Part shown: positions 1 through 64,000 of the stretch, in pieces | How positions within the stretch are numbered: the stretch's first letter is position 1 | How the letters are laid out: every line of letters starts with the position of its first letter | DNA from: an uncultured Verrucomicrobiota bacterium | GTDB lineage: Bacteria; Verrucomicrobiota; Kiritimatiellia; RFP12; UBA1067 | Direction of reading: 5' to 3' | NCBI GenBank assembly: GCA_946055075.1 | Contig: CAMGEN010000003.1 | Location: forward strand, 13,036 to 77,035 | Length of the DNA stretch: 64,000 bases | Program-made: the position numbers and the translations under genes | The notes under the pieces: model-generated | What the model saw: only the letters and a program-made list of their open reading frames with translations | What the model was told of the DNA's origin: nothing | The model's database searches: none

Positions 1-104
1 ACAGTCAAGCGAGCGACAACTTCGAAGCACAATGACTGAACCGCCGCAAATTGGGCGGAACTCCGCAAAACACCGAATTTCGCCCACATATCCGACATCT
101 CCGG

Positions 105-1490
105 CTAAGCGAGCGAACATGGACCGTTAACGCATCCGCCGGAACAGGCCATGACCTCGAGGAAATTCACCGGAAGCTTTCCGGAGGCGTAGAGCTTGAG
201 CATCGCGCACGACTTGCGGTCGATACCGTTGATCTGCTTCGCGTTCAGCTTGAAGCCCGGGACCTTCGCCGTAGCCTCGGTGAGCACCGCCTCGGTGACA
301 CCGCAACTGCGGGCGAAGTTTCTCGCCGTTGGATTCGCCGGCCTCGGAACGGGCCACGCCTCGCACGCCATCACGTCGATCCTCCGTCCGGCCAGGATCG
401 CTCCCAGCTCTTCAAAGGAAAGGACGTAATCCACGTCTTTCCGCCGCGCTTCGCTGCGTTTCGCGACGCAAGGGCCAACGAAGACCGTCTTCAGCTCCGG
501 ATCCTTCGCCTTCACGATCTCGCGCGTGTACACCATCGGACTCGGCGTGAGCGAGACGTGACCGACAAGCTCCGGCATGTGCTTGGCGATTAGGTTCACG
601 TAGGCGGGACAGCACGACGTGGTCATGAAGGTATTCGGATCCTTCGCCATCCGCTCGACAAACTCGGCGGTCTCGTGCTCGGTCGTCATCTCCGCCCCGA
701 GCGCCACTTCGATGACGTCCGAGAACCCGGCCTTCGAACAGGCCGTCAATAGCTGCTCGATCGTTCCGGGGAACTGTCGGTCGGCTGACGGCGCGACCAT
801 CGCGACCAGCCTCTCGCCGCGCTTCATCGCCTCAAGGACGTCCAGCAGCTGAGAGCGCTCCATGACCGCGCTAAACGGACACGCGTTGAAGCATTTGCCG
901 CAAAAGATGCACTTCTCAAAATCGATTTCGGCGACGCCCTGCGCATTCTTGCGAATCGCCCCGACGGGACACGCCTCCTCGCACGGGACCGTCGTCTTCA
1001 CGATCGCGTGATACGGGCAGGCGGTGATGCACTTGCCGCACTTGATGCACTTCTCCTGGTCGATCACGCTCCGTCCGTCCACCACCTCGACCGCCTTCTT
1101 CGGACAGTTGTAGACACACGGACGGGCGAAGCATCCGCGGCAGTTCGGCGTCGAAACCACCTTGGCGTCCGGACAGCCGCTGCATGCCGGTCCGCAGACG
1201 GAAAGCGGCGCGCTACGCCCAGCGTTCCCCTTTCCGGGCCTTTCGGCCAGATAGGCGTCGAGACGCTTGGTCTCGTCCGTCTCCTCCTCGACGGAAACGC
1301 CGAGAAGCGCCATGAGGCGGTATTTGATGACCGCACGGTCGTGATAAACGCAGCACCGTGACGATCCTCCGTCCTTCGGACGCAGACGTACGGCGATCTG
1401 GTCGATCTCGTCCGCCAGCGTCCCGGCGTCGAAGGCGCGCACGAGACGGATCATCAGCTCACGACGGATGAAAGTGGCACCGTTAAGCAT
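105..1490 (-). CDS. [FeFe]-hydrogenase-like protein (H-cluster domain preceded by 4Fe-4S ferredoxin-type clusters)
   Basis: ORF 105..1517. Contains motifs TSCCPAY, GPCVAKRSE and EVMACSGGCVNGPC plus several CxxCxxCxxxCP clusters. Start moved to ATG 1490, 1 nt after the stop of the upstream gene. Confidence 0.8.
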   Translation of the reverse strand: MLNGATFIRRELMIRLVRAFDAGTLADEIDQIAVRLRPKDGGSSRCCVYHDRAVIKYRLMALLGVSVEEETDETKRLDAYLAERPGKGNAGRSAPLSVCGPACSGCPDAKVVSTPNCRGCFARPCVYNCPKKAVEVVDGRSVIDQEKCIKCGKCITACPYHAIVKTTVPCEEACPVGAIRKNAQGVAEIDFEKCIFCGKCFNACPFSAVMERSQLLDVLEAMKRGERLVAMVAPSADRQFPGTIEQLLTACSKAGFSDVIEVALGAEMTTEHETAEFVERMAKDPNTFMTTSCCPAYVNLIAKHMPELVGHVSLTPSPMVYTREIVKAKDPELKTVFVGPCVAKRSEARRKDVDYVLSFEELGAILAGRRIDVMACEAWPVPRPANPTARNFARSCGVTEAVLTEATAKVPGFKLNAKQINGIDRKSCAMLKLYASGKLPVNFLEVMACSGGCVNGPCSLA

Positions 1491-1491
1491 G

Positions 1492-1749
1492 TCAGGCGAC
1501 CCCTTCCAGAAGTTCACGGACTCGCGAAATGACCTTCTCGGGCGTCGCCTGGCTCATGATTTCAGAACCGTTGAAGCGCACATAAGGAGCCCCGCCGAGA
1601 TGGTCTCGTTCGCACAGCTCGAGACAGGTCTTCGCCTCGATCTCGACCCGCCCCCGGCAGTTATCCGGAAGCTGTTCCTCGATATTCATCATCTTGGCAG
1701 CGCCCAGCAGATAGCAGGCGGTTCCACAGCAGATTTCGACTTTGATCAT
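1492..1749 (-). CDS. thioredoxin-like [2Fe-2S] ferredoxin (NuoE/HydC-type fold)
   Basis: 85 aa with the cysteine pattern CCGTAC...C..LC typical of NuoE-like 2Fe-2S modules. Tightly packed between the phosphatase and the hydrogenase-like gene. Confidence 0.65.
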   Translation of the reverse strand: MIKVEICCGTACYLLGAAKMMNIEEQLPDNCRGRVEIEAKTCLELCERDHLGGAPYVRFNGSEIMSQATPEKVISRVRELLEGVA

Positions 1750-1758
1750 GTTCGTGAC

Positions 1759-2946
1759 TCAGTAGTAGTTGACGGAAACTTGTTTACGGAAATTGCGTTC
1801 CAGGGCGACGGTCATCCGGCGGACGACGGACCGGCGCAGCTCGAGATCCTGCGGGATGTTGGGATCCTGATGCGACTCGTTAACCTTCGTGCCGATGACG
1901 AACTCGATCCGGTCATGGGCCATCATCCGTTCAAGGATGGCCCGCACCGCCGCAGGCTCCCCGCTCGGAGGACGCTTCTCCTCGAGCGCCATCGTGACCC
2001 TCGAGAGCGTGAGGATGCCCTCGGTCGCGATGCCAATCCCGTCGATCCGCCCGATCGGAGGCAGTCCGCCCGCGGTGCGGATGTCGGAGAGGTCGACCTT
2101 CACCTTGCGCCCGAGCTCGCGCTCGATGATGTTCGCCGTCGTTCCGCCGCATACCACGACGTGCTCGGGCCCGATCTTGGCCTGCCGAGCGAACTCGGCG
2201 TCATGTTCCTTGTAGTAGGGCGGGCCAGAAAGGACGCGCATGACTCGCGGACGCCGCAAGTAGACGACGACGCAGCTGATGTCGTCCTTACAGCCGCCGG
2301 GCGTCAGCATCAGCGCCCGGCTGGCGATCGAGGCCGACAGCTCCTTGGCCGATATGTCGGGGTCGAAGTGAATCAGCTCGCGTGCGTGCGCAAGGACTCC
2401 CGAGCGACGCCAGCCGAACTTCATGTCCTTACGGACGCCGAGTCCGGACTGCGTCACCCCATCCGAGCACATGATGATGCGGTCTCCGACACGGAAGTCC
2501 GCCTCGCACTCGCGCACCTCGCGGTCCGGCCAGTGATCCGAAACCACCTGGCCGTCCCGGAGCGGCGGCACCTCCTCCGACCCGCGCAGATGGATGTATC
2601 CGGGATTCCCCATCTCCGTGATCCGGGCGCGGCCGCCGAGGCGGAAATCGAAAAGCGAGAAGGTCGCATATCCGATCTTCCGCACTTCGCAGACCGGGAG
2701 CGAATCCATGATAATCTCGGCGGCCTCGAGCGTCGGGATGTTGGATTCGAGGAACTTCAGCGCCATCGAAGTCGTCATCGTCGCCAGGATATGCGCCTTC
2801 ACGCCGCTGCCGAGACCGTCGGAAAGCGCACAGAGATGCCGGTTCTCCTTCTCGACCGTCAGGAAGCGAACGTCGTCTCCGCACGCAGCCTGTCCGGTCT
2901 TCGTGTACTGCGACACCTCCATCTCGATGAAAACCCCGTCAGCCAT
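1759..2946 (-). CDS. PP2C/SpoIIE-family protein phosphatase with a ~200-aa C-terminal domain of unknown function
   Basis: The N-terminal half carries ACGDD, SDGLGSG and MCSDGV metal-site motifs of SpoIIE-type PP2C. I do not recognise the C-terminal half (PPYYKEHD...VNYY). Overlaps the upstream gene by 8 nt. Confidence 0.75.
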   Translation of the reverse strand: MADGVFIEMEVSQYTKTGQAACGDDVRFLTVEKENRHLCALSDGLGSGVKAHILATMTTSMALKFLESNIPTLEAAEIIMDSLPVCEVRKIGYATFSLFDFRLGGRARITEMGNPGYIHLRGSEEVPPLRDGQVVSDHWPDREVRECEADFRVGDRIIMCSDGVTQSGLGVRKDMKFGWRRSGVLAHARELIHFDPDISAKELSASIASRALMLTPGGCKDDISCVVVYLRRPRVMRVLSGPPYYKEHDAEFARQAKIGPEHVVVCGGTTANIIERELGRKVKVDLSDIRTAGGLPPIGRIDGIGIATEGILTLSRVTMALEEKRPPSGEPAAVRAILERMMAHDRIEFVIGTKVNESHQDPNIPQDLELRRSVVRRMTVALERNFRKQVSVNYY

Positions 2947-4663
2947 TCAGATAGCTCCCGTCGTCCTCTTCCCGGAGGCGTTTACCCTCCGTATGCGACT
3001 CGTACGCTCCCGCGATCTCGTTCAACATGATCTCGGTCTCGGCGATATGCTCGCCGAAGAGACGCGCCACCTGCTGGACCGTATAGACGTTCTTTCTGAT
3101 CACCTCACGGGCCTTGGCCGCGATCTCCTCGCGCAGACCCTCGTTCTGCGTCACGTCCTGGACGACGGCTCCGGCGAACTCGCCCTTCGCAATCGGGAAG
3201 ACGCTGACGTTCACGATCCGGTCCCGCCACGGCTGACGGTACTTGACGATCTCGCTTCCGTGCTCGAGCGCCCCGGTGAAGAGCTCCATGAACTCCTTCA
3301 TCAGCGTGGAGCCGTCGATACCCTCGAGATTGCCGAGCGCATCGAAGACACCGGTCTCGCCGCACATCTCGGCGAAAAGCCGGTTGCACTCGACCACGAC
3401 GCCGTGTCCATCGAGAATGACGACTCCGGCGGGGATGTACTTGATTAGCGCGTTCGACGTCCGCTGGAAGTTCTTCTTGAGGAACGTGTGACACTGCGCC
3501 TCCTCGGCCTTGCCGGCGAGGAGCGCCTTCGCGAACTCGCGGCACGTCTCGTATCCGCAGGCGCCGCAGTTCAGTTCGTCCGCCCTTGTGGTCTTGCCGA
3601 CGCGGGCTAGCGCCTCCGTCAGCTTCTCCTCCTCGGGTTCGGTCTCCACGATGGCCTCCGCCGGATAAGAGGCCGTTCCGCAATGCGTGAAGCAGCGGCT
3701 GGCGCTGGTCTGGAGCGGAGAGGCGGCGTCGGTCGCGAACAGCGTCGCGAGAGAGCCACCGTCAACCGGCATCGCGGGCCCGTTGACGCAGCCGCCGGGG
3801 CACGCGAGTACCTCTAGGAAGAGCTTGCGTCCTCCGGACGGACGGAAGCCGCCGTTCAGCATGCGGCGGAGGTTGTCCAGCCCCGAGACGCTGACATACC
3901 GCACGTCCGACCCTCCGTCCCGGAGCGTGTCGTTCATGCCGCCCTCGACCGAATAGAAGCGACCCTCTTCGGCCGGACCGAGCGCCAGCTCGGCCTCCTC
4001 GCCGAACGCGATGCCCTTCTCGACGAGAAGCTGTTCGAGAGCCGGGAACACGCAAGCCAGCGCAAGCACGTCCGGACAGGCGTCGGCCTCGTTCTTCTTG
4101 GCGGCGCACGGACCGAAGAAGACGACCTTGACGTCCGGCCCGTACTTCTCGCGCAGCAGCCCGCAATGCGCACGCACCGGCGAAGGCAACGGCGAGATAT
4201 ACCGCGCGTAATCCGGCAGATACCGGCGGATCATGTCCACCGCGGCCGGACAGGCACTGGAGATGACCAGCGGCTCGTCCGTATCCGCAAGCAGCCTGGC
4301 GACGTGCGCACTCACCGACTCGGCGCCGTGCGCCGTCTCGCTGACGCCTGCGAAACCGAGCTTCTCCAGCGCCGCGGCGAGCTGTCCGATCGTGACACCC
4401 TTGAACCAGCCGGCGTAACTCGGCGCGACGGAAGCATAGACCTTCGCGCCGGACGCGAGCAGCTCCTTGAGCCGCGCGAGATCGCTGCGGATCTTCTTGG
4501 CGTGCGCGGGACAGACCTTCACGCACGCCCCACAAGCAACGCAGGCCTCGGGAATAACCGAGGCCTTTCCATTGACGATGCGGATCGCCTTGACCGGGCA
4601 GTGCCGGACGCATTTGTAGCAGTCCTGGCACTCGTTCTCGATAGTGAATACGGGCGGAGTCAT
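2939..4663 (-). CDS. sensory-type [FeFe]-hydrogenase-like protein with C-terminal PAS-like domain (HydS/HfsB-like)
   Basis: ORF 2939..4840. Real start is at MTPPVFTIENECQDCYKC (4663), with an ATGA overlap onto the upstream stop. H-cluster motifs are degenerate: SSACPAAV, GPCAAKKNE, EVLACPGGCVNGP. The C-terminal ~200 aa look like a PAS fold (IPAGVVILDGHGVVVECN...). Confidence 0.8.
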   Translation of the reverse strand: MTPPVFTIENECQDCYKCVRHCPVKAIRIVNGKASVIPEACVACGACVKVCPAHAKKIRSDLARLKELLASGAKVYASVAPSYAGWFKGVTIGQLAAALEKLGFAGVSETAHGAESVSAHVARLLADTDEPLVISSACPAAVDMIRRYLPDYARYISPLPSPVRAHCGLLREKYGPDVKVVFFGPCAAKKNEADACPDVLALACVFPALEQLLVEKGIAFGEEAELALGPAEEGRFYSVEGGMNDTLRDGGSDVRYVSVSGLDNLRRMLNGGFRPSGGRKLFLEVLACPGGCVNGPAMPVDGGSLATLFATDAASPLQTSASRCFTHCGTASYPAEAIVETEPEEEKLTEALARVGKTTRADELNCGACGYETCREFAKALLAGKAEEAQCHTFLKKNFQRTSNALIKYIPAGVVILDGHGVVVECNRLFAEMCGETGVFDALGNLEGIDGSTLMKEFMELFTGALEHGSEIVKYRQPWRDRIVNVSVFPIAKGEFAGAVVQDVTQNEGLREEIAAKAREVIRKNVYTVQQVARLFGEHIAETEIMLNEIAGAYESHTEGKRLREEDDGSYLNG

Positions 4664-4914
4664 GATTTCGGAAACGTCCTTTCCAGAATATCCGTCATCA
4701 CGCCGCGGTCGACGTTCGTGTACATCTTCCCGTCGACGACGACTACAGGTCCCTTGGCGCAGTTCCCCGTGCAGAGGGACGCGCCGAGCTCGACATCGAC
4801 CTCGTCGCGAAGACCGCGCGCCGCGAGGAACTCCTCGCAAAGCGCAACGTTCTTCTCGTTACCGCGGGCAAAGCACGAGCTTCCCATGCAGATGGTGATC
4901 TTAGGTCTGGCCAT
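4660..4914 (-). CDS. thioredoxin-like [2Fe-2S] ferredoxin
   Basis: ORF 4660..5022. Start set to MARPKITICMGSSCFARG (4914), just after the stop of the upstream gene at 4923. NuoE-like Cys pattern. Confidence 0.65.
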   Translation of the reverse strand: MARPKITICMGSSCFARGNEKNVALCEEFLAARGLRDEVDVELGASLCTGNCAKGPVVVVDGKMYTNVDRGVMTDILERTFPKS

Positions 4915-4922
4915 GACGCACT

Positions 4923-5753
4923 TCACTCGATGTCGACGACGCTCGCCCAGTGGACGAGCAGCTCGCGGTTCTTGGGAGACTGCTCGCGCCCAGCCTCGGC
5001 GGCGGCCACGATCGGAAGCCACTTCTGCACTTCGCCGAGCTGCACCTTAAGCGCCGCGCAGGCGAGTTCCATGTACTTCTCGGCGGCGGCCACGTGCCCG
5101 GACAGCCAGAACAGGAGATAGGTCCGCGCGACATCCGCGCACGGATCGCCGAGACGAACGTGGCTCCAGTCGATCACGCGCCAGTCCCCCTTCGGGGTGA
5201 TGATCACGTTCGACGGATTGAAGTCGCCGTGGCAGAGCGAAGTGCCGCGCGGGAAGCTCTGGAGCTTCATGTGCAGGTCGTAACGCGTCACCTTCTCCAC
5301 CGGCGACGCCGAGATCTGCTTGTCGAGCTTGTCCGCGAGATTGCCCATGCGCTCGGAAGTCTTCGCAAAGATCGCGCACTGTATCGCCACGAACTCCTTG
5401 AGGTACCTGGCGAGGTTCTTGCGGTCCTTCGCCATCACGTCCGCCAGCGTGTCGCCGTCGATGAACTCGCGGCGGATGCACCAGTGGTCGCGCAGCTTCA
5501 GGACCTCGAGGACCTTCGCGACGGGAAGCCCCGTCTCGGCGGCCCGCGCCTCGTTCATCGCCTCGTTGAGGATCGACGAGACCTTGTAGCCGGGTCCGAA
5601 GATCTTCAACACCGTGTTCTTGTCACGGCAGATCACCTTGTCCGTCCGCTCCAGGAGGACGTTCGCGCCCTTCTTCGCGACGCTCTTCTTCGCGACGCCA
5701 CTCTTCGCGCCGGTCTTCTTTTCAACATTCTTCTTCTCGGCAGTATTCTTCAT
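4923..5753 (-). CDS. kinase-fold phosphotransferase (APH/choline-kinase-like) with Lys-rich N-terminal tail
   Basis: Catalytic-loop motif HGDFNPSNVII and metal-binding IDWSHVRLGDP. N-terminus is MKNTAEKKNVEKKTGAKSGVAKKSVAKK. Confidence 0.7.
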   Translation of the reverse strand: MKNTAEKKNVEKKTGAKSGVAKKSVAKKGANVLLERTDKVICRDKNTVLKIFGPGYKVSSILNEAMNEARAAETGLPVAKVLEVLKLRDHWCIRREFIDGDTLADVMAKDRKNLARYLKEFVAIQCAIFAKTSERMGNLADKLDKQISASPVEKVTRYDLHMKLQSFPRGTSLCHGDFNPSNVIITPKGDWRVIDWSHVRLGDPCADVARTYLLFWLSGHVAAAEKYMELACAALKVQLGEVQKWLPIVAAAEAGREQSPKNRELLVHWASVVDIE

Positions 5754-5770
5754 AAGTCAGAAACCTCCAC

Positions 5771-5808
5771 AATTCCTCATTATTCATTCATAGTTCTTCA
5801 CATTCTCA
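5771..5808 (-). repeat. heptamer-type purine-rich array upstream of the kinase-fold gene
   Basis: Minus strand reads GAGAATGTGAAGAACTATGAATGAATAATGAGGAATTGTGGAGG. Confidence 0.55.
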
Positions 5809-8448
5809 GACGACGTCGTGCTTGCCGTAGTAGGCGTTGAGGTACATCTGCCTGATCTCCTTCATCAGCGGATAGCGCGGGTTCGCGCCGGTGCACTGAT
5901 CGTCGAAGGCCTGCTCGGTCATGTCGTCGAGACGCGCAAGGAAGTCCTGCTCGTCAGGGACGTAATCGCGGATCGTCGGCTTGATGCCGATGCGCTTCTT
6001 GAGCTCGCGGATCTCCTTGAGGAAGTTCATGAACCGCTCGCCCTTGGTCTTGCCCTCGATGCCGAGCGCGTCCGCGATCTCGAGATAGCGCTCGAGCGTA
6101 TGCGGATGATCGTACTGCGGGAAGGTGCCCATCTTGCGCGGCACGGGGTCGGCATTGAACCTCAGCACCTCCTCCATCATCAGCGCGTTGGCGATGCCGT
6201 GCGGGATATGGTGGAACGCACCAAGCTTGTGGGCCATCGAGTGCATCACGCCGAGGAACGCGTTCGCAAAGGCCATGCCGGCCATGGTCGCGGCGTTGGC
6301 CATCTTCTCGCGCGCCTTCGGAGCGGCGTACTTGCCGACCGCCGCGTCGTAGCACTCCGGAAGGTACTTGAAGATGTCCTTGAGCGCCTGGATGGCGAGT
6401 CCGTCCGTATACGCCGTCGCGAGCATCGAGGCATATGCCTCGAGCGCGTGCGAGACGGCGTCGATGCCCGACGCGCTCGTGAGACCGGGAGGCGCCATCA
6501 TCTGCACGTCCGCGTCGACGATCGCCATCTTGGGCATCAGCTCGTAGTCCGCGAGCGGATACTTCGTCCCCGTCTTCTCATCGGTGATGACCGCGAACGG
6601 CGTCACTTCGGAGCCGGTTCCGGCCGAGGTCGGGATCGCGACGAAATAGGCCTTTTCGCCCATCTTCGGGAAGGTGTAGACGCGCTTGCGGATGTCCATG
6701 AAGCGCATCGCCATGTCCATGAAGTCGCACTCGGGATGCTCGTAGAGGACCCACATGATCTTCGCGGCGTCCATCGCCGAGCCGCCGCCGATAGCGATGA
6801 TGACGTCCGGCTTGAACCCGGCCATCAGCTTCGCGCCCTCCTTGGCGCAGGCGAGCGTCGGATCGGGAGCGACGTTGGAGAACGTCGTGAACATGATGCC
6901 CTGGCTTTCGAGCGACTTCTCGATCGGCTTCGTGTAGCCGTTCGAATAGAGGAAGGAGTCCGTCACGATGAACGCCTTCTTCTTCGCCATCACCTCGCCG
7001 AGTTCGCGGAGCGCCACCGCGAGGCACCCCTTCTTCTGGTACACCTTCTCGGGTGCGCGGAACCACAGCATGTTCTCTCTGCGAATGGCCATAGTCTTGA
7101 TGTTGATGAGGTGCTTGACGCCGACGTTCTCCGAAACCGAGTTGCCGCCCCAGCTGCCGCAGCCGAGCGTGAGGGACGGCGGCAGCGCGAAGTTGTAGAT
7201 GTCGCCGATGCCGCCGAGGGACGACGGCGAGTTGACGATCAGGCGGCACGCCTTCATGCGGTCCGCGAACCTGTCGAGCTTCTCCTTCTCGTTGAGTTCG
7301 TCGATCCAGATGACGGACGTGTGGCCGAGGCCACCGTTGTTGACGAGGAGCGCCTCCGCAATGTCGAGGGCGTTGTCGAAGTCCGTCGACCTGTACATGC
7401 CGAGGATGGTCGTCAACTTCTCGTGTCCGAACGCCTCGCTCGTATCGGTGGACGTCGCCTCGCCGATCAGCACCTTCGTGTCCTCCGGCACCTCGAAACC
7501 GGCCATCTTCGCAATCGTGACGGGACGCTGGCCGACGATCTTCGCGTTCAGCGCGCCGTTGATGAGCATCGTCTGACGGATGAGGTCCTTCTCCTTCTCG
7601 TTCAGGAAGTAGCAGCCGCGCTTCGTGAACTCGTCCTTCACGAGGTCGTAGATCTCCTGATCGACGATCACGGTCTGCTCGGTCGCGCAGATCATGCCGT
7701 TGTCGAAGGTCTTCGAATGGATGATCGAGTTGACGGCGTTGACGACGTCGCAGCTCGGATCGAGGATCGCCGACGCGTTGCCCGCGCCGACACCGAGCGC
7801 CGGCGTACCCGAACTGTAGGCGGCCTTCACCATGCCCGGACCGCCCGTCGCGAGGATGATGTCCACCTCCTTCATGAGGAGGTTCGTCTTCGGAAGCGAC
7901 GGCTGCTCGATCCACGCGATAATGTCCTTGGGCGCGCCCGCCTCGACGGCGGCGTCCAGGACGATCTTCGCCGCGGCGATCGTGCAGTTCTTCGCCCGGG
8001 GATGGGGACTGATCACGATGCCGTTGCGGGTCTTGAGCGCGAGAAGCGTCTTGAAGATCGCAGTCGAGGTCGGATTGGTGGTCGGAATCACCGCGCCGAT
8101 CACGCCGATCGGCTCGGCGAGCTTCTCGATTCCCGCCGCCTCGTCCTTCTCGATGACGCCGCAGGTCTTCACGTCCTTATACGCGTTGTATATGTACTCG
8201 GCGGCGTAATGGTTCTTGATCACCTTGTCCTCGACGATGCCCATGCCAGTCTCGGCGACCGCCTGCTTCGCGAGCGGTATACGCTGACGGTTCGCCGCCA
8301 GGGCCGCCGCCTTGAAGATCGCGTCCACCTGCTCCTGTGAATACGTGGAATACGTCCGCTGGGCAGCGCGTACACGCTCCAGCATCGCCTCGAATTCAGC
8401 CATTCCGTCATCCGGCCGATCTGCCGGGTTCGTCGCATTTTCCGCCAT
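5806..8448 (-). CDS. adhE: bifunctional acetaldehyde-CoA/alcohol dehydrogenase
   Basis: About 880 aa with an N-terminal aldehyde dehydrogenase domain and a C-terminal iron-type ADH domain. Start set to MAENATNP (8448), preceded by GGAGATAAC. The track ORF extends to 8637. Confidence 0.95.
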   Translation of the reverse strand: MAENATNPADRPDDGMAEFEAMLERVRAAQRTYSTYSQEQVDAIFKAAALAANRQRIPLAKQAVAETGMGIVEDKVIKNHYAAEYIYNAYKDVKTCGVIEKDEAAGIEKLAEPIGVIGAVIPTTNPTSTAIFKTLLALKTRNGIVISPHPRAKNCTIAAAKIVLDAAVEAGAPKDIIAWIEQPSLPKTNLLMKEVDIILATGGPGMVKAAYSSGTPALGVGAGNASAILDPSCDVVNAVNSIIHSKTFDNGMICATEQTVIVDQEIYDLVKDEFTKRGCYFLNEKEKDLIRQTMLINGALNAKIVGQRPVTIAKMAGFEVPEDTKVLIGEATSTDTSEAFGHEKLTTILGMYRSTDFDNALDIAEALLVNNGGLGHTSVIWIDELNEKEKLDRFADRMKACRLIVNSPSSLGGIGDIYNFALPPSLTLGCGSWGGNSVSENVGVKHLINIKTMAIRRENMLWFRAPEKVYQKKGCLAVALRELGEVMAKKKAFIVTDSFLYSNGYTKPIEKSLESQGIMFTTFSNVAPDPTLACAKEGAKLMAGFKPDVIIAIGGGSAMDAAKIMWVLYEHPECDFMDMAMRFMDIRKRVYTFPKMGEKAYFVAIPTSAGTGSEVTPFAVITDEKTGTKYPLADYELMPKMAIVDADVQMMAPPGLTSASGIDAVSHALEAYASMLATAYTDGLAIQALKDIFKYLPECYDAAVGKYAAPKAREKMANAATMAGMAFANAFLGVMHSMAHKLGAFHHIPHGIANALMMEEVLRFNADPVPRKMGTFPQYDHPHTLERYLEIADALGIEGKTKGERFMNFLKEIRELKKRIGIKPTIRDYVPDEQDFLARLDDMTEQAFDDQCTGANPRYPLMKEIRQMYLNAYYGKHDVV

Positions 8449-8505
8449 AGTTATCTCCTTCTTCGCTTTCACCGCCGAAAGACCTCTTCCGGCGCAACAA
8501 GTCAT

Positions 8506-8535
8506 AGTATAGCACTTTTTATATCGGTATGTCAA
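8506..8535 (-). promoter_or_regulatory. candidate adhE promoter TTGACA-18-TATACT
   Basis: Minus strand reads TTGACAtaccgatataaaaagtgcTATACT, about 50 nt upstream of the adhE SD and ATG. Confidence 0.6.
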
Positions 8536-8544
8536 TAGCGATAT
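8521..8544. promoter_or_regulatory. 24-bp palindrome ATATCGGTAT-gtca-ATAGCGATAT (candidate operator)
   Basis: Overlaps the -35 of the adhE promoter and lies about 20 nt upstream of the rex -10. A third half-site-like TATCGGTAT is at 8551-8559. Confidence 0.55.
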
Positions 8545-8579
8545 TCTTTTATCGGTATTTTTGGTATAATATGTGCGCA

Positions 8580-9221
8580 ATGAACGAAACCAAGCAATCC
8601 GCACCCTTGCCACTGCCGACGATCCGCCGGTTTCCAATCTATCTGAGATGCATCAGGGAGATGATCGCCGCCGGTGAACTGCACGTCTCCAGTGCCGTCG
8701 TGGCCGAGAGGCTGGGACTGGATCCGGTGCTGACGCGCAAGGACCTCGCGATGGCCGGGGTTCCCGGCAGACCGCGCCGCGGCTATCCCGCGCAGGAACT
8801 GCAGGACGCCATCAACCACGCCCTCGGCTGGGACGACACGACCGATGCCGTACTGGTCGGCGCGGGCTCGCTCGGCAACGCCCTTCTCGGCTATTCCGGC
8901 TTCGAGGAGCAGAACCTCTCCATCGCCGTGGCGTTCGATTCGAATCCAGGCATGTTCGGGCTCTCGCTCCACGGGGTGAAGGTCCGCCCGATGGAGGATC
9001 TTCCGCGTCTCGCCAAGCGCATGAACATCAAACTCGGCATCCTGACGGTGCCCAATTCCGCCGCCCAGTCGTGCGCAGACCAACTCATCGCCGCCGGCAT
9101 CCGCGGCATCTGGAACTTCACCTCGGTACAGCTCGACGTTCCGAAAGGCGTCGTCGTCCAGAACGTCGACCTCGCGCAGTCCCTCGCCGTCCTCTCGCAC
9201 TCGATCGCGACCGCGCCGTAG
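8580..9221 (+). CDS. rex: redox-sensing transcriptional repressor Rex
   Basis: Motifs IRRFPIYLRCI..., VSS, a VLVGAGSLGNAL Rossmann motif, and C-terminal GIRGIWNFT...VDL. ATG 8580 lies 9 nt after TATAAT (8565-8570). Confidence 0.9.
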   Translation: MNETKQSAPLPLPTIRRFPIYLRCIREMIAAGELHVSSAVVAERLGLDPVLTRKDLAMAGVPGRPRRGYPAQELQDAINHALGWDDTTDAVLVGAGSLGNALLGYSGFEEQNLSIAVAFDSNPGMFGLSLHGVKVRPMEDLPRLAKRMNIKLGILTVPNSAAQSCADQLIAAGIRGIWNFTSVQLDVPKGVVVQNVDLAQSLAVLSHSIATAP

Positions 9222-9417
9222 CCGGTCCGGGCGCCGCATCGGCGGAAGCGCGGAATCGATCCGACGGTGCATCAGTCCCCCCTCCCGCTCCGCAGCCACG
9301 CCTCGACCGCGAATCGAACGGCGCGTCGGAAGGCCGACACGCACCAGAAAACTACCATCCATGTTCTCACAAGTCCATATTATACCGAAAATCAGCCTAC
9401 CGCGACACGAGTTCTTT

Positions 9418-10701
9418 TCAGACCCGGGCCAGCGCCTGGTCGAGGTCGGCGATGATGTCGTCAATGTGCTCGATGCCGATGGAGAGGCGGATGAGCTCGG
9501 GCCTGAGTCCGGCGTCGATCTGCTCCCGTTCAGTTAGCTGGGAGTGGGTAGAAGACGCGGGATGGATCACGAGCGAACGCGCGTCGCCGACGTTGGCGAG
9601 CTGCGTGAAGAGCTTTAGTCCGTCCGCCACCTTGACGCCGGCCGTCGCACCGCCCTTGACGCCGAAGACGACCATTCCGCCCTGTCCGTTCGGCAGGTAC
9701 TTCGCCGCGAGTTCGTGGCTCGGATCTCCATCGAGACCTGGATAACGGACCCACGCCACCTTTTCGTGCGCCTGCAGGTAACGGGCGACGGCAAGCGCGT
9801 TCTCGCTGTGCCGCGCGATCCGGAGCGGCAGCGTCTCGACGCCCTGGAGGAAGATCCAGTTCGCGTCCGGCGAGAGCGTCGGACCCTGATTGCGGAGCCC
9901 GACCGTTCTGAGCCGCGTGATGAACGCGAGCTTGCCGATCGCCTCACCCCACCTGATGCCGTGGTAACCGGTGTCCGGATCGACGTAAAGGGGGTTGCCC
10001 TTCTGCGTCCAGTCGAAGTTTCCGCCGTCGATCACGACACCGCCGATCCCCGCGCCGTGTCCGCCGATCCACTTCGAGAGCGAATGGATGACGACATCCG
10101 CACCCCATCGGATCGGATGCTCGAGGATCGGAGTCGAGAACGTGGCGTCCACGACAAGCGGAATTCCGTGCCGATGCGCGACTTCCGCATACTTCTCGAT
10201 ATCGGCGACACCGAGCGTCGGATTGCCGATCGTCTCCACGTACACGAACCGCGTCATCTCGTCGACAGCCGCCTCGACGGCCGCGAAGTCGTTGAGATGC
10301 GTCCACTTCACACGGATGTTGTTCGACTGCGGCAGGATCGTGTTGAACTGCACGAACGTGCCGCCATAGACGTTATCGGCCGAAACGAAGTTCGAACCCG
10401 CCTCCGCGATGTTCGTGACCGTGAAGTAGATCGCCGCAGTACCCGATGCAAGCGTCAACGCCGCCGCACCGCCCTCCAGCGCCGCGAGACGCCGTTCGAG
10501 CACATCCTCCGTCGGATTCATCAGACGCGCGTAGATGTTGCCCGGCCTCTTCAACGCGAAGAGGTCGGCACCGTACTGCGCATTGTCGAAATTATAGGCC
10601 GTCGTCCGATAGACTGGCACGGCGCACGCATGCGTCGCGGGGTCGCCGTTCCATCCGGCATGAACCGCCAATGTCTCAGGATGTGTCTTCTTCTCGCTCA
10701 T
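9418..10701 (-). CDS. metY: O-acetylhomoserine/O-acetylserine sulfhydrylase (PLP-dependent)
   Basis: 427 aa. Cys/Met-metabolism PLP family, with HSLSKWIGGHG containing the PLP lysine. Confidence 0.85.
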   Translation of the reverse strand: MSEKKTHPETLAVHAGWNGDPATHACAVPVYRTTAYNFDNAQYGADLFALKRPGNIYARLMNPTEDVLERRLAALEGGAAALTLASGTAAIYFTVTNIAEAGSNFVSADNVYGGTFVQFNTILPQSNNIRVKWTHLNDFAAVEAAVDEMTRFVYVETIGNPTLGVADIEKYAEVAHRHGIPLVVDATFSTPILEHPIRWGADVVIHSLSKWIGGHGAGIGGVVIDGGNFDWTQKGNPLYVDPDTGYHGIRWGEAIGKLAFITRLRTVGLRNQGPTLSPDANWIFLQGVETLPLRIARHSENALAVARYLQAHEKVAWVRYPGLDGDPSHELAAKYLPNGQGGMVVFGVKGGATAGVKVADGLKLFTQLANVGDARSLVIHPASSTHSQLTEREQIDAGLRPELIRLSIGIEHIDDIIADLDQALARV

Positions 10702-10753
10702 GACGAATCCTCCTAACCGTTTAACTCCCTTCGGAACTTATCGCATTGTCGAA

Positions 10754-11674
10754 TTATTCAAACAGCCAAGTCGACAGATAACGCTCGCCTGTATCTGGCA
10801 ACAGCGCGACGATCGTCTTGCCGGCGTACTCCGGCCGCTTCGAGAGCTCGAGCGCCGCGTAAAGCGCCGCACCGGACGAGATGCCCACCAGCAGACCCTG
10901 CTGGGCCGCCGCAGCGCGGGCCGTCTTCCCGGCATTTTCCGCCGACACCGTCAACACCTCCGTGATCAGCGACCGGTCGAGGACCTGAGGAACGAAGCCC
11001 GCGCCGATGCCCTGGATCTTGTGCGGACCCGCCTTGCCCTGCGAGAGTACCGGACTCGTATCCGGCTCGACTGCATAGAGCGCGATGTCAGGCTTCTTCT
11101 CCCGCAGGAACCTTCCCGTTCCCGTCAGCGTGCCGCCCGTGCCGACACCGGCGACGAAAGCATCGACCTTTCCGTCCGTGTCCGCCCAGATCTCCGGACC
11201 CGTCGTGATGCGGTGATAGGCCGGGTTCGCCGGATTCTCGAACTGCTGCAGGATAACGCCGCCGCGCGTCTCGGCGATCTCCTTCGCCTTGACGATGGCG
11301 CCCTTCATGCCCTCAGATCCCGGCGTGAGCACGATCTCGGCGCCATAGGCCGCGGCAAGCTTACGTCGTTCGATACTCATCGTTTCCGGCATCGTGAGGA
11401 CGAGATGATACCCCTTCACCGCTGAAACCAGCGCAAGACCGACGCCCGTATTGCCGCTCGTCGGCTCGACCAGCGTCGCCCCCGGATTCAGCACGCCGCG
11501 CCTCTCGGCATCCTCGACCATCGCAAGCGCGACGCGGTCCTTCACGCTTCCGCCGGGATTGAAGAACTCGATCTTCGCGAGCACCTTCGCACCGCCCTTG
11601 TTCAACCTGTTGGAGATCTCAACGAGAGGCGTGCCTCCCACCTTCTCAAGAATCGTCTTATCAACCTTCGCCAT
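10754..11674 (-). CDS. cysK: cysteine synthase A (O-acetylserine sulfhydrylase)
   Basis: Motifs NPGGSVKDR and TSGNTG. ATG 11674 is one codon inside the GTG-started track ORF. Confidence 0.9.
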   Translation of the reverse strand: MAKVDKTILEKVGGTPLVEISNRLNKGGAKVLAKIEFFNPGGSVKDRVALAMVEDAERRGVLNPGATLVEPTSGNTGVGLALVSAVKGYHLVLTMPETMSIERRKLAAAYGAEIVLTPGSEGMKGAIVKAKEIAETRGGVILQQFENPANPAYHRITTGPEIWADTDGKVDAFVAGVGTGGTLTGTGRFLREKKPDIALYAVEPDTSPVLSQGKAGPHKIQGIGAGFVPQVLDRSLITEVLTVSAENAGKTARAAAAQQGLLVGISSGAALYAALELSKRPEYAGKTIVALLPDTGERYLSTWLFE

Positions 11675-11728
11675 CACGAACCTCGCTTTCTCAATTTATA
11701 CACTACCATGCCGGTAGTAATGACGCGT

Positions 11729-11758
11729 ATTATAGCAAACCGACGTCTTCTATGTCAA
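11729..11758 (-). promoter_or_regulatory. candidate cysK promoter TTGACA-18-TATAAT
   Basis: Minus strand reads TTGACAtagaagacgtcggtttgcTATAAT. Confidence 0.65.
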
Positions 11759-11974
11759 CCGCCAAAGTAGAAAAAGACAAGGACGCAGAAACCACCCCGC
11801 GGGGCATTACGCGGAGGCACGGACGGACTTGTCGCCCGCGTTCACCGCTTCGACGTGTAATAGTCGAGTCGTATCTCGGCCCGGCCGTTCGTATAGCTGG
11901 TCACGCGCTGAACGGCGTAGCCGACGGATAACCGAAGCGAATTCGGAACACCGCGTCTTCCGCATTCGCCGGCA

Positions 11975-12460
11975 TCAGATGCAAAAGTCCAGCGCCTGCG
12001 CCGCCTTCGGATCTCGCTTCAGAATGGAGGAAACGGTGATCTTGGCCAGCGTCGAGGCGAAGGACCGATTGACGTCTCTCCACACCCGTCGGGCGATGCA
12101 GGTCTTGAGCCGCGGGCATTCCGCACCCGACGCCAGGCAGTCCAGAACCGCCAACTGCCCCTGCATCGTCTCGACGATCTCCAGCAGCGTGATATCCTCG
12201 GCGCTCTTCGCCAGTCGGAAACCGCCGACGTTGCCTCGGACAGACCGGACGATACCGTGCTCACGGAGCGGAATGACGATCCGGGAAAGGAACTTCACGG
12301 AGATGTTCTGCGCCGCGGCGATGGCCGCGCCCGTGCGGGGTTTTGCATCCCCCGCGTGCGCCGCCACATCCAGCACGAACCGAAGCGCGTACCGGGCCTT
12401 TGCCGAAATCTTCAGCGCCTTCTGCGAACATGCCGCACTCGACTCAACCGCTCTCTTCAT
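11975..12460 (-). CDS. Rrf2-family transcriptional regulator (CymR/IscR-like)
   Basis: Only the last 161 aa of track ORF 11975..13486 are Rrf2-like (LKISAKARYALRFVLDVA..., CLASGAECPRLKTC). ATG 12460 is preceded by GGGGGTGAA and by TGGTATAAT. Confidence 0.8.
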   Translation of the reverse strand: MKRAVESSAACSQKALKISAKARYALRFVLDVAAHAGDAKPRTGAAIAAAQNISVKFLSRIVIPLREHGIVRSVRGNVGGFRLAKSAEDITLLEIVETMQGQLAVLDCLASGAECPRLKTCIARRVWRDVNRSFASTLAKITVSSILKRDPKAAQALDFCI

Positions 12461-12502
12461 TTCACCCCCGTCATTCTGCCGATGATTATACCATATTCGG
12501 TC

Positions 12503-14761
12503 ATGTCGAAACGGCACGGTGATTTTTTTGATATAATCGGCAGAGCGTCGGACGACGACAGAACAGGAGGTTTTTTGAGAGGCAGCGAACCAGAACGCCG
12601 CGGAGGATACGATTTCGGCACCTTCCAGGGGGTCTTCACCCCCAGCATCCTCACCATCATCGGCGTGGTCATGTACCTGCGCTTCGGATGGGTGCTCGGA
12701 AACGTCGGCATAGCCGGCTCGCTCGCCCTGGTGGCAATCGGCAGCGGCATCACCTTCCTGACGGGGCTTTCGATCTCGACCCTCGCCACCAACATGCGGA
12801 TGAAAGGCGGCGGCGCGTACTTCATGCTGTCCCGCTCGCTCGGACTCGAATCTGGGGCCGCGCTCGGCATCCCCCTCGCGCTCTCCCAAGCCATCGGCGT
12901 CTCGTTCTACATCGCTGGCTTCGCCGAGGCGCTGACGCAGTCCGGCCTGCCCTTCGTCTCCGGACTCGACGTGCGCGCGGTCGGGCTCGTGACACTGTCC
13001 GTCCTCGCCCTGGTCTCGACCCTCTCGGCCGACATCGCCCTCAAATCCCAGTACTTCATCATGGCGGCGATCGGCATCTCGCTCGTCTCGTTCTTCGCCG
13101 GTTCCGCCCCGCTGCCGCCCGCCGACCCAGTCGCCGCGCCGGAGCCGCTCGGCTTCTGGCCGGTGTTCGCGGTCTTCTTCCCAGCCGTCACCGGCATCCT
13201 CTCCGGACTCGGCATGTCCGGCGATCTCAGGAACCCCGGCCGCTCCATCCCCCTCGGCACCATCGCCGCGGTGCTGACGGGTTACGTCGTCTACACGGCC
13301 GTGCCGATGGTCATGAACACGTTCGTTACGGATTCCGCCTGGCTTAGGACGGACACGATGATCATGCTGAAATGCTCCCGCTGGCCGCTGCTCGTGCTCG
13401 TCGGCGTCTGGGCCGCGACGCTGTCCAGCGCCGTCGGAAGCTTCCTCTGCGCCCCGAGGGTGCTCCAGGCCCTCGCGAGGGACCACATCCTGCCGGGCTT
13501 CCTCGGACGCGGATTCGGGGTCACCGACGATCCCCGCGTATCCTCGGCGCTCTGCTTCGGCGTCGCCGCCGCGGGAATCGCCCTCGGCGACATCAACGCG
13601 ATCGCACCGATCCTCACGATGTTCAACCTCTCGACCTATGCGTTGTTAAACTTCGCAGCCGCCGCCGAATCGCTGCTTGCCAACCCCTTCTGGCGTCCCA
13701 CCTTCCGGGTCCCGGCGCTGTTCCCGACGATCGGATTCGCCGGCTGTCTCGGCGCGATGTTCATGATCAGTCCCGGCTGGTCCATGATCGCCCTCGGCTG
13801 CGAGGCCGGCATCTACATACTGGTGAAACGGCGTCAGCTTAGGACGCAGTTTGGCGACGTGCGCACCGGACTGCTCGCCGCGCTCGTGCGCTTCGCCCTC
13901 CGCCGGCTCGCCGCCGACCGCCACGCCGAACGCAACTGGCGTCCGAACCTCCTCGTGTTCTCCCGGCTGCCGATCCACAACCTCCGCATGCTCATGCTCG
14001 CCCGCGGCATCTCCGGCGGACGCAGTTTCGTGACCCTGACGAGCATAGTCAAGGACAAGGGCGCCTCCTTCGACCGGAAGGCGCTGCAGGATGCGGTGTC
14101 GCGCACCGGCGACGGCATCAGTCTCGAGCTGATGCCGAGGATCCACGTCGCGGACGACATCTGGAGCGGCATCACGGAAACCATCCGGTACTACGGCTTC
14201 GGTCCCGTTGCCCCCAACACAGTCCTCTTCGGACTCCCCGAGCCGGAACACCTGACCGATCTCGCGGGGGCGATCAGGACGGCATCGGCGGAGAAGCGCA
14301 ACGTGCTGCTCGTCAAATCGGCGGAACCGGCGTTACCCGACGGACACCTCGACATCTGGTGGCGCGGCGGCGGCGACAACGGCGCGCTGATGCTGTCCCT
14401 CGCCGTACTTCTGCGCCGTGACGGCACCTGGAGCCGTCTGACCCCTCGCGTCAACATGCTGATCCACAACCGCACCTCCGCCGAAGCCGAGCAACAGCTT
14501 TCGGAATTCCTGGTCCGCGCCCGCATAACTTCGAAAACCCGTATTCTCGACACGGAAGCGCAACCCTTCACGCAGGTGCTGTCCAAGGCCTCGTCGGATG
14601 CTGGGTTGTCGCTAATCGGACTCCGCGCGCCCCAAAACGACGAAACCGACGCGGCTTACGCCGAATACCTCGGACACCTCGTATCCGAACTCTCGGAGGT
14701 GCCGTCCCCGGTCTTCGTGCTCGCCGCGAGCGGACAGGAGCTGATCAGGATCTTCTCCTGA
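12503..14761 (+). CDS. APC-superfamily transporter with large cytoplasmic C-terminal domain (cation-chloride cotransporter/SLC12-like)
   Basis: GTFQGVFTPSILTIIGVVMYLRFGWVLG is followed by about 12 hydrophobic segments and a ~300-aa soluble tail. Start chosen at MSKRHG. Confidence 0.75.
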   Translation: MSKRHGDFFDIIGRASDDDRTGGFLRGSEPERRGGYDFGTFQGVFTPSILTIIGVVMYLRFGWVLGNVGIAGSLALVAIGSGITFLTGLSISTLATNMRMKGGGAYFMLSRSLGLESGAALGIPLALSQAIGVSFYIAGFAEALTQSGLPFVSGLDVRAVGLVTLSVLALVSTLSADIALKSQYFIMAAIGISLVSFFAGSAPLPPADPVAAPEPLGFWPVFAVFFPAVTGILSGLGMSGDLRNPGRSIPLGTIAAVLTGYVVYTAVPMVMNTFVTDSAWLRTDTMIMLKCSRWPLLVLVGVWAATLSSAVGSFLCAPRVLQALARDHILPGFLGRGFGVTDDPRVSSALCFGVAAAGIALGDINAIAPILTMFNLSTYALLNFAAAAESLLANPFWRPTFRVPALFPTIGFAGCLGAMFMISPGWSMIALGCEAGIYILVKRRQLRTQFGDVRTGLLAALVRFALRRLAADRHAERNWRPNLLVFSRLPIHNLRMLMLARGISGGRSFVTLTSIVKDKGASFDRKALQDAVSRTGDGISLELMPRIHVADDIWSGITETIRYYGFGPVAPNTVLFGLPEPEHLTDLAGAIRTASAEKRNVLLVKSAEPALPDGHLDIWWRGGGDNGALMLSLAVLLRRDGTWSRLTPRVNMLIHNRTSAEAEQQLSEFLVRARITSKTRILDTEAQPFTQVLSKASSDAGLSLIGLRAPQNDETDAAYAEYLGHLVSELSEVPSPVFVLAASGQELIRIFS

Positions 14762-14764
14762 CCG

Positions 14765-16300
14765 TCACTCCCACTCGATCGTGGCCGGCGGCTTCGAGGA
14801 GATGTCGTAGACCACGCGGTTGATGCCGCGAACCTCGTTGATGATGCGGTTCGACATCGTCGCCAGCGTCTCGTAGGGCAGATGCGTCCAGTCCGCCGTC
14901 ATCGCGTCGATGGAGTTGACCGAACGGATCGCGCAGGTGTACTCGTAAGTGCGCTGATCGCCCATCACGCCGACGGACTTCACCGGAAGCAGCACCGCGA
15001 AGGTCTGCCAGATGGTCTTGTAGTCGGGAAGCTTCTTCACCTCTTCCTGCACACGCAGATCGGCCTGCTGCAGGAGCTTCACCTTCTCTTCGGTGACCTC
15101 GCCGAGGATACGCACGCCGAGGCCCGGACCCGGGAACGGCTGGCGGTCCAGCAGCTCGTCGGCCATGCCGAGCACGCGTCCGACGGCACGCACCTCGTCC
15201 TTGAAGAGGTCACGAAGGGGCTCGCACAGCTCGAACTTGAGGTCCGGAGGCAGTCCGCCAACGTTATGATGCGACTTGATCGTCTGAGACGGACCCTTCA
15301 CCGCATGCGAGCTTTCGATGACGTCGGGATAGATCGTGCCCTGCCCGAGGAACCGGCAGTGCTTGAAGCGCCGCGCCTCGTCCGCGAAGACGTCGATGAA
15401 CGTCTTGCCGATCGCCTTGCGCTTGGCCTCGGGCTCGGAAAGCCCCTTGAGCGCCGCATAGAACCGGTCGGCGGCGCGGGCGACAGTCAAGTCCAGCCCC
15501 AGGTTCTTGCCGAACATCTCCTCGACCTGCTCGGCCTCGCGATAACGGAGCAACCCGTTATCCACGAAAATGCAGTGCAGCCGCCGTCCGATCGCCTTGT
15601 TGAGGAGAACCGCCGCGACCGAGCTGTCGACGCCACCGGACAGTCCAAGGACGACCTCGTCATCGCCCACCTGCGCCTTCAGCTTCGCGACCGTATCTTC
15701 GATCCAGGTTGTCAACTGCCAATCGGCGGCGGAGCCGCAGACTAGGAAGACGAAATTCGCGAGGATCTGGGTACCGTGTTCGGTATGGACCACTTCGGGA
15801 TGGAACTGGATGCCGAAGAAATGCTTCCCCTCATGGCGGACCGCAGCATAGGGGCAGTTGGCGGAAGTGGCGGACACCTTGAAGCCCTCGGGAATCGCCG
15901 CCACGCGGTCGCCGTGGCTCATCCAGACGACAAATTTATCCGGCAGACCCTTGAACAGCACATTGCCAGGCTCGACCGTCATCTCGGTTTTACCATACTC
16001 ACGCCGTTCGCCGGGCTGAACCCTTCCGCCGAGCTCCTGACTCATGAGCTGCATGCCGTAGCAGACACCGAGCACGGGGATGCCGAGGTCGAAGATGCCG
16101 TGGTCGATGCCGGGAGCACCGTCTTCGAAAACGCTGTTAGGTCCGCCAGAAAGGATAATGCCCTTGGGCCCCAACTCACGGACCTTCTCAGCCGTGATGG
16201 TGTAAGGAACGATTTCGGAATAGACGTGAAGCTCGCGGACACGACGGGCGATGAGCTGCGTATACTGCGAACCGTAATCAAGTATGATGATTCTATCCAT
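14765..16300 (-). CDS. guaA: GMP synthase (glutamine-hydrolysing)
   Basis: 511 aa with a GATase domain (GVCYGMQ), an ATP-PPase SGGVDSS motif and a C-terminal ...PPATIEWE. Confidence 0.95.
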   Translation of the reverse strand: MDRIIILDYGSQYTQLIARRVRELHVYSEIVPYTITAEKVRELGPKGIILSGGPNSVFEDGAPGIDHGIFDLGIPVLGVCYGMQLMSQELGGRVQPGERREYGKTEMTVEPGNVLFKGLPDKFVVWMSHGDRVAAIPEGFKVSATSANCPYAAVRHEGKHFFGIQFHPEVVHTEHGTQILANFVFLVCGSAADWQLTTWIEDTVAKLKAQVGDDEVVLGLSGGVDSSVAAVLLNKAIGRRLHCIFVDNGLLRYREAEQVEEMFGKNLGLDLTVARAADRFYAALKGLSEPEAKRKAIGKTFIDVFADEARRFKHCRFLGQGTIYPDVIESSHAVKGPSQTIKSHHNVGGLPPDLKFELCEPLRDLFKDEVRAVGRVLGMADELLDRQPFPGPGLGVRILGEVTEEKVKLLQQADLRVQEEVKKLPDYKTIWQTFAVLLPVKSVGVMGDQRTYEYTCAIRSVNSIDAMTADWTHLPYETLATMSNRIINEVRGINRVVYDISSKPPATIEWE

Positions 16301-16316
16301 GAGCCTTGTTCTCAGA

Positions 16317-17840
16317 TTAAACGATCCCAGCCTTCTTCATCTTGTAGCACATCATGCGCGGAGAGATGCCGAGCTCGCGCCCCGCGGCGCTCTGGTTGCC
16401 GCCGTGACGCCTGAGGGCATCCTCCAGCAGACGGCGCTCATACGCGGCAACCCTGTCGGCCATCGTCAGCGACTCACCATCAGCGTTGTCGAACTGACTT
16501 TCAAACACTCCCCCTGCTGCCTGCAGTGCAGGCGGCAGATTATAACCGTGAATACAGTCGTCTTTGGCAGTCAGCACCGAACGCTCGATGCAGTTTTCAA
16601 GCTCACGAACATTCCCAGGCCAGGAATAGGCCTGCAGCATAGTGATGGCCGGCACCGAGAAGCGCGTCACATTCTTGCCGTATTTAAGCCGCATCTTCGA
16701 AAGAAAATGCTGCGCGAGCAACAAGATATCGTCGGGGCGATCAGCGAGATCTGGCAGCACGATTGGGAAGACCGAAAGTCGATAGTAGAGATCCTCCCTA
16801 AAAAGCTTCTTCGCCATCAGATCCTCGAGATTACGGCTCGTAGCGGCAATAAACCGAACATTGCTCGTAAGCTCCGCATTCGATCCCACCCTACTGAAGG
16901 TACGCTCCTGAATGAAGCGAAGCAGCTTGACCTGCACGGGTATCGAAAGATCTCCGATCTCGTCAAGGAAAAGCGTCCCTCCGTCAGCCGCCTCGGCGCG
17001 ACCGATGCGCCGCTCGCGCGCGTCGGTGAACGCGCCCTTCTCATGACCGAAAAGCTCCGACTCGACGAGCGACTCCGGAAGCGCCGCGCAGTTGAGCACC
17101 ACGAACGGCTTGTCCTTGCGCGAGGAAAGCGCCTGAATCGCCTTCGCAACCAACTCCTTACCCGTCCCGCTCGAACCGCGAATCAGTACCGTCGCCTCGC
17201 TCGGGGCAACCTGACGGATCTGCTCGTAGACCGCCCGCATCTCCGGCGCATTGCCGACGATCCGCCCTAGATTCTCCGAAAGCATATTGCGAAGCCGCGC
17301 GTTCTCGTCGCGGAGGGCCTCCTGCTCCACCCCCTGCTCGCGACAGACCGAAGCCGCCTCCGCGCAGAGGTTGGCGATAATCTCCAGAAGCGCTACGTCA
17401 CGACCGAGTTCACTCGTCTCGCCGGTCATGATCCGGTCGACGGAAAGGGTACCGATCACCTGCCCAGCATGTCTGAGCGGCACACACACGAACGACAACG
17501 GCTCGTTGACCTTCCTCGCCCTGGTGCGGTTCAGGAAACGGCGGTCTTTGCGCACGTCCACAACAACCTCGGAACGGCCGGTCTTGGCGACGAGCCCGGT
17601 GATGCCCTCGCCGATATGGTACCTGCCGAGCGCACGCTCTTCGGAATTCAATCCGCGGGAGGAGGCCGCAATCCGCAGCTCGTCTCCATCAAGAAGCGTG
17701 AATGTGCCCCGCAACATGCCCATGGTCCGCTCTAGGATCTGAATCACTTCCTCGAGCAACTTATGGACATTCCGTTCTCGGGCAACCGCCGAAGCGATTT
17801 CCCGCAGCACGACGATCTCCGAAGACAGTGCTACTTTCAT
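16317..17840 (-). CDS. sigma54-dependent transcriptional activator (GAF sensor, AAA+ domain, Fis-type HTH)
   Basis: Motifs GSSGTGKE (Walker A), GAFTDA (a GAFTGA variant) and a C-terminal HTH. Start set to MKVALSS (17840). The upstream 23 codons of the track ORF are AT-rich promoter DNA. Confidence 0.85.
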   Translation of the reverse strand: MKVALSSEIVVLREIASAVARERNVHKLLEEVIQILERTMGMLRGTFTLLDGDELRIAASSRGLNSEERALGRYHIGEGITGLVAKTGRSEVVVDVRKDRRFLNRTRARKVNEPLSFVCVPLRHAGQVIGTLSVDRIMTGETSELGRDVALLEIIANLCAEAASVCREQGVEQEALRDENARLRNMLSENLGRIVGNAPEMRAVYEQIRQVAPSEATVLIRGSSGTGKELVAKAIQALSSRKDKPFVVLNCAALPESLVESELFGHEKGAFTDARERRIGRAEAADGGTLFLDEIGDLSIPVQVKLLRFIQERTFSRVGSNAELTSNVRFIAATSRNLEDLMAKKLFREDLYYRLSVFPIVLPDLADRPDDILLLAQHFLSKMRLKYGKNVTRFSVPAITMLQAYSWPGNVRELENCIERSVLTAKDDCIHGYNLPPALQAAGGVFESQFDNADGESLTMADRVAAYERRLLEDALRRHGGNQSAAGRELGISPRMMCYKMKKAGIV

Positions 17841-17849
17841 CAAAGCAAT

Positions 17850-17870
17850 ATTATAGCAAAAATCATGCCA
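17850..17870 (-). promoter_or_regulatory. TGGCATGATTTTTGCTATAAT promoter of the sigma54-activator gene
   Basis: Contains both a -24/-12-like TGGCAT-N5-TTGCT and an extended -10 TGCTATAAT. The ATG is 9 nt downstream. Confidence 0.5.
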
Positions 17871-17962
17871 TTCATTCCGCAAAGAACCGACATTCAAAAT
17901 TCCATTCATATCAGCAGATATTTCATTACATTTTCTGTAACATCAACCCACTATGCTTTACA

Positions 17963-17974
17963 CTTTACGTAAAG
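17963..17974. promoter_or_regulatory. perfect palindrome CTTTACGTAAAG (candidate activator binding site)
   Basis: Lies between the two divergent promoters, about 45 nt upstream of the gdhA TGGCAT. Confidence 0.35.
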
Positions 17975-18017
17975 AACTGCGGACAATTTCAGTTTTTCGA
18001 CTATTATTTGCCACCTT

Positions 18018-18038
18018 TGGCATGTCTTTTGCTATAAT
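18018..18038 (+). promoter_or_regulatory. TGGCATGTCTTTTGCTATAAT promoter of gdhA
   Basis: GG and GC are spaced exactly as in the sigma54 consensus TGGCAC-N5-TTGCW. It also overlaps an extended -10 TGCTATAAT. Confidence 0.5.
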
Positions 18039-18084
18039 ATCAACAATACGAGACACCAATAACAACAAATAACGAAAAACAATT

Positions 18085-19455
18085 ATGAATAAGTACATTG
18101 AACAGACCATCAAGGACCTCCGCGCCAAGAATGCGGACCAGCCGGAATTCCTCCAGGCCGCCGAAGAGGTTCTCTCGACCCTCGGTCCTGTCGTCGAGGC
18201 CCATCCCGAGTATCAGGCGAACGCGATTCTCGAGCGCATCGTCGAGCCGGAGCGCGTGATCATGTTCCGCGTCCCGTGGATCGACGACAAGGGCATCGTC
18301 CGCGTCAACCGCGGCTACCGCGTCCAGTACAACTCCGCGATCGGTCCGTTCAAGGGCGGTCTCCGTTTCGACCCGACCGTGAATCTCTCGGTCCTCAAGT
18401 TCCTCGGCTTCGAGCAGATCTTCAAGAACTCCCTCACCACCCTTCCGATGGGCGGCGGCAAGGGCGGATCCGACTTCAACCCGAAGCAGAGCCCCCACAC
18501 CCCCGGCCAGCGCTGCAGCGACCGCGAGGTGATGCGCTTCTGCCAGAGCTTCATGACCGAGCTCTTCCGTCACATCGGTCCCGATACCGACGTTCCCGCC
18601 GGCGACATGAACGTGGGCGGCCGTGAGATCGGCTACATGTACGGCCAGTACCGCAAGATCCGCAACGACTGGACGGGCGTGCTGACGGGCAAAGGCCTCT
18701 CCTTCGGCGGCTCGCTGATCCGTCCCGAGGCGACCGGCTACGGCTGCGTCTACTTCGCCGAGAACATGCTTGCGACGAAGAAGCAGAGCTTCAAGGGCAA
18801 AGTCTGCGCGATCTCCGGTTCGGGCAACGTCGCTTCCTTCGCCGCGCAGAAGCTCATCCAGCTCGGCGCGAAGGTCGTCACCCTTTCCGACCGTTCTGGC
18901 GCGATCTACATCAAGTCCGGCATCTCGCAGAAGGACCTCGAGAAGGTCATGTTCCTCAAGACGGTCACCCGCGGCGAGCTCGCCGACATCGCCAAGGAGA
19001 TCAAGGGCGCGAAGTTCGTCAAGGGCGTCAACTCCTGGCAGATCGTCGACAAGGTCGACTGCGCCTTCCCGTGCGCCCGTCAGAACGAGCTCAACGGCGC
19101 TGACGCCGCGTACCTCCTGAAGCACGGCTGCAAGCTCGTCGCCGAAGGCGCCAACATGCCTTCCACGCCGGACGCGGTCGAGGCATTCCTCAAGGCCGGC
19201 ATCCTCTACGCGCCGGGCAAGGCGTCCAACGCCGGCGGCGTCGCCACCTCTGGTCTCGAGATGTCGCAGAACTCCGAGCGTCTCTCCTGGAGCGCCAAGG
19301 AGGTCGATGCCAAGCTCAAGGGCATCATGGCTGCCATCCATAACAACGCCTACGAGGCCGCCGCGAAGTACGGCCACAAGGGCAACTACGTGATGGGCGC
19401 CAACATCGCCGGCTTCACCAAGGTCGCTGACGCGATGGTCGCTCAGGGCATCTGA
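18085..19455 (+). CDS. gdhA: NADP-specific glutamate dehydrogenase
   Basis: 456 aa, with GGGKGG and the other Glu/Leu/Phe/Val dehydrogenase signatures. Confidence 0.95.
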   Translation: MNKYIEQTIKDLRAKNADQPEFLQAAEEVLSTLGPVVEAHPEYQANAILERIVEPERVIMFRVPWIDDKGIVRVNRGYRVQYNSAIGPFKGGLRFDPTVNLSVLKFLGFEQIFKNSLTTLPMGGGKGGSDFNPKQSPHTPGQRCSDREVMRFCQSFMTELFRHIGPDTDVPAGDMNVGGREIGYMYGQYRKIRNDWTGVLTGKGLSFGGSLIRPEATGYGCVYFAENMLATKKQSFKGKVCAISGSGNVASFAAQKLIQLGAKVVTLSDRSGAIYIKSGISQKDLEKVMFLKTVTRGELADIAKEIKGAKFVKGVNSWQIVDKVDCAFPCARQNELNGADAAYLLKHGCKLVAEGANMPSTPDAVEAFLKAGILYAPGKASNAGGVATSGLEMSQNSERLSWSAKEVDAKLKGIMAAIHNNAYEAAAKYGHKGNYVMGANIAGFTKVADAMVAQGI

Positions 19456-19473
19456 TAGGTCGCATGTCCATTT

Positions 19474-19530
19474 GCGGCGCCGGGGGAATTTTCGTATTTG
19501 TTGAGCCCCCGACGCCGCTATTTCGCTTTT
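19474..19530 (+). terminator. stem-loop plus T-rich tract after gdhA
   Basis: GCGGCGCCGGGGG-18 nt-GCCCCCGACGCCGC, then TATTTCGCTTTT. Only about 30 nt before the nfnA start. Confidence 0.6.
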
Positions 19531-19561
19531 CACCATCAACAAATACGCAACAACAAATACG

Positions 19562-20416
19562 ATGAACAAAATCCTTAAGAAGCGCCGGCTGTCCGAAAAC
19601 GTGTACCGGATGGACCTCGAGGCGCCGCTGATCGCACGCAACCGCAAGGCTGGGCAGTTCGTCATCCTGATGGTCGACGCCGACAGGGGCGAGCGCATTC
19701 CGCTCACCATCGCCGATGCCGATGCGGAGCGCGGCACAATCACCATCATCTTCCAGACCGTCGGCGCGACCACGCTGAAGCTCGCTAAGCTCGGCGAAGG
19801 CGATTCGCTTCCCGCCGTCCTCGGTCCGCTCGGCCGTCCCACCCACATCTCCGGTCCCGGCCGCCGCATCGTCTGCGTAGGCGGCGGTATCGGCGTCGCG
19901 CCGATGCATCCGATCGCCCAGGCGTTCAAGGCCGCCGGTAACGACGTCACCATCATCATGGGAGCCAGGACGAAGGAGCTCTTCGTAATGGAGGAGGAGA
20001 TGCGCGCCATCGCCGGCGACAAGCTCGTGCTGATGACGGACGACGGTTCCACGGGACGCAAGGGACTCGTCACCGAGCCCCTCAAGGAGCTTTGCGAGGC
20101 GAAGCTGGTTGACGAGGTCATCGCCATCGGTCCGCCGATCATGATGAAGTTCTGCGCCAAGACCACCGAGCCCTACGGCGTGAAGACCACCGTCTCGCTC
20201 AATACGATCATGATCGACGGCACCGGCATGTGCGGCGGCTGCCGCGTCTCCGTCGGTGGAGAGACGAAGTTCGTCTGCGTCGACGGGCCGGAGTTCGACG
20301 GACACCAGGTCGACTGGGATCTGATGCTCAAGCGCATGGGCGCGTTCAAGCCGCAGGAGGTCTGGGCCAAGGAACACGTCTGCAACATGCTGAAGGCCGC
20401 GGAAGGCGAAAGGTAA
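19562..20416 (+). CDS. nfnA: ferredoxin-NADP+ reductase-like small subunit (NfnA/SudB type; FAD/NAD-binding with C-terminal 2Fe-2S)
   Basis: 284 aa with a PyrK-like fold and a C-terminal CGGCRV cluster. Sits immediately upstream of a GltD-like subunit. Confidence 0.75.
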   Translation: MNKILKKRRLSENVYRMDLEAPLIARNRKAGQFVILMVDADRGERIPLTIADADAERGTITIIFQTVGATTLKLAKLGEGDSLPAVLGPLGRPTHISGPGRRIVCVGGGIGVAPMHPIAQAFKAAGNDVTIIMGARTKELFVMEEEMRAIAGDKLVLMTDDGSTGRKGLVTEPLKELCEAKLVDEVIAIGPPIMMKFCAKTTEPYGVKTTVSLNTIMIDGTGMCGGCRVSVGGETKFVCVDGPEFDGHQVDWDLMLKRMGAFKPQEVWAKEHVCNMLKAAEGER

Positions 20417-20425
20417 GGTGAAGCG

Positions 20426-21838
20426 ATGACAGCAAAAGAGAAAATGGCCATTCCCGCGCAGGCGATGCCCGAACAGGACCCCGCGGTCCGCGCCCGCAAC
20501 ATGAACGAGGTCGCGCTCGGCTATTCCGCCGAGCAGGCGAAATGCGAGGCGAGCAGGTGCCTGCAGTGTCCGACCAAGCCCTGCATGCAGGGCTGCCCGG
20601 TGGCGATCGACATCCCCGCCTTCCTCGCGAAGGCCGCGGACGGCGATTTCGCCGGCGCGCTCGAGATTATCAGGAAGACATCGCTACTGCCGGCGGTGTG
20701 CGGACGCGTCTGCCCGCAGGAGAAGCAGTGCCAGAAGTTCTGCACCATGGGCAAGCTCCTCAAGGACGTCGAGAAGTCCGTCGCCATCGGACGCGTCGAG
20801 CGCTTCTGCGCCGATTTCGCCGCGGCGAACGGCGCCGGCGCGACAACCGCCCCGGCCGCGAAGAGCGGCAAGCGCATCGCGGTGATCGGCTCGGGTCCCG
20901 CCTCGATCACCTGCGCGGCGGACTGCGCGCGCTCGGGACACGACGTCACGATGTTCGAGGCCTTCCACAAGTGCGGCGGCGTGCTGGTCTACGGCATCCC
21001 CGAGTTCCGTCTCCCCAAGGCGATCGTCCAGCGCGAGATCGACGGACTCAAGGCCATGGGCGTGAAGATCGAAACCAACTTCTGCGTCGGCCGCACCGAG
21101 AAGGTCCAGGAGCTGCTCAAGGAATTTGACGCGGTCTTCGTCGGCACCGGCGCCGGACTCCCCAAGTTCATGGGCATCGACGGCGAGAACCTCAACGGCG
21201 TCTTCAGCGCCAACGAGTACCTCACGCGCGCCAACCTCATGAAGGCCTATGACGAAGGCAACGCCGACACGCCCTTCTGGCACAGCAAGCGCGTCGCGGT
21301 CCTCGGCGGCGGCAACGTCGCGATGGACGCCGCCCGCATGGCGCTGCGCCTCGGCGCCGAACAGGTCTACCTCATCTACCGCCGTTCGCTGGACGAAATG
21401 CCGGCGCGGCGCGAGGAGATCCACCACGCGAAAGAGGAAGGCGTCGACTTCAGGATGCTTCAGAACGCCAAGCGTATCCTCGGCGACGAGACCGGCAAGG
21501 TCGTCGGCATCGAGTGCCTCCAGTACGAGCTCGGCGAACCCGACGCCTCCGGGCGCCGCTCGCCGGTCGCGATTCCCGGCAGCGAATTCACGCTGGACGT
21601 CGACACGGTCATCGTGGCAGTCGGCAACGCGTCCAATCCGCTGATCCCCGCGACGACGGACGGACTCGAGGTCAACAAGCGCGGCAACATCGTCGTCGAC
21701 CCCGAAACGAACATGACATCGATCCCCGGCGTCTTCGCGGGCGGCGACATCGTGCTCGGCGCCGCCACGGTGATTCTCGCGATGGGCGAAGGACGCCGCG
21801 CGGCCGCCGGCATCAACGATTACCTCTCCGACAGATAA
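20426..21838 (+). CDS. nfnB: GltD-family NADPH oxidoreductase large subunit (NfnB/SudA type)
   Basis: 470 aa with two N-terminal 4Fe-4S Cys clusters and the dinucleotide motifs GSGPAS and GGGNVAMD. Confidence 0.8.
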   Translation: MTAKEKMAIPAQAMPEQDPAVRARNMNEVALGYSAEQAKCEASRCLQCPTKPCMQGCPVAIDIPAFLAKAADGDFAGALEIIRKTSLLPAVCGRVCPQEKQCQKFCTMGKLLKDVEKSVAIGRVERFCADFAAANGAGATTAPAAKSGKRIAVIGSGPASITCAADCARSGHDVTMFEAFHKCGGVLVYGIPEFRLPKAIVQREIDGLKAMGVKIETNFCVGRTEKVQELLKEFDAVFVGTGAGLPKFMGIDGENLNGVFSANEYLTRANLMKAYDEGNADTPFWHSKRVAVLGGGNVAMDAARMALRLGAEQVYLIYRRSLDEMPARREEIHHAKEEGVDFRMLQNAKRILGDETGKVVGIECLQYELGEPDASGRRSPVAIPGSEFTLDVDTVIVAVGNASNPLIPATTDGLEVNKRGNIVVDPETNMTSIPGVFAGGDIVLGAATVILAMGEGRRAAAGINDYLSDR

Positions 21839-21860
21839 CCGCAACCGCCGATCACGCATT

Positions 21861-21902
21861 CAGGCGCCCCGCCGTAACGAAGGCGGGGCGCCTGGTTCTT
21901 TT
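21861..21902. terminator. rho-independent terminator between convergent nfnB and bioB
   Basis: CAGGCGCCCCGCC-gtaacgaa-GGCGGGGCGCCTG, followed by GTTCTTTT. Confidence 0.85.
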
Positions 21903-21911
21903 AGCGGACGA

Positions 21912-22913
21912 TCACCCTCGTCCGCACGGCCCGAAACCGTAACCGGCGTCCAGCGCCAGCTGACGGTCATCGGCGAAGACCGCTCCCGGCGTCGTAAGAA
22001 GCGGACCCGCGATACCCGCCGAAATACCGACGTAGACCGCCCGCGCCGCCGTCGTGTCGCTCATGTCACGACGTCCGCCCGCGAAACGAAGCGCCGTCCG
22101 GGGATTCACCAGCCGCAGAACTGCGATGCCAGTGAGGATCTGCTCCTCCGTCGGCAATGGACTGTCGCCAAGCGGCGTTCCGGGAATCGGATGAAGGAAA
22201 TTCACGGGTATCGAATCCGGAGCGATCTCCTTCAGCGCGAAGGCGAATTCGACGAGTTCTTCCTGAGATTCACCCATGCCTAGGATACCTCCGCAGCAAA
22301 TCTGCAGACCGACCCTTCTCGCCGCGAGAAGCGTCCGCCGCTTCTCCTCGACCGTATGCGTCGAGCAAAGCGACGGAAAACGCGAAGGAGCGGTCTCAAG
22401 ATTACAGTGAAAACGCCGCAATCCCGCCTCCTTCAGCCGCACGAGCGCGGTCTCGGACAGCAGGCCGAGCGATGCGCACGGACAGAGATCGGTTTCCTTA
22501 GCGATACGACCGACCGCCTCGGCGATCACCTCGACTTCGCGTTCGGAAAGCGCCCTACCGGACGTCACCAGACCGAAACGGACCGCTCCGTTAGCAGCCG
22601 CCTCCTTCGCGGCCGCGACACACTCTTCCGCGGTACGAAGCCCCCACTCGTCGCAGCAGGTACGCCAACGGGCGGACTGCGCGCACCACTTGCAGTCCTC
22701 GCTGCACTTCCCGCTGCGCGCGTTCATGATCGAACAGAAGTCGAATGACTTCGCCTTGAACGCCTCGGTCACCCGGTGAGCGGCTTCGTACAGAGCCTCC
22801 TGGGGAGCGGTGGCGAGAAGCACGCGAACCTCCCGCTCCGTCAACTCGGCTCCGGAAAGGATCTTTTCCACCGCCGTCTCCGGCGTGATTCCGGATCGTG
22901 AATCCTCAGTCAT
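21912..22913 (-). CDS. bioB: biotin synthase
   Basis: Radical-SAM motif GKCSEDCKWCAQS. Overlaps the upstream bio gene by 8 nt. Confidence 0.9.
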   Translation of the reverse strand: MTEDSRSGITPETAVEKILSGAELTEREVRVLLATAPQEALYEAAHRVTEAFKAKSFDFCSIMNARSGKCSEDCKWCAQSARWRTCCDEWGLRTAEECVAAAKEAAANGAVRFGLVTSGRALSEREVEVIAEAVGRIAKETDLCPCASLGLLSETALVRLKEAGLRRFHCNLETAPSRFPSLCSTHTVEEKRRTLLAARRVGLQICCGGILGMGESQEELVEFAFALKEIAPDSIPVNFLHPIPGTPLGDSPLPTEEQILTGIAVLRLVNPRTALRFAGGRRDMSDTTAARAVYVGISAGIAGPLLTTPGAVFADDRQLALDAGYGFGPCGRG

Positions 22914-24879
22914 TACGCACCTCGGTTTCTCTTGTCTTCCCGCCGGTCGACCCGACCGAACCTGTCGTTTCCCGTGAAGAACGAACGACGCCCGCGATCG
23001 CCGCCGCGGCCATTCTGAGCTGTTCCGGTTCGTGCGCGCTCATCAGCGCGACGCGCAGCCGAGCCGTACCGCGGGCGACGGTCGGATAACGTATGGCCGG
23101 CACGATGACGCCCGCGCGCTCCAGCGCCGCACTGGCGGCAAGCGCCTTCCGCTCGTCTCCGATCAGGACAGGCACGATTGCCGACTCGCTCCGCACCGGG
23201 ACTCCGAGTCGGTTCAGTTCACCGACGAAGAGACCGACATTCCCGCGCAGACGCGCGACACGCCCGGGATCCGCCGCCAGCACACGGAGCGCGGCATGGG
23301 CAGCCGCCATCGCCGCGGCGCAAGGTGCCGTCGAGAAGATGAAGGATCGCGAAACGTTGCGAAGATAGTCGATCAGGAGCCGTGAGCCGCAGACAAACCC
23401 TCCCTCTGCGCCAAGCGCCTTCGACAGCGTGCCGACCAATACATCCGGATGCCCGCAACCGTAGTGTTCGGACAACCCTCTTCCAGTCGCACCGACGACA
23501 CCCGTCGCATGCGCCTCGTCAACCACCGAGAAGGCGTCGTACCGACGGGTGACCTCAAGGAACCGAGGCAGATCCAGCAGATCTCCGTCCATCGAGAACA
23601 CGCCGTCCGAAACGGCGAGCCGATGACGTCGCCCGCGGCATAGCGCAAGCTTGCGCTCGAGATCGTCCAGATCGCCGTGACGATAGACGAAGACATCCGC
23701 TCCCGACAGCCTGCAGCCGTCGATTATCGAAGCGTGGTTAAGCTCGTCGGAAACGACGGCGTCGCCTTTTCCGACAAGCGCCGAGATGACTCCGACGTTC
23801 GCCATGTAACCGGTTCCGTAGACCAAAGCGTCCTCCGACCCCTTGAACGCGGCAAGCTCCTGCTCCAGCTCGACATGCGGCGGCTGCGTACCCGTCGTCA
23901 GACGCGCGCCTCCGGAACCTGCGCCCCAGGCCGCCGCCGCCTCGGCGGCCGCTGAGGTGACGCGCGGATCACGTGCGAGATCTAGGTAGTCGTTCGACGC
24001 CAGGACGAGACAGGTTCTTCCCCCGACGACGGCGGTCGGACCGGTCGGCGACGCGAACGTCCGACAGGAGCGCGAAAGCCCGTCCCTGGCACGCGTGTCC
24101 AGCGTCGCCCGCAGACCGTCGAATCTATGCTCCTCCCGCGAAGCAGCAAGAACGGGAACGTCGGTCACCAGCACTGGCGTCCGTTCGAGGAAACGGAGCG
24201 TTTCCGAGACCTGATCACGCGGACCGCGATACAGGAAGATGCGGCCTCCGTTCGGATCCCCCTTCTCCTTGATGACGGTGATACGACGGTAACCTAGTTC
24301 ACGCGTCGCCACATACCCGGTCACGTAGTCGGGATCGTCCGACACACAGATCTCTCCCACGATGCCGGGCGCGTACTGGACCTTGGTCGCGAGCACGATC
24401 GCCTCAGAATAATGGTCCTTGACGGCAGCCAACCCCTTCTCCAATGAGGCGACGTCGTCCATATAGGTCGCGCGGACCCCGCGGGCGGGATCAGGATCGA
24501 GGCGCTCGAGGGTGTCGGCGTCAAGCAGCATTGCTCCGCGCAGCGAATGACTTTCCGGGAAACGCGCGAGGATTTCGGCGATACGGGATATTCCCGCCGT
24601 GGCAAGCAGCTCGCCCGCGAGACGACGTCCCTCCTCGGCGGAAGTTGTAACATGAGTCGTCACCGCCAGCGAAGGGATCCGCATGATCGACTCCGGCCCG
24701 GACTCGACCTTGATGTTCAGGAAATCCGGTGCGCCCTTCGGATGCGACAGCGCGCGAGAGGCAAGAAGCGCGGCGACCTTCGGTACCGAACCGACGGGAA
24801 CGATCTTCTCCGCTCCCGAGACATGCACTCCGCCCCGCGAGGCGCGCATCTTGACCGAACAGAGATGCTCGTCACTCAT
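22906..24879 (-). CDS. fusion of 6-carboxyhexanoate-CoA ligase (BioW) and 8-amino-7-oxononanoate synthase (BioF)
   Basis: The N-terminal ~250 aa carry SVKMRAS...SDDPDYVTGYVA, as in Bacillus BioW. The C-terminal ~390 aa form a PLP alpha-oxoamine synthase (TLSKALGAEGG). Confidence 0.85.
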   Translation of the reverse strand: MSDEHLCSVKMRASRGGVHVSGAEKIVPVGSVPKVAALLASRALSHPKGAPDFLNIKVESGPESIMRIPSLAVTTHVTTSAEEGRRLAGELLATAGISRIAEILARFPESHSLRGAMLLDADTLERLDPDPARGVRATYMDDVASLEKGLAAVKDHYSEAIVLATKVQYAPGIVGEICVSDDPDYVTGYVATRELGYRRITVIKEKGDPNGGRIFLYRGPRDQVSETLRFLERTPVLVTDVPVLAASREEHRFDGLRATLDTRARDGLSRSCRTFASPTGPTAVVGGRTCLVLASNDYLDLARDPRVTSAAAEAAAAWGAGSGGARLTTGTQPPHVELEQELAAFKGSEDALVYGTGYMANVGVISALVGKGDAVVSDELNHASIIDGCRLSGADVFVYRHGDLDDLERKLALCRGRRHRLAVSDGVFSMDGDLLDLPRFLEVTRRYDAFSVVDEAHATGVVGATGRGLSEHYGCGHPDVLVGTLSKALGAEGGFVCGSRLLIDYLRNVSRSFIFSTAPCAAAMAAAHAALRVLAADPGRVARLRGNVGLFVGELNRLGVPVRSESAIVPVLIGDERKALAASAALERAGVIVPAIRYPTVARGTARLRVALMSAHEPEQLRMAAAAIAGVVRSSRETTGSVGSTGGKTRETEVRND

Positions 24880-26176
24880 GGAAACCGTCCTCTGCCGGCG
24901 GCGGACCGGGAGGTGCAGAAGCCAGGTCCGTCATGGCATCCACGATGCGGTCGGCAGTCGCCCCGTCCGTAATCAGCGGCGGCATCGCATAGATGAAATT
25001 GCAAAACGGACGCAGCCAGACTCCGTGCGTACGGATAACTCGCTCGATATCGGCTACGGACGGCAGCCGTCCGACCTCGACGACTGCAGCGGCACCGAGC
25101 ACCCGCACGTCCGCTACGTTCGGACGTCCGCGTAACGGCGCCAGCCCGTCGGCGAAACGGCGCTCGAGACGCCGGACCGATGCTTCGTATCCACCCGCGG
25201 CGAAGAGATCCAGCGATGCGCACGCGGCCGCGCAAGCAAGCGGATTCGCCATATAAGTCGGACCGTGCATAAAGGCGGCCGGCCGGCCGTTCGAGATGAC
25301 GTCTGCGACCCTGGCGGTAGTCAGCGTCGCGGCCAGGGTGAGATGTCCGCCGGTCAGAGCCTTGCCGATGGTCATGACGTCGGGGACGATTCCAGCGCGC
25401 GTATGCGCCCAGCGCGGCCCCGTGCGGTAACAACCAGCCGCGATTTCGTCGAAGATCAGCAGTAGGCCGTACTCGTCGCAGATCTCGCGCATCGCCTTCA
25501 GATATGCCGGGTGATAGAAGTTCATCGCATTCGCGGCCTGAAAACAGGGTTCGCAGATAATCGCGGCGATTTCGTCCGCATGCTCTTCGACGATCCTCCT
25601 GAGCGAGGAGACGTCCGCGGCATCCCATGCCGCGTCAATCGCGACCGTAGGCTTCTCGGCGAAGAAATGCGGCGACATGAGCCCCTTGAAGAGCGTATGC
25701 ATGCCGTCGGGATCAGAGAGAGCCATGCAGAGCGATGTGTCGCCATGGTAACCGCCCTTAAGCGCCACGAGCCTGTTCCGCCCGGGACGACCGAGCGCGG
25801 ACTGGTACTGCACCGCCATCTTCGCCGCGACCTCTACGGAAATCGAACCCGAATCCGCGAAGAAGACGCGGTCGAGACCCGGCGGCGCGAAAGCGGCGAG
25901 CTTCTCCGCCAGTTCGATCGCGGGCTCATGCGTAAAGCCGCCGAACATCACATGACTCAGCCGTTCGGACTGATGCCTGACCGCCTCGACGATCGCGGGG
26001 TGACTGTATCCGTGGGCGACACACCACCAGCTCGAAACGGCGTCGACAAGCCGCGTCCCGTCGGCAAGCTCGATCTCGACGCCTGACGCCGACCTGGCCA
26101 TCCTCACCGGCGGCGGATTGCCGAGCGAGGCATAGGGATGCCAGATGTGCGTGCGGTCGTATTCCAATGCCGTCAT
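24872..26176 (-). CDS. bioA: adenosylmethionine-8-amino-7-oxononanoate aminotransferase
   Basis: Class III aminotransferase of 434 aa (DEIAAGCYRTG, TIGKALTGG). Lies in the bio context. Confidence 0.9.
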   Translation of the reverse strand: MTALEYDRTHIWHPYASLGNPPPVRMARSASGVEIELADGTRLVDAVSSWWCVAHGYSHPAIVEAVRHQSERLSHVMFGGFTHEPAIELAEKLAAFAPPGLDRVFFADSGSISVEVAAKMAVQYQSALGRPGRNRLVALKGGYHGDTSLCMALSDPDGMHTLFKGLMSPHFFAEKPTVAIDAAWDAADVSSLRRIVEEHADEIAAIICEPCFQAANAMNFYHPAYLKAMREICDEYGLLLIFDEIAAGCYRTGPRWAHTRAGIVPDVMTIGKALTGGHLTLAATLTTARVADVISNGRPAAFMHGPTYMANPLACAAACASLDLFAAGGYEASVRRLERRFADGLAPLRGRPNVADVRVLGAAAVVEVGRLPSVADIERVIRTHGVWLRPFCNFIYAMPPLITDGATADRIVDAMTDLASAPPGPPPAEDGFHE

Positions 26177-26856
26177 CCGAAGATCTCCGTGAAACCGATG
26201 TCAGGATAAGGTCCGTCCGGATCGAACCTCGGAACACGCACGACGACGGGCGGAAGCCCCCATCGCGCGAGATACCGACGCGTCGTTTCCGGCGTGTCGC
26301 GATCGATAAGCGGATCGACCCCGTCGCACCAGTTGTAGACGACACCCGCGACCGGAAGCCCCCGCGTCCTCGCCGCCTCAAGCGAAAGCAGCGTGTGATT
26401 CACCGATCCGAGACGGCCGCAGGTCACGAGCACGAGCGGCCACCCTTCCGACGCGGCGACATCGACGGAAAGCAGTTCGGACGTGAGAGGCACATGGAGT
26501 CCTCCGGCGGATTCGACGAGTACGATCTCATGTCGCTCGGCGCAGCTGCGCACGGCCCCGACGATCGCATCGACGTCAACCGTACGGCCCTCGAGCGAGG
26601 CCGCCAGCATCGGAGAAGACGGAAACCTGAACACCTGGGGCGCGGTAAGCCCGGCCTCGTCTTCCGGAAACCTGCGACCACCGCAGATCGCACGGTGCAC
26701 GTCGATATCCTCGGAACCGCCGACGTTTCCGGTCTGCACGAACTTGACGGTGATGACGTCACGGCCGCCCGCCGCAAGCGCACGGGCCATCAGACCGGTC
26801 ACAACGGTCTTGCCTACACCGGTGTCGATACCGGATACGAAATAGACCTTTCCCAT
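26173..26856 (-). CDS. bioD: dethiobiotin synthetase
   Basis: Start at MGKVYFVSGIDTGVGKT (P-loop). Its ATG shares one nucleotide with the thiE stop codon. Confidence 0.85.
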   Translation of the reverse strand: MGKVYFVSGIDTGVGKTVVTGLMARALAAGGRDVITVKFVQTGNVGGSEDIDVHRAICGGRRFPEDEAGLTAPQVFRFPSSPMLAASLEGRTVDVDAIVGAVRSCAERHEIVLVESAGGLHVPLTSELLSVDVAASEGWPLVLVTCGRLGSVNHTLLSLEAARTRGLPVAGVVYNWCDGVDPLIDRDTPETTRRYLARWGLPPVVVRVPRFDPDGPYPDIGFTEIFG

Positions 26857-27494
26857 CAGCTCCGTCCTCCTTCCCCGTCGAGCGTACGCGCGGCGATCTC
26901 CTTCAGCCTGCAAATAGCTCCGAACGGATCGTCGGAGGCGCAGACGGCGCGGACGACCGAATAGTTCCTAGCGCCGGCCCTGAGGAGCGCTGGAAGGCGT
27001 TCGAAGTCGATGCCGCCGATGCAGACCGCAGGGAACGGGACGCTCTTCGCCATCGCGACCGCAGTCTCGACTCCCAGCGTAGGATCGGGAATGTCCTTCG
27101 TCGGCGTCGCCCATACGGGACCGCAGCCGATGTAGTCCGGCTTCTGCGCGATCGCGTCCCGCGCCTGGTCGGGATTGTGCGTGGAGAGTCCGACGATCTT
27201 CAATGACGGATACTTCGCGCGAACTTCGGCGACGGACATGTCATCCTGTCCCACATGCACGCCGTCCGCCCCGACTTCGGCCGCAACAGACGGATCGTCG
27301 TTCACGATGAAGACCGTGTCCGTTCCAGCCGTCACGGCACGGACCTTCTTCGCCATCGCCACGACCTCCTCGCGCGGACTGTGCTTCATCCGGAGCTGAA
27401 TGATCTTCACGCCCGCCTTCACCGCGGCCTTCGCGCATTCGACGTACCCGACCTTCGGATTCGTCATCACCAGATAAAAGCCAATATCTTCCAT
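26856..27494 (-). CDS. thiE: thiamine-phosphate synthase
   Basis: Start at MEDIGFYLVMTNP (27494). TMP-synthase-like fold (IQLRMK..., VGLSTHN, IGCGPVWATPTK). Confidence 0.85.
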   Translation of the reverse strand: MEDIGFYLVMTNPKVGYVECAKAAVKAGVKIIQLRMKHSPREEVVAMAKKVRAVTAGTDTVFIVNDDPSVAAEVGADGVHVGQDDMSVAEVRAKYPSLKIVGLSTHNPDQARDAIAQKPDYIGCGPVWATPTKDIPDPTLGVETAVAMAKSVPFPAVCIGGIDFERLPALLRAGARNYSVVRAVCASDDPFGAICRLKEIAARTLDGEGGRS

Positions 27495-27531
27495 GACCGT
27501 CCCCTCTTCCCCGTTCACCGCAACCTGCTCG

Positions 27532-28644
27532 TCATATCCGGTTGTCCCAGTTCTTGTACACGACTTCCTGTCCGTTCGCCTTGATGGCCGCATAGACCTC
27601 GACGGGAGAACGCCGGTCCGTGAGCGTGAACTGCGCGACGTCCGGCGCATGCTCCTTCTCCAGCACCGCATAACCGCCCGGAGTCACGCGGCTGCCGGCG
27701 GACATGTTGTCCGCGGCGACCTGCACGATGTAGTCGCGGAACTTCGGCGCCTCACGCGTCGAGACCGTCATGCAGCACTGTGGGAACACGATGCGGAACG
27801 CGAGCATCATCAGGTCGACGTCCTCTTCGCTCACCTCATGCGGCGGAACGAATCCGCCATCGACGCGGCAGAAGCGCGGGAACGCGAACTGGATCTTCGA
27901 CTCGTAGCATTCCTTCATCAGGTAGAACGCGTGCGCACCGAGCGACGCGGCTTCAGGACGCCACGGACACAGTCCGAGCAGGAACGCACAGCCGAGCGTG
28001 CGGAAGCCCGCCTTGCCGGCTCGGAGCTGCGTCCAGAGACGCCATTCGTAATCCGACTTCGGGCCCTGCGGATGGAAGTACCGGTACTGCTCCGGATCGT
28101 AAGTCTCCTGGAAGCAGGTGAGCGACTCGTAGCCTGCCTCGAACATCGCACGGTAACCCGCTTCGGACTGCGGTGCGACCTCGAGCGACAGGTTCGAGAA
28201 CATCTTCTTCAGCATCACGCCGACTTCGCAGAAGTGCTCGACCGTGTTCACGCGCGGATCCTCACCCGCGACGATGAGCAGGTTGTCGATGCCCGTCGCC
28301 CTGATGGCCTCGGCCTCGAGCCTGATCTCATCCATCGTGAGGTTCCTGCGGACCGTCCCCGTGTGCGCCGCGCGGAAATCGCAGTAACGGCACGAGTTAA
28401 TGCACGTGTTGCCGATGTACAGTGGCGCATAGACGCTCACCGTCTTGCCGTAGTACCTGATGCGTGCCTTGCGTGCCTTCACGCGCATCTCGTCCATGAA
28501 CGGATACGCCGCGGGAGACAGCAGGTTCAGGAGATCGAACCAGTCGTGACGCTCCTTCGCGAGCGACGCACGCACCATCTCGGGCGTAACCTCAGTATAA
28601 TAGGCCTCGACCTGTTCTTGCGTGTATTTCAGAAGAGGAAACAT
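27532..28644 (-). CDS. thiH: 2-iminoacetate synthase (radical SAM)
   Basis: CINSCRYCDF motif, 370 aa, in the thi operon context. Confidence 0.85.
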   Translation of the reverse strand: MFPLLKYTQEQVEAYYTEVTPEMVRASLAKERHDWFDLLNLLSPAAYPFMDEMRVKARKARIRYYGKTVSVYAPLYIGNTCINSCRYCDFRAAHTGTVRRNLTMDEIRLEAEAIRATGIDNLLIVAGEDPRVNTVEHFCEVGVMLKKMFSNLSLEVAPQSEAGYRAMFEAGYESLTCFQETYDPEQYRYFHPQGPKSDYEWRLWTQLRAGKAGFRTLGCAFLLGLCPWRPEAASLGAHAFYLMKECYESKIQFAFPRFCRVDGGFVPPHEVSEEDVDLMMLAFRIVFPQCCMTVSTREAPKFRDYIVQVAADNMSAGSRVTPGGYAVLEKEHAPDVAQFTLTDRRSPVEVYAAIKANGQEVVYKNWDNRI

Positions 28645-28678
28645 AAGCCACCTTCACTCATCGCCTGTCACTCGACAC

Positions 28679-29443
28679 TCACTTGAAGATGTCCATCGGA
28701 CTCGTCGCGCTCGCAGTCGCACGTGCCGTCGGCGGGCCCGCCTGGACCGCGAGTTCCGCCGCCTGGATCGCGAGGCCGAAAGCCTTCGCCATCGCGACGG
28801 GATCATCCGCCGCGGCGACCGCGGTGTTCGCGAGGACGGCGTCCGCGCCGAGCTCGATCGCCTCCGCTGCGTGCGAGGGAAGTCCGATGCCGGCATCGAC
28901 GACGACCGGGATGTGGGACTGCTCGACGATGATCTCGATCATGTCGCGCGTGCGGATGCCGCGGTTGGATCCGATCGGCGAACCAAGCGGCATCACGGCA
29001 GCGGCTCCCGCATCCTCGCAGTGGCGCGCGAGAACGGGATCGGCGTTGATGTACGGAAGGACCACCATACCCATCTTCGCGCACTCCTTCACCGCCTCGA
29101 GCGTCTCGACAGGATCGGGCAGCAGATAACGGGCGTCAGGATGGACCTCGATCTTGATCCAGTTGTAGCCGGCCGCCTTGCCTAGCCTGGCGATGCGGAT
29201 CGCCTCGGCCGCATTGCGCGCACCGGACGTGTTGAGCATCACCTCGACCTTTGAGCGATCGATCACCCTGAGGATGTCGTCGTTCTCGGCGTCACCCTCA
29301 TGCACACGCGTCAAAGCAGTCGTGACAAGCTCCGTTCCGCTCGCCGCCAGCGCCTCGCGCAGCAGGTCGCCAGAGGCGAACTTGCCCGTTCCCAGGAAAA
29401 AGCGGCTTGAAAACCTCTTGCCGCCGATCACCAGATCTTTCAT
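28679..29443 (-). CDS. thiG: thiazole synthase
   Basis: 254 aa, a ThiG TIM-barrel family member (FLGTGKF..., KIEV, DAGIG). Confidence 0.9.
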   Translation of the reverse strand: MKDLVIGGKRFSSRFFLGTGKFASGDLLREALAASGTELVTTALTRVHEGDAENDDILRVIDRSKVEVMLNTSGARNAAEAIRIARLGKAAGYNWIKIEVHPDARYLLPDPVETLEAVKECAKMGMVVLPYINADPVLARHCEDAGAAAVMPLGSPIGSNRGIRTRDMIEIIVEQSHIPVVVDAGIGLPSHAAEAIELGADAVLANTAVAAADDPVAMAKAFGLAIQAAELAVQAGPPTARATASATSPMDIFK

Positions 29444-29470
29444 TGTCTCGATTCCTTCCTTCTGATTCTT

Positions 29471-30064
29471 CTAAAGCTCTTTCCCTAACAGGAGCGCCAC
29501 GACGGCATTTGCCTCCATCGCCGCGGCAATGCCCACGCGGGGCGAAACCGGCGCGACATCCTCCGCGACTTCCGTCTCTCCGTCGCCGATTGCGATGACA
29601 TCACGGCCCATCGTGCGGAGCCGGAGCGCATTGGAGCGTCCCCAGCCTGCGAGTCCGCTTGCGGTCACGACCTTCCTGCCGCTGCCGACAAACGCGCCCA
29701 GGAGCATCACCTTCGCGTCCACTGTATCAAACGCCTCGACAACGACCGGACAGTCCGCGAAGAGTTCGCGCGACGACAAGGCGTCGAGCCGCCTGTCGGC
29801 GATCTCGACCTCCGCCTCCGGATTGATCCGCAGGAGATTCGCCTTCAGCGCCTCGACCTTCTTCATGCCAAGCTGGTCGCGGAAGAAGAACTGGCGGTTG
29901 AGGTTCGATTCGCTGACGACATCGAAGTCGGCGATCACAAGACGCTTCACTCCGGCGCGCACGAGATGCATCGCGCAGTTCGAGCCGAGTCCGCCCGCCC
30001 CCGCGATGCCGACCTTCGCGTCTTCGAGTATCTCCCGCTCCGTCTTAGTGAGATATGTGTTCAC
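29471..30064 (-). CDS. thiF: ThiS adenylyltransferase (short ThiF/MoeB-type E1-like enzyme)
   Basis: Motifs GAGGLGS and NLNRQFF. Adjacent to thiS. Confidence 0.8.
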   Translation of the reverse strand: MNTYLTKTEREILEDAKVGIAGAGGLGSNCAMHLVRAGVKRLVIADFDVVSESNLNRQFFFRDQLGMKKVEALKANLLRINPEAEVEIADRRLDALSSRELFADCPVVVEAFDTVDAKVMLLGAFVGSGRKVVTASGLAGWGRSNALRLRTMGRDVIAIGDGETEVAEDVAPVSPRVGIAAAMEANAVVALLLGKEL

Positions 30065-30103
30065 GACAGAGGATCCGCCCTTCCATCACCCAACACCCGT
30101 CGT

Positions 30104-30304
30104 TCAACCGCCCGCCATCATCTTGAACACGTCGAGCTTAACGCCCGGCTTCAGTTCGACGGACGAGAAGTCCGCGCCCGGAGCGTAGACCTCGCCCGCG
30201 TATTCGACGATCGCCTTCGCGCCGTCAATCATCCGCTCCGCCAGAAACGCGGCGACGTTCGTCGCCTCCGTTTCAGTCTCCTCGCCCTGGTAGATGATCG
30301 TCAT
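30104..30304 (-). CDS. thiS: sulfur-carrier protein ThiS
   Basis: 66 aa, ubiquitin-like, with a C-terminal GG. Confidence 0.8.
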   Translation of the reverse strand: MTIIYQGEETETEATNVAAFLAERMIDGAKAIVEYAGEVYAPGADFSSVELKPGVKLDVFKMMAGG

Positions 30305-30322
30305 AGGTTTTTCCCTCGCTTC

Positions 30323-31624
30323 TTACAACCGAGCCGCGAGCTTCTTGATGCGACGCGAGGTACGGACGGCGCAGAACTGCTTGCCGCACATCGAGCAGTG
30401 GTCGTCGCAGTGCGCCTCATCCGTGATGGCGCGGGTCCTGAGCCAGCGGGCCCTCGCGCGTTCTGGATCGAGGCAGAGCGAGAACTGCTTGTCCCAATCG
30501 AATTCGGCACGGGCGACGGCCATCGCGTCATCGCGGTCGCGCGCACCCTTGAGGCCGCGGGCGACGTCACCGGCGTGGGCGGCGATCTTGTAGGCGATGC
30601 ATCCCTGACGGACCTCTTCGCCGTCCGGCAGACCGAGATGTTCGGCCGGGGTCACATAGCAGAGGAGCGAAGCACCGTAAGTCGCGGCCGCTGTCGCGCC
30701 GATCGCGGAGACGATGTGGTCGTAACCCGGGGCGATATCCGTCGTGACGGGACCCAGCACGTAGAACGGCGCCTTGTGGCAGACCTCCTGCTGACGCTCC
30801 ATGTTCATCTGTATCTGGTTGAACGGCACGTGGCCCGGACCCTCGACCATGACCTGCACGCCGCGTTCACGACATCGGTCGACGAGTTCGCCGAGAACGT
30901 CGAGTTCGCCGAACTGCGCGGCGTCCGAAGCGTCCGCAAGGCAGCCAGGACGCAGACCGTCGCCGAGCGACACGGTGACATCGTGCTCCACGAGGATGTC
31001 CAGAACTTCGTCCCAGTGGGTGTAAAGCGGATTCTCGACCTTGTTCTCCATCATCCACTCGGCCATGATCGCGCCACCGCGCGAGACGATGCCCATGACG
31101 CGCTTCATTGCGATCGGAATGAGCTTAGACAGAAGACCCGCATGGAGAGTCATGAAATCGACGCCCTGTTCGGCCTGTGCGCGAATAACGTCCAGCAGGA
31201 ACGTCGGATCCATCTGCGGGATGTCGCCCTCGAGACGCGAAATCGTCTCATAGACTGGCACGGTGCCGAGCGGCGCCGGACTCGCGTCGAGCATGCCCTG
31301 GCGGATCGCCTTGAGATCGTCAGAGCCGACCGAAAGATCCATCACGAAATCGGCCTTGCAGTCGAGCGCGATCTTCAGCTTCTCAAGCTCATCGCCCTTG
31401 CCAGAATGCGTGACGCTGCGGCCGAGATTGGCGTTTATCTTGGTGGTGAACATACGGCCGACGCCGACCGGATGCGCGTTCTTGTGATGGACGTTCAGGG
31501 GGATGACCGCTTCACCCGAAGCGACCGCTGCACGCACGGTCTCGACATCGACGTTCTCTTCGGCGGCCACGATCTTCATGGCCTCGGTCACGATACCCGA
31601 ACGGGCGGACTGCAACTGAGTCAT
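30323..31624 (-). CDS. thiC: phosphomethylpyrimidine synthase
   Basis: 433 aa with a C-terminal CSMCG cluster. A TPP riboswitch lies directly upstream. Confidence 0.95.
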   Translation of the reverse strand: MTQLQSARSGIVTEAMKIVAAEENVDVETVRAAVASGEAVIPLNVHHKNAHPVGVGRMFTTKINANLGRSVTHSGKGDELEKLKIALDCKADFVMDLSVGSDDLKAIRQGMLDASPAPLGTVPVYETISRLEGDIPQMDPTFLLDVIRAQAEQGVDFMTLHAGLLSKLIPIAMKRVMGIVSRGGAIMAEWMMENKVENPLYTHWDEVLDILVEHDVTVSLGDGLRPGCLADASDAAQFGELDVLGELVDRCRERGVQVMVEGPGHVPFNQIQMNMERQQEVCHKAPFYVLGPVTTDIAPGYDHIVSAIGATAAATYGASLLCYVTPAEHLGLPDGEEVRQGCIAYKIAAHAGDVARGLKGARDRDDAMAVARAEFDWDKQFSLCLDPERARARWLRTRAITDEAHCDDHCSMCGKQFCAVRTSRRIKKLAARL

Positions 31625-31627
31625 AAC

Positions 31628-31720
31628 GCTTCCTTTCCTACGCGGGCATTACCCCGATCAGGTTAACCGGTCTTTTCTCAGCCGGAACGCACCATGCGTC
31701 CAAGCACCCGGACTTCGGTA
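31628..31720 (-). promoter_or_regulatory. TPP (THI-box) riboswitch in the thiC leader
   Basis: The minus strand reads CCGGGUGC...GGCUGAGAAAAGACCGGUUAACCUGAUCGGGGUAAUGCCCGCGUAGGAAAGGAAG, followed by AUG. The conserved CUGAGA and ACCUGAUC-GG-UAAUGCC-GCGUAGG cores are present, and the SD lies at the 3' edge. Confidence 0.9.
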
Positions 31721-31721
31721 T

Positions 31722-31751
31722 ATCATAGCAAACTCGTCGGGAACATGTCAA
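31722..31751 (-). promoter_or_regulatory. sigma70-type promoter of the thi-bio array
   Basis: Minus strand reads TTGACA-18 nt-TATGAT, immediately upstream of the riboswitch. Confidence 0.7.
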
Positions 31752-31829
31752 CGGCAAACGTTGATTTACGATCAATGGCCAGCCCGAAAGGCGTTATCAC
31801 TGCAATTGGAAAACACGAAGACCGAGCCA

Positions 31830-32495
31830 TCAGCAGCGCAGCAGCGCCGCCAGTTCTTCAACACTACGGACCAGATATGTGGCACCTGCATCACGGAGTT
31901 CCGGTTCGTCACCATAGCCGAAGAGCACCCCTATCGAATCAATCCCGTTCGCTTTCGCGCCTTCGATATCGTAAAACCGGTCTCCGACCATAACCGCGCA
32001 GCCGACGTCCTGCGTATGCTTGAGCGCCCAGGCAATCACGTCGACCTTCTTGTTCCGTTTTTCGTCCATCGTAGCCCCGTGAACACCATCGAAATAGCCG
32101 AGCAACTCAAAATGTTCAAGAATCTGCCGCGCAAAGAGTTCCGGTTTGGACGTCGCGAGAACGATCTTGCATCCGCATTTCTTCAATGTCGACAGCAGAT
32201 CTGGGACACCGAAGAAAACCTCATTCTCGAATATGCCTTTTGAACCAAAATACTCGCGATAGTCGGCCAATCCGCGCACAGCCTCCTCGTGCGACCATCC
32301 GTAAAAACGCTCGAACGATTCAATGAGCGGAGGACCGATGAACCGATAAAGCCTCGAACGATCCGTCTCGACCACCCCGTGCTTTTCAAGCGCGTACATA
32401 ACGGCATTCGTAATCCCCACTCCAGGGTCTGTCAATGTGCCGTCTAAATCAAACAGTACCGTATCATACCGCATAGTCTGAGCAACAACTGCCAT
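31830..32495 (-). CDS. HAD-superfamily phosphatase (phosphoglycolate phosphatase-like)
   Basis: FDLDGTLTDP motif. ATG 32495 lies 9 nt downstream of TATAAT (32505-32510), which supports the track start. Confidence 0.8.
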   Translation of the reverse strand: MAVVAQTMRYDTVLFDLDGTLTDPGVGITNAVMYALEKHGVVETDRSRLYRFIGPPLIESFERFYGWSHEEAVRGLADYREYFGSKGIFENEVFFGVPDLLSTLKKCGCKIVLATSKPELFARQILEHFELLGYFDGVHGATMDEKRNKKVDVIAWALKHTQDVGCAVMVGDRFYDIEGAKANGIDSIGVLFGYGDEPELRDAGATYLVRSVEELAALLRC

Positions 32496-32579
32496 ATGCC
32501 GGTCATTATATCATAAACTCCGCCGCGACGATTTCCGGGGAATATCCTTTCACAACCTCATTGGCGGATCTGAATCCCC

Positions 32580-34637
32580 TTACTTCAATTCAAATGCCGC
32601 GGAATCGTAATCTCCGTTCAATTCGACGCCGAACCCACGGTCCATGAGTTCGGCGCCGGAGAGCTTGCAGCCCTCCGCGGCATGCAGTCTTTCGCCGCGG
32701 TTGATCTCGACGATTTCATAGGCCTTCTCTGGGTCAAGTCCGCGGCACTTCACCTGGACATCGGCTTGATATTCGCAGGAAGTTCCGAGCACGAAAACCG
32801 CGGCGTGATCCCGCTTCTCGTTCACGTACATGAGCGAAGCGTACTCATGCTCATAAGGCGAAGCGAGCCGATAGAGGTCGCCGAGCTGCACCACGGGACG
32901 GATCCGCTTGTAATCAGCGACCGCCTTCTTCGAGAACTCGATCTCCTCTCCTGACAGCTTCTCCGGAACGAGCTCGAAGCCGAGACGCGCGGTCATCGCG
33001 ACATCAAAGCGGTGCTTAAGCGGCGTGACGCGCTTCGTGGTCTGGTTCGGCACTTCCGTCACATGCGCGGCAAGCGCACAGGCGGGATAGAACAGCGATT
33101 CACCCCACTGGATGAAGATGCGCTGATACGAATCAGTATCGTCGCTCGCCCAGCATTCATCAGCGTAGCGGAGGAATCCGAAATCGACGTGTCCGCCGCC
33201 GGAAGCGCAGGCCTGGATCATCACCTGCGGATATTTCGCACGCATCGTCGCAAGCATATCGTAGAGTCCGATCGTGTAGTCATACCAGAGGTTCGGCTGA
33301 CGGTCCGCCGCGAGATAGGTTGAGCCAGGATTGGAGATGTGCTGATTGCAGTCCCACTTGATGTAGGCGAGAGAAGGCACGGATTTATAAAGTCCATCCA
33401 ACTGTTTCCACACGTGTTCGCGCACAGAGGGATTACAGAAGTCGAGCACCGTCTGCGTACCTCCGCGGCCGAGGGCCAGAGGACGTCCCTCTTCGCGTAA
33501 AAGCCACTCGGGATGCGCTTCCGCAAGCCAGCTTTTGGTGTTGACCATCTCCGGCTCTACCCAGAAGCCGAAGCCGAGTCCACGCTTCGCGGCGGCATCG
33601 GCGAGTCCGGAGAGTCCGTGGGGAAGGACCTCTGGATTGACCTCCCAGTCTCCGAGTCCCGCGGTATCGCGATTTTTCGCGTCGCGCGCGTACTTGCCGT
33701 GTCCGAACCAGCCGTCGTCCAGGACGAACATCTCGCCGCCCATGTCCTTCACGCCGTCCATCATCTTAGCGAGAATGTCCTCAGTGATGTCGAAGCCGGC
33801 CCCTTCCCAGTGATTGAGGAGGATGGGTCTGAGCGCCTCGCCATGCGGCATCAGGTGCTTCCTGGCCCAGCGGTGGTACTGGCGCGAAACCTCGCCGCGG
33901 CCCTTGTCAGACCTGACGATGATCGCCTTAGGAGAGACGAAGGTCTTACCCTGATCAAGCGTGTAAGGTCCGGTCGTCATGTCGACGCCAGCCATCACCG
34001 AAACCTCCTTGCCATTCCAATTACGGCGAATGCGGCGGCTCGTCGTGCCGGTCCATTCGAGCGCCACACCCAGGAACTCGCCATGTTCCTCGAAATAGTC
34101 TTTGTCGGCAAGACCGCAGCACTCGCCGTCCCGGAACGAAAGCATAATCGCGGCATTCGACTCCCATGCGTCGCGAGTACCTTCGCAGGACCTGAGCTCG
34201 ACGATCTGACCCGGCGCCACCGGCGCCACATGCAGATTCGCCTCGTAAGCCCAGGTGCCAGTGAGCGAGTGCACCTCGACCGTCCCCTTATCGGTCGTGA
34301 TCGTCGTCGCAAAGGAATCGGCGTGCAACAGCTTCACCGGACCGTTCTCGTCGTTCTTAACCTCGATCCAGGTCTCTACCGCGTCGCAGTCGTTCCAGGT
34401 ACGGATGCGCCGCGTCACCATCAGCGGCTGATACTCGTCCTGGAGCACGATCGTGTGGAGTTCGCCGTCAACGAGCGTCATGGCGGACCTCGAAGACTCC
34501 TTCAATCTCAACGTCACCGAGCCGTCGGCATGGATGACCTGGAGTCCCGCATGCTTCACTATCCGGTTCTGGTCCGACGGCACCAGTTGTCCGAAGAAAA
34601 GGTATCCCGCCATCGCGATCTGTAACGCAGTATTCAT
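32580..34637 (-). CDS. alpha-galactosidase, GH36
   Basis: Motifs YIKWDCNQ and CASGGGHVD. ATG 34637 is preceded by GGGAGGG. The track start 34652 is a TTG inside the SD. Confidence 0.9.
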   Translation of the reverse strand: MNTALQIAMAGYLFFGQLVPSDQNRIVKHAGLQVIHADGSVTLRLKESSRSAMTLVDGELHTIVLQDEYQPLMVTRRIRTWNDCDAVETWIEVKNDENGPVKLLHADSFATTITTDKGTVEVHSLTGTWAYEANLHVAPVAPGQIVELRSCEGTRDAWESNAAIMLSFRDGECCGLADKDYFEEHGEFLGVALEWTGTTSRRIRRNWNGKEVSVMAGVDMTTGPYTLDQGKTFVSPKAIIVRSDKGRGEVSRQYHRWARKHLMPHGEALRPILLNHWEGAGFDITEDILAKMMDGVKDMGGEMFVLDDGWFGHGKYARDAKNRDTAGLGDWEVNPEVLPHGLSGLADAAAKRGLGFGFWVEPEMVNTKSWLAEAHPEWLLREEGRPLALGRGGTQTVLDFCNPSVREHVWKQLDGLYKSVPSLAYIKWDCNQHISNPGSTYLAADRQPNLWYDYTIGLYDMLATMRAKYPQVMIQACASGGGHVDFGFLRYADECWASDDTDSYQRIFIQWGESLFYPACALAAHVTEVPNQTTKRVTPLKHRFDVAMTARLGFELVPEKLSGEEIEFSKKAVADYKRIRPVVQLGDLYRLASPYEHEYASLMYVNEKRDHAAVFVLGTSCEYQADVQVKCRGLDPEKAYEIVEINRGERLHAAEGCKLSGAELMDRGFGVELNGDYDSAAFELK

Positions 34638-34654
34638 CTTTTTCCCTCCCAATT

Positions 34655-34730
34655 ACCTTCTGTTTGTCCGCACTCAACTTCGCTGCAAACTGCTTCAACT
34701 GCTTCGCCGCTTCCTTCTGCTACTTGCGCG
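34655..34730 (-). repeat. purine-rich degenerate repeat in the GH36 5' leader
   Basis: Minus strand reads GCAGAAGGAAGCGGCGAAGCAGTTGAAGCAGTTTGCAGCGAAGTTGAGTGCGGA. Confidence 0.5.
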
Positions 34731-34756
34731 TCATGGCCGTATTATATCATCTTTAA

Positions 34757-35494
34757 CTACCGCAGAAAATGTTTCAGGTTCGATTCCGGATATTCAACGA
34801 GTTCACGAATTGAGTTGGTTATGTATTGGTAAAGGGAAGGATGCGCCATCGGGTCTTTAACGGAACGCAACACCGCCAACCGCTCACGACTGTACTTGTA
34901 TCTATGATCCGCCGCGCACATTCGCCAATCCATATGCTCAAAACTCCGGTTAGCCGTTTTCGCATAAACCAAAGCATTTGAAACGCCATACTCCCGAACA
35001 TCCGATGGTACAACGCGGTCACACACCGACCAGAAAAGGTCCCCGCAAACCTCGGACCTCACATCCTGAGACATGTTTGTCATACACAATAAGCCGTTGA
35101 CACAATCGATTGAATTTGACGTCACGCCGCAAATCCGCATTATCCCGCGGGCAGCTGGCACCGCCAATTCCGCATCCATTAAATACCCCTGCAAAAAAGC
35201 CAGGTCGTTAGTACTTCCATACCATCCAACATTGTTCAAAAGATTATACTTTGCCGTCCCGCTCGCAGAGGCTATAAGCTCCTTCGCTAGCCGAACAAAC
35301 CTATTGGTATCCCCCTCGCATTTCCGCATGGCTACTTTATGTTGCCATTCAGCATACTCCACACCGTCGATGACACTGCATTCGGCCAAAATGTGCCGTT
35401 TCACATCCGCATCGGTGAAATTCTTCGCTATGGCTGTAATCAATGACATAACGATCGTCAAAGCAATACACTTCTTGATTTCATTCATCATCAA
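34757..35494 (-). CDS. hypothetical N-terminally anchored alpha-helical (HEAT/PBS-like repeat) protein
   Basis: Hydrophobic N-terminus CIALTIVMSLITAI and a HEAT-like segment LNNVGWYGSTNDLAFLQGYLMDAELAVPAARGI. AT-rich. The track start is TTG followed by ATG ATG. Confidence 0.55.
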   Translation of the reverse strand: MMMNEIKKCIALTIVMSLITAIAKNFTDADVKRHILAECSVIDGVEYAEWQHKVAMRKCEGDTNRFVRLAKELIASASGTAKYNLLNNVGWYGSTNDLAFLQGYLMDAELAVPAARGIMRICGVTSNSIDCVNGLLCMTNMSQDVRSEVCGDLFWSVCDRVVPSDVREYGVSNALVYAKTANRSFEHMDWRMCAADHRYKYSRERLAVLRSVKDPMAHPSLYQYITNSIRELVEYPESNLKHFLR

Positions 35495-35527
35495 TCCTCA
35501 CTCATGCGGAAAATTTGCAGTGCCAAA

Positions 35528-36169
35528 TCAGTAAAACTTGAGCGGGCGGTCGATGACTCTCAAGAATTCAGTTTCTATTTCAGAGCGCTCCGCAGCGTCT
35601 TTCAGAAAACCCAATCTTATCATATCATTGATAAACTTCTCAACGAAATCCACTCGACGATTGCGAAGCTCCTCTTTGCTCCATAAAGCTTCCGCATCCA
35701 TCTTCGCAATATACGTCAGCCATGTATGCGTCATTTCCTTGACCGGCGCATTCATTTCATGCAATTTTACAAACACCTCCACCGAAACATTGCTCAACAG
35801 TCCCCGCAAGCGATCTCGCGGCACGCAATCCAAACCTTCCATCGACCCAAGCTTGTCCAACAAGAACCTGTAGCTAATATACCTCTCCTGCGCGGGTTCT
35901 AACGAATCAATCTGTGAGTACAGATCAAAGACCTCATGAAAATCCGATGGCGTATCACCTATTAACATTGCGCGAATTTTCGGCATTGCCTTTTCAACAA
36001 CCGAGAATCCTTGCGTTGAAACTATCTCATAATGTATATTGCATTCATCTCTCTTGGATACTTCATCGCCATTCTCATTGCAACCAGCGACTAAAAATCC
36101 GCAGAACAACCCCATCAGTGCCATCCGGGTTAAACTGTCAGTTTCCGCGCTATTCGGCTTCCGCTCCAT
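35528..36169 (-). CDS. hypothetical lipoprotein
   Basis: Start at MERKPN (36169), preceded by GGGGAGG. Lipobox is MALMGLFCGFLVAGC. Overlaps the stop of the upstream large ORF by 20 nt. AT-rich. Confidence 0.6.
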   Translation of the reverse strand: MERKPNSAETDSLTRMALMGLFCGFLVAGCNENGDEVSKRDECNIHYEIVSTQGFSVVEKAMPKIRAMLIGDTPSDFHEVFDLYSQIDSLEPAQERYISYRFLLDKLGSMEGLDCVPRDRLRGLLSNVSVEVFVKLHEMNAPVKEMTHTWLTYIAKMDAEALWSKEELRNRRVDFVEKFINDMIRLGFLKDAAERSEIETEFLRVIDRPLKFY

Positions 36170-38264
36170 CCTTGTACACCTCCCCAGTGATTTTCCTATA
36201 TGCTTTGTGTCCCAATTTACTAACACTTAGATCGCCGTTTGCAAATATTGTAAACGTCTGTCTCGTATCGCTGGCGAAAACACCAACAGGACTCATTACC
36301 GAACCCAATGAATTACTTGTCCAGCCAAACGGGATCTTCCATATCCGCTCTCCACCCATCCATCCAAATAGCTCATCGTCTGTAAATTCTCCATTCTGTT
36401 TGATCCTTGGAAGAACACCAACGAACGCTGCGCTGTCATAACCATCCGTTGAATTATCCTCATTCACATAATGCCAACGACCGGCACCAGCGCTTATATT
36501 ATGCGTGGCAGAAAGTCTGTTCGTCGGGAAATACTGAAAATAACCTGTTGGCGGAATCTCGTCGCCGCATGGCACTTCTTCAACAAGCAAACCGTTGAAC
36601 GAAACTGTCTTTGGCAATATCCTATACTTCTGATTAAGTTCAACCCCACCGCAAGATCCAGCCGGAACAGATAAACCGCGAGCCACTACATCATATCCTT
36701 CTATTCCACTTGGCGTCAATACTGATATCATTGGTTCGTACACAACTTCACCTAACGACAATCGCAAGAAGTGATTCGTCTCTGCAACTCCCCACCGTAT
36801 GATATTGTACGCAGAAAGCGATGATGTCATTTTCGCGTCTGAAATTTCAACTTCCATCTCGGAGTGACATGAAGACACTTCCAATATGAATGGCTCATTA
36901 ATTCCATATTCATGGCGATACAAACTCTCATTCTCAAATGCAATGTTTATCACTTTCAATTCAACACGCACAGAAGTCAACGTATCCGAATCGGTAAGCG
37001 CGGTACCGCCGTTGCGAGGCGTGAAGGTTCCAGTCGCGACGATGTCGTCTGCGGCTGTGCTCGGATCCTCGCCTTCATAGCACACGTCAAACGCGACCTT
37101 CTGCATCGGCGGAACGAAGGTGCGTTCCGGCAGCGATCCTTCGACCGCGGTCAGCCTGGAAGCGTTCGCGAGAGAGAACTCCGCAAAGCCGCCGGCGTAA
37201 CCGCCGTGAACTAGGCACGACAATGTCGTCTGCGTCGACCGCCGCGGCACTGTGCTCGTCGGATTGTTATTGTAGGCATCCTCAAATATTACTGCGGGGG
37301 CGGAGAAGCCGACCGTGATTCCTTCCGCATAGGGCCCATCATCCACCTGCGGATGCAGAGATTCGTCATTATGGTTCGGACAGTCGCAGTACCCGCCAAG
37401 GCATGGCAGCGAATACCCTTCATACTGATACGCACCGGCAGCGTAACATCCATTGCAAGTGCACTTCCCGGAATGAGCATACCAGAACTCATTGCCATTT
37501 CCGGTAATCGAGCAACAGGAATTCGTCCAGACGAACGCACCGCCAAGGTTCGACGGACGGACTCGCATCAGAAAGCTGAGCCCATTACCTTCTAACGCGG
37601 TGACACGAACCGGGCGAACGACCGAAAACGCGCATTCGGAGCCATTGCTCACGACTGCTTCCGTGTCAGACACGCCGACACAACTGATGGCGGTATTTGC
37701 ATTCGCGACATAGCCCTTCCCCATCAGCAGCTTCACGCGATTGGTCTCGCCGGGCACCGCCCAGAAGTCGGGATCAGGGAGATCGGAAGCACCATCACCA
37801 GTGAAGACGATGTGCGCGTGATCATCCGCGACGACGTCGATGGTGTAGTAGGCGTTCGTGTTCGAGGTCGGTGGCAAAGTCGGCTCCTCATAACGATTAT
37901 ACACCGTCGGATCACTGCCGAATCCAATCGTGTACTTCGTCGTCGTTCCCGCGACTGGAATTCTATATCCGGGCGGCGGCAGAATCGAATACGCTTGTGA
38001 CGGATCAAACGGCGAAACCATATTGGAGCAGGTGACCCCGAGCGGATAATACTGATCGTCAATCACGCCGTCACCGTCGGAATCCGCGGGAAAATCCAAA
38101 CCGAAGAAAGCCTGATTAAAAAACGAGGTCGGAAACTGCGACATATCGAATTGCACCGTCAGCGAAGATTCGTTTTCATAGTCATGCTCGTAGACGTTCG
38201 TCCATACCGGGTGCTCAAGATTGTCTGCGGCTTGGTGGCGCAGACATGTACTGTCACACCGCAC
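36150..38264 (-). CDS. large Cys-rich hypothetical protein with calcium-binding-like DSDGDGVIDD motif and a compositionally distinct C-terminal ~280 aa
   Basis: 704-aa ORF with a GTG start and no signal peptide in this frame. Cys-rich stretch KCTCNGCYAAG...CLGGYCDCPNH. I recognise no family. Confidence 0.6.
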   Translation of the reverse strand: MRCDSTCLRHQAADNLEHPVWTNVYEHDYENESSLTVQFDMSQFPTSFFNQAFFGLDFPADSDGDGVIDDQYYPLGVTCSNMVSPFDPSQAYSILPPPGYRIPVAGTTTKYTIGFGSDPTVYNRYEEPTLPPTSNTNAYYTIDVVADDHAHIVFTGDGASDLPDPDFWAVPGETNRVKLLMGKGYVANANTAISCVGVSDTEAVVSNGSECAFSVVRPVRVTALEGNGLSFLMRVRPSNLGGAFVWTNSCCSITGNGNEFWYAHSGKCTCNGCYAAGAYQYEGYSLPCLGGYCDCPNHNDESLHPQVDDGPYAEGITVGFSAPAVIFEDAYNNNPTSTVPRRSTQTTLSCLVHGGYAGGFAEFSLANASRLTAVEGSLPERTFVPPMQKVAFDVCYEGEDPSTAADDIVATGTFTPRNGGTALTDSDTLTSVRVELKVINIAFENESLYRHEYGINEPFILEVSSCHSEMEVEISDAKMTSSLSAYNIIRWGVAETNHFLRLSLGEVVYEPMISVLTPSGIEGYDVVARGLSVPAGSCGGVELNQKYRILPKTVSFNGLLVEEVPCGDEIPPTGYFQYFPTNRLSATHNISAGAGRWHYVNEDNSTDGYDSAAFVGVLPRIKQNGEFTDDELFGWMGGERIWKIPFGWTSNSLGSVMSPVGVFASDTRQTFTIFANGDLSVSKLGHKAYRKITGEVYKDGAEAE

Positions 38265-38413
38265 ATCAACATGAACAGCACAAATGAGATCGCGGTGCAG
38301 CGGCGGCTGGTGCGCCTTAATTCATCTGCGGCAGCCAACGCCAGTTGCCAGACCAATGCCACGGCAAATAACAGCGCCACAGACAGGATAATGGCTTGGC
38401 GGACCATGCTCAT
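38159..38413 (-). CDS. small hydrophobic ORF, either an independent membrane peptide or the frameshifted signal-peptide-bearing N-terminus of the 704-aa ORF
   Basis: MSMVRQAIILSVALLFAVALVWQLALAAA looks like a signal peptide or anchor. It overlaps ORF 36150..38264 by 106 nt in a different frame. Confidence 0.3.
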   Translation of the reverse strand: MSMVRQAIILSVALLFAVALVWQLALAAADELRRTSRRCTAISFVLFMLMCGVTVHVCATKPQTILSTRYGRTSTSMTMKTNLR

Positions 38414-38414
38414 A

Positions 38415-39254
38415 TCAAACAGAAATTGTTTGTAGATATTCTATCACATCCGTAAAGAAGTTTTCAGGCGTCGAGGCACCGGAGGTGACGCCGAGCACGG
38501 AAACGCCCGAGAAATCGATGGCCTTCACCTCGTCCAACGTTCCGGCGCGGAACACCTTAGCGCATTTCGCCACTTCGCAGAGACGACGGGTATTGGACGA
38601 ATTGACACTCCCGAGGACGAGTAGCGCATCGCCGACGAACGCCTTCACCGCATCCTGCCTCGCCTTGGTCGCGTTACAGACCTCGGCCATCGTCTCAACC
38701 TCGTATTCCCCACGAAGCTTCTCAACGACATCCGCCACCTCGTCTGCATTCATCGTCGTCTGAGAGACGACACCCAAAGTGAGTTGAGAAGTTGAGAAGT
38801 TGCGGGTTGAGGGGTTATAGACGACCGAATCAAGGACTTCGCCGGTGATGCCCTTCACTTCGGCATGATCGGGATTGCCAATAACGACGACCTGGCGCCC
38901 ACTAGACGCGAACTCCTTCGCGGCCTTATGCACCTTCTCGACAAACGGACACGTCGCGTCCACCACCATGAGCTTCCGCTCCTCGGCCTGAGCACGTACC
39001 GCAGGCGAGACGCCATGGGCAGAAAACAGCACCGTCGCCCCTTCCGGGACCTCATTCAGCGATTCAACGAAAACCATCCCGAGACGCTTCAAGTCGTTCA
39101 CGACGAGTTCGTTATGCACAAGTTCGTGAAGGCAGTAGACGGGTGCGGGGTGCTGGGTGCATGGTGCAGAGGGAGAGAGCAGAGACTGGGCTTTGCGCAG
39201 GGCGTTAGTGACTCCGGCGCAAAAACCGTGGGGCTCAATGACTTGAATACGCAT
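38415..39254 (-). CDS. ispH: 4-hydroxy-3-methylbut-2-enyl diphosphate reductase
   Basis: Start at MRIQVIEPHGFCAGV (39254). LytB family (HELVHN, SAHG, SQTT). The track start 39320 is a GTG inside the heptamer array. Confidence 0.9.
   Translation of the reverse strand: MRIQVIEPHGFCAGVTNALRKAQSLLSPSAPCTQHPAPVYCLHELVHNELVVNDLKRLGMVFVESLNEVPEGATVLFSAHGVSPAVRAQAEERKLMVVDATCPFVEKVHKAAKEFASSGRQVVVIGNPDHAEVKGITGEVLDSVVYNPSTRNFSTSQLTLGVVSQTTMNADEVADVVEKLRGEYEVETMAEVCNATKARQDAVKAFVGDALLVLGSVNSSNTRRLCEVAKCAKVFRAGTLDEVKAIDFSGVSVLGVTSGASTPENFFTDVIEYLQTISV
38779..38816 (+). repeat. GTTGAGA/GTTGAGG array inside ispH (in frame, pyrimidine strand is sense)
   Basis: AGTGAGTTGAGAAGTTGAGAAGTTGCGGGTTGAGGGGTT. 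Encodes NPSTRNFSTSQLT. Confidence 0.8.
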
Positions 39255-39262
39255 CAGCAGAC

Positions 39263-39336
39263 TTCCGCAACTCTTCACCCCGCACCCTGCACTCCGCACC
39301 CTGCACCCTGCACTCCGCACTCTTCACTTCTCTTAG
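39263..39336 (-). repeat. heptamer array (CACCCYG/CACTCCG units on the plus strand) with termini like those of the 44-nt element, at the mazG-ispH junction
   Basis: CTTCCGCAACTCTTC ACCCCG CACCCTG CACTCCG CACCCTG CACCCTG CACTCCG CACTCTT CACTTCT CTTAGC. Confidence 0.85.
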
Positions 39337-40117
39337 CTTTCTGCCAAAGCGCCTCCATCTCGTCAATCGTCATCTCCTTGAGCGACCTGCCCGAATCCTT
39401 CGCCGCGGCTTCGACAGTACGGAAACGTTTAGCGAATTTCGCGGTAGTGAGTTCAACGGCTGATTCCGCATCGACCTTGAGGTGACGCGCGAGGTTGGTG
39501 ACGGAAAAGATAAGATCGCCGAGCTCCTGCTTGACACGATCGGAATCCGCCGGATTCTCGCTCTTTCGGGCGGCGATCTCCGCTTCGAGCTCAGCCAGCT
39601 CCTCCTTGATCTTCGCGAGCGGACCTTCAGCATCGCGCCAGTCAAAGCCGACGCGCGAGGCCTTCTCCTGGGTGCGCTGCGCCTTGAGGAGCCCGGGCAA
39701 CGTCGGCGGAACCCCGTCCAACGCCGAATGCCGAGCCTCCTTCTTGTGCTCAAGCTGCTTGAGCTGCTCCCAGTTCTTCAACACCGTCGCGGGGTCATCC
39801 GCCTTCACGTCGCCGAACACGTGGGGATGGCGATGGACAAGCTTGTCGGCAACGCCATTGGCGACATCGTCGAAGGTAAACCGTCCCTCGTTCTCGGCCA
39901 TCACGCTCTGGAACATGATCTGAAGAAGCACGTCGCCGAGTTCCTCGATATAATTGACCTGATCATCGGGATTGTCCATCGCCGCAAGGAGTTCGTAGGT
40001 CTCTTCTAATACGCAAGGCTTAAGCGACTCCAGCGTCTGAACCCTATCCCAAGGACAACCCGTCCGAGGATTCCTCAGACGGGTCATAATCTCATGCAAC
40101 CGTTCTATTCCTGTCAT
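39275..40117 (-). CDS. mazG: nucleoside triphosphate pyrophosphohydrolase MazG
   Basis: Tandem MazG domains (EETYELLAAM..., ELGDLIFS...). The last ~17 aa (SEECGVQGAGCGVQGAG) are encoded by the heptamer array. Confidence 0.85.
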   Translation of the reverse strand: MTGIERLHEIMTRLRNPRTGCPWDRVQTLESLKPCVLEETYELLAAMDNPDDQVNYIEELGDVLLQIMFQSVMAENEGRFTFDDVANGVADKLVHRHPHVFGDVKADDPATVLKNWEQLKQLEHKKEARHSALDGVPPTLPGLLKAQRTQEKASRVGFDWRDAEGPLAKIKEELAELEAEIAARKSENPADSDRVKQELGDLIFSVTNLARHLKVDAESAVELTTAKFAKRFRTVEAAAKDSGRSLKEMTIDEMEALWQKAKRSEECGVQGAGCGVQGAG

Positions 40118-40198
40118 ATGTCACAAGTGGTAGCCAATAGTTGTAGTGGTACAGCGGAAATCGACCCTCCTTTGTACCACTACCACTTCCCACTACCA
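40118..40198. repeat. inverted GTGGTAG-type arrays forming a long hairpin with AAGGAGGG in the loop (between the HAD-like gene and mazG)
   Basis: Minus strand reads GTGGTAGTGGGAAGTGGTAGTGGTACA-AAGGAGGGTCGATTTCCGC-TGTACCACTACAACTATTGGCTACCAC. Confidence 0.8.
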
Positions 40199-40864
40199 CT
40201 AAATCCTAAGTATTTCCAACACCGTCTTCGCGGCCGGACCATTGAGCTCCTTCAAAAACTCGTCACAGCCGGTGAAATCCTGATACGCAGTGCGGGCATT
40301 CATCACCGCGACAGACCCCATTCCAGCCCTAAGCGCGGCCTTCACGCTGAACCCGGATCCGGCCACGGCTAACGCATTGTACGGACGCAGACGCGTCCGT
40401 ACGCACGCAAGCCGCCAAGCGTCCCACTTCATGCTACCATAGGTCGGCGACTCTTCCTGATAGAGCTCTACCAACGGATCAAGCAACGCGGCAAAAGTGC
40501 CGCGGACCTGCTCAACGTCGGCGCGAGTCACGATCACGACCTTCACTCCCTTCGCCGTCAGCGCCTTCACAAAGTTCACAAATGTCGCATTCAGAGGATT
40601 CATGACGGCAGCAGTGAACTCTTTACGAACCAGATCACTGAAATCTCGCGCCGCCTTAAGCGCGGTCTTCTTGGTCTTCACCACCTGGAAGTACTCCGCG
40701 AAGCAACCCTGATAACTGCCACCTGCAAAATGCCGCGCCTCAACCGCGGAATCAAAAGGAATCTCGCCGAGATCGGCGAGAAACCTTTCGGTTATCCGAG
40801 AAAGGAGCCCCGCGCCATCTATCGCCGCGAAGTCATATTCGATTATCACGCCTTTATCCGCCAT
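40199..40864 (-). CDS. HAD-like fold protein lacking the canonical DxDxT nucleophile motif
   Basis: N-terminus IIEYDFAAIDGAGL sits where HAD motif I would be. The rest resembles HAD cap and core. Confidence 0.5.
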   Translation of the reverse strand: MADKGVIIEYDFAAIDGAGLLSRITERFLADLGEIPFDSAVEARHFAGGSYQGCFAEYFQVVKTKKTALKAARDFSDLVRKEFTAAVMNPLNATFVNFVKALTAKGVKVVIVTRADVEQVRGTFAALLDPLVELYQEESPTYGSMKWDAWRLACVRTRLRPYNALAVAGSGFSVKAALRAGMGSVAVMNARTAYQDFTGCDEFLKELNGPAAKTVLEILRI

Positions 40865-40925
40865 GACAACTCCTTTCTTTTCCGTTCCATCTCAAGCTGG
40901 GCCCCTGGCCCAGATTACGCACCGC

Positions 40926-42167
40926 TTACTTAGCGATGCGTTTCTTACGGGGCTTGGGCTGCCCAATCTCCGAAAGGATCTTGCGGAAGCTACCCTTACG
41001 GACATTGAACGGCTTGCCGCCCTTGATACGCGGGAATTCGCACGCACGGATAACCGCGCTCGCGTTCTCGTCAGGACCAACGACGCCGGATACTCCCGTC
41101 ATGGCGCACTCGACAGCCTTGCGCGCACACTTCTCGATGAGCCCAAGATCCTTCTTGTTCGGAGCCGCCGCACGGGCGAAATAACCAGACTTGAAGACCT
41201 GCACCTTCTCGGCCTTGAGAAGCTCCCCGAAACGCTTACCGATGTACTGTCCGACATTGACCTTGTCAAGCCGCGGATGACCGAACGCATCAACCGGCAC
41301 CTCTTCGCCGCGCTTCTTCATCTCCTTAATGATGTCGTTGACACCCGCGCCTTCGGAAACGAAAATGTTGACGCTGTCGACCTTATCCATGATCGCGAGA
41401 AGACGCTTCGCCTCGGCCTTGAAGTCGATCTTGCACTCCGGAACGTATACGGCATGGACATCCTGACGAGCAAGAGTCTGATTGAACTCAGGAAGGAAGA
41501 GCCCCTTCGACTCCATCGACTTGAGCATCTTGCGATAATACTGCGCGGTCTTATAGGTAAGCCAACCGCAATTACGCCCCATGACCTCGTGAATCGTAAG
41601 CGCACGAGGATTCGCACTGTTCTCCTTGACGACGTTCATGAAGAACTTCGCACCCTCTTCAGCCGCCGTCCAGGCGCCGAGAGACTGCTTGATCGGATAA
41701 ACGTCGTTATCGATGGTCTTCGGAAGCCCGACGACGATCAACGGATAATTGTTCGTCGAAAGATAAGCCGCAAGATCGGCCGCCGTGGTGTTCGTGTCGT
41801 CACCGCCGATAGTATGAAGAACGTCAACCCCGTCCTTGACAAGCTGATCGGCCGCAACCTTAAGCGGATCCTCACCTTCCTTGACAAGCCCGCGCTTGAC
41901 GCAATCCTTAACATTCGTGAGCTTCACACGGCTGTTACCGATCGGAGAACCGCCATGCTTGGTGAGCACAAGCGCGTGCTTACGTACCTCGGGCGTAACC
42001 GGAATCGAATCACCCTTCAAAAGACCCATATATCCATTGACATAGCCGATCATTTCGACATTCGGCGCCTTCTTGTTGTACTCGTCAATCAGGAACCCAA
42101 TCGAACTGGAGAGACACGGAGCGAGACCGCCCGCGGTAAGAAACGCAACCTTCTTCACTTCTTTCAT
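40926..42167 (-). CDS. pfp: pyrophosphate-dependent phosphofructokinase
   Basis: 413 aa, PFK family, with FLTAGGLAPC, TIGGDDT and PKTIDND motifs. Confidence 0.85.
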   Translation of the reverse strand: MKEVKKVAFLTAGGLAPCLSSSIGFLIDEYNKKAPNVEMIGYVNGYMGLLKGDSIPVTPEVRKHALVLTKHGGSPIGNSRVKLTNVKDCVKRGLVKEGEDPLKVAADQLVKDGVDVLHTIGGDDTNTTAADLAAYLSTNNYPLIVVGLPKTIDNDVYPIKQSLGAWTAAEEGAKFFMNVVKENSANPRALTIHEVMGRNCGWLTYKTAQYYRKMLKSMESKGLFLPEFNQTLARQDVHAVYVPECKIDFKAEAKRLLAIMDKVDSVNIFVSEGAGVNDIIKEMKKRGEEVPVDAFGHPRLDKVNVGQYIGKRFGELLKAEKVQVFKSGYFARAAAPNKKDLGLIEKCARKAVECAMTGVSGVVGPDENASAVIRACEFPRIKGGKPFNVRKGSFRKILSEIGQPKPRKKRIAK

Positions 42168-42273
42168 TTTATTTTTTCTTTCACTTAATTATCAACAAAT
42201 CTTCTGCCCGCTATTCGTTGTCAACAGCAAGTAATCCTGTCACTGCTCCGCTGACAACCAATAACCTCGGCCT

Positions 42274-42732
42274 TCATATCGCCTTCACGACATTGACCAT
42301 TTCAATCGCCGAAACCATCGCCGAGAAACCCTTGTTGCCCTGCTTGGTGCCACAGCGCTCGACCGCCTGCTCAAGATTCTCGGCCGCGACAATACCGTCC
42401 AACACCGGAACGCCGGTCTTAAGCGAAATTTTCGTAAACGCCTCGGATGTCGCAGATTCAATAAGCATAGCATGAGGCGTAGCACCCTGCACAACCGCAC
42501 CCAGCGCAACAACGGCATCGTAATTCTTCTCCGCAAGCTTCAGCGCCGCAAGCGGAAGCTCGTATGCGCCAGGAACCTTGACTAGTGTGAGATTCTTCTC
42601 GTCGCCGCCATGCCGAACAAACGCATCAACCGCACCCTTAACGAGCTGTTCGGTGAGAAAACTATTGAATCGGCTGACAATTACCGCGACCTTCATGCTT
42701 TTCGCGGAAAGTTCACCATTGATTTCTTTCAT
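42274..42732 (-). CDS. ribH: 6,7-dimethyl-8-ribityllumazine synthase
   Basis: Start at MKEINGELSAKSMKVAVIVSRFNSF (42732). Lumazine synthase family. Confidence 0.9.
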   Translation of the reverse strand: MKEINGELSAKSMKVAVIVSRFNSFLTEQLVKGAVDAFVRHGGDEKNLTLVKVPGAYELPLAALKLAEKNYDAVVALGAVVQGATPHAMLIESATSEAFTKISLKTGVPVLDGIVAAENLEQAVERCGTKQGNKGFSAMVSAIEMVNVVKAI

Positions 42733-42783
42733 TGCCTTCTTTCCCTTTTTTCCAACAAAACGGCGCACATTTTATCAAATAAG

Positions 42784-43401
42784 TCAGTTTCTGTCAATCA
42801 TCCCACGCTGCCGCGCCAATGATACCGCTTCCGCACGATCTCCCGCTCCCAATTTGAAGAAAGCACGTTTAAGATGCATTTTCACGGAGTTTTCGCTGAT
42901 CCCCAGCTTTTCACCGATTTCGCGATTGCCAAGACCCTTACCAACTTCGGAAATCACTTCTGCCTCACGTGGGGACAGTCCCTTCATACCTTTGCGAGTT
43001 TCATAGATCTTCCGCACTTCTTCCGTCATATATACATCGCCGGACATCGCCGAACGAATAGCGGCAATAATGATCTCGACTGGACTTTCCTTCATCACAT
43101 AGCCGAGCGCACCCTCTTCAATGGACCGATACACGTCCTCAATGGTATCTGATGTCGTCAACATCACAACCCTAGCCTTCGGATTGGTTGCCAATATTTC
43201 CTTAAGAACTTCAATACCGTTCTCATCCGGCATACGCACATCCAACAATACCACATCCGGCTTAGTCTGCGCCACAAACTGCGCCGCACCCTTACCACCG
43301 GCAAAATCTCCGGCAAAACTCAACTCCGAATCGGACTCAATAATATACTTGAGCCCAGTCCTCACGACCACATGGTCATCAATTACCGCAACCTTAATCA
43401 T
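42784..43401 (-). CDS. NarL/FixJ-type response regulator (REC plus LuxR HTH); no kinase adjacent
   Basis: Receiver Asp in VVLLDVRMPD. C-terminal LSPREAEVISEVGKGLGNREIGEKLGISENSVKMH. Confidence 0.85.
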   Translation of the reverse strand: MIKVAVIDDHVVVRTGLKYIIESDSELSFAGDFAGGKGAAQFVAQTKPDVVLLDVRMPDENGIEVLKEILATNPKARVVMLTTSDTIEDVYRSIEEGALGYVMKESPVEIIIAAIRSAMSGDVYMTEEVRKIYETRKGMKGLSPREAEVISEVGKGLGNREIGEKLGISENSVKMHLKRAFFKLGAGDRAEAVSLARQRGMIDRN

Positions 43402-43439
43402 GCGGCTATTATATCATAAAGTTAGAGTATTTTGTCAAA

Positions 43440-44099
43440 TTAAACCACGCTTAACAAGTCGGCGAGAGATTCCATTCGCAGCGCATAACTAGACTCTCCC
43501 AGCGAACCGAAGCCATAGGCGCAGAACGCGCCCTTCACACCGGCGTTAGCCGCACAATCAAGATCAGTCCAGCTGTCACCGACCATCCAGTCCGCCGGCG
43601 TAAGCGTATGCCCGAGCCTTGCAGCACACTCCAGAAGCGGTTTCGCCGAAGGCTTCTTCTCGTCACAATCCCCGCCGGCGACCACCGCGGACCCGAACAG
43701 CTTATCAAGCTTAAAATGTTCGAGAATCGCCTTAGTAGCGAAATTAGGCTTCGAGGTATTAACCCCGAGCGGACACCCGCGACGCGCAAGTTCATGCAAC
43801 GTCTCCTCCACCCCAGGATAAAGCGCACAATGCTCCAGCATATGCTCGGCATAATGCGATCGGAATATCTCCCACAGGCGATTGGTTATCTCCTCCCGCG
43901 GCAAAGATGCCGCGTCTGCAAACGGCTCTGGAATCGCATGCGCAAGCAGATACTTCGCACCCTGTCCCACACACGCCAGCACCGCCTCCTGCGAAATCTC
44001 CGAAAGTCCGAGATCCCGACGCGTATGATTGACCGTCGCGGCGAGATCCGCACGCGAATCGATTATCGTACCGTCCATATCAAAAAAGAATGCTGGCAT
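43440..44099 (-). CDS. HAD phosphatase (phosphoglycolate phosphatase-like)
   Basis: FFFDMDGTIIDS motif, with GDSWTD in motif IV. Confidence 0.8.
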   Translation of the reverse strand: MPAFFFDMDGTIIDSRADLAATVNHTRRDLGLSEISQEAVLACVGQGAKYLLAHAIPEPFADAASLPREEITNRLWEIFRSHYAEHMLEHCALYPGVEETLHELARRGCPLGVNTSKPNFATKAILEHFKLDKLFGSAVVAGGDCDEKKPSAKPLLECAARLGHTLTPADWMVGDSWTDLDCAANAGVKGAFCAYGFGSLGESSYALRMESLADLLSVV

Positions 44100-44101
44100 A
44101 C

Positions 44102-44140
44102 GTAGTTGAGGGGTTGAGAGGTTGAGGGGTTGAGGGGTTT
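44102..44140 (+). repeat. GGTTGAGG octamer/heptamer array between rluA and the gph-like gene
   Basis: GTAGTTGAGGGGTTGAGAGGTTGAGGGGTTGAGGGGTTT. Confidence 0.85.
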
Positions 44141-44885
44141 AGAACGGGGAGGGAGACGAGAATTCCAACCACTCGGAGGTATGTGGATGCTTGAAACGGA
44201 GACGGAGAGCGTGAAGGTAAAGGCGGTCGGATCTAGTCCCGCCGTATTTCACGTCACCGACCACCGGGTGCCCCGCCTCCGAGAAATGCACGCGAATCTG
44301 ATTTTTGCGACCGGACTTGAGGGTGACTTCGACGAGGGAATGGGGAACGGGGGATGGGGAATGAGGAACGGGGGAGAGGAGCTTCCATTCGGTGCGGGCA
44401 AATTTGGGCTTTCTAGAATCAGAGCTACCGAAAACTCTTGATCCGCCGACTGCAACCGATCTGACCTTGTAACCATCAGCGTCTTCCAACAGATAAGACT
44501 CGAAAACTCCGTATGACTTTTCAAACCCACCCTGGACCTTCGCGATATAAGTCTTCTCGGTGAGTTCGTTCCAGTTCGAACGAAAATACTCGGCGACGGC
44601 TTCAGACTTCGCGAACATCATCACACCACTGGTCTCGCGGTCAAGACGATGGACAAGCCAGACACGGTTGCGGCTCTTGAGCTGTCCCTTCCGCACATAA
44701 TCGTTGAGAACGTTCTCCGCCGTCAGCTGCGCTTCCCGCGCCGCCCGCCCAACTACCTTTGTGTGCGTGGTGAGCATCCCCGCGGGCTTGTCGATCACGA
44801 TCACATCGCGATCTTCGTATAAAACGTCAAAGGGAAGCCGATGCCTTCCCTTTGCGCTTCCTGGGAATTTATCCACCGCTCTCAA
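44139..44885 (-). CDS. RluA-family pseudouridine synthase
   Basis: Motifs HRLDRETSGVMMFAK and GRKNQIRVH. The TTG track start lies inside a heptamer array, and a GTG at 44876 is an alternative. Confidence 0.85.
   Translation of the reverse strand: MRAVDKFPGSAKGRHRLPFDVLYEDRDVIVIDKPAGMLTTHTKVVGRAAREAQLTAENVLNDYVRKGQLKSRNRVWLVHRLDRETSGVMMFAKSEAVAEYFRSNWNELTEKTYIAKVQGGFEKSYGVFESYLLEDADGYKVRSVAVGGSRVFGSSDSRKPKFARTEWKLLSPVPHSPSPVPHSLVEVTLKSGRKNQIRVHFSEAGHPVVGDVKYGGTRSDRLYLHALRLRFKHPHTSEWLEFSSPSPF
44337..44379 (+). repeat. GGGGAAT/GGGGAAC array inside rluA (in frame)
   Basis: GGGAATGGGGAACGGGGGATGGGGAATGAGGAACGGGGGAGAGG. Encodes SPVPHSPSPVPHSL. Confidence 0.85.
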
Positions 44886-44913
44886 CCTTTGACCTCAACC
44901 TTCAACCTGACGG
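44876..44913 (-). repeat. GGTTGAR array between fmt and rluA, inverted relative to 44102-44140
   Basis: Minus strand reads CCGTCAGGTTGAAGGTTGAGGTCAAAGGTTGAGAGCGG. Confidence 0.8.
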
Positions 44914-45891
44914 TCACATTCCAAGCACTTCGCCTGCCATAAGGTTACGCCCGCGCAGAAACGCGCCGCCGTCCATCACGCCGGACCCCTCGGGCTTGAC
45001 CTTGGTAAGGAGCAGCGCGGTGTTGCCGCAGCGAACCACCGGACCGCGCTTGGTGACCTCGATCACCATGCCCGGAGAGGAAGAACGACGATCCTCCGCC
45101 ACCCTGCTCCAGATCTCGGATGCAAGTACCACGAGACGCCCAGAATTGCCCTTCTTGCGAAAACGATCCGGAAGGAACGTGTAACAACCGGGCCACGGAG
45201 AATACGCCCGGATCTTGCGCTCAATGTTGATCACGTCCTCGTTCCACCTGATCTCACCATCCGTCTTCTTAAGCTTATGCGCGAACGAGACGTCATTCTC
45301 ATCCTGCTCCACCGGCGGCGGCAACGCGTTACGCCACATGAGCTTGAGCGCTTTGGCCAGCGCCACACCGCCGGCGACCGCCAGCTCGTCCATTAGCTCC
45401 CCACCAGTGACATCGGAATAAATCGGCTCGTAGCTTTGTAACAGAATCGGACCGTCATCCATGCCGAGCCCCATCTTGATCACACTCACGCCCGTCATAC
45501 CGTCACCCGCCGCCAAGGCCGCTATCACCGGCGAGGCGCCGCGGTATTTCGGCAGCAGCGAGAAATGACAGTTGACACAGCCAAAGAGCGGAAGATTGAG
45601 GATCTCTGACTTGAGGAACTGACCGAACGCCACGACCGCGATGACATCTGGCTTCCACTGACGAATTCGCGCCAACGCCTCGGGCGCATTGACACTTTCT
45701 GGCGTGATAATCTCGGTAATGCCAGCACGCGTGGCAAAATCCTTGCACGGACATGGCGTGATCGCCTTGCCGCGCCCCACTGGGCGGTCAGGCTGCGTTA
45801 CGACGCCTACGACCTCTAGCTCCGGCTCGCGCATCAGCGCCCGGAGACAGGTGGCGCTCGCTGCGCTCGATCCCATGAATACAATCCGCAT
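44914..45891 (-). CDS. fmt: methionyl-tRNA formyltransferase
   Basis: Start at MRIVFMGSS (45891), 10 nt downstream of TATAAT. Also has HFSLLPKYRGASP. Confidence 0.9.
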   Translation of the reverse strand: MRIVFMGSSAASATCLRALMREPELEVVGVVTQPDRPVGRGKAITPCPCKDFATRAGITEIITPESVNAPEALARIRQWKPDVIAVVAFGQFLKSEILNLPLFGCVNCHFSLLPKYRGASPVIAALAAGDGMTGVSVIKMGLGMDDGPILLQSYEPIYSDVTGGELMDELAVAGGVALAKALKLMWRNALPPPVEQDENDVSFAHKLKKTDGEIRWNEDVINIERKIRAYSPWPGCYTFLPDRFRKKGNSGRLVVLASEIWSRVAEDRRSSSPGMVIEVTKRGPVVRCGNTALLLTKVKPEGSGVMDGGAFLRGRNLMAGEVLGM

Positions 45892-45922
45892 ATTGGCGGA
45901 TATTATAGCAAAAATGGCCCTG

Positions 45923-46318
45923 TCACGGGACGCGCTCGATAAGTGATTCAACCGAGCAGTATAATGCCGCGGCGATGGGGACTATCGTATCCAGCTGCGC
46001 CTTGTTGATATCCTTGCGACGCTGCTCGAACTCCTGAATCGTCCGAACGGACACACCGGAACGCAGGAACATATCCCAGAAATCCCCCGCCTCGAACTTC
46101 AGCTCGTTGCCGGCGAAATCCAACATCCTCCCCAGCGACTTCTTCGCCGGCGTCAGATATAGCATAGAATAGGCGCGAAAACCCATCCCGTAGTCGTTAT
46201 TCCGTTTTCCGAAACCGAACTGCGGACTCACGATTCTCTCAGCGGATCCATGAAGCAGCGTACGCATCGTCTTTTCCACCAGCCGCATGTTATACGCCCA
46301 CAGGCGGATAGTTGTCAA
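45923..46318 (-). CDS. hypothetical protein with C-terminal XRE-type HTH
   Basis: C-terminal VSVRTIQEFEQRRKDINKAQLDTIVPIAAALYCSVESLI. I do not recognise the N-terminal ~80 aa. Starts 10 nt after the stop of the PIN gene. Confidence 0.5.
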   Translation of the reverse strand: MTTIRLWAYNMRLVEKTMRTLLHGSAERIVSPQFGFGKRNNDYGMGFRAYSMLYLTPAKKSLGRMLDFAGNELKFEAGDFWDMFLRSGVSVRTIQEFEQRRKDINKAQLDTIVPIAAALYCSVESLIERVP

Positions 46319-46328
46319 CCCTCATCTT

Positions 46329-46763
46329 CTACAGTACAAATGACGACGGTGGGACGACCGCGATCGCCTTCGAATGGAAATGCGTCAGGTCACGGGTAAA
46401 GAGATGCGAACACCCTGCCTTGACGGCTGACTGCAACTGGATGTCATCCTCGAAGTCACGGTCGTGGAAATCAGCGGCTCGCTGCATCAGTTCCTTGTCG
46501 AGCGGAACGACGTTGAATACAGCGAGGATGCCGCGGACCGCGATCATGGCCGTAGTCTCGCTTTTCAGTCGCTCGGCGACATAATGCACGTTGTTGACGG
46601 TTAAGGCCGAGATGTACCCCTCGACCAGCCCTTCCTCGCATGCCGCCCACAACTTGAGCGCATCATAATAAAACGGTTCGCGCTCAAGGAAGAAGTCAAG
46701 GATGACATTCGTGTCCAGAAAGACCCGCCGCTTGCGGTAAACGCTCTTCGGATGCTTCTTCAT
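46329..46763 (-). CDS. PIN-domain toxin (VapC-like)
   Basis: Start at MKKHPK (46763), with an ATGA overlap onto the antitoxin stop. Motifs FLDTNVILDF and DFEDDIQ. Confidence 0.8.
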   Translation of the reverse strand: MKKHPKSVYRKRRVFLDTNVILDFFLEREPFYYDALKLWAACEEGLVEGYISALTVNNVHYVAERLKSETTAMIAVRGILAVFNVVPLDKELMQRAADFHDRDFEDDIQLQSAVKAGCSHLFTRDLTHFHSKAIAVVPPSSFVL

Positions 46764-47026
46764 CTGGCGCCGAACCTTTCCATCATCCGCTCGCCCAGCA
46801 GTTCGCGATAATCCCAGTCCGCCGGAAGCGGCGCACTCGGCTTCAACAACCCCTTCAGCTGACGCGTCCTCGGCGGCAGCTCCTCCTGACGGCTCTCCGC
46901 CTCGTCCAGCATGCACACCATGGAAACGAAAAGCTTCGAAATGCTGACCTTGCGAACCGCCGAATGATGCCGCGCCCGCTCCAGCACGCTCTCGTCCATA
47001 CTCAAAGACACCCGTGTCGCCGCCAT
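46760..47026 (-). CDS. VapB-like antitoxin
   Basis: 88 aa, upstream of and overlapping the PIN gene. Similar in layout to the second antitoxin at 62229. Confidence 0.65.
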   Translation of the reverse strand: MAATRVSLSMDESVLERARHHSAVRKVSISKLFVSMVCMLDEAESRQEELPPRTRQLKGLLKPSAPLPADWDYRELLGERMMERFGAR

Positions 47027-47039
47027 CTCAAACTCCGTT

Positions 47040-47101
47040 TATGCGTATTGTTTCCCTTAAAGTTATACGCATATTCTATCACACCTGTCTTTGACATGCA
47101 A
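47040..47101 (-). promoter_or_regulatory. candidate vapBC-1 promoter (TTGCAT-17-TAGAAT) with operator-like inverted repeat TATGCGTAT-N16-ATACGCATA just downstream
   Basis: Inverted-repeat arms at 47040-47048 and 47065-47073. The -10 is at 47073-47078 and the -35 at 47096-47101 (minus strand). Confidence 0.55.
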
Positions 47102-47170
47102 TACCACAAACTCAACCTCCATCAGAGCGAAGCCTCGTTACGCGAGCGAGAGCCAACAGTCGCGCGAGAG

Positions 47171-47266
47171 CACATTAACGGGGACGATGTGATTTCGACC
47201 CCCATAGTAAAGGGCGCGCGTGAAGGCGCGCGCGTCGAAATCATGTCGGGGTCCCCGATAATGTGC
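47171..47266. repeat. 96-nt imperfect palindrome (about 29-nt arms enclosing an inner GC hairpin)
   Basis: CACATTA-ac-GGGGACGATGTGATTTCGAC ... GTCGAAATCATGTC-ggg-GTCCCC-ga-TAATGTG. The inner part is GGCGCGCG-tgaag-GCGCGCGC. The two mismatch positions are T-G/G-T on the plus strand. Confidence 0.8.
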
Positions 47267-47285
47267 GGTTCGGGCGAGCTGTCGG

Positions 47286-47362
47286 TCTCGCACCCCTGCT
47301 AGGGCATCGCTTCGCGACTCGCTGCGCTCGGGGGATATGCGTAACCCGGAGCTTGGCTCCGG
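47286..47362 (+). repeat. structured extragenic element, copy 1 (TCTCGCACCCCTG...ATCGCTTCGC...GGGGGATATGCGTAACC plus the CCGGAGC-ttg-GCTCCGG hairpin)
   Basis: Shares three sequence blocks, in the same order and orientation, with 51624-51667. Confidence 0.75.
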
Positions 47363-47404
47363 TACTAAGATCGACTTGAACAACGTCGATCGCAAAATTT
47401 ATCC

Positions 47405-48760
47405 TCACCGCACGGTGATGAGTTCGGACCAGTTGGTGGTGGAACGCTTCGATAGCAACGAGCGCTTCATCTTCCATTCACGGACGATGCCTTCCGAGGC
47501 AGAGAACACCTTGTCGCGTCCGTACCGCGCGTTGAGCGCGTCGATCGCCTGATAGAGCTTCGAGGATTCACGCGGCGCGGATTCGGAAAAGAGATCGAGC
47601 TGCTGCGTCGCGCCGACATGTTCTAGTCCGAAGAAGACAACTCCCGACTTGCGATACCGCGCACCTGGAACCCAGAGCGCCTCGACCCCGTCACTGATCG
47701 CCTTGAGCATCTTGTTGGTCGCGTCCGTCGGCTCAGGAAACATCACGGTCTCGCTCACGAAGTTCGCCTCCCACCCTTCGTCACTTTCAAACATGCCGGG
47801 CTTCGCGAGCTGCGCGTAGATGTTGCAGCCGGACGCGAGGAGTCCGTGCTTGCGCAGCTTCACCGCCGCCTGGGAAGCGAAGGAGGCGACGGACTCCGAA
47901 AGCTCTTCAAGCGTCGTCACGGGACGCCCGAACGAACGCGAACACGAAACCGAATCCGGGTCCGCATCATAATCGCGATCTTGACTGCAGCCGACGCCAC
48001 GAAGCTCGGTCGCGGTCCTGAGCAGCGTCACGCCGCCGATCCTGCGCACCACGTCGTCGGGCGCGTCACGGAGATCCTTCGCACTCGCGATCCGATCGGC
48101 CATTAGCTTGTTGACAAGCCTACGTCCGACCCCCCACACCTCGCCCACTGGCAGCCGCGCAAGGATGTCCGTCGAATCTTCCGGGAGGATGTAGACGCCA
48201 CCAGGCAGTTTCTTGCCGATGTGATTCGCGATCTTGGCGAGCGTCTTCGTCGGCGCAAACCCAACCCCGCACGGGATCCCCGTCCACCGCAGTATCTTCT
48301 TCCTCAGCCTTCTCCCGTATTCTAAAAGCTTTTCCCTCCGCAACTCTTCACTCTTACCTCTTAACTCTTCACTTCTATCCGCCGGCTCCGCCGGCGGATA
48401 GATAAACGCCTCGTCAATCGAATACTGTTCGACATCCAGCGCCTCCTCACGGAGAATGGAGACTATCCGTCGGGACATGTCGCCGTAGAGTTCGTAATTC
48501 GACGAGCGGAAGATCAGCTCTCCAGTCTTCTCGCGGTCCTTCAGCTGGAAGTAAGGAGTGCCGCGCGGAATTCCGAGCGCCTTGAACTCGTTCGACATCG
48601 CGACGCAACAGCCGTCGTTGTTCGAAAGCACGGCAACCGGCTTCCCGACGAGCTTGCGGTCAAACACCCGCTCGCAGGAAACGTAGAAATTGTTACCGTC
48701 AACAAGTCCGATCACAGGGAATGGGGAATGGGGAATAGGGATAGATTCATTTTCCGCCAT
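47405..48760 (-). CDS. umuC: Y-family translesion DNA polymerase V catalytic subunit
   Basis: Motifs VDGNNFYVSCERVFD, YSIDEAF and PTKTLAKIANH. Carries heptamer-encoded segments at the N-terminus and after IDEAF. Confidence 0.9.
   Translation of the reverse strand: MAENESIPIPHSPFPVIGLVDGNNFYVSCERVFDRKLVGKPVAVLSNNDGCCVAMSNEFKALGIPRGTPYFQLKDREKTGELIFRSSNYELYGDMSRRIVSILREEALDVEQYSIDEAFIYPPAEPADRSEELRGKSEELRREKLLEYGRRLRKKILRWTGIPCGVGFAPTKTLAKIANHIGKKLPGGVYILPEDSTDILARLPVGEVWGVGRRLVNKLMADRIASAKDLRDAPDDVVRRIGGVTLLRTATELRGVGCSQDRDYDADPDSVSCSRSFGRPVTTLEELSESVASFASQAAVKLRKHGLLASGCNIYAQLAKPGMFESDEGWEANFVSETVMFPEPTDATNKMLKAISDGVEALWVPGARYRKSGVVFFGLEHVGATQQLDLFSESAPRESSKLYQAIDALNARYGRDKVFSASEGIVREWKMKRSLLSKRSTTNWSELITVR
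48334..48380 (-). repeat. 44-47-nt GTGAAGA-type element, in-frame copy in umuC
   Basis: Plus strand reads CCCTCCGCAACTCTTCACTCTTACCTCTTAACTCTTCACTTCTATCC. Encodes DRSEELRGKSEELRRE. Confidence 0.9.
48717..48744 (+). repeat. GGGGAAT array in the umuC 5' end
   Basis: GGGAATGGGGAATGGGGAATAGGGATAG. Encodes IPIPHSPFP. Confidence 0.85.
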
Positions 48761-49193
48761 TTTTAAACCTATGAATTACTGCCGTAACCATCCCAAAATA
48801 ATCCAACTCATGACCATCGTCAATTCGAATTACCGGATACTTATCATTACCAGGTTCCAGCACATATCTTTTTTTAACAGCCTTCTTCTTCCCATTCCCC
48901 ATTCCCAATTCCCCATTCCCTTCAACGCGCAAGCGTTTGACCGTAAATTCGCCGTCCACGGACGCAATGATGATATCACCGTCGACAGGTGTAAGCGAAC
49001 GATCCACCACCAGCAGATCGCCGGGATTGATGCCGGCATCGATCATCGAGTCGCCTTCTACACGGACGAAGTACGTCGCTGCGGGACGCTTCACCAAGAG
49101 CGCATTCAAGTCGAGCGGCGGTTCCAGATACTGCTCCGCCGGCGACGGAAATCCCGCCACCACCGATCCCGCGACTCTCGCCTTACCGGACAT
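48747..49193 (-). CDS. umuD: UmuD (S24 LexA-like self-cleaving peptidase)
   Basis: AG-FPSPAEQY cleavage region, GDSM serine and FTVKRL lysine. Overlaps umuC by 14 nt. Confidence 0.85.
   Translation of the reverse strand: MSGKARVAGSVVAGFPSPAEQYLEPPLDLNALLVKRPAATYFVRVEGDSMIDAGINPGDLLVVDRSLTPVDGDIIIASVDGEFTVKRLRVEGNGELGMGNGKKKAVKKRYVLEPGNDKYPVIRIDDGHELDYFGMVTAVIHRFKNGGK
48891..48920 (-). repeat. GGGGAAT array in umuD, inverted relative to 48717-48744
   Basis: Plus strand reads CCCATTCCCCATTCCCAATTCCCCATTCCC. Encodes EGNGELGMGNG. Confidence 0.85.
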
Positions 49194-49195
49194 TC

Positions 49196-49234
49196 ACCAC
49201 CTCTTTCTCGACCTCGACCTATAACCTGACACCT
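49196..49234 (-). repeat. GGTCGAG-type array between the radical SAM gene and umuD
   Basis: Minus strand reads GGTGTCAGGTTATAGGTCGAGGTCGAGAAAGAGGTGGTG. Confidence 0.7.
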
Positions 49235-50135
49235 ACTTCACCGTCCCGTGATCAGCGGACATGTTCTCGCCGAGCAGCGCCAGCTTCGGATCGCTCGCCT
49301 CATAGCCCTGAATCCATCCGTTCTCAAATCCGAAATCCGCCGCGGCCTCGGTGACGCTCTCGTATTCCTCCTTCGTCACGGACCGATTGAACGGCGGAGT
49401 CTCCAGAGCCTTGTACGCCGGAGTATATTGCGCCATAATTGAAACCGGAATCTCGCTCGAAAGTTCCGTCGCGAGCCACGCAAGATTCTCGATCGCCTCA
49501 TCCGCATGTCCCGGCAGCACTAACACTCTAACAATTAACCTCCGCAACTCTTCACTCTTCACTCTTACTTCTTCACTTCTCTCAAACGCCCACTTTACCG
49601 CGGCGCGGGAGGCCTCGACATAACCGGGGGCGGAACTCGCCTTGATCGCGGTCTCGTTTTTGGAGTAACGGAGATCGAAAAGCGCCCAATCACAGAGATC
49701 ACTGTATTCCTCCAATGTCTCAACGCGTTCATAGCCAGACGAATTCCAGACGAACGGAAGTCTGACACCTTCCTTGAAGAGCGGCTCGACCGCCTCGCGG
49801 ATATACGGCAGATACGGCGTCGGCGAAACAAGATTCCAGTTCTCCACCTTGTCCTTCACCGCCAGCTCGCGGAAGATCGCCGTCAGTTCGGGAATCGTCT
49901 TGTCAACGCCTTCACCCTTCCAGCTCCACGGCGAATTCTGACAGTAAAGACACTTCATCGTGCAACGAGAGAAGAACACGCAGCCGCTACCACGCTCACC
50001 GGTGATCGGCGGTTCCTCCCCGAAATGCGGCCCCCACCGGAATACCCGCGGCAAATCCGCCGCGCCGCAGTAACCGGGACGCTTGCCGCACTTTCTCGGA
50101 CACAGCTCGCAAATATCGAAACGGCAACTGCTCAC
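49233..50135 (-). CDS. radical SAM protein, PflX-like (pyruvate formate-lyase activase homologue)
   Basis: CTMKCLYCQN motif, 300 aa, GTG start. Contains an in-frame copy of the 44-nt element. Confidence 0.75.
   Translation of the reverse strand: MSSCRFDICELCPRKCGKRPGYCGAADLPRVFRWGPHFGEEPPITGERGSGCVFFSRCTMKCLYCQNSPWSWKGEGVDKTIPELTAIFRELAVKDKVENWNLVSPTPYLPYIREAVEPLFKEGVRLPFVWNSSGYERVETLEEYSDLCDWALFDLRYSKNETAIKASSAPGYVEASRAAVKWAFERSEEVRVKSEELRRLIVRVLVLPGHADEAIENLAWLATELSSEIPVSIMAQYTPAYKALETPPFNRSVTKEEYESVTEAAADFGFENGWIQGYEASDPKLALLGENMSADHGTVK
49537..49583 (-). repeat. 44-nt GTGAAGA-type element, in-frame copy in the radical SAM gene
   Basis: Plus strand reads AACCTCCGCAACTCTTCACTCTTCACTCTTACTTCTTCACTTCTCTC. 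Encodes ERSEEVRVKSEELRRL. Confidence 0.9.
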
Positions 50136-50224
50136 TGATCACCACTCCATGTTCACTGTCCCAGAAACTCGTTCACCCTCGTCTTGTTATCGGTGTAATC
50201 CTTGCCCCATACCTAATCCCTACC

Positions 50225-51511
50225 TTATATCCTGTCCTTTTCCAGAAAACGAAGGCGAGCCAGAAGGATGACAAGCGCACCAATGAGATAGAAGACGGAA
50301 AGCGAGGACATCGAAAGCGCCATATTACCGAAAACCTTCGCGAGCCAGGGGAGCACCGTGGAGGATAGCGAACCGACAAGGAAAGCGATGCACATCATGA
50401 TGCCGACGCCGGAAGCATGATAACGCGGATTGACCACATCAAAGAACGATGCAATAAAGTTCGAGTCGTAGACGCCGCGGAAGAATCCGAAGCCGAGCAT
50501 CGCGACACAACACGCGATGAAGGTCGGCGCGTTCGCCATCCAGATGATAAACGGAACCGAAAGCGCAAGTCCAGCCACGCCGAGCTCCAGACGGATTCCT
50601 GGACGGCGCTTCGCAACCTTGTCTCCGAAACGCGATCCAAGCATCACGCCGACGATCGCGCCTACATAATGCCAGACGACGGCATGAAACCCGTGCCAGG
50701 TCTTGAGGAATATGTTCTTACCCGCATCTAGATCCATGTAATGACCCTGCAGGAACGCCGGCATCCAGTTCTTGAAGCCGATGTCAACATAGATCATCAT
50801 CGCCAAGCCCAAAATCACGCAGATCGCTGTTGGCTTGGAGAAGACCGACGCGACCGCTTCGCGGATCGTCGGTTTTCCAGGTTGAAGGTCGGAGGCTGAA
50901 GGTTGAACGGCGGATTCGACCGGTTTGGTGTTCTTAAGGAACACGGAGAGCAGAACCGCCCAGCCAATACCGATCGCGCCGAAGGTCCAGAACGGAACAC
51001 GCCAGTGTTCGCCGCCCTGTCCCGCCACGAAACCAGCGAGCGTTCCGCAGCCGATGATGCCGAGGTAGAGCCCGAGCTGGAGGATGGACATCGCCGTCGC
51101 GCGCGAATCCTTATGAAGCTGCGACACCAGCGAGGTGGCCGAGGGATAGTAGAAGGTCTGGCCGAGTCCGTTAAGGACGCCGTACGTGACGACCAGCAGG
51201 CCGACGGATGCCACGAAGCCAGAGAGGAAGATGCCGAGACAGAACACCGCGACGCCGATCGTCACCATCCACTTGCGGCTGAAGAGGTCCGCGGTGATTC
51301 CGGCGATCGGCACGCAGATGCCGTACATCATCGCGAACACCGTTCCCACGACGCCGATCGCCACCTTCGCATCCTCCGGATCCGTGGTCGGCAACAACGT
51401 CGCACACATTGCCCCGAGGGACGGCCCGTACAACTGACGAGTACCCTGTTGAAGAAAGAACGCAACCCACAGCAGGATCAACGCCGTCCACTTGTAATCA
51501 AGTTTTTTCAT
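50225..51511 (-). CDS. MFS transporter (anion/sugar-acid symporter-like)
   Basis: About 12 TM segments. Start at MKKLDYKW (51511), 9 nt downstream of TATAAT. Confidence 0.8.
   Translation of the reverse strand: MKKLDYKWTALILLWVAFFLQQGTRQLYGPSLGAMCATLLPTTDPEDAKVAIGVVGTVFAMMYGICVPIAGITADLFSRKWMVTIGVAVFCLGIFLSGFVASVGLLVVTYGVLNGLGQTFYYPSATSLVSQLHKDSRATAMSILQLGLYLGIIGCGTLAGFVAGQGGEHWRVPFWTFGAIGIGWAVLLSVFLKNTKPVESAVQPSASDLQPGKPTIREAVASVFSKPTAICVILGLAMMIYVDIGFKNWMPAFLQGHYMDLDAGKNIFLKTWHGFHAVVWHYVGAIVGVMLGSRFGDKVAKRRPGIRLELGVAGLALSVPFIIWMANAPTFIACCVAMLGFGFFRGVYDSNFIASFFDVVNPRYHASGVGIMMCIAFLVGSLSSTVLPWLAKVFGNMALSMSSLSVFYLIGALVILLARLRFLEKDRI
50877..50910 (+). repeat. GGTTGAA/GGTCGGA array inside the MFS gene (central loop)
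   Basis: CCAGGTTGAAGGTCGGAGGCTGAAGGTTGAACGG. Encodes VQPSASDLQPG. Confidence 0.75.
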
Positions 51512-51516
51512 ACTAC

Positions 51517-51537
51517 GGGTATTATAACATATTACCC
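51517..51537. promoter_or_regulatory. palindrome GGGTAATATGTTATAATACCC overlapping the extended -10 (TGTTATAAT) of the MFS promoter
   Basis: Read on the minus strand. The arms GGGTAATAT and ATAATACCC differ at one position. Confidence 0.5.
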
Positions 51538-51623
51538 TCACCACAACGACATACTCCGTGGATATCGCATCGTCGCGGCTTCGGCAGAAGTCGTCTCAGT
51601 CACCGCTCGAACTCTTGATTTCT

Positions 51624-51667
51624 TCTCGCACCCCTGGTATCGCTTCGCTTGGGGGATATGCGTAACC
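51624..51667 (+). repeat. structured extragenic element, copy 2
   Basis: TCTCGCACCCCTG-gt-ATCGCTTCGC-tt-GGGGGATATGCGTAACC. Same orientation as copy 1. Confidence 0.75.
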
Positions 51668-51713
51668 GCGAGGCGCGAAGCACCGCAGCACCACACGATG
51701 GTTGCTCGCCGTT

Positions 51714-53723
51714 CTAACGACGGATGAAAGAGATATTACGGAGACGGATGTGCTCGGCGGTGGCGGTGGAGCGGAGATTAAGCGCTACGAGTTCGGTATG
51801 CGCGAGATCGAACGCGGTATCGAAGGCAAATTCGATCGGATGCCAGGCGTCATCACAGGGTAACGTCACCGGTTTGCCATGATAACGCGTCTCGTTGGAA
51901 AACAGAAGGAGCTCGAGCTGCGCATTGGAATCACCGGACAGCTTCACTTCGCCGGAAAAAACCCAGTGTCCGTTCCCCACCGACTTGAAACCCTCGGTCA
52001 CCACCGCCTGTACGCCGGCGTTCTTCTCACACTGGACAAGGTGATAGACCGCCGCGCCCTTCTCGTCCCGCTCCGTCGCCTCAAACTTTGTCATCCACGA
52101 GGGGAAGCGCGACCATACAGAATGCCGCGGCAGTTTCTCCGCGACGAGATTCGCATCCGCGACCTGCACCGCAGCGGGTTTGCCGCGGAACCTCCAACCG
52201 ACACTGACAACATCTGCGAACGCTGGAATTGCCGGCTCAGATTTCTCACCAGTGATCGTCAGCTCGAGTTCACCCGGCTCGCCCTGAACCATCCAGTCCG
52301 TTGGCGACGTCAGCCGCCTCCCGTCGTACCAACAGTTCGCAACCTTCACCACGAAATTCGACGAGACCAGCCATTTCTTCGGATCGTTGCGCACGATGAC
52401 CACCGGACCGAGCGACTTGCCTTTGTTCCTCCACCCGCTCACGCCGACCGCATGCGGGAACACGCAATCCTCGAAGACGAACGTCTTGGGCAGCGTGCCC
52501 ATGTTCTGTCCGCGGAAAAGCCAGCTGATATTCCCGCAATCAACCGCGGAGAGCCGCTTGAAGACGAAGTCGTTCTCCTGATGCTTCAGGTCCTGCGGAC
52601 CCGGCTCGCGCTTCTGCGCGGCGCCGTTCATCTCATTCCACTTGTTGTTACGCCGCAGCACTCCGTTGTATTCGTTGCCGACCAATCCCTCGTCCGCGCG
52701 GAAGACATTGATGTCCTCCATTAGCACGCGCATGTTGGTGCTCTGCGGAAACACCGCCTTGCAGGTAGTGCCGATCGTGACGTCACGATAAACTGCATCC
52801 CTTACGCCGCTTACCACGAGCGCATTGTCTCCGACATAAACCCATGAATGTTCAACCAGCGGATTCTTTCCGCCGTTGGTGAATCCGTCTGAACACATCA
52901 TCGTGGCAAGCAGCTTGACGTTGCGGAAAACCGCACCATCGGCCCAGCAGGTAATGTTGAACGTACGCGCATCGACGAGCTTCACGCCTTCCACCTTCGT
53001 GCCAATCCCGCCAATAGCGACAAGCCCCCGTCTCGTGTTCTGAGTCTGGTCATAACGGAAGATATCACTCATCGGATCGAGAATCATTCCGCGTCCGTGA
53101 AGATACATTCCCTTCGCCTTCAGCCTGAGCCGCGCATTCAACACCGCACCCGGCGCGATGTAGATCTCCTTGACGTCATCGGCGACTGGTAGCACTCCAT
53201 CCCTATCCGGAGCCTCAAGCCAGCCGTCGACGAAAAGACAACCTGGCTTATCCTTCGCCGGGACATCCGTTTCCGGCGCATCGGCGAAGACCGAAAGAAT
53301 CGTCTTATCGTAATCATTGATCCGCACTCCGAAATAATCCGGTTTATCCAGCCATACCGAAATTACGCCGTCTGTGAACGAATGACGGAACCGTTTCGCG
53401 GACGGAAAGACGTTATAGCTTTCGACATCTCCGTTGACCGCAATATCAACGCGCACCGGACCACCCTCGAAGGCGAACTCGCAGAAACGCCGGTTCACGT
53501 CCCCACCGTAAGTGCGATCGCGGAGCGCGTCCTTCTCGCAGTGATTCCACACTACAAGCGGCTTCGTCACCGAATCCTGCGTCACGGACACGCGATAGAA
53601 ATCGTCACGTTCGATCGCGGACGGATAATCCGGATAAACGACTAGCGCGTTTTGTGCCTGCGCACAAAACGCGGAAAGCCAGAAGGACAAAGCAAGAAGA
53701 AAAAAACGAGGAATATTCATCAT
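51714..53723 (-). CDS. secreted right-handed beta-helix (pectin-lyase-fold) glycoside hydrolase-like protein with C-terminal beta-sandwich region
   Basis: Signal peptide MMNIPRFFLLALSFWLSAFCAQA. Beta-helix-like repeats (VYVGDNALVVSG, DGFTNGG). The family assignment is tentative. Confidence 0.55.
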   Translation of the reverse strand: MMNIPRFFLLALSFWLSAFCAQAQNALVVYPDYPSAIERDDFYRVSVTQDSVTKPLVVWNHCEKDALRDRTYGGDVNRRFCEFAFEGGPVRVDIAVNGDVESYNVFPSAKRFRHSFTDGVISVWLDKPDYFGVRINDYDKTILSVFADAPETDVPAKDKPGCLFVDGWLEAPDRDGVLPVADDVKEIYIAPGAVLNARLRLKAKGMYLHGRGMILDPMSDIFRYDQTQNTRRGLVAIGGIGTKVEGVKLVDARTFNITCWADGAVFRNVKLLATMMCSDGFTNGGKNPLVEHSWVYVGDNALVVSGVRDAVYRDVTIGTTCKAVFPQSTNMRVLMEDINVFRADEGLVGNEYNGVLRRNNKWNEMNGAAQKREPGPQDLKHQENDFVFKRLSAVDCGNISWLFRGQNMGTLPKTFVFEDCVFPHAVGVSGWRNKGKSLGPVVIVRNDPKKWLVSSNFVVKVANCWYDGRRLTSPTDWMVQGEPGELELTITGEKSEPAIPAFADVVSVGWRFRGKPAAVQVADANLVAEKLPRHSVWSRFPSWMTKFEATERDEKGAAVYHLVQCEKNAGVQAVVTEGFKSVGNGHWVFSGEVKLSGDSNAQLELLLFSNETRYHGKPVTLPCDDAWHPIEFAFDTAFDLAHTELVALNLRSTATAEHIRLRNISFIRR

Positions 53724-53768
53724 CCACAATATCGGACCGATGGGGCGATGGCGCCCCACCTCCAATTG

Positions 53769-54473
53769 TCAACCGGGGAGCGAAAGCCCACCGTCGATCA
53801 TGATCGTCGCGCCGGTGATGTAACGGCCCGCGTCAGATGCAAGGAGGAGCGCGGTGCCGGCGGCATCCTCGGGCATCGCGTAGTCGTGCATCGGGATCGC
53901 GTTCGTGACCTTCTTCGCGTATTCGGGATTGCCGAGGCACTCCCTGTTGCGATCGGTGAAGAACACTCCGGGACAGAGGTTGTTGACCGTAATACCCTCG
54001 GACGCGACCTGACGGGCGATGCCGCGGACGAGGTTCTCCTGGGCGGACTTCGTGGCGGCATAGACGCACATGTCGGGATGGGGACGGCGTTCGTTGACCG
54101 ACCCGACGACGATGAACCGACCCCACTTCTGCGCCTTCATCTTCGGATAGCAGCGCTGGAACATCCGCAGGGTCGCGAATAAGTTGACCTGCACCTCCTT
54201 CTGCGCCTCGTCAAGCGGGAACTCAGTCCACGGGATCTTCGCCTGGATCGACGCGTTGGCAACAAGGATGTCCGGCATCTCGCCCTTCGTCTCGAGTCCG
54301 TCGAAGAACGCGTCAATCGCCTGCGGATCGGAGAGATCACAAACCTTGGAATTATGGCGAATCACCTTCGCGCCGTATTCCTCGAGCGCATCGCCGATGG
54401 CCTTGCCGATTCCGCGGGTCGAGCCCGTGACCAACGCCGTCTTACCGGTAAGATCGAACTTCTCCTTGAGCAT
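53769..54473 (-). CDS. short-chain dehydrogenase/reductase (KduD/gluconate-5-dehydrogenase-like)
   Basis: TGSTRGIGKA and a YAATKSA catalytic motif. Confidence 0.85.
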   Translation of the reverse strand: MLKEKFDLTGKTALVTGSTRGIGKAIGDALEEYGAKVIRHNSKVCDLSDPQAIDAFFDGLETKGEMPDILVANASIQAKIPWTEFPLDEAQKEVQVNLFATLRMFQRCYPKMKAQKWGRFIVVGSVNERRPHPDMCVYAATKSAQENLVRGIARQVASEGITVNNLCPGVFFTDRNRECLGNPEYAKKVTNAIPMHDYAMPEDAAGTALLLASDAGRYITGATIMIDGGLSLPG

Positions 54474-54474
54474 C

Positions 54475-55938
54475 TCAATTCTCCTTTACGTGATAAACCG
54501 CGAACCCATACGCACCCAGCCTGAAGACGTTCGCGCCCGTCTTCTCCGCGCGTCTCGATATCAGCGGTTCCGCGGCAAAAGTGCCGCGGAGAGAGCGATC
54601 CGGGGACACCTCGACCGTGTCCGTCGTCTTGGTGACGGCCTTAAGCTCGAAATCCACCGAGACGTCGACTGACCGGTCGGACCAGTTCTGCACGACGAAC
54701 ATCGTCTCGCCCTTTCCGCGGCGGACGAACGCCGTGACCTCGTCCGGCTGCGAGGTCTGCAGCCAGATCATTCCGTCGAACCCGCTCACCGCGGTGAACG
54801 CGGGATGTTCGCGACGGATCGCGGAGAGCTTCTGCACGAGCGCGTGACGGTACCTGCCGTAGTCCGTCTCGAGCGCAGACCAGTCGAGCGGCGTACGACC
54901 GAACATCGAATGCTTCTCATCCGCTTCGGCGAATTCGTTGCCGTTGAAGAAGAGCGGAATTCCGTCCGCCGTCAGCAGCCACACGCAGACCTGGTCCATC
55001 GCCTCGTGTCCGAACGCATTCTCGCGACGGGGACGCACATCGGTCGCGATGTCGTGGTTGTCGTAGTGATTGACGAAACGTGAACCGCGCGGATGAACCG
55101 CGGTCTGACTGTCCCAACGGCGGCGAATGCACTGCGCGTCCCGCTTCCCGTCCTTGAGGAACACCTCGCACGGGAACCAGCCGTAGTCGGCGTCGAACGC
55201 CTTCTGCTGGTTCGCGCAGTTCTGTCCCTCGCAGATCATCGCGGCATGATTGGCAGTGACCGCGTTCATCATGTCGCGGGCGTCGCACCAGAAATCCAGC
55301 GGCACCTGGTCTCCGACATCGCAGCGAAAGCCGTCGCAGCCGTATTCGGTGAGCAGATAGCGCATGTTGCCGATCAGGTATTCGCGCAGCTTCGGCTCCT
55401 CGAAGTTAAGCTTCGGAAAACGCCACGGTCCCTTCTTCACCGTGCCGTCGCCATTCCAATAGGTGAACTCGGGATGTTCCTTCAGAAACGGCGCGGCCGG
55501 ACCGCAGTGAAGATACACTAGGTCGAACATCACGTACATCCCGAGCTGATGCGCCGCCGCGACGAAGTCCTTGAGGTCCTGGTCGGTGCCGTACTCCGGA
55601 TCGACATGGAAGTAGTCCGCCATACGGTACTGGTTCCTCGGACAGTTGAAGCCGCTCTTGATCTGTCTCGGACTCCAGAAGCTCTGGTCCATGTCCTCAT
55701 CCATCTTCATCACCGGAACGAGATAGAGGATAGTGAAGCCAGAGTCCTTCAGATACGGAAGCTTTGCCTCCGCAGCCTTCAAGGTCCCTTCCTTAGTGAA
55801 CGCCCGCGGCTGGATCTGACAAATGACACCTTTCGTAAACCACTCCGGTGCCTTTCGCGCATTCGTGTAGCACGTATTGTCTGCAAGCGCCACCGCCGCC
55901 ACCAGTCCGAGCATCAACGTAATGATTTTTCCCACCAT
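54475..55938 (-). CDS. secreted GH13 (alpha-amylase family) enzyme
   Basis: Signal peptide, GFRCDVGDQ (region II) and NHYDNHD (region IV). Confidence 0.75.
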   Translation of the reverse strand: MVGKIITLMLGLVAAVALADNTCYTNARKAPEWFTKGVICQIQPRAFTKEGTLKAAEAKLPYLKDSGFTILYLVPVMKMDEDMDQSFWSPRQIKSGFNCPRNQYRMADYFHVDPEYGTDQDLKDFVAAAHQLGMYVMFDLVYLHCGPAAPFLKEHPEFTYWNGDGTVKKGPWRFPKLNFEEPKLREYLIGNMRYLLTEYGCDGFRCDVGDQVPLDFWCDARDMMNAVTANHAAMICEGQNCANQQKAFDADYGWFPCEVFLKDGKRDAQCIRRRWDSQTAVHPRGSRFVNHYDNHDIATDVRPRRENAFGHEAMDQVCVWLLTADGIPLFFNGNEFAEADEKHSMFGRTPLDWSALETDYGRYRHALVQKLSAIRREHPAFTAVSGFDGMIWLQTSQPDEVTAFVRRGKGETMFVVQNWSDRSVDVSVDFELKAVTKTTDTVEVSPDRSLRGTFAAEPLISRRAEKTGANVFRLGAYGFAVYHVKEN

Positions 55939-55942
55939 AACG

Positions 55943-55976
55943 CTTCAGTATTCACTATTCACTGTTCACTTGACAG
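55943..55976 (-). repeat. GTGAATA array upstream of the GH13 gene
   Basis: Plus strand reads CTTCAGTATTCACTATTCACTGTTCACTTGACAG. Confidence 0.75.
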
Positions 55977-55986
55977 ACAGTGGTCC

Positions 55987-57309
55987 TTAGGACCAGCGCC
56001 GGTCATTGGCCCATTCCTTGTCCCACTCCTTCGTGGAAGCCCACGGCGCGGGAAATTCCTTGCACGCCTGCTTCTTGATGAGCTTTTCGTTGAGCTCGTC
56101 AATACCGAGTCCGGGTCTGGTCGGAACCTTGATGAATCCCCCCTCGTACGAAAGCGCGGGCTTCACGAGATCTCCCCACCACGGGACATCGACGGAATGG
56201 AGTTCGAGGGCCATGAAGTTTCGGGTCGCCGCGGCAACATGGACGGCCGCCATGCAGGCGATCGGAGATTCGGCCATGTGGATGTTCATCTGCACGCCGT
56301 AGTCCTCGGCCATGTCGCCGACCTTCTTCGTCTCCATCATGCCGCCGCAGGTGAGGAGGTCGGGATGAACGACCGCGAGCGCATGCGACTCAAGGAGCGG
56401 CTTGAAATCCTCTTTGAGATAGATGTCCTCGCCGGTCCCGAGCGGAGTCGTGGTCGCGGCGTGAAGCTCGCGCCACTGCTCAACGTTGCGCCACGGAAGG
56501 ACGTCCTCGGCCCAAGAGAGATGATATTTCTCGAGACGGCGGAGGAGATTGACGCAGTCCTCGTAAGGGATATGTCCGAGATGATCGATCGCGATCGGCA
56601 CCTCCCAGCCGATGACATCACGGACGTCGGACATGTATTTCTCGAGATAGTCGAGCCCCTTCTCCGTGATATGGATACCGGTGTGTCCGTGCGCGGTCGT
56701 GAAAAGCTCGAACGCCTCGCCGCGCATCGAGCGCGGATCGATCGAACCGTGCGGCGTCTGGACGACGTGCTTCATCTTACGCATGTAGTCGAGATAACCG
56801 AGCGGCGCGATCAGCGCGTCCTTGACGTTCGTCAGGAGTTCGATGCCGAGATCCATCTTGAGGAAGGTGAAGCCCATCGCCATACGCTCCTTGAGCGCCT
56901 TGCCCATATCGCGTCCGCCGCCTTCAGAATCGGTGTCGCAGTAGCAGCGGATCTCGTCGCGCCACTTGCCGCCAAGGAGCTGCCAGCAGGGAACGCCCCA
57001 GGCCTTGCCCGCGAGGTCCATGCACGCGAGTTCAACCGCACAGACGCCGCCGGCCTGACGCGAATCGCCGCCGAACTGCTTGATCCGGCGGAAGATCTTC
57101 TCGACGTTGCACGGATTCTCGCCGAGGATGCGGCTCTTGAGCATCGCGGCGTAGGTGCGTGAAGAGGCGTCACGGACTTCACCGTAACCGACGAGTCCCT
57201 GGTTGGTATAGAGCTTGAGGAGCGTGCAACGCTTCGGCGCGCCGTCGATGTCGGCAAAGCGCATGTCGGTGATCTTGAGCGTCGCGGGATTGATCTTGTT
57301 GATTCGCAT
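55987..57309 (-). CDS. enolase-superfamily sugar-acid dehydratase (mandelate racemase/galactonate-mannonate dehydratase-like)
   Basis: Start at MRINKINPATLKITDMRF (57309). MR/MLE N- and C-terminal domains. Confidence 0.8.
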   Translation of the reverse strand: MRINKINPATLKITDMRFADIDGAPKRCTLLKLYTNQGLVGYGEVRDASSRTYAAMLKSRILGENPCNVEKIFRRIKQFGGDSRQAGGVCAVELACMDLAGKAWGVPCWQLLGGKWRDEIRCYCDTDSEGGGRDMGKALKERMAMGFTFLKMDLGIELLTNVKDALIAPLGYLDYMRKMKHVVQTPHGSIDPRSMRGEAFELFTTAHGHTGIHITEKGLDYLEKYMSDVRDVIGWEVPIAIDHLGHIPYEDCVNLLRRLEKYHLSWAEDVLPWRNVEQWRELHAATTTPLGTGEDIYLKEDFKPLLESHALAVVHPDLLTCGGMMETKKVGDMAEDYGVQMNIHMAESPIACMAAVHVAAATRNFMALELHSVDVPWWGDLVKPALSYEGGFIKVPTRPGLGIDELNEKLIKKQACKEFPAPWASTKEWDKEWANDRRWS

Positions 57310-57314
57310 AATAA

Positions 57315-57347
57315 CAGTTGAAGTATGAAGTTGAAGTTGAAGAGCGG
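57315..57347 (+). repeat. AGTTGAA array between the GH10 and dehydratase genes (pyrimidine strand in the mRNA)
   Basis: CAGTTGAAGTATGAAGTTGAAGTTGAAGAGCGG. Confidence 0.8.
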
Positions 57348-57356
57348 ATGAACTCT

Positions 57357-59444
57357 TTACTTGAAGGTGAGTTCGTTCTTCGGATCCATGAGCATGAGCG
57401 AGCACCACCAGTTGCCAGAGCTGCCGCAACGGGTCTTGAACTCGATCGTATTCTCGCCCTCCTTGAGCTGGATCTTGACGCGCTTCCACTCGTCCGTAGT
57501 ACCGCTGAAGCTGCGAATATAACCGCCGTTAACGGTGAGCTCGCCGAACCAGTCGTTCATCTCGCCGATTTCGAGTTGCATATCCCGCGGCGCGACGACA
57601 TTGAAAGTCAGCGAGACGTTCTCGACGCCGTCCGCATTAAGCACGGGAACATAACCCGTGGGACCGTTCAGCTGGAAACGTCCGTCAACATCCGTCTTGA
57701 GCGGGATAACGCCCTTCTTGCAGGTTAGCGTCGCCTGCTCGACGAGGCGCGCTCCGCGCGGAAGCGCCGTGCCGACATTGTCGACGTACGCATCATTGAG
57801 CGTTTCCTTAATTCCGTCGCCTTCAAGATGGATGACTCGCCAGAAAACGTGTCCGCTCTGCGGATCCTTCCACGAGAGACGGTACTTGCCACGGAAGCCG
57901 CGGAACTTCACGAACGCCGCGCACTCGTCGCCACCTTCGGCCGCGACCTTGAGATTCGTCTTCCACTCATGGTTGATGAGCTGATCGAGCGCCTCGTAGG
58001 CGGGCTTCTTCTTCATGTCCGTGGTGAAGAGTCCGGAGACGAGCGGCTCGCCCTTCACGCCTCCGCCGTCGACGGTGTTCCACCAGGTGATGCCCATCAG
58101 GGACTTGTGGGAGAACCACTTGCGGTAGATATTACGCGTAAGCACGGCCTGGATCATACGGCTTCTGGCATCCGATCCCGGCGAGGTGATGGTTATCTCG
58201 GAGACGTGGATGGGCTTGCCGGTCTTCGCCATCATGTCGAGGCGATCCTGGATCGTCCTGGGCGTGCCGACCCAGTTGATGTTCGTCTCGCCCTGCGCGA
58301 GCCGTGCGCAGTCATTGGTGTTGAAGATGTGCATCTGGCAGCCGACGATATCGATCTTCGCGCCCTGCTGCTCGAGGTCCTTGACCTGGGCGAGGAAGTC
58401 GTCACAGATGTTATAGTCGTTAATGTTGAGCTTCGCCCACGCTGGGAACGCCTCCTTGGCGTCGAGGAGCGCATGGAGCGGATAGTCGCCGGGCATGAGT
58501 CCGTAGAGCGAGAACCACACCGGGAGCCCCGTGCGCGACTTGCGGTAACGCGACCAGTCGCGCGAACTCTCGTTCACGACGTCCCAGCTGTCCACGAGTT
58601 CTCCGTAGTCCTTAGCGACATCGAAGACGCGCTTGCGGAAGATGCGGCGCATCGCCTGCGTGAACTCTGGGAGCTTTTCGCCGACTTCCTTTTCGGTCAC
58701 GGCATCATAGACGCGGTTCCAGCGCGACTTCCACGAACCGTTCCAGCCGCCGTCCCAGTTGTTGACATCGTCAACAGACTCGCCGAAACGCGGAATGCCG
58801 AGGTGCTCGATGTAGCGCTTCTCGTTCTCGGGACAGTAGTCAGTGTAGATCCAGGTCGGCTTGGCGCTACCCCAGATGAGGATGTGTCCGTGAACCCTCA
58901 CGCCCTTCTCCTTGCAGAAGGTCACGATCGGTCCAGGCGCAGGACGGCGCCAGAAAGGATGCGCCATCGCCTCATCGCGCGTAAGCGAATTCCAGAAGTA
59001 GGGAGTGTCCTCGAAATCGCCGAACGCGCGGAGGCGTCCCGGCACCGGCTCATAGCAGTTCCAGTAGTACGCGACAGTCGCAGAATTAAAGATGCCGCCG
59101 CGTCCGTAGCTCGCCTTGTAGACATCGTTGTATTCCTTCTTCCCGAGCTGGTCGAAGTTGAAGATGTGGGCGCCGAACTTGAACTCGTGGTCGAGCTGTT
59201 CGACCGTTACTTCGGTTCCCTGCGAGACCGGCAGCGCCACTACGGCGTCCGCCTTGCGGTTCGCCTCGATGTCAGCATCGATCTTCGCCTGTTCGGCGTC
59301 ATTCCAGATCTCCCAGTACTTCTCGCTCATCACCGACGGGTCGATCTTGAAGTCCGCCGAAGCCAGCGCCGTGAAAGCTACGAACAGTGAGCAGTGTGCA
59401 ATGATCAGTTGCGGAATCTTGAATTTCGTCTTGTCAGCTTTCAT
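57357..59444 (-). CDS. secreted GH10-like glycoside hydrolase with C-terminal beta-sandwich extension
   Basis: Motifs GHILIWG, WDVVNES, NDYN, GCQMH and HVSEITIT (nucleophile Glu). N-terminal signal/anchor. Confidence 0.8.
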   Translation of the reverse strand: MKADKTKFKIPQLIIAHCSLFVAFTALASADFKIDPSVMSEKYWEIWNDAEQAKIDADIEANRKADAVVALPVSQGTEVTVEQLDHEFKFGAHIFNFDQLGKKEYNDVYKASYGRGGIFNSATVAYYWNCYEPVPGRLRAFGDFEDTPYFWNSLTRDEAMAHPFWRRPAPGPIVTFCKEKGVRVHGHILIWGSAKPTWIYTDYCPENEKRYIEHLGIPRFGESVDDVNNWDGGWNGSWKSRWNRVYDAVTEKEVGEKLPEFTQAMRRIFRKRVFDVAKDYGELVDSWDVVNESSRDWSRYRKSRTGLPVWFSLYGLMPGDYPLHALLDAKEAFPAWAKLNINDYNICDDFLAQVKDLEQQGAKIDIVGCQMHIFNTNDCARLAQGETNINWVGTPRTIQDRLDMMAKTGKPIHVSEITITSPGSDARSRMIQAVLTRNIYRKWFSHKSLMGITWWNTVDGGGVKGEPLVSGLFTTDMKKKPAYEALDQLINHEWKTNLKVAAEGGDECAAFVKFRGFRGKYRLSWKDPQSGHVFWRVIHLEGDGIKETLNDAYVDNVGTALPRGARLVEQATLTCKKGVIPLKTDVDGRFQLNGPTGYVPVLNADGVENVSLTFNVVAPRDMQLEIGEMNDWFGELTVNGGYIRSFSGTTDEWKRVKIQLKEGENTIEFKTRCGSSGNWWCSLMLMDPKNELTFK

Positions 59445-59451
59445 TAGAATT

Positions 59452-59495
59452 ACCTCCTCAACTCTTAACTCTTCACTCTTACTTCTTCACTTATC
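59452..59495 (-). repeat. 44-nt GTGAAGA-type element, intergenic copy upstream of the GH10 gene
   Basis: Plus strand reads ACCTCCTCAACTCTTAACTCTTCACTCTTACTTCTTCACTTATC. It differs at 3 of 44 positions from 49538-49581. Its GAGGAGG end serves as the SD of the GH10 gene. Confidence 0.9.
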
Positions 59496-59497
59496 GC

Positions 59498-60253
59498 TTA
59501 GAAGTATCCGCCCTTGTCGATGATCTCGCTGATCGTGTCTCCCTGACGGACCCACGAGAAGATGTCGACCTCGTTACGCTCGATGCCTTCGGCGCGGAGC
59601 AGCACCTCGTACGCGATCTCGCGCGGAATGCAGATCACACCGTCGATATCTCCCATGATGATGTCGCCGGGGCGGACCGTCACCTTGCCGATCTTGATCG
59701 GGGTCTGATAGTGGGTGATCATGCAGCGCCCGAGCGATCCGTTGGAGACGCGGTACTTGTAGAAGATCGGGAACGGCTGTTCGAGGATCTGCTTGGTGTC
59801 GCGGATGCCGCCGGCGATGACGGCGCCGCGGATGCCCTTCGAAAGCGCGGTCGCGGTCATCACGCCGCCCCAGAGCGAGGCCTCGACGTCGGACGACGTA
59901 TCCCACACGACGACGCCGTTCGGCTTGAAGTCGTCCAGCATCTGCGCACGGAAAGTCATCTCGCCTTCGATCATGCAGTTCGGCGCGCTCTTGACGGTGA
60001 ACGCCTCGCCGCAGACGACCATCTCGTCGCGGAGCGGCATGATGTCATGCGGCAGGTTCTGGTCGAGGAGCGTGAGCTCGCGCATCACGTCGTTGACGCA
60101 GCCCGTATAGAGCTTCTCGAAACGCTCGCAGAGCTCCTTCACCGGGATCGGGAAATCGTTGGTGGGGATATGCTGACGCTTTTCGATCAGCTTATCAAGT
60201 TTCATGAGGCCGGCTTCCTTGGCCTTCGTACGCATATTGGCTAGACTTGGCAT
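59498..60253 (-). CDS. RraA-family protein (4-hydroxy-4-methyl-2-oxoglutarate aldolase/oxaloacetate decarboxylase-like)
   Basis: GDIIMGDIDGVICIPRE. ATG 60253 is preceded by AAGGAG and by an extended -10 TGTTATCAT. Confidence 0.75.
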   Translation of the reverse strand: MPSLANMRTKAKEAGLMKLDKLIEKRQHIPTNDFPIPVKELCERFEKLYTGCVNDVMRELTLLDQNLPHDIMPLRDEMVVCGEAFTVKSAPNCMIEGEMTFRAQMLDDFKPNGVVVWDTSSDVEASLWGGVMTATALSKGIRGAVIAGGIRDTKQILEQPFPIFYKYRVSNGSLGRCMITHYQTPIKIGKVTVRPGDIIMGDIDGVICIPREIAYEVLLRAEGIERNEVDIFSWVRQGDTISEIIDKGGYF

Positions 60254-60277
60254 GATTGCTCCTTTGGTTTCTTAAGA

Positions 60278-60300
60278 CGTGAATATGATAACACTTCACG
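60278..60300. promoter_or_regulatory. inverted repeat CGTGAA-N11-TTCACG spanning the -10 (TATCAT) of the RraA-like gene promoter
   Basis: Minus strand reads GGCGTGAAGTGTTATCATATTCACGTC. Confidence 0.45.
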
Positions 60301-60644
60301 CCGTCCGGGACAATAAACGATTCGGCACGAACTTCCTCATCTTTTGAGCAATCGCGTCGACGTGGCGGCATTGAGCTTCGTTTCGCGCATTCCTAATTGA
60401 CCGCGATTTGACGCCGCCCGATAATCCTTCTCATGGGGCCCCCGCCCCATGTCATCAAAACAGCTTCAATTCCAAAAGCGAATCAAAAATCAAACCAGCC
60501 TCAAAGCGAGAATCATCGCGAATCCGGCAAATCCTCGCGAATCAACACGACAGGACGAACAAAGACGCGGTCGGAGTGAGTCCGTAAAACACCTCATTAT
60601 CGGCATGCCAAATTCACCGTCCTCAGTGCGTATGAATTTTAACC

Positions 60645-60682
60645 CCTTCTGCCTTCGACCTCAACCTCAAAATCACTTCACG
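60645..60682 (-). repeat. degenerate heptamer array in the 560-nt non-coding region
   Basis: Plus strand reads CCTTCTGCCTTCGACCTCAACCTCAAAATCACTTCACG. Confidence 0.55.
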
Positions 60683-60813
60683 AGCCGGCTTCACCCTTCC
60701 CGCGACCAGCATCTCCACACCCGCCATCGTACCCGCACCGCTGCATAGCACTGCAAGATCTCCTCGCCCAACTTGGTGAGATGTTTAAACAAACCATCAT
60801 GAAAGCATCAGCA

Positions 60814-61155
60814 TCAAGGCGCGACAAGCATAACACCAAAAACAAACCAGCAGATTAAGCTAATAACACCGTCAATTATATTGCCGTAAAGAGCGAACAT
60901 AAAGCCGCGCTCCTTACCAATTAATGCCCCTACCAGCAACCCCAAAACAGGAAACATCATGCCCAAAACAAAGCACAGCCCTTCATGACAATCGTTTTTC
61001 TGTTGCCCAACATTAACAGAAGATATTGGATGTGTTTTACGTTGCCGAACCTTGACATAAAACTCATTACTACAATGAGGACAAAAAGTTGTCGAGCCAA
61101 TATACGAATCATCGACATCTACAATCGCACTGCATGATGGACATACTGTTCTCAC
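60814..61155 (-). CDS. zinc-ribbon membrane protein
   Basis: CPSC...CPHC ribbon followed by two hydrophobic helices. Low GC. Confidence 0.6.
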   Translation of the reverse strand: MRTVCPSCSAIVDVDDSYIGSTTFCPHCSNEFYVKVRQRKTHPISSVNVGQQKNDCHEGLCFVLGMMFPVLGLLVGALIGKERGFMFALYGNIIDGVISLICWFVFGVMLVAP

Positions 61156-61194
61156 ATCTACCTCCTTGTTGCATCTACTCGCACACCATTACTT

Positions 61195-61794
61195 TCACTT
61201 TTCATCCTTATCTTTCGCGTTTTTCTTTGCTTTTAAGTCAATCCTCTCAACTGTCGTTTTTTTCTCCAACGGAGATCCTTCCAATGCTGTTTGAACCCAA
61301 CATTTCTTATCGTCAAATTTCAGTTTTTTGTACTTAGTATCACTTGTAGTCTTTCTCTTCAAAACATTTCCTTCTTCATCTTGGATTTCCACAATCAGTC
61401 CATCAATTTGATATCCAGAATTAAGATCTATACCATACTGGCCCCTCGCATTATCTTTTATCGCAATCACCGAACATGTCTCAACCTTAAATTTATCCTT
61501 TTTGCTCTTTGCGGGAGTACACGCGCATTCCGCTGAATCTTGAATCATAAACATACCTTTAGACGAAGCAGAGCTAACAACAGTTCCAACAACCACTTTA
61601 TATGAATTCGTCTCATTCGCCAAAACACTTACTGTCACCTCATATTCTCGTGATTTTAATTCTGTCTTTGAAAACTCTGACTTCTCCGTTGTCACGTTGT
61701 TTGATTTAACGAATTTTAGTTGCACCGTCATTGCATGTGCCGCAACCGCTAAAAGAAGCAATGCTGCCACCATAGAGTAACGTAACACCTTCAT
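61195..61794 (-). CDS. secreted Lys-rich hypothetical protein
   Basis: Start at MKVLRYSMVAALLLLAVAAHA (61794), preceded by GGGAGG. About 32% G+C in a counted line. Confidence 0.6.
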   Translation of the reverse strand: MKVLRYSMVAALLLLAVAAHAMTVQLKFVKSNNVTTEKSEFSKTELKSREYEVTVSVLANETNSYKVVVGTVVSSASSKGMFMIQDSAECACTPAKSKKDKFKVETCSVIAIKDNARGQYGIDLNSGYQIDGLIVEIQDEEGNVLKRKTTSDTKYKKLKFDDKKCWVQTALEGSPLEKKTTVERIDLKAKKNAKDKDEK

Positions 61795-62171
61795 ATGCAC
61801 CTCCCATCCTAATGAATTTGCCCGACAAAGTATTTCACCGGAATACACTTTTGCGGGCAAAGAAAAAGCGCACCCCTTAGCAGATCTCGAACGAGGCACG
61901 ACCAAGCGCCCAACTAGAAATCTGAAAGAGGTGCGCAAAGTGGGGGCATACAATTAGCCCGATACACTCTGCACAACCATCTAGCCAGCTTCCAGTTTGA
62001 AATTTTGGTCGTTTCGTTCGAAGCCAGATACACAGTTACGCGTATCACCTTGTTTTCACAAGGATTTCCGATGCGGAGATATTATCCCCGCGTATCAAAG
62101 ATCAAGTCATCGGCAAGCGATTCTCACCACCCGCCTCTGGCAAATTAAATTATATCAAAATTCATCGCCGC

Positions 62172-62211
62172 TTGACGAATGTCATACAATTTTGATATTA
62201 TGTTCATACAA
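62172..62211 (+). promoter_or_regulatory. candidate vapBC-2 promoter (TTGACG-18-TATTAT) with direct repeats TCATACAA flanking the -10
   Basis: TTGACG at 62172-62177 and TATTAT at 62196-62201. Repeats at 62182-62189 and 62204-62211. Confidence 0.5.
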
Positions 62212-62228
62212 AGAAAGGACATCAGGCC

Positions 62229-62483
62229 ATGAACGACGCCCGAATGACAATCCGACTCCCCGGCGACACCTTGGCGTTTGCCCAGGGGTACGCCGCCAAA
62301 TGCAACATTTCCCTCACCGATCTCGTTGTCAGATATTTCGAACGGTTGCGCGAATCGCTAACGCTACAGGATGAAGACGCATCGCCCGCGCTTTGCGCCC
62401 TGACAGGCGCTATCAAATCCGACATTTCGGATGCTGACGAGCGTGCGCTGTATCGAAAACATCTTTCGGAGAAGCACACGTGA
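62229..62483 (+). CDS. VapB-like antitoxin
   Basis: 84 aa. A 4-nt overlap with the downstream PIN gene. Same layout as 46760..47026. Confidence 0.65.
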   Translation: MNDARMTIRLPGDTLAFAQGYAAKCNISLTDLVVRYFERLRESLTLQDEDASPALCALTGAIKSDISDADERALYRKHLSEKHT

Positions 62484-62884
62484 AAATCCTCGTCGACCTC
62501 AATGTCTTCATGGATGTCATCCATGCGAGAAAAGACTTCGTCGCCGAATCACGGAAAATCCTATCACTCGTCGAACGAGGGAAGCACCAGGGGTGCTTCG
62601 CATCCCACACCGTGACGACCGCCTATTACCTGACCGACAACCAAGGCGGCAAGGCAATCGCGGAAAGCGCAATCGGCTATCTGCTCGACCACTTCGAAAT
62701 CGTGCCGATCGGGAAAGACGAACTCCAGAAGGCGCGCCTACTGTCATTCAAGGATTTCGAAGATGCGGTAGTCGCGACAGCTGCGGTTAAGGCGAAGTGC
62801 AAGTACATCATCACGCGCAACACACGCGACTTCGCCGCCTCGCCGATTCCGGCGCTCACGCCAGCCGAATTCCTGGCGCTTTAA
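62480..62884 (+). CDS. PIN-domain toxin (VapC-like)
   Basis: LVDLNVFMDV and FKDFEDAVV acidic motifs. Paralogous to 46329..46763. Confidence 0.8.
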   Translation: MKILVDLNVFMDVIHARKDFVAESRKILSLVERGKHQGCFASHTVTTAYYLTDNQGGKAIAESAIGYLLDHFEIVPIGKDELQKARLLSFKDFEDAVVATAAVKAKCKYIITRNTRDFAASPIPALTPAEFLAL

Positions 62885-62906
62885 CTGCCGATAACAAGAA
62901 CTTCCA

Positions 62907-64000
62907 ATGAAACGTGTGCTCGTAGCGTTGCGGTTGCAGGGGATCGCGGGACAGGAGAAATTGAGCGGCATCTTCCGCTATCTCGGCGACTCGCCTGAAT
63001 GGGATGTGAGGTTCATCCGTTCGGCACAGGAGTTCACCGCCGCACGGGTGAAGACCGCGATCGCGGACGGATATGACGGCTTCATCGTATCCATACCGGA
63101 CGCCGAACGCGCGGCGGAACCGCTCGCCGATACCGACATCCCGACGATCGTGATGGATATCCACAGTCCCGCCCTTTCCGCCCGCCGGAAGAACATCGTC
63201 TTCATCCGCAACTCGCCGGAAGAGATCGGGAGGTCCGCGGCGAACCACCTGCTTTCCATCGGACGCTGCCGGTCCTACGCCTTCGTGCATCATCAGTCCG
63301 TCATGCAGTGGAGCGTCGACCGCTTCAACGCCTACCGCGACACCTTGCGCGAACACGGCTTCGAATGTCACGAACTGAAATCGCCCGAAGGCATCGAGAA
63401 GCTGGAGCGTCCCGTCGGCGTCTTCGCCGCGAACGATGACCGCGGTTACGATGTGATCGAGTTCTGCCGCGCGAATCAGCTGCGAGTTCCCGAAGATATC
63501 GCGGTGATCGGCATTAACAATGACACGCTCGTCTGCGAGAACTGTCATCCTCGCCTCTCCTCCATCCAGCCCGACTTCGAACAAGAGGGCTATCTCGCGG
63601 CGGAAACCCTCTCGCGCATGATGCACCCCGCACCCTGCACCCCGCACCCTGCACCCCGCACCCTCTTCGTCGGCGTGAAGCAGGTGGTCCGTCGCGAATC
63701 TACCGCGGAACTTTCACTCTCGGGCAAGCTCGTCCAGCGCGCGCTCGTCTATATCCGCAAGAACGCGCTCAAGGGCATTTCGGTAACGGACGTCGCGGCG
63801 CATCTCCATGTCTCACGCCGCCTCGCCGACCTCAGATTCCGCGAACTCCAGGGCACGACCATCGGCGAGACCATCATCAGCGAACGGCTCACGGAAGTGA
63901 AGCGGCTGCTGCGCGAGACGAAGGACCCGATCGACGCGATCGCGGTCCGTTGCGGCTACGAGAACCCCAACTACCTGAAGAACCTCTTCAAGCGCCGCTT
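62907..64000 (+). CDS. XylR-like regulator (periplasmic-binding-protein-like sensor domain plus AraC HTH), truncated by the window end
   Basis: Not in the ORF track because there is no stop in the window. My own translation reads MKRVLVALRLQGIAGQEKL...GVFAANDDRGYDVIEF...AraC-type C-terminus (RCGYENPNYLKNLFKRR). Confidence 0.8.
   Translation, partial: MKRVLVALRLQGIAGQEKLSGIFRYLGDSPEWDVRFIRSAQEFTAARVKTAIADGYDGFIVSIPDAERAAEPLADTDIPTIVMDIHSPALSARRKNIVFIRNSPEEIGRSAANHLLSIGRCRSYAFVHHQSVMQWSVDRFNAYRDTLREHGFECHELKSPEGIEKLERPVGVFAANDDRGYDVIEFCRANQLRVPEDIAVIGINNDTLVCENCHPRLSSIQPDFEQEGYLAAETLSRMMHPAPCTPHPAPRTLFVGVKQVVRRESTAELSLSGKLVQRALVYIRKNALKGISVTDVAAHLHVSRRLADLRFRELQGTTIGETIISERLTEVKRLLRETKDPIDAIAVRCGYENPNYLKNLFKRR
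63624..63665 (+). repeat. six CACCCYG heptamers, in frame in the XylR-like linker
   Basis: CACCCCG CACCCTG CACCCCG CACCCTG CACCCCG CACCCTC. Encodes HPAPCTPHPAPRTL. Same unit as 39276-39320. Confidence 0.9.

What the first reader, a model, noticed from the sequence alone, without database searches (positions are those of the whole stretch)
5771..63665. Dispersed family of degenerate heptanucleotide tandem arrays in intercistronic spacers and inside conserved genes
I count at least about 20 short arrays, each 28-75 nt. They are tandem 7-nt units (occasionally 6- or 8-nt) that are G/purine-rich and almost C-free on one strand.

Unit types and positions:
- GGTTGAG(G): 44102-44140, 44876-44913, 38779-38816, 50877-50910
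- GGGGAAT/GGGGAAC: 44337-44379, 48717-48744, 48891-48920
- GTGAAGA/GTAAGAG: 48334-48380, 49537-49583, 59452-59495
- GGTGCRG: 39276-39320, 63624-63665
- GTGAATA: 55943-55976, 5771-5808
- GTGGTAG: 40118-40198
- AGTTGAA: 57315-57347
- GGTCGAG: 49196-49234

Weaker versions fill most thi-operon spacers. The units differ but share an RGKNRAR-like pattern. Many arrays end in a TGCGGAGG or CGGNGG motif.

The arrays occur in both orientations relative to transcription. For example, the pyrimidine strand lies directly upstream of the gph-like and dehydratase start codons. So they are not simply SD-rich leaders.

Two precedents I know are the STRR heptamer repeats of heterocystous cyanobacteria and the in-frame palindromic elements (RPE) of Rickettsia. 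I do not recognise this family.
Basis: partly seen in the sequence, partly recalled or inferred. Interest (0 to 1): 0.85.

Follow-up and report, generated by a model that had tools for sequence, protein, structure and literature searches.

The report
Dispersed heptamer arrays in gut Kiritimatiellia
An uncultured gut bacterium (class Kiritimatiellia) carries about twenty short, fast-changing runs of 7-base repeats, half of them translated as extra loops inside ordinary enzymes; this is a new example of a known but unexplained kind of bacterial repeat, and it looks more like a by-product of DNA copying errors than a dedicated control system.

Summary
Tandem arrays with a 7-nt period (some 6 or 8 nt) occur 10-12 times in the window, against about 0-0.5 in shuffled sequence. 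All lie in 38-64 kb. Fifteen of the 17 listed arrays are periodic on their own; 5771-5808 and 40118-40198 are not simple tandem arrays. The arrays recur in six or more independent gut-metagenome assemblies of the same species, so they are not artefacts.

The organism is an uncultured gut Kiritimatiellia. About half the arrays fill spacers between co-directional genes. The rest are read in frame as loops of IspH, MazG, RluA, a Y-family polymerase, a UmuD-like protein, a radical-SAM enzyme, an MFS transporter, a GH10 and an AraC-type regulator.

Strains differ at the arrays by whole units (8 nt in a spacer, 21 or 42 nt in genes), by the same substitution in every unit, or by replacement. A 44-nt cassette is 93% identical between a spacer and a coding loop. 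Related species carry their own unit families at the same sites. A gut Prevotella has near-identical GTGAAGA arrays.

Best reading: long-unit microsatellites that arise by slippage, spread by short-tract copying and are filtered by selection. They are akin to STRR, GGGNATC and TAACTGA heptamer repeats. This is a new variant of a known, unexplained kind.

The parts
5763..5806 (-). Weak, non-periodic relative of the 44-nt GTGAAGA-type cassette. It lies in the spacer between the AdhE-like gene (5806-8637) and the APH-family kinase gene (4923-5753). In mRNA sense it ends ..GTGGAGG, 10 nt before the ATG.
   Evidence: the repeat finder family D1, 73% identity to the reference copy. Spacer sequence. 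Periodicity not significant, p=0.19. Pfam assignments of the flanking genes.
38779..38816 (+). GTTGAGR array (period about 8), read in frame from the opposite strand as IspH loop 2 (..NPSTRNFSTSQLTL..).
   Evidence: TRF. p=0.0005. The six other strains carry GGGGAAY units here, with 4 or 7-8 copies differing by 21 nt. Falls in the variable loop relative to E. coli IspH. Sits in the second-lowest-confidence stretch of the model (mean pLDDT 80 for residues 151-160), with no helix or strand.
39133..39173 (+). GGTGCRG array, read in frame from the opposite strand as IspH loop 1 (SPSAPCTQHPAP).
   Evidence: TRF and lag scan. It is a 6-aa insertion relative to E. coli IspH. Alleles with and without 7 aa exist (SPSAPV versus SPSAPCTLHPAPV). 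Mean pLDDT is 75 for residues 31-40, the lowest of the model.
39261..39332 (-). Composite array. A GTGAAGAG cassette has six GTGCRGR units nested inside it. It forms a 16-aa C-terminal extension of MazG plus the MazG-IspH spacer, and ends ..GTTGCGGAAG 7 nt before the IspH ATG.
   Evidence: TRF periods 7, 14 and 21. Sequence in purine orientation. A 57-nt presence/absence difference: present in the window, L001 and L003, absent in L002 and L004-L006. MazG is 280 versus 264 or 258 aa among strains.
40126..40200 (.). Inverted pair of GTGGTAG-type short arrays forming a hairpin in the spacer between the HAD-like gene (40199-40864) and mazG.
   Evidence: Inverted repeat I13. RNA fold -43.2 kcal/mol, z = -6.6. 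The same spacer holds inverted array pairs with other units in L062, L064, L066, L067, L068 and L080.
44102..44140 (+). GGTTGAGG array (8-nt unit, 4.4 copies) that fills the whole rluA-gph(HAD) spacer. The mRNA carries the C-rich strand right up to the ATG, with no SD.
   Evidence: TRF 92% matches. Spacer sequence. Strains differ by exactly one 8-nt unit.
44331..44379 (+). GGGGAAY array inside the RluA-type pseudouridine synthase gene, translated from the opposite strand as SPVPHSPSPVPHS. G-quadruplex-capable.
   Evidence: TRF periods 7 and 21. ORF translation. G4 motif. Absent from the nearest alignable homologue in L023.
44876..44913 (-). GGTTGAR array in the fmt-rluA spacer or the 5' end of rluA, with the purine strand in the mRNA.
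   Evidence: TRF. p=0.016. Spacer sequence.
48334..48380 (-). 44-45-nt GTGAAGA-type cassette in frame inside the Y-family polymerase (IMS) gene, translated as SEELRGKSEELRRE and ending GTTGCGGAGG.
   Evidence: D1 family, 86% identity. It is a 12-aa insertion relative to Dbh/Dpo4. Other strains carry GGGAAYA units of the same length here, with the same substitutions in every unit.
48708..48746 (+). GGGGAAT array in codons 5-17 of the Y-family polymerase gene (IPIPHSPFPV). G4-capable.
   Evidence: TRF 94% matches. ORF translation. G4 motif.
48883..48924 (-). GGGGAAT array in the S24 peptidase (UmuD/LexA-like) gene, translated from the purine strand as GNGELGMGNG. G4-capable.
   Evidence: TRF 91% matches. 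ORF translation. Pfam family. It is 92% complementary to 48716-48741, 154 nt away.
49196..49234 (-). Weak GGTCGAG/GGTTATA array filling the spacer between the radical-SAM gene and the S24 gene. In mRNA sense it ends ..AGAGGTGGTGA just before the ATG.
   Evidence: Spacer sequence. p=0.03.
49537..49583 (-). Reference copy of the 44-45-nt GTGAAGA-type cassette, in frame (15 codons, SEEVRVKSEELRR) inside the radical-SAM gene.
   Evidence: D1 reference copy. It is 93% identical to the spacer copy at 59452-59495. Other strains have a different 45-nt segment here that includes a GGTTGAG array of opposite polarity.
50190..50224 (-). Weak GGTAGGG/GATTAGG run just after the MFS stop codon.
   Evidence: Spacer sequence. 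Not significant in the lag scan.
50877..50910 (+). GGTTGAA/GGTCGGA array in the MFS transporter gene, translated from the opposite strand as AVQPSASDLQPG.
   Evidence: TRF. p<0.0005. ORF translation.
55931..55976 (-). GTGAAYA array filling the spacer between the MR_MLE (enolase-superfamily dehydratase-like) gene and the alpha-amylase-family gene. A distant member of the 44-nt cassette family.
   Evidence: TRF 90% matches. D1 family, 68% identity. Spacer sequence. Identical in four further strains.
57315..57347 (+). AGTTGAA array (period 6-7) between the GH10 stop codon and the MR_MLE start codon. The mRNA carries the pyrimidine strand directly upstream of the ATG.
   Evidence: TRF. p=0.008. 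Pfam families of the flanking genes.
59382..59409 (+). Degenerate heptamer run in the N-terminal codons of the GH10 gene. In strain L090 the homologous stretch is a cleaner TCATTCT array that is complementary to that strain's spacer array.
   Evidence: Lag scan. Alignment A1. Folds: L090 z = -2.1; the allele shared by the window and L091 z = +0.4.
59452..59495 (-). GTGAAGA-type 44-nt cassette filling the RraA-like/GH10 spacer. It ends GTTGAGGAGG 9 nt before the ATG, so it supplies the SD.
   Evidence: D1 family, 93% identity. Spacer sequence. The L090 allele has GAAGAAT units where the window has GAAGAGT, the same change in every unit.
63615..63668 (-). GGTGCRG array (14-nt super-unit, 100% matches) in frame inside a + strand AraC-family / Peripla_BP_3 regulator gene (62907 to beyond 64000), translated as HPAPCTPHPAPRT. 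G4-capable on the - strand.
   Evidence: TRF. Translation and Pfam. Gene call in L092. Same unit family and peptide as IspH loop 1. G4 motif.

Best explanation
These are long-unit microsatellites: short (4-6 copy), degenerate arrays of C-free 7-nt units (some 6 or 8 nt). The units belong to a few inter-related families: GTGAAGA, GTTGAGG, GGGGAAT and GGTGCRG. The host is an uncultured gut Kiritimatiellia.

Proposed mechanism, with shown and inferred steps marked:
1. Arrays grow, shrink and homogenise by replication slippage or transient misalignment. The footprints are shown; the mechanism is inferred.
2. Arrays are copied between loci over about 45-nt tracts by template switching or ectopic gene conversion. 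The copies are shown; the mechanism is inferred.
3. Selection then decides where they persist (inferred):
   - In spacers between co-directional genes. There, purine-sense copies end in GGAGG and act as the ribosome-binding site, and inverted pairs make hairpins.
   - In surface loops of enzymes. There, only stop-free strands and frames, and lengths divisible by three, survive.

On this view the arrays are mainly a mutational by-product with incidental co-option. They are not a dedicated regulatory or mobile system.
For: Slippage footprints:
- A spacer array differs among strains by exactly one 8-nt unit.
- Genic arrays differ by 21 or 42 nt, that is 7 or 14 aa.
- Alleles at one site differ by the same substitution in every unit: AGTGAAG versus AGGGAAY in the polymerase gene, and GAAGAGT versus GAAGAAT in the RraA-GH10 spacer.

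Copying between loci:
- A 44-nt cassette is 93% identical between spacer 59452-59495 and the radical-SAM coding copy at 49538-49581, and 86% identical to the polymerase copy.
- In L087 both IspH loops carry the same roughly 45-nt CCCACCAA array.
- The peptide HPAPCT.HPAP occurs in both IspH and the AraC-type regulator.

Selection filter:
- Across 1.3 Mb of related genomes there are 44 arrays in spacers and 20 in genes, although 87% of the sequence is coding. That is about a 14-fold enrichment in spacers.
- Of the genic arrays, 15 have the stop-rich purine strand antisense and 4 have it sense.
- In IspH the arrays are the two lowest-confidence, non-regular loops of an otherwise pLDDT-94 model, and they are insertions or variable segments relative to E. 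coli IspH.

No single orientation:
- Roughly 7 arrays have the purine strand on + and 10 on -, with all neighbouring genes on -.
- The arrays sit in unrelated housekeeping genes.

Lineage-specific unit families occupy the same sites in different species.

The polymerase-slippage explanation for the bacterial excess of heptamer SSRs is an existing hypothesis (quoted in PMC4692102).
Against: - Slippage alone cannot seed a multi-unit array in an essential gene, because intermediate states are frameshifts. Step 2 is therefore required, but it is only inferred.
- Very similar GTGAAGA-type arrays (24 specified bases identical) occur in a different phylum, Prevotella sp. CAG:1058. A pure by-product model does not predict this.
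- In the HAD-like/mazG spacer, hairpins built from arrays recur in seven species with different units. That looks like selection for structure.
- The 44-nt cassette is sense-oriented in all 7 copies.
- Why units are 7-8 nt long and C-free is not explained.
- Only 64 kb of this genome was available, plus about 20-kb neighbourhoods from relatives.
Confidence: 0.5

Rival explanations
1. The arrays are cis-acting RNA or DNA elements selected for function. Candidate functions are portable leaders that set translation initiation or coupling (SD-rich in one orientation, unstructured C/A-rich in the other), hairpins that stabilise or terminate transcripts, and G-quadruplexes. The genic copies would then be tolerated spill-over.
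For: - Spacer arrays abut start and stop codons and can make up the whole spacer. Purine-sense copies place GGAGG 7-10 nt before the ATG.
- All 7 copies of the 44-nt cassette are in sense orientation.
- Array-built hairpins recur in the same spacer in seven species with different units (z = -4.4 to -7.8).
- All four G4 motifs in the 64 kb lie in arrays.
- Published analogues were interpreted this way: TAACTGA repeats just upstream of start codons, and GGGNATC repeats within 50 bp of ORF ends.
Against: - More than half of the arrays in this window are inside coding sequences of unrelated housekeeping genes.
- Spacer arrays occur in both orientations.
- In several relatives (for example L087) the orthologous genes abut or overlap with no spacer at all.
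- Presence/absence and unit-number differences are seen among strains only 1-5% apart.
- The hairpin in the RraA-GH10 leader exists in one allele only.
- Three of the four unit families include members that cannot form G4.
- No Rfam family matches.
Confidence: 0.22
2. The arrays are miniature mobile elements, like the small dispersed repeats of Nostoc, MITEs or Rickettsia RPEs. A dedicated enzyme encoded elsewhere would move them, and they would be tolerated in frame.
For: - Near-identical 44-45-nt cassettes with defined ends occur at unrelated sites.
- One array is nested inside another at 39261-39332.
- The radical-SAM site shows a whole-segment replacement.
- A roughly 170-nt palindromic element with heptamer-array arms is inserted in frame in IspH of L089 (fold -74.7 kcal/mol, z = -10.9).
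- The same motif occurs in another phylum.
Against: - No target-site duplication or clean empty/filled junction was found. The one presence/absence case is a replacement, not an insertion.
- No transposase or reverse transcriptase lies near any array.
- Array length varies in unit steps rather than as a fixed element.
- The unit families grade into one another by 1-2 substitutions per unit.
- No copies of the cassette were found in viral contigs.
Confidence: 0.15
3. The arrays accumulate by a transmission bias (molecular drive). They could act as uptake-signal-like or recombination-favouring motifs that are preferentially fixed through the frequent homologous recombination between strains.
For: - Like DNA uptake sequences (own knowledge: Neisseria DUS, Pasteurellaceae USS), they are lineage-specific, occur in both orientations, form inverted pairs after genes and sit in tolerant parts of proteins.
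- IspH alleles are mosaics of loop-1 and loop-2 variants, which shows recombination.
Against: - There are several unit families per genome rather than one motif.
- The motifs are tandem rather than single.
- There is no evidence of competence genes or of biased uptake. This rival is entirely untested here.
Confidence: 0.05
4. The genic arrays are selected at the protein level, as hypervariable or disordered loops that give a benefit such as escape from phage or inhibitor proteins.
For: - The two IspH loops are hypervariable across about 120 homologues and carry 7- or 8-aa periodic peptides.
- Borg tandem repeats have been read this way (PMC9879509, listed; abstract only).
Against: - The units are 7 or 8 nt, not multiples of 3, so the periodicity is set at the DNA level.
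- The same units fill non-coding spacers.
- The hosts are cytoplasmic housekeeping enzymes.
- The same peptide appears in unrelated proteins.
Confidence: 0.05
5. The arrays are chance or assembly artefacts.
For: One scaffold (L005) has an N-gap inside an array.
Against: - There are 10-12 arrays against 0-0.5 expected.
- Identical arrays appear in independent assemblies from different samples and assemblers.
- All reading frames stay open through the arrays.
Confidence: 0.01

Closest known systems
GGGNATC-type G-rich heptamer repeats of Xanthomonas (GGGAATC) and Nostoc (GGGGA(C/T)T), Rehm et al. 2015, PMC4692102
   Same: - Tandem 7-nt units with strong G/C strand asymmetry, dispersed over many loci.
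- Preferentially between co-directional ORFs and within about 50 bp of start or stop codons.
- About four units typical.
- Length and sequence vary between close relatives at the same intergenic sites, and some occur as inverted pairs.
- Function unknown.
- The GGGAATG unit here differs from GGGAATC at one position, and four arrays here are G4-capable.
   Different: - No GGGNATC tandem occurs in the window.
- Here there are several unit families, most of them unable to form G4.
- The units are C-free.
- More than half of the arrays in the window are in frame inside genes, whereas the published repeats are under-represented in coding sequence.
- The phylum is different.
TAACTGA direct repeats of Beggiatoaceae, Cyanobacteria and some Bacteroidetes, MacGregor 2015, PMC4679880
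   Same: - Heptamer direct repeats of 2-6 copies, mostly within a few nucleotides upstream of start codons, often without a canonical SD.
- A minority lie in ORFs, where the stop-free strand is the one translated.
- The phylogenetic distribution is patchy across phyla.
   Different: - That case has a single fixed unit, and no TAACTGA tandem occurs here.
- There the in-ORF copies are at protein termini or in hypothetical proteins. Here they are internal loops of conserved enzymes.
STRR (short tandemly repeated repetitive) heptanucleotides of heterocystous cyanobacteria (Mazel et al. 1990; own knowledge, and mentioned in PMC4692102)
   Same: Several heptamer families per genome, tandem, dispersed and lineage-specific. 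Function unexplained.
   Different: STRR1-3 unit sequences are absent. The host is not a cyanobacterium.
[quoted passage not shown] 2007, as summarised in PMC4692102)
   Same: The general phenomenon, and the polymerase-slippage hypothesis proposed for it. The GC content here is 51-65%.
   Different: That work is a statistical observation. It describes no loci, in-frame cases or copying between sites.
Rickettsia palindromic elements (RPE) and Nostoc small dispersed repeats (Elhai et al. 2008) (own knowledge)
   Same: Small repeats tolerated in frame inside conserved proteins at permissive sites. Nostoc SDRs are associated with tandem heptamers. L089 IspH carries a palindromic in-frame insertion.
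   Different: The arrays in the window are direct repeats of variable length, not fixed palindromic elements. No sequence similarity was tested or is expected.
Phase-variable contingency-locus SSRs
   Same: Slippage-prone tandem repeats with copy-number polymorphism among strains.
   Different: Here the repeats are degenerate and sit in housekeeping genes and operon spacers. Genic indels come only in frame-preserving 21-nt steps, and no ON/OFF frameshift alleles were seen.

Membership tests
Dispersed heptameric SSR families of bacteria (STRR / GGGNATC / TAACTGA kind) | Head-to-tail tandem copies of a 7-nt unit, a few to tens of copies | tested here: met
   TRF period-7 arrays with 3-8 copies. 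Ten lag-7 arrays against 0 in shuffles. Some arrays have 6- or 8-nt units.
Dispersed heptameric SSR families of bacteria (STRR / GGGNATC / TAACTGA kind) | The same unit recurs at many unlinked loci of one genome | tested here: met
   Four unit families with 3-7 loci each within 26 kb. A genome-wide count was not possible.
Dispersed heptameric SSR families of bacteria (STRR / GGGNATC / TAACTGA kind) | Enrichment in non-coding DNA, especially between co-directional ORFs near start and stop codons | tested here: inconclusive
   Met in relatives: 44 spacer versus 20 genic arrays at 87% coding, about 14-fold. In the window itself about 11 of 20 arrays are genic.
Dispersed heptameric SSR families of bacteria (STRR / GGGNATC / TAACTGA kind) | Copy-number and sequence variation between close relatives at the same site | tested here: met
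STRR of cyanobacteria | Unit sequences CCCCA(A/G)T, TT(G/T)GTCA or CAACAGT, in a heterocystous cyanobacterial host | tested here: not met
   No tandem of any STRR unit in the window. The host is a gut Kiritimatiellia.
GGGNATC quadruplex-forming repeats (Rehm 2015) | Unit GGGNATC or GGGGA(C/T)T, with four or more G-tracts able to form a G4 | tested here: not met
   No GGGNATC or GGGGAYT tandem. The GGGGAAY and GGTGCRG arrays do give four G4 motifs, but the GTGAAGA, GTGAATA and AGTTGAA arrays cannot form G4. G4 folding itself cannot be tested with these tools.
TAACTGA repeats (MacGregor 2015) | Unit TAACTGA | tested here: not met
   One single TAACTGA in the window and no tandem.
Phase-variable contingency loci | Near-perfect SSR in the promoter or 5' coding region of surface or restriction-modification genes, with frameshifted ON/OFF alleles among strains | tested here: not met
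   The arrays are degenerate and sit in IspH, polymerase, radical-SAM and similar genes. All strain alleles keep the frame, with 21- or 42-nt steps.
Miniature mobile elements (MITE / RPE / SDR) | Fixed-length element with defined ends, target-site duplication, and empty versus filled sites | tested here: inconclusive
   A 44-45-nt cassette with shared ends occurs at 4-7 sites. However, there is no TSD, the only presence/absence pair is a replacement, and lengths vary in unit steps.
Miniature mobile elements (MITE / RPE / SDR) | A cognate transposase or other mobilising enzyme in the genome | not testable with these tools
   Only 64 kb of this genome plus about 20-kb neighbourhoods were readable. 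None was seen in them.
CRISPR or other Rfam-described RNA elements | Match to a curated RNA family, or a repeat-spacer architecture | tested here: not met
   No Rfam hit at gathering threshold in the window. The units are contiguous, with no spacers.

The most novel reading that the evidence does not exclude
The arrays are written by an active, sequence-specific copying process rather than by ordinary slippage. Candidates are a template-switching or reverse-transcription-like repair activity, or a transmission bias. This process would install the same C-free 7-nt cassettes, pre-formed and in frame, into essential enzymes and into operon spacers. It would also be shared, or exchanged, between unrelated gut phyla (Kiritimatiellia and Prevotella). 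That would finally give a mechanism for the decades-old puzzle of bacterial heptamer repeats.
Probability: 0.15. Interest if true: 0.8.

Novelty: new variant of a known kind. Interest (0 to 1): 0.5.

Why it matters
Dispersed heptamer repeats have been known in cyanobacteria since 1990, and later in Xanthomonas and Beggiatoaceae. No origin or function has been established for them.

This lineage offers unusually good material for the question:
- Many co-occurring strains and sister species are present in public gut metagenomes.
- Arrays turn over at identifiable sites.
- There is direct evidence for unit-wise concerted change and for cassette copying between a spacer and coding loops.
- Essential enzymes such as IspH tolerate the arrays in two loops.

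If the by-product reading is right, the arrays are a visible mutational signature of this clade's replication and repair machinery, and a source of both loop variation and frameshift load. If a dedicated process or function exists, these sites are where it can be tested.

Practically, the arrays break alignments and scaffolds. They also inflate apparent allelic divergence in MAG-based strain analyses.

Tried and rejected
- Rfam at gathering threshold and a tRNA scan of the whole window found nothing at the arrays.
- G-quadruplex as a unifying feature is rejected. Only 4 arrays qualify.
- Contingency-locus phase variation is rejected. No frameshift alleles exist, and the genes are housekeeping genes.
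- STRR, TAACTGA and GGGNATC units are absent as tandems.
- A conserved regulatory hairpin in the RraA-GH10 leader is rejected. Only the L090 allele folds (z = -2.1); the window allele does not (z = +0.4).
- I looked for orthologues of the RluA, polymerase, S24, radical-SAM and MFS sites in 80 related loci. Synteny is not conserved, so only same-species strains aligned.
- The thi-operon spacers are purine-rich but not periodic.
- A viral-contig scan for the 44-nt cassette core gave zero hits. The GGGGAAT-type pattern gave 15 scattered viral contigs, which I did not analyse.
- Literature searches for Kiritimatiellia or Prevotella heptamer repeats found no description.
- I first took 62856-63647(-) as the gene next to array 63615-63668. 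It is a spurious ORF; the real gene is on the + strand.
- The metagenome hits could not be assigned to taxa, except L101 and L107. Some may be other parts of this same genome or its relatives.

Full report
OBSERVATION

I scanned for at least 17 matches in 21 positions at a fixed lag. Lag 7 gives 10 arrays, lags 4-13 give 0-1, and lag 14 gives 3. Order-2 Markov shuffles give none. At the laxer threshold of 15 there are 12 arrays against 0.5 expected.

Tested singly against shuffles of their own letters, 15 of the 17 listed arrays are periodic at p<0.05 and 13 at p<=0.01. Two are not:
- 5771-5808 is only a 73% relative of a 44-nt cassette family.
- 40118-40198 is an inverted pair of short arrays that folds into a hairpin (-43.2 kcal/mol, z = -6.6).

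The minority base of G and C counts 0-6 per array. All arrays lie in 38-64 kb; none lies in 1-34 kb, which has higher GC and GC3. The thi-operon spacers are purine-rich but not periodic.

ORGANISM AND REALITY OF THE ARRAYS

The PPi-phosphofructokinase of the window is encoded, with identical sequence, on at least 21 contigs from human and pig gut metagenomes. Six syntenic contigs (L001-L006) are 92-99% identical to window 31.7-51.6 kb. Four more cover 50-64 kb.

In one-genome-per-species GTDB, the closest loci are uncultured gut and rumen Kiritimatiellia MAGs, some mislabelled as Lentisphaerae or Verrucomicrobia. Their PFK identity is 75-93%. The same arrays appear in contigs made by different assemblers from different samples, so they are genuine.

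WHERE THE ARRAYS SIT

Nearly all genes in 38-64 kb are on the - strand.

About nine arrays fill, or nearly fill, spacers between co-directional genes:
- rluA-gph
- fmt-rluA
- radical-SAM-S24
- MR_MLE-amylase
- GH10-MR_MLE
- RraA-GH10
- mazG-ispH
- HAD-like-mazG (the hairpin)
- a weak one after the MFS gene

About eleven are read through in frame:
- IspH, two loops
- a MazG C-terminal extension
- an RluA-type synthase
- a Y-family polymerase, at the N-terminus and internally
- a UmuD/LexA-like S24 peptidase
- a radical-SAM enzyme
- an MFS transporter
- the GH10 N-terminus (degenerate)
- an AraC-type regulator on the + strand that runs off the window

Against solved structures, the IspH loop-1 array is a 6-aa insertion, loop 2 is a variable segment, and the polymerase array is a 12-aa insertion. 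In an AlphaFold model of IspH (mean pLDDT 94), the two array-encoded stretches are the only low-confidence, non-regular segments. Their mean pLDDT values are 75 and 80.

DYNAMICS AMONG STRAINS

The arrays are where strain alignments break. The differences are of several kinds:
- The rluA-gph spacer array differs by exactly one 8-nt unit.
- IspH loop 2 carries GTTGAGR units in the window but GGGGAAY units in six other strains. Those have 4 or 7-8 copies, differing by 21 nt.
- Across about 120 IspH homologues, length differences between near-identical proteins are 7 or 14 aa. The loop-1 and loop-2 alleles occur in mosaic combinations.
- The mazG-ispH array is a 57-nt presence/absence polymorphism.
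- In the polymerase gene the two alleles have equal length and differ by the same two substitutions in every unit, AGTGAAG versus AGGGAAY.
- In the RraA-GH10 spacer the two alleles differ by GAAGAGT versus GAAGAAT in every unit.

These last two are the footprint of concerted evolution inside arrays. At the radical-SAM site, by contrast, a whole 45-nt segment is replaced, and the array polarity changes with it.

COPYING BETWEEN SITES

The largest repeat family in the whole window is a 44-nt cassette. In mRNA sense it reads GAGAAGTGAAGAAGTAAGAGTGAAGAGTGAAGAGTTGCGGAGGT.
- The radical-SAM copy and the RraA-GH10 spacer copy are 93% identical.
- The polymerase copy is 86% identical.
- The mazG copy has six GTGCRGR units nested inside it.
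- All copies are in sense orientation.
- In spacers the 3' GGAGG lies 7-10 nt before the ATG.

Two further cases point the same way. In L087 both IspH loops carry the same roughly 45-nt CCCACCAA array, built from 8-nt units. The peptide HPAPCT.HPAP is in both IspH and the AraC-type regulator.

Stepwise slippage cannot build an array in an essential gene without passing through frameshifts. Insertion of pre-formed multi-unit tracts is therefore needed. Shared TAATT and AGA bases at the ends of the radical-SAM tract suggest microhomology-guided template switching. This is inference only.

THE CLADE

In 1.2 Mb around PFK from 80 related species, arrays with 7- and 8-nt periods are again the excess classes: 23 and 20, against 1-6 for lags 4, 5, 6, 10, 11 and 13. 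Each lineage has its own C-poor units, such as GTTAAGTR, GATTAAA, GTAGTTG and CCCACCAA. The window's unit families are essentially confined to its own species.

With a wider set (1.3 Mb, 87% coding), 44 arrays are in spacers and 20 in genes, about a 14-fold enrichment. Genic arrays have the stop-codon-rich purine strand antisense in 15 cases and sense in 4.

The two IspH loops are hypervariable throughout the clade and often carry 7- or 8-aa periodic peptides.

The HAD-like/mazG spacer contains inverted array pairs with different units in seven species. All fold strongly, with z from -4.4 to -7.8. In several relatives the same genes abut with no spacer.

One relative (L089) has a roughly 170-nt palindrome with heptamer-array arms inserted in frame in IspH (fold -74.7 kcal/mol, z = -10.9).

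BEYOND THE CLADE

I made an exact scan of JGI and ENA metagenome contigs for AAGTGAAGA-N(1-8)-GTAAGAGTGAAGAGT, which has 24 specified bases. It found 15 contigs, none matching the window. Those contigs are themselves dense in C-free heptamer arrays, often as inverted pairs.

One of them, L101, carries a rhamnose isomerase 100% identical to that of Prevotella sp. CAG:1058; L107 shares L101's sequence flanking the match and is assigned to the same species on that basis. In L101 the arrays form the arms of large palindromes around a terminator-like hairpin between convergent genes.

GGGGAAT-type arrays also occur in 15 IMG/VR viral contigs. The cassette core occurs in none.

COMPARISON WITH WHAT IS KNOWN

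- An excess of heptameric SSRs in large, GC-rich genomes, and a polymerase-slippage explanation for it, have been published (summarised in PMC4692102).
- Rehm et al. described GGGAATC and GGGGA(C/T)T arrays in Xanthomonas and Nostoc. They lie between aligned ORFs and within 50 bp of ORF ends, typically have four units, vary between close relatives, are G4-forming in vitro, and have no known function.
- MacGregor described TAACTGA repeats just upstream of start codons in Beggiatoaceae, Cyanobacteria and Bacteroidetes, with a few in ORFs on the stop-free strand.
- STRR (own knowledge) is the oldest case.

None of those unit sequences occurs in tandem here. No paper in the searchable library describes such repeats in Kiritimatiellia or Prevotella.

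The present case shares the defining features of this kind. It differs in four ways:
- It has several inter-convertible unit families.
- It has a very high share of in-frame copies inside conserved enzymes.
- It shows clear evidence of cassette copying.
- Its arrays are used as hairpin arms.

VERDICT

The most likely explanation (about 0.5) is a mutational one: slippage or misalignment plus short-tract copying, filtered by selection for reading frame, stop-free strand and permissive sites. Some copies are incidentally used as ribosome-binding spacers or hairpins.

A selected cis-regulatory role (about 0.2) and a dedicated mobile or templated mechanism (about 0.15) are not excluded. What keeps them alive is the recurrent array-built hairpins, the uniform sense orientation of the 44-nt cassette, and the cross-phylum occurrence of the same motif.

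It is a new variant of a known but unexplained kind of bacterial repeat, and of moderate interest.

Noticed in passing
window 47319-47351 and 51640-51672 (longer in - sense: GGTTACGCATATCCCCC..AGCGAAGCGA..GGGGTGCGAGA): This is a second repeat, unrelated to the arrays (88% identity over 33 nt). Both copies sit at the border of strain-variable cassettes. A PIN/DUF6364 toxin-antitoxin block at 45916-47408 is absent or replaced in other strains. To the right of 51629, strains carry nothing, a DNA methylase with GmrSD/HNH, or a methylase with RE_HindVP. It looks like an att-like or hairpin site marking an insertion hot spot for defence and TA genes.
   Followed up: partly
window 31618-31721 (-): A TPP riboswitch lies upstream of thiC-thiS-thiF-thiG-thiH. 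It scores 51 bits (E = 3e-9), just under Rfam's gathering score of 54.3, so the default scan missed it.
   Followed up: yes
window about 34000 (boundary), 1-34 kb versus 34-52 kb: Composition shifts sharply. GC is 0.61-0.65 and GC3 0.7-0.9 on the left, against GC 0.51-0.58 and GC3 0.5-0.7 in 34-52 kb. All in-frame arrays except the AraC-regulator one (63615-63668) and the degenerate GH10 run (59382-59409) lie in the low-GC3 block, and no array of any kind lies in the left 34 kb.
   Followed up: no
L089 2046-3044 (IspH of a related MAG, GCA_024712465.1), insertion about 2490-2662: A roughly 170-nt palindromic element is inserted in frame in IspH loop 2. Its arms are inverted heptamer arrays (GAATTAA/GAATGTA), and its core contains GCTTCGCTTAA..TTAAGCGAAGC. 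The RNA fold is -74.7 kcal/mol, z = -10.9. It is an RPE-like case.
   Followed up: partly
L101 2740-3010 and 6200-6630 (Prevotella sp. CAG:1058 contig, human gut): C-free heptamer arrays (GTGAAGA, GGGAAAA, GTGAACA) form the arms of large nested palindromes around a terminator-like hairpin between convergent genes. There is also a 45-nt unit repeated three times that ends in such arrays. The same kind of repeat therefore exists in Bacteroidota.
   Followed up: partly
L080 5287-5534 (RibH-PFK spacer of a related MAG): A tandem repeat of about 60 nt, roughly 3.5 copies (..CCGCTGGGTTCACGCGCTCCGATTTTTCAATTCGATTCC..), lies in the leader of the PFK gene. It is a different class of repeat from the heptamers.
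   Followed up: no
window 36150-38264 (-) and the orthologous position in L001-L006: A 704-aa protein with no Pfam match is the most divergent gene among strains. It is about 90% identical over one segment, and it is replaced by 1014-1033-aa TSP3_bac-containing proteins in some strains. It is a strain-variable, probably surface, protein next to ispH.
   Followed up: no
L005 about 13320-13345 (IspH loop-2 array): A scaffold gap (run of N) falls exactly inside the GGGGAAY array and splits the IspH gene call. Such arrays break short-read assemblies and gene calls.
   Followed up: yes
window 48716-48741 versus 48896-48921: The two GGGGAAT arrays, one in the polymerase N-terminus and one in the S24 gene, are 92% complementary and only 154 nt apart. 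They could pair in the umuD-umuC-like mRNA across the gene junction. I did not test this.
   Followed up: no

Follow-up and report, generated by a model that had tools for sequence, protein, structure and literature searches.

Polymorphic toxin systems, as reportedly defined by Zhang, Aravind et al. in 2012, combine a C-terminal toxin domain (CT; nuclease, deaminase, peptidase, pore-former and the like) that differs between near strains at a fixed junction, a downstream cognate gene that co-varies with it and whose product neutralises it, downstream orphan CT/immunity cassettes and a recognisable secretion module. Classical toxin domains are common to several delivery scaffolds, and the loss of the large gene with retention of its partners is an "immune but unarmed" state familiar in toxin-immunity loci. 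Rhs core extensions have the same low-GC pattern of CT and partner that is described below.

Rhs/YD-repeat and CdiA-CT/CdiI loci (PMC9086364) share with the family analysed here a large conserved N-terminal part with a variable CT of ~250–300 aa at a conserved junction, a co-varying cognate small gene, stacked orphan modules, a low-GC CT-partner block and allele differences between near-identical strains. Unlike them, the present loci lack YD and haemagglutinin repeats, VENN and PxxxxDPxGL motifs, CdiB, and T6SS or T7SS genes. The CTs of Rhs and CdiA are assorted nuclease, deaminase and pore-former folds, whereas here one homologous Ig-like domain is predicted, partners bear export signals throughout and toxic action is putative. 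Of the CDI features, neither a CdiB transporter nor FHA repeats nor a VENN-type junction was found; neither Pfam nor NCBIfam gave a matching domain, and the junction reads LTSVxVEL. Neisseria MafB/MafI islands (PMC4287609) resemble our loci in signal-peptide dependence with no recognised dedicated secretion machine, in the variable CT, and in downstream immunity-type and orphan cassettes; MafB differs by its DUF1020 N-terminal domain, cytoplasm-acting CTs and cytoplasmic immunity, while here both products are predicted to be extracytoplasmic and the scaffold is unrelated. The periplasm-acting T6SS pairs Tae/Tai and Tle/Tli (bioRxiv 10.1101/2023.03.28.534661) likewise have a periplasmic or lipoprotein partner beside the effector and orphan immunity arrays, but their effectors are T6SS-delivered amidases and lipases, whereas our loci have no linked T6SS, and of their CTs only that of a protease paralogue is enzyme-like, the common one showing no such fold. 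With Myxococcus TraA, a polymorphic kin-recognition receptor, and the TSP3-repeat surface proteins CglD/MtsD, the family has in common a stalk rich in Cys, a recognition domain that varies and polymorphism between strains; the variable domain of TraA is, however, N-terminal, PA14-like, homotypic and without hypervariable partner genes or orphans, whereas here it is C-terminal with both. A literature search turned up no description of such a system in Verrucomicrobiota.

A large gene of a Kiritimatiellae family

The window analysed here is a stretch of 64,000 nucleotides from an uncultured Verrucomicrobiota bacterium, and the features of the locus within it are listed in Table 1. The large ORF is a member of a family that is seen only in Kiritimatiellae and is present in multiple copies, with several paralogues in one genome. 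Family members are 850–1100 aa long and run from an N-terminal hydrophobic hairpin through TSP3 repeats, Ig-like domains and a Cys cluster to an all-beta CT of ~265 aa, which is joined to the scaffold at the conserved motif LTSVxVEL. The dense Cys cluster pointed out in the initial annotation is real and kept in the family.

TSP3 repeats (PF18884, calcium-binding, DxDxDGxxDxxD) were detected in P0022 (3.7e-20) and also in P0048 and P0015, while Pfam gave no TSP3 match for the large ORF of the window, which holds a chimeric remnant only. Weak NCBIfam matches of these repeats to CglD and MtsD cover the repeats only and lie far under the cut-offs. TSP3 is a repeat type and gives no indication of function. 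None of the three products of the window yielded a named domain, and neither Pfam nor NCBIfam revealed T5, T6 or T7 secretion genes, repeats of Rhs or haemagglutinin type, or any known pre-toxin domain. A Rhs shell, PrsW or any other recognisable secretion/trafficking module was not found with either database or among the neighbours, and no neighbour genes are conserved across loci. The sole export-like element is the hydrophobic hairpin at the N-terminus, after which comes the motif [AG]x[QT]K..TN.

Table 1 Features of the locus and their coordinates in the window
Feature	Position	Strand	Remarks
Low-GC island	34620..37000	.	GC 0.458 vs 0.576 around; spans the end of the large gene that encodes the CT, plus the lipoprotein gene and p245
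Orphan partner gene (p245), 245 aa, signal peptide	34757..35494	-	family directly follows metalloprotease-tipped paralogues (P0013 type)
Lipoprotein gene, probable cognate partner of CT-A, 213 aa, LVAGC lipobox	35528..36169	-	start overlaps large-ORF stop by 20 nt
Variable C-terminal domain, allele CT-A (aa ~431–704)	36150..36972	-	no DNA similarity to L001; low GC
Scaffold part of 704-aa ORF (aa 1–430)	36973..38264	-	beta-sandwich domains, Cys cluster (aa ~250–295), last Ig-like domain; host-like GC
570-bp in-frame deletion scar	38057..38076	-	GTGA microhomology; begins in TSP3 repeat
Detached 5′ fragment of large gene, 84-aa ORF	38159..38413	-	residues 1–62 match N-termini of intact homologues P0001 and P0002
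217-bp frameshifting deletion scar	38221..38231	-	one copy left of 11-nt repeat GCCGCAGACAA

A compositional break inside the large gene

The G+C counts that had first drawn attention to the region (25/60 at 35521 and at 36601, against 39/60 at 33541) are exact, and the best-fitting island lies in a window with an overall GC of 0.592. A two-segment likelihood scan of ORF 36150–38264 located the shift in composition at 36998 (support interval 36951–37014, log-likelihood gain 16), the two segments having a GC of 0.442 and 0.567, in agreement with the break proposed inside this ORF at ~36990–37000. The GC3 of the 704-aa ORF falls from 0.642 (aa 1–430) to 0.407 (aa 431–704), which bears out the description of the N-terminal ~420 residues as host-like and the last ~280 as AT-rich. 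DNA similarity to the related loci L001, L037 and L043 stops at 36973, within the support interval, and the syntenic strain L001 also has a low-GC island. Over 32 related loci, the mean GC was 0.580 in the scaffold, 0.495 in the CT and 0.482 in the partner (Wilcoxon p about 1e-6), and in about 30/32 loci the CT and partner are low in GC with the break at the same domain boundary. Because the mid-gene drop recurs across these loci, it is no chance fluctuation. No mobile-element repeats were found flanking the island.

Exchange and pairing of CT and partner

The window matches L001 at 98% identity over ispH and the sequence upstream of it, and at 97% from the body of the lipoprotein gene to GH36 inclusive, with no DNA similarity over 36973–36040. 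The scaffold is a mosaic relative to L001, with an identity of 0.87–1.0, down to 0.63–0.74 in the last ~200 nt. At the same site, L001 carries another CT allele (28% protein identity to CT-A) and an extra 277-aa gene; the 277-aa family is the commonest partner type and is absent from the window. The allele of the window is present in other samples (L002 and L048), and L042, with a scaffold only ~75% identical, has a CT-A identity of 87–97% and a lipoprotein identity of 93–99%. L008 and L013 share the CT at 0.90 and the partner at 0.81 with a scaffold identity of only 0.50, and the pairs L013/L021 and L005/L008 have a scaffold identity of 0.98, a CT identity of 0.34–0.40 and unrelated partners. 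Judged from these alignments, CT and partner form a low-GC unit exchanged together and independently of the scaffold. Relatives that share the N-terminal part do carry different C-termini and different downstream genes, as the initial annotation had anticipated.

The subtype of the CT tracks the family of the next gene in 33 loci. The nearest CT shares the partner family in 23/25 loci, and CT identity is 0.50 within and 0.30 between partner families (permutation p ~5e-4). The partner lies almost always ≤20 nt from the stop of the large gene, or overlaps it, and is predicted to be a protein of ~215–330 aa facing the periplasm, with an N-terminal hydrophobic segment or lipobox in 39/40 cases. 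The partners fall into at least 13–18 sequence-unrelated families, and profile-profile comparison of three of these families gave no relation. The tight linkage proposed for the small genes therefore holds for the one directly downstream, which co-varies with the CT.

As initially described, the lipoprotein of the window has its lipobox, and its start at 36169, with an SD before it, overlaps the stop of the large ORF, an overlap of the same length being found in L042. Since CT subtype tracks the next-gene family, and a third locus shares both, this lipoprotein is probably the cognate partner of CT-A: it accompanies CT-A in L002 and L042, and in L004 and L007 the large gene is immediately followed by a distant relative of the lipoprotein gene. 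No match to it was found in Pfam, NCBIfam, PADLOC or PDB. The second small gene, p245, had been linked to the same ORF, but it is an orphan whose kin follow another, metalloprotease-tipped paralogue. It is 84% identical in DNA to the partner gene of L039/L040, its family members stand in the partner arrays of L045 and L046, and it is broken in L043, L044 and L047. Its product, labelled HEAT-like (a type made of tandem helical hairpin repeats) in the initial annotation, gave no Pfam or PDB sequence match. It had also been called N-terminally anchored; instead, it has a cleavable-looking signal peptide (..TAIA before, KN after the cut) and no obvious anchor. The dN/dS values of CT-A (0.11 between recent relatives), the lipoprotein (0.2) and p245 where intact (0.12–0.24) point to maintained genes under purifying selection.

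Further orphan modules, not foreseen in the initial annotation, were found at other loci. At L009, a truncated copy of the CT and its own partner are accompanied by one more partner, five partner-type genes stand side by side in L045, a fragment of a protease CT lies amid partner genes in L046, and L037 retains a 76-nt remnant of a p245-type gene; as p245 does in the window, the lipoprotein occurs as an orphan in L001.

Fold of the CT

The AF2 model of CT-A (pLDDT 91.4, pTM 0.87) suggests two beta-sandwich subdomains of a tandem Ig-like kind. Structure search gave no toxin or enzyme match, only weak matches to tandem Ig/FN3 adhesion modules (E ~5e-4, TM 0.2–0.33) such as NCAM, VCAM and invasin InvE. 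CT-A retains the residues R, H, E and K that are invariant in the family, and in other samples the allele is unbroken, at 98% conservation. An exhaustive search returned 294 CT representatives, with the same scaffold in 28/28 full-length ones. By homology, the CT is a divergent allele of a domain present in most family members and found only on this scaffold, not a foreign module of another kind. The initially proposed architecture, resembling a polymorphic toxin-immunity locus, is borne out by the differing C-termini and downstream genes of relatives, the GC drop at the CT junction and the linked, co-varying next gene. The variable-tip adhesin that had been offered as an alternative is favoured as far as the modelled fold goes. 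The paralogue of P0013 type carries a different CT, composed of Big_2 and a reprolysin-like zincin domain with the motif HEIGHMFGLVD and followed by a p245-family gene; from its motif, this protease CT is a plausible enzyme weapon.

Disruption of the large gene

The 704-aa ORF is not the whole gene, whose true 5′ end is the 84-aa ORF. Residues 1–62 of the latter comprise the N-terminal hydrophobic helix pair of the family (helices 2–38 and 41–59 in the AF2 model), the basic loop and the ..CATKPQT motif, beyond which the sequence goes out of frame and reaches a stop after 22 codons. The intact allele has the 11-nt direct repeat GCCGCAGACAA twice, 217 bp apart. A further deletion of 570 bp took out what corresponds to P0001 residues ~190–376, namely the TSP3 repeats plus a single beta domain, and the DSDGDGVIDD motif, which had been read as calcium-binding-like, is present in its letters but is the scar of this deletion (DSDGDGV joined to IDD). 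Both deletions recur in the independent assembly L048 (3 mismatches in 11,842 bp against the window). The export signal of the large gene was lost via the 217-bp deletion, and both partner genes are intact. Inactivation of individual copies is frequent in the family.

Interpretation of the locus

Our best explanation, to which we give about an even chance, is a polymorphic effector-immunity system of two-gene cassettes that is peculiar to Kiritimatiellae of gut and rumen. Modular exchange, co-variation, orphans, base composition and gene disruption are shown by the sequences, while harm, neutralisation and delivery are what we infer. CT and partner are swapped together by recombination, with one junction at the conserved scaffold end (..LTSVxVEL) and the other inside or beyond the partner gene, and displaced partners stay downstream as orphans. 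The window has CT-A with its cognate lipoprotein, then orphan p245 of the type paired with the zinc-protease CT. The CT may act on the envelope of a competitor, or on the producer's own periplasm in transit; the partner may neutralise it by specific binding, and orphan partners may protect against the alleles of neighbours. The diversity of the partners, their N-terminal export signals and their tight linkage fit immunity proteins, and also counted in favour are the allelic swap at one chromosomal site, the movement of the module independently of the scaffold, the specific pairing, the orphans, the low GC of CT and partner, the low dN/dS, the protease CT and the broken large gene with retained partners in the window and L048. 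The loci agree with polymorphic toxin systems in the CT that differs between near strains at a fixed junction (break at 36973 against L001; L013/L021 and L005/L008), in the co-varying downstream gene and in the downstream orphan cassettes; a toxin domain shared by delivery scaffolds and a recognisable secretion module were not found. Counted against this explanation are the fold of the CT, without toxin or enzyme match, and its confinement to one scaffold. All CT alleles are homologous yet the partners are mutually unrelated, which is unusual for cognate immunity proteins. With no linked known secretion system, the N-terminal hairpin alone would have to serve for reaching another diderm cell.

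Much of the same evidence bears on a polymorphic recognition pair, conceptually like Myxococcus TraA or Dictyostelium TgrB1/TgrC1, in which the Ig-like CT would be a binding tip and the envelope-displayed partner its cognate ligand, matching alleles mediating self or kin adhesion or tethering of the large protein and diversity arising via strain discrimination. The resemblance to tandem Ig adhesion modules, the constant position of the CT at the tip of this one scaffold, its strict co-variation with the partner, and a Cys-rich stalk with TSP3 repeats typical of surface adhesion proteins all suit it. We consider it rather unlikely, since the recognition systems known so far use ligands that vary on one homologous theme and the partner families here are mutually unrelated in sequence, the orphan arrays and decaying orphans have no obvious recognition role, a paralogue replaces the tip with a zinc protease having its own partner family, and partners are kept though the large gene is broken. 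The Ig-like tip would also suit a surface protein varying under phage or host-immunity pressure, with the CT as exposed epitope, the next gene as an allele-matched chaperone, export helper or anchor, and no antagonism between bacteria. Such variation would account for the multiple paralogues in one genome, the conserved 5′ and recombination-exchanged variable 3′ parts, and the frequent inactivation of individual copies; it is nevertheless distinctly unlikely, given that accessory factors should be homologous across alleles, that orphan arrays are left unexplained, and that the low dN/dS of the CT (0.11) gives no sign of ongoing positive selection at the time scale of recent relatives.

Two further readings fare much worse. 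A periplasmic guard like bacterial alpha-2-macroglobulin, in which an anchored MG/Ig-like chain and a partner enzyme or target protect the envelope, is suggested by whole-chain Foldseek matches including complement C3 and E. coli ECAM and by the membrane-anchor-like N-terminus. With a TM of ~0.1, however, these matches reflect generic Ig-domain arrays. Of the features that mark this family (a CxEQ thioester, a bait region and an array of MG domains), the CxEQ motif is absent, a profile search against PDB sequences gave no match, and alpha-2-macroglobulins show neither polymorphism between strains nor orphans, so we regard it as very improbable. The idea that the island is nothing more than an AT-rich patch, either gained horizontally or in decay, and that one insertion or pseudogene drift happened to produce the mid-gene break without any modular system, would accommodate the disrupted large gene and the lack of named domains in the three products. 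It is scarcely credible, being already contradicted by the exchange and co-variation patterns; the recurrence of the break at one boundary, the purifying selection on CT-A, lipoprotein and p245, the intact CT allele in other samples and the lack of adjoining mobile-element repeats also speak against it.

We put forward tentatively, as possible but somewhat less than probable, a further and more novel reading. This would be an interbacterial conflict or allorecognition system restricted to Kiritimatiellae, in which a non-enzymatic tandem-Ig warhead binds an envelope target and periplasmic partners, quick to turn over and of many unrelated folds, neutralise it, with a new N-terminal hairpin export signal and without a known contact-dependent secretion machine. 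If true, an exchangeable, non-enzymatic Ig-domain warhead would represent a previously undescribed kind of conflict or allorecognition.

Composition and gene order of the locus

Between 32.5 and 40 kb of the window every gene lies on the minus strand (Table), and GC content falls to 0.43-0.50 in an island at about 34600-37000, against 0.55-0.65 in the surroundings. The three G+C counts reported for this locus in the initial annotation were exact on recount, and the proposal that the composition breaks inside the 704-aa ORF was borne out by a likelihood scan, which placed the change point at 36998 (support 36951-37014). Across this point, GC3 of the ORF drops from 0.642 to 0.407. The start assigned to the lipoprotein gene at 36169 also held, being preceded by GGGGAGG, overlapping the stop of the large ORF by 20 nt and leading into an LVAGC lipobox. 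In a scan of the locus, neither promoters or terminators nor direct or inverted repeats suggestive of a mobile element stood out from background. A random AT-rich patch was rejected in view of purifying selection and recurrence across the gene family.

Table. Genes of the locus in the order of transcription, and features of P0001, the closest intact homologue of the 704-aa ORF
Feature	Position	Strand	Remarks
mazG		minus	first in transcription order
ispH	38415-39320	minus	after mazG
84-aa ORF	38159-38413	minus	after ispH
704-aa ORF	36150-38264	minus	after 84-aa ORF
Lipoprotein gene	35528-36169	minus	after 704-aa ORF
245-aa gene (p245)	34757-35494	minus	after lipoprotein gene
GH36	32580-34652	minus	after 245-aa gene
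P0001, N-terminal pair of helices	residues 2-38 and 41-59		AF2
P0001, disordered linker			after N-terminal helices; AF2
P0001, beta-sandwich domains			broken up by disordered TSP3 repeats; AF2
P0001, Cys cluster			8 Cys, 6 of them at least 90% conserved; before Ig-like domain
P0001, Ig-like domain	residues about 625-750		confident in AF2
P0001, C-terminal domain	residues 760-1016		confident in AF2

Elsewhere in the window, the stretch between mazG and ispH (39264-39328) holds an imperfect tandem repeat with units of 7, 14 or 21 nt and the 21-nt consensus CACCCCGCACCCTGCACTCCG; in the overlapping ORF ends it yields the peptide repeats GCGVQGAG and RSAGCRV, which are also found in L001, the locus syntenic to this one in a near-identical strain. 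GC is likewise low (0.41) in a second patch at 60800-62000. Minus-strand genes there code for a zinc-ribbon protein of 113 aa that has TM segments (60814-61155) and for a Lys-rich protein of 252 aa whose sequence includes a signal-like segment (61195-61953); they are followed on the plus strand by a 134-aa ORF (62480-62884) that by eye is a candidate PIN/VapC-type gene; this patch may be another accessory islet. GC is moderately low (0.46-0.50) at 42000-43500 over DMRL synthase and response-regulator genes, which is probably gene-specific composition only, because synteny is kept there in L001 and in a second assembly, L048 (sample ERZ11474004).

Exchange of the C-terminal domain together with the downstream gene

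The large protein was divided into a C-terminal domain of ~265 aa (CT) and the remainder (scaffold), and the gene directly after the large gene was called its partner. L001 has the order PFK, 221-aa gene, mazG, ispH, large gene, small genes, GH36, HAD. Compared with the window, its upstream DNA is 98.4% identical, and its scaffold DNA is a mosaic with identities of 0.87-1.0 and lower values (0.63-0.74) over the last Ig-like domain. DNA similarity is then absent over 36973-36040 of the window, and from 36040 through GH36 the two are again 97.4% identical. Within this gap L001 encodes a different CT (CT-B), only 28% identical to that of the window (CT-A, residues ~431-704 of the ORF), and a membrane-anchored protein of 277 aa. 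The lipoprotein of L001 shares its mature body with that of the window but not its signal peptide. The CT and small genes of L001 are likewise low in GC. L002, from another sample, has the CT allele of the window with the lipoprotein gene directly abutting, while in L042, which lies in an unrelated genomic context, CT-A (87-97% identity) and the lipoprotein (93-99%) accompany a scaffold only ~75% identical to that of the window. CT-A and the lipoprotein thus move as one unit.

Two N-termini, each with a lipobox, alternate in the lipoprotein family (L001 13948-14098 vs window 36040-36169), and the choice is set by the upstream gene: MERKxN..LVAGC after CT-A and MAGKRNMLCW..LLAAGC after the 277-aa gene. 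The right-hand recombination junction therefore lies ~44 codons into the partner gene. Between p245 and the partner of another locus, L039, similarity begins only past the signal peptide.

Pairing of CT and partner across the family

The family is limited to Kiritimatiellae and related gut/rumen MAGs, with several copies per genome that occupy unrelated housekeeping contexts; no more members or partner genes were found elsewhere in the 64-kb window. An exhaustive CT search of 1.84 billion proteins returned 294 representative clusters, with the CT always at the extreme C-terminus and the same scaffold on every full-length match. Downstream of nearly every family copy, at most 20 nt away or overlapping it, comes a gene for 215-330 aa. 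An N-terminal hydrophobic segment is present in 39 of 40 of these partner products and a lipobox in about 10. The partners form at least 13-18 clusters that are mutually unrelated in sequence, and for three families compared, hidden homology was rejected (hhalign probabilities <10%).

The nearest-neighbour CT shared the partner family in 23 of 25 tests, and CT identity was 0.50 within vs 0.30 between partner families (permutation p ~5e-4). Scaffolds of 0.98 identity coexist with CTs of 0.34-0.40 and unrelated partners; conversely, CTs of 0.90 and partners of 0.81 coexist with scaffolds of 0.50. Scaffold identity is decoupled from the CT-partner module in both directions. Throughout the family, GC falls where the scaffold meets the CT (scaffold 0.580, CT 0.495, partner 0.482; p ~1e-6).

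In locus L037 the large gene is directly followed by a gene for 518 aa (10986-12542), which scores highest of all against the profile of the 277-aa partner family (E 3.6e-146). At about twice the length usual in that family, it seems to be a partner that was duplicated or fused. T2SS/T4P-type genes (T2SSF twice, and T2SSE with an MshEN domain) occur a few kb from two family loci (L038 1-1548 and L046 3341-5032), a proximity too sparse for linkage, but one that makes them candidates for an export route.

Orphan partners and the disrupted large gene

The 245-aa gene of the window has 84% DNA identity to the gene directly after P0013-type paralogues of the large protein, whose C-terminus is not the Ig-like CT and consists of Big_2 and a reprolysin-like zincin with the motif HEIGHMFGLVD. 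Members of the p245 family also occur in arrays of partner-type genes. Five partner-type genes stand in a row behind a protease-type CT in L045, a protease-CT fragment lies amid partner-type genes in L046, and in L009 a second CT copy, which is truncated, is accompanied by its own partner and by another one of the 277 family. A 76-nt intergenic remnant in L037 is the 3' end of a p245-type gene, and L043, L044 and L047 have broken copies of the 245-aa gene. The intact 245-aa gene, CT-A and the lipoprotein are under purifying selection (dN/dS 0.11-0.24). The simplest history would be a layered one, in which a protease-type module left p245 behind, CT-A with the lipoprotein is the module now current in the window, and in L001-type strains a module of CT-B and the 277-aa gene was inserted ahead of the CT-A module, whereby the lipoprotein was orphaned.

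P0001 is 98% identical to the 704-aa ORF and 1016 aa long, and a further homologue, P0002, has 1033 aa; residues 1-62 of these two correspond in the window to the separate 84-aa ORF. Relative to the intact L001 and L002, 217 bp are missing in the window between two copies of GCCGCAGACAA (scar 38221-38231) with a shift of frame, and a further 570 bp are missing in frame with GTGA microhomology at the join. The sequence DSDGDGVIDD, previously read as a calcium-binding-like motif, is a creation of the 570-bp deletion, which joined DSDGDGV to IDD. L048, which has 3 mismatches to the window over 11,842 bp, shows both deletions, so they are genuine in this strain. Assembly artefacts were rejected as their cause, since the junction homology is only 11 nt and 4 nt and L048 is identical there. 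The 704-aa remainder has no export signal, and the large protein is most likely non-functional in this strain. Between the scars lie 175 bp (38057-38231) with just 87-89% identity to L001 and L002, compared with 98-99.7% on both sides; a diverged paralogue may have recombined here when the deletions arose and left this footprint.

Structure of the large protein and the CT

The AF2 model of P0001 has a mean pLDDT of 72, high in the C-terminal half. All homologues begin with two hydrophobic stretches separated by a basic loop and followed by a conserved [AG]x[QT]K..TN, and the small-x-small residues ahead of [QT]K look like a putative signal-peptidase site. Whole-chain Foldseek gave generic Ig/MG arrays only (such as C3, A2M, PAD, PrgB; TM ~0.1), uninformative on the CT, and a reading as alpha-2-macroglobulin was rejected for lack of the thioester motif. 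Modelled alone, and with very high confidence, the CT is all-beta with two sandwich subdomains (pLDDT 91.4, pTM 0.87), and its Foldseek search against PDB and viral models (BFVD) gave only weak tandem Ig/FN3 matches (such as NCAM, VCAM, BTN, InvE, Big_2) and no enzyme or toxin match. The family-invariant polar residues are R15, H16, E22 and K248, with H153 and D175 conserved at 90% or more (CT numbering). Pfam, NCBIfam and PADLOC searches with the three products of the window and the 277-aa partner gave matches only to TSP3 repeats, in intact homologues, and profile searches of PDB sequences, run for the family of the large protein and for three partner families, returned nothing meaningful.

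Possible function of the locus

We conclude that the locus is very probably an exchange cassette of CT plus partner that also contains an orphan partner and whose main gene is disrupted. In architecture, evolutionary dynamics and composition it is like Rhs, CDI and MafB, which are polymorphic effector-immunity systems (e.g. PMC9086364, PMC4287609), and we consider the chances evenly balanced that it functions as an effector-immunity locus. The mutually unrelated and uniformly exported partners, the retention of orphans and the existence of an alternative tip that is a protease suggest an antagonistic effector with a periplasmic partner to neutralise it. The Ig-like fold of the CT and its restriction to one scaffold speak for a role in binding or recognition, and two such explanations are live: CT and partner may form a kin-recognition pair, or the large protein may be a variable adhesin whose accessory protein is matched to the allele.

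Kiritimatiellae, which are common in gut and rumen as degraders of polysaccharides, have barely been cultured. A literature search on Kiritimatiellae and polymorphic toxins found no paper, and no antagonism or kin-discrimination system described in this group was found. In population-genetic terms the family bears every mark of a conflict system: cassettes are exchanged, pairs are cognate, orphans form arrays and GC is low. Its parts are named in no database, and no family in Pfam, NCBIfam, PADLOC or PDB covers scaffold, CT or partners. The organising principle is not new, unlike the components, the phylum and the apparent absence of a known delivery machine. If the CT is harmful and the partner protective, the polymorphic toxin repertoire would gain a new scaffold, a new delivery route and a binding-type effector, and strain-level markers of competition would become available for gut communities. 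A pair that serves recognition would instead be the bacterial equivalent of heterotypic allorecognition loci. Under either reading, the CT-partner pairs already offer a collection of specific protein-protein interfaces that co-evolve.
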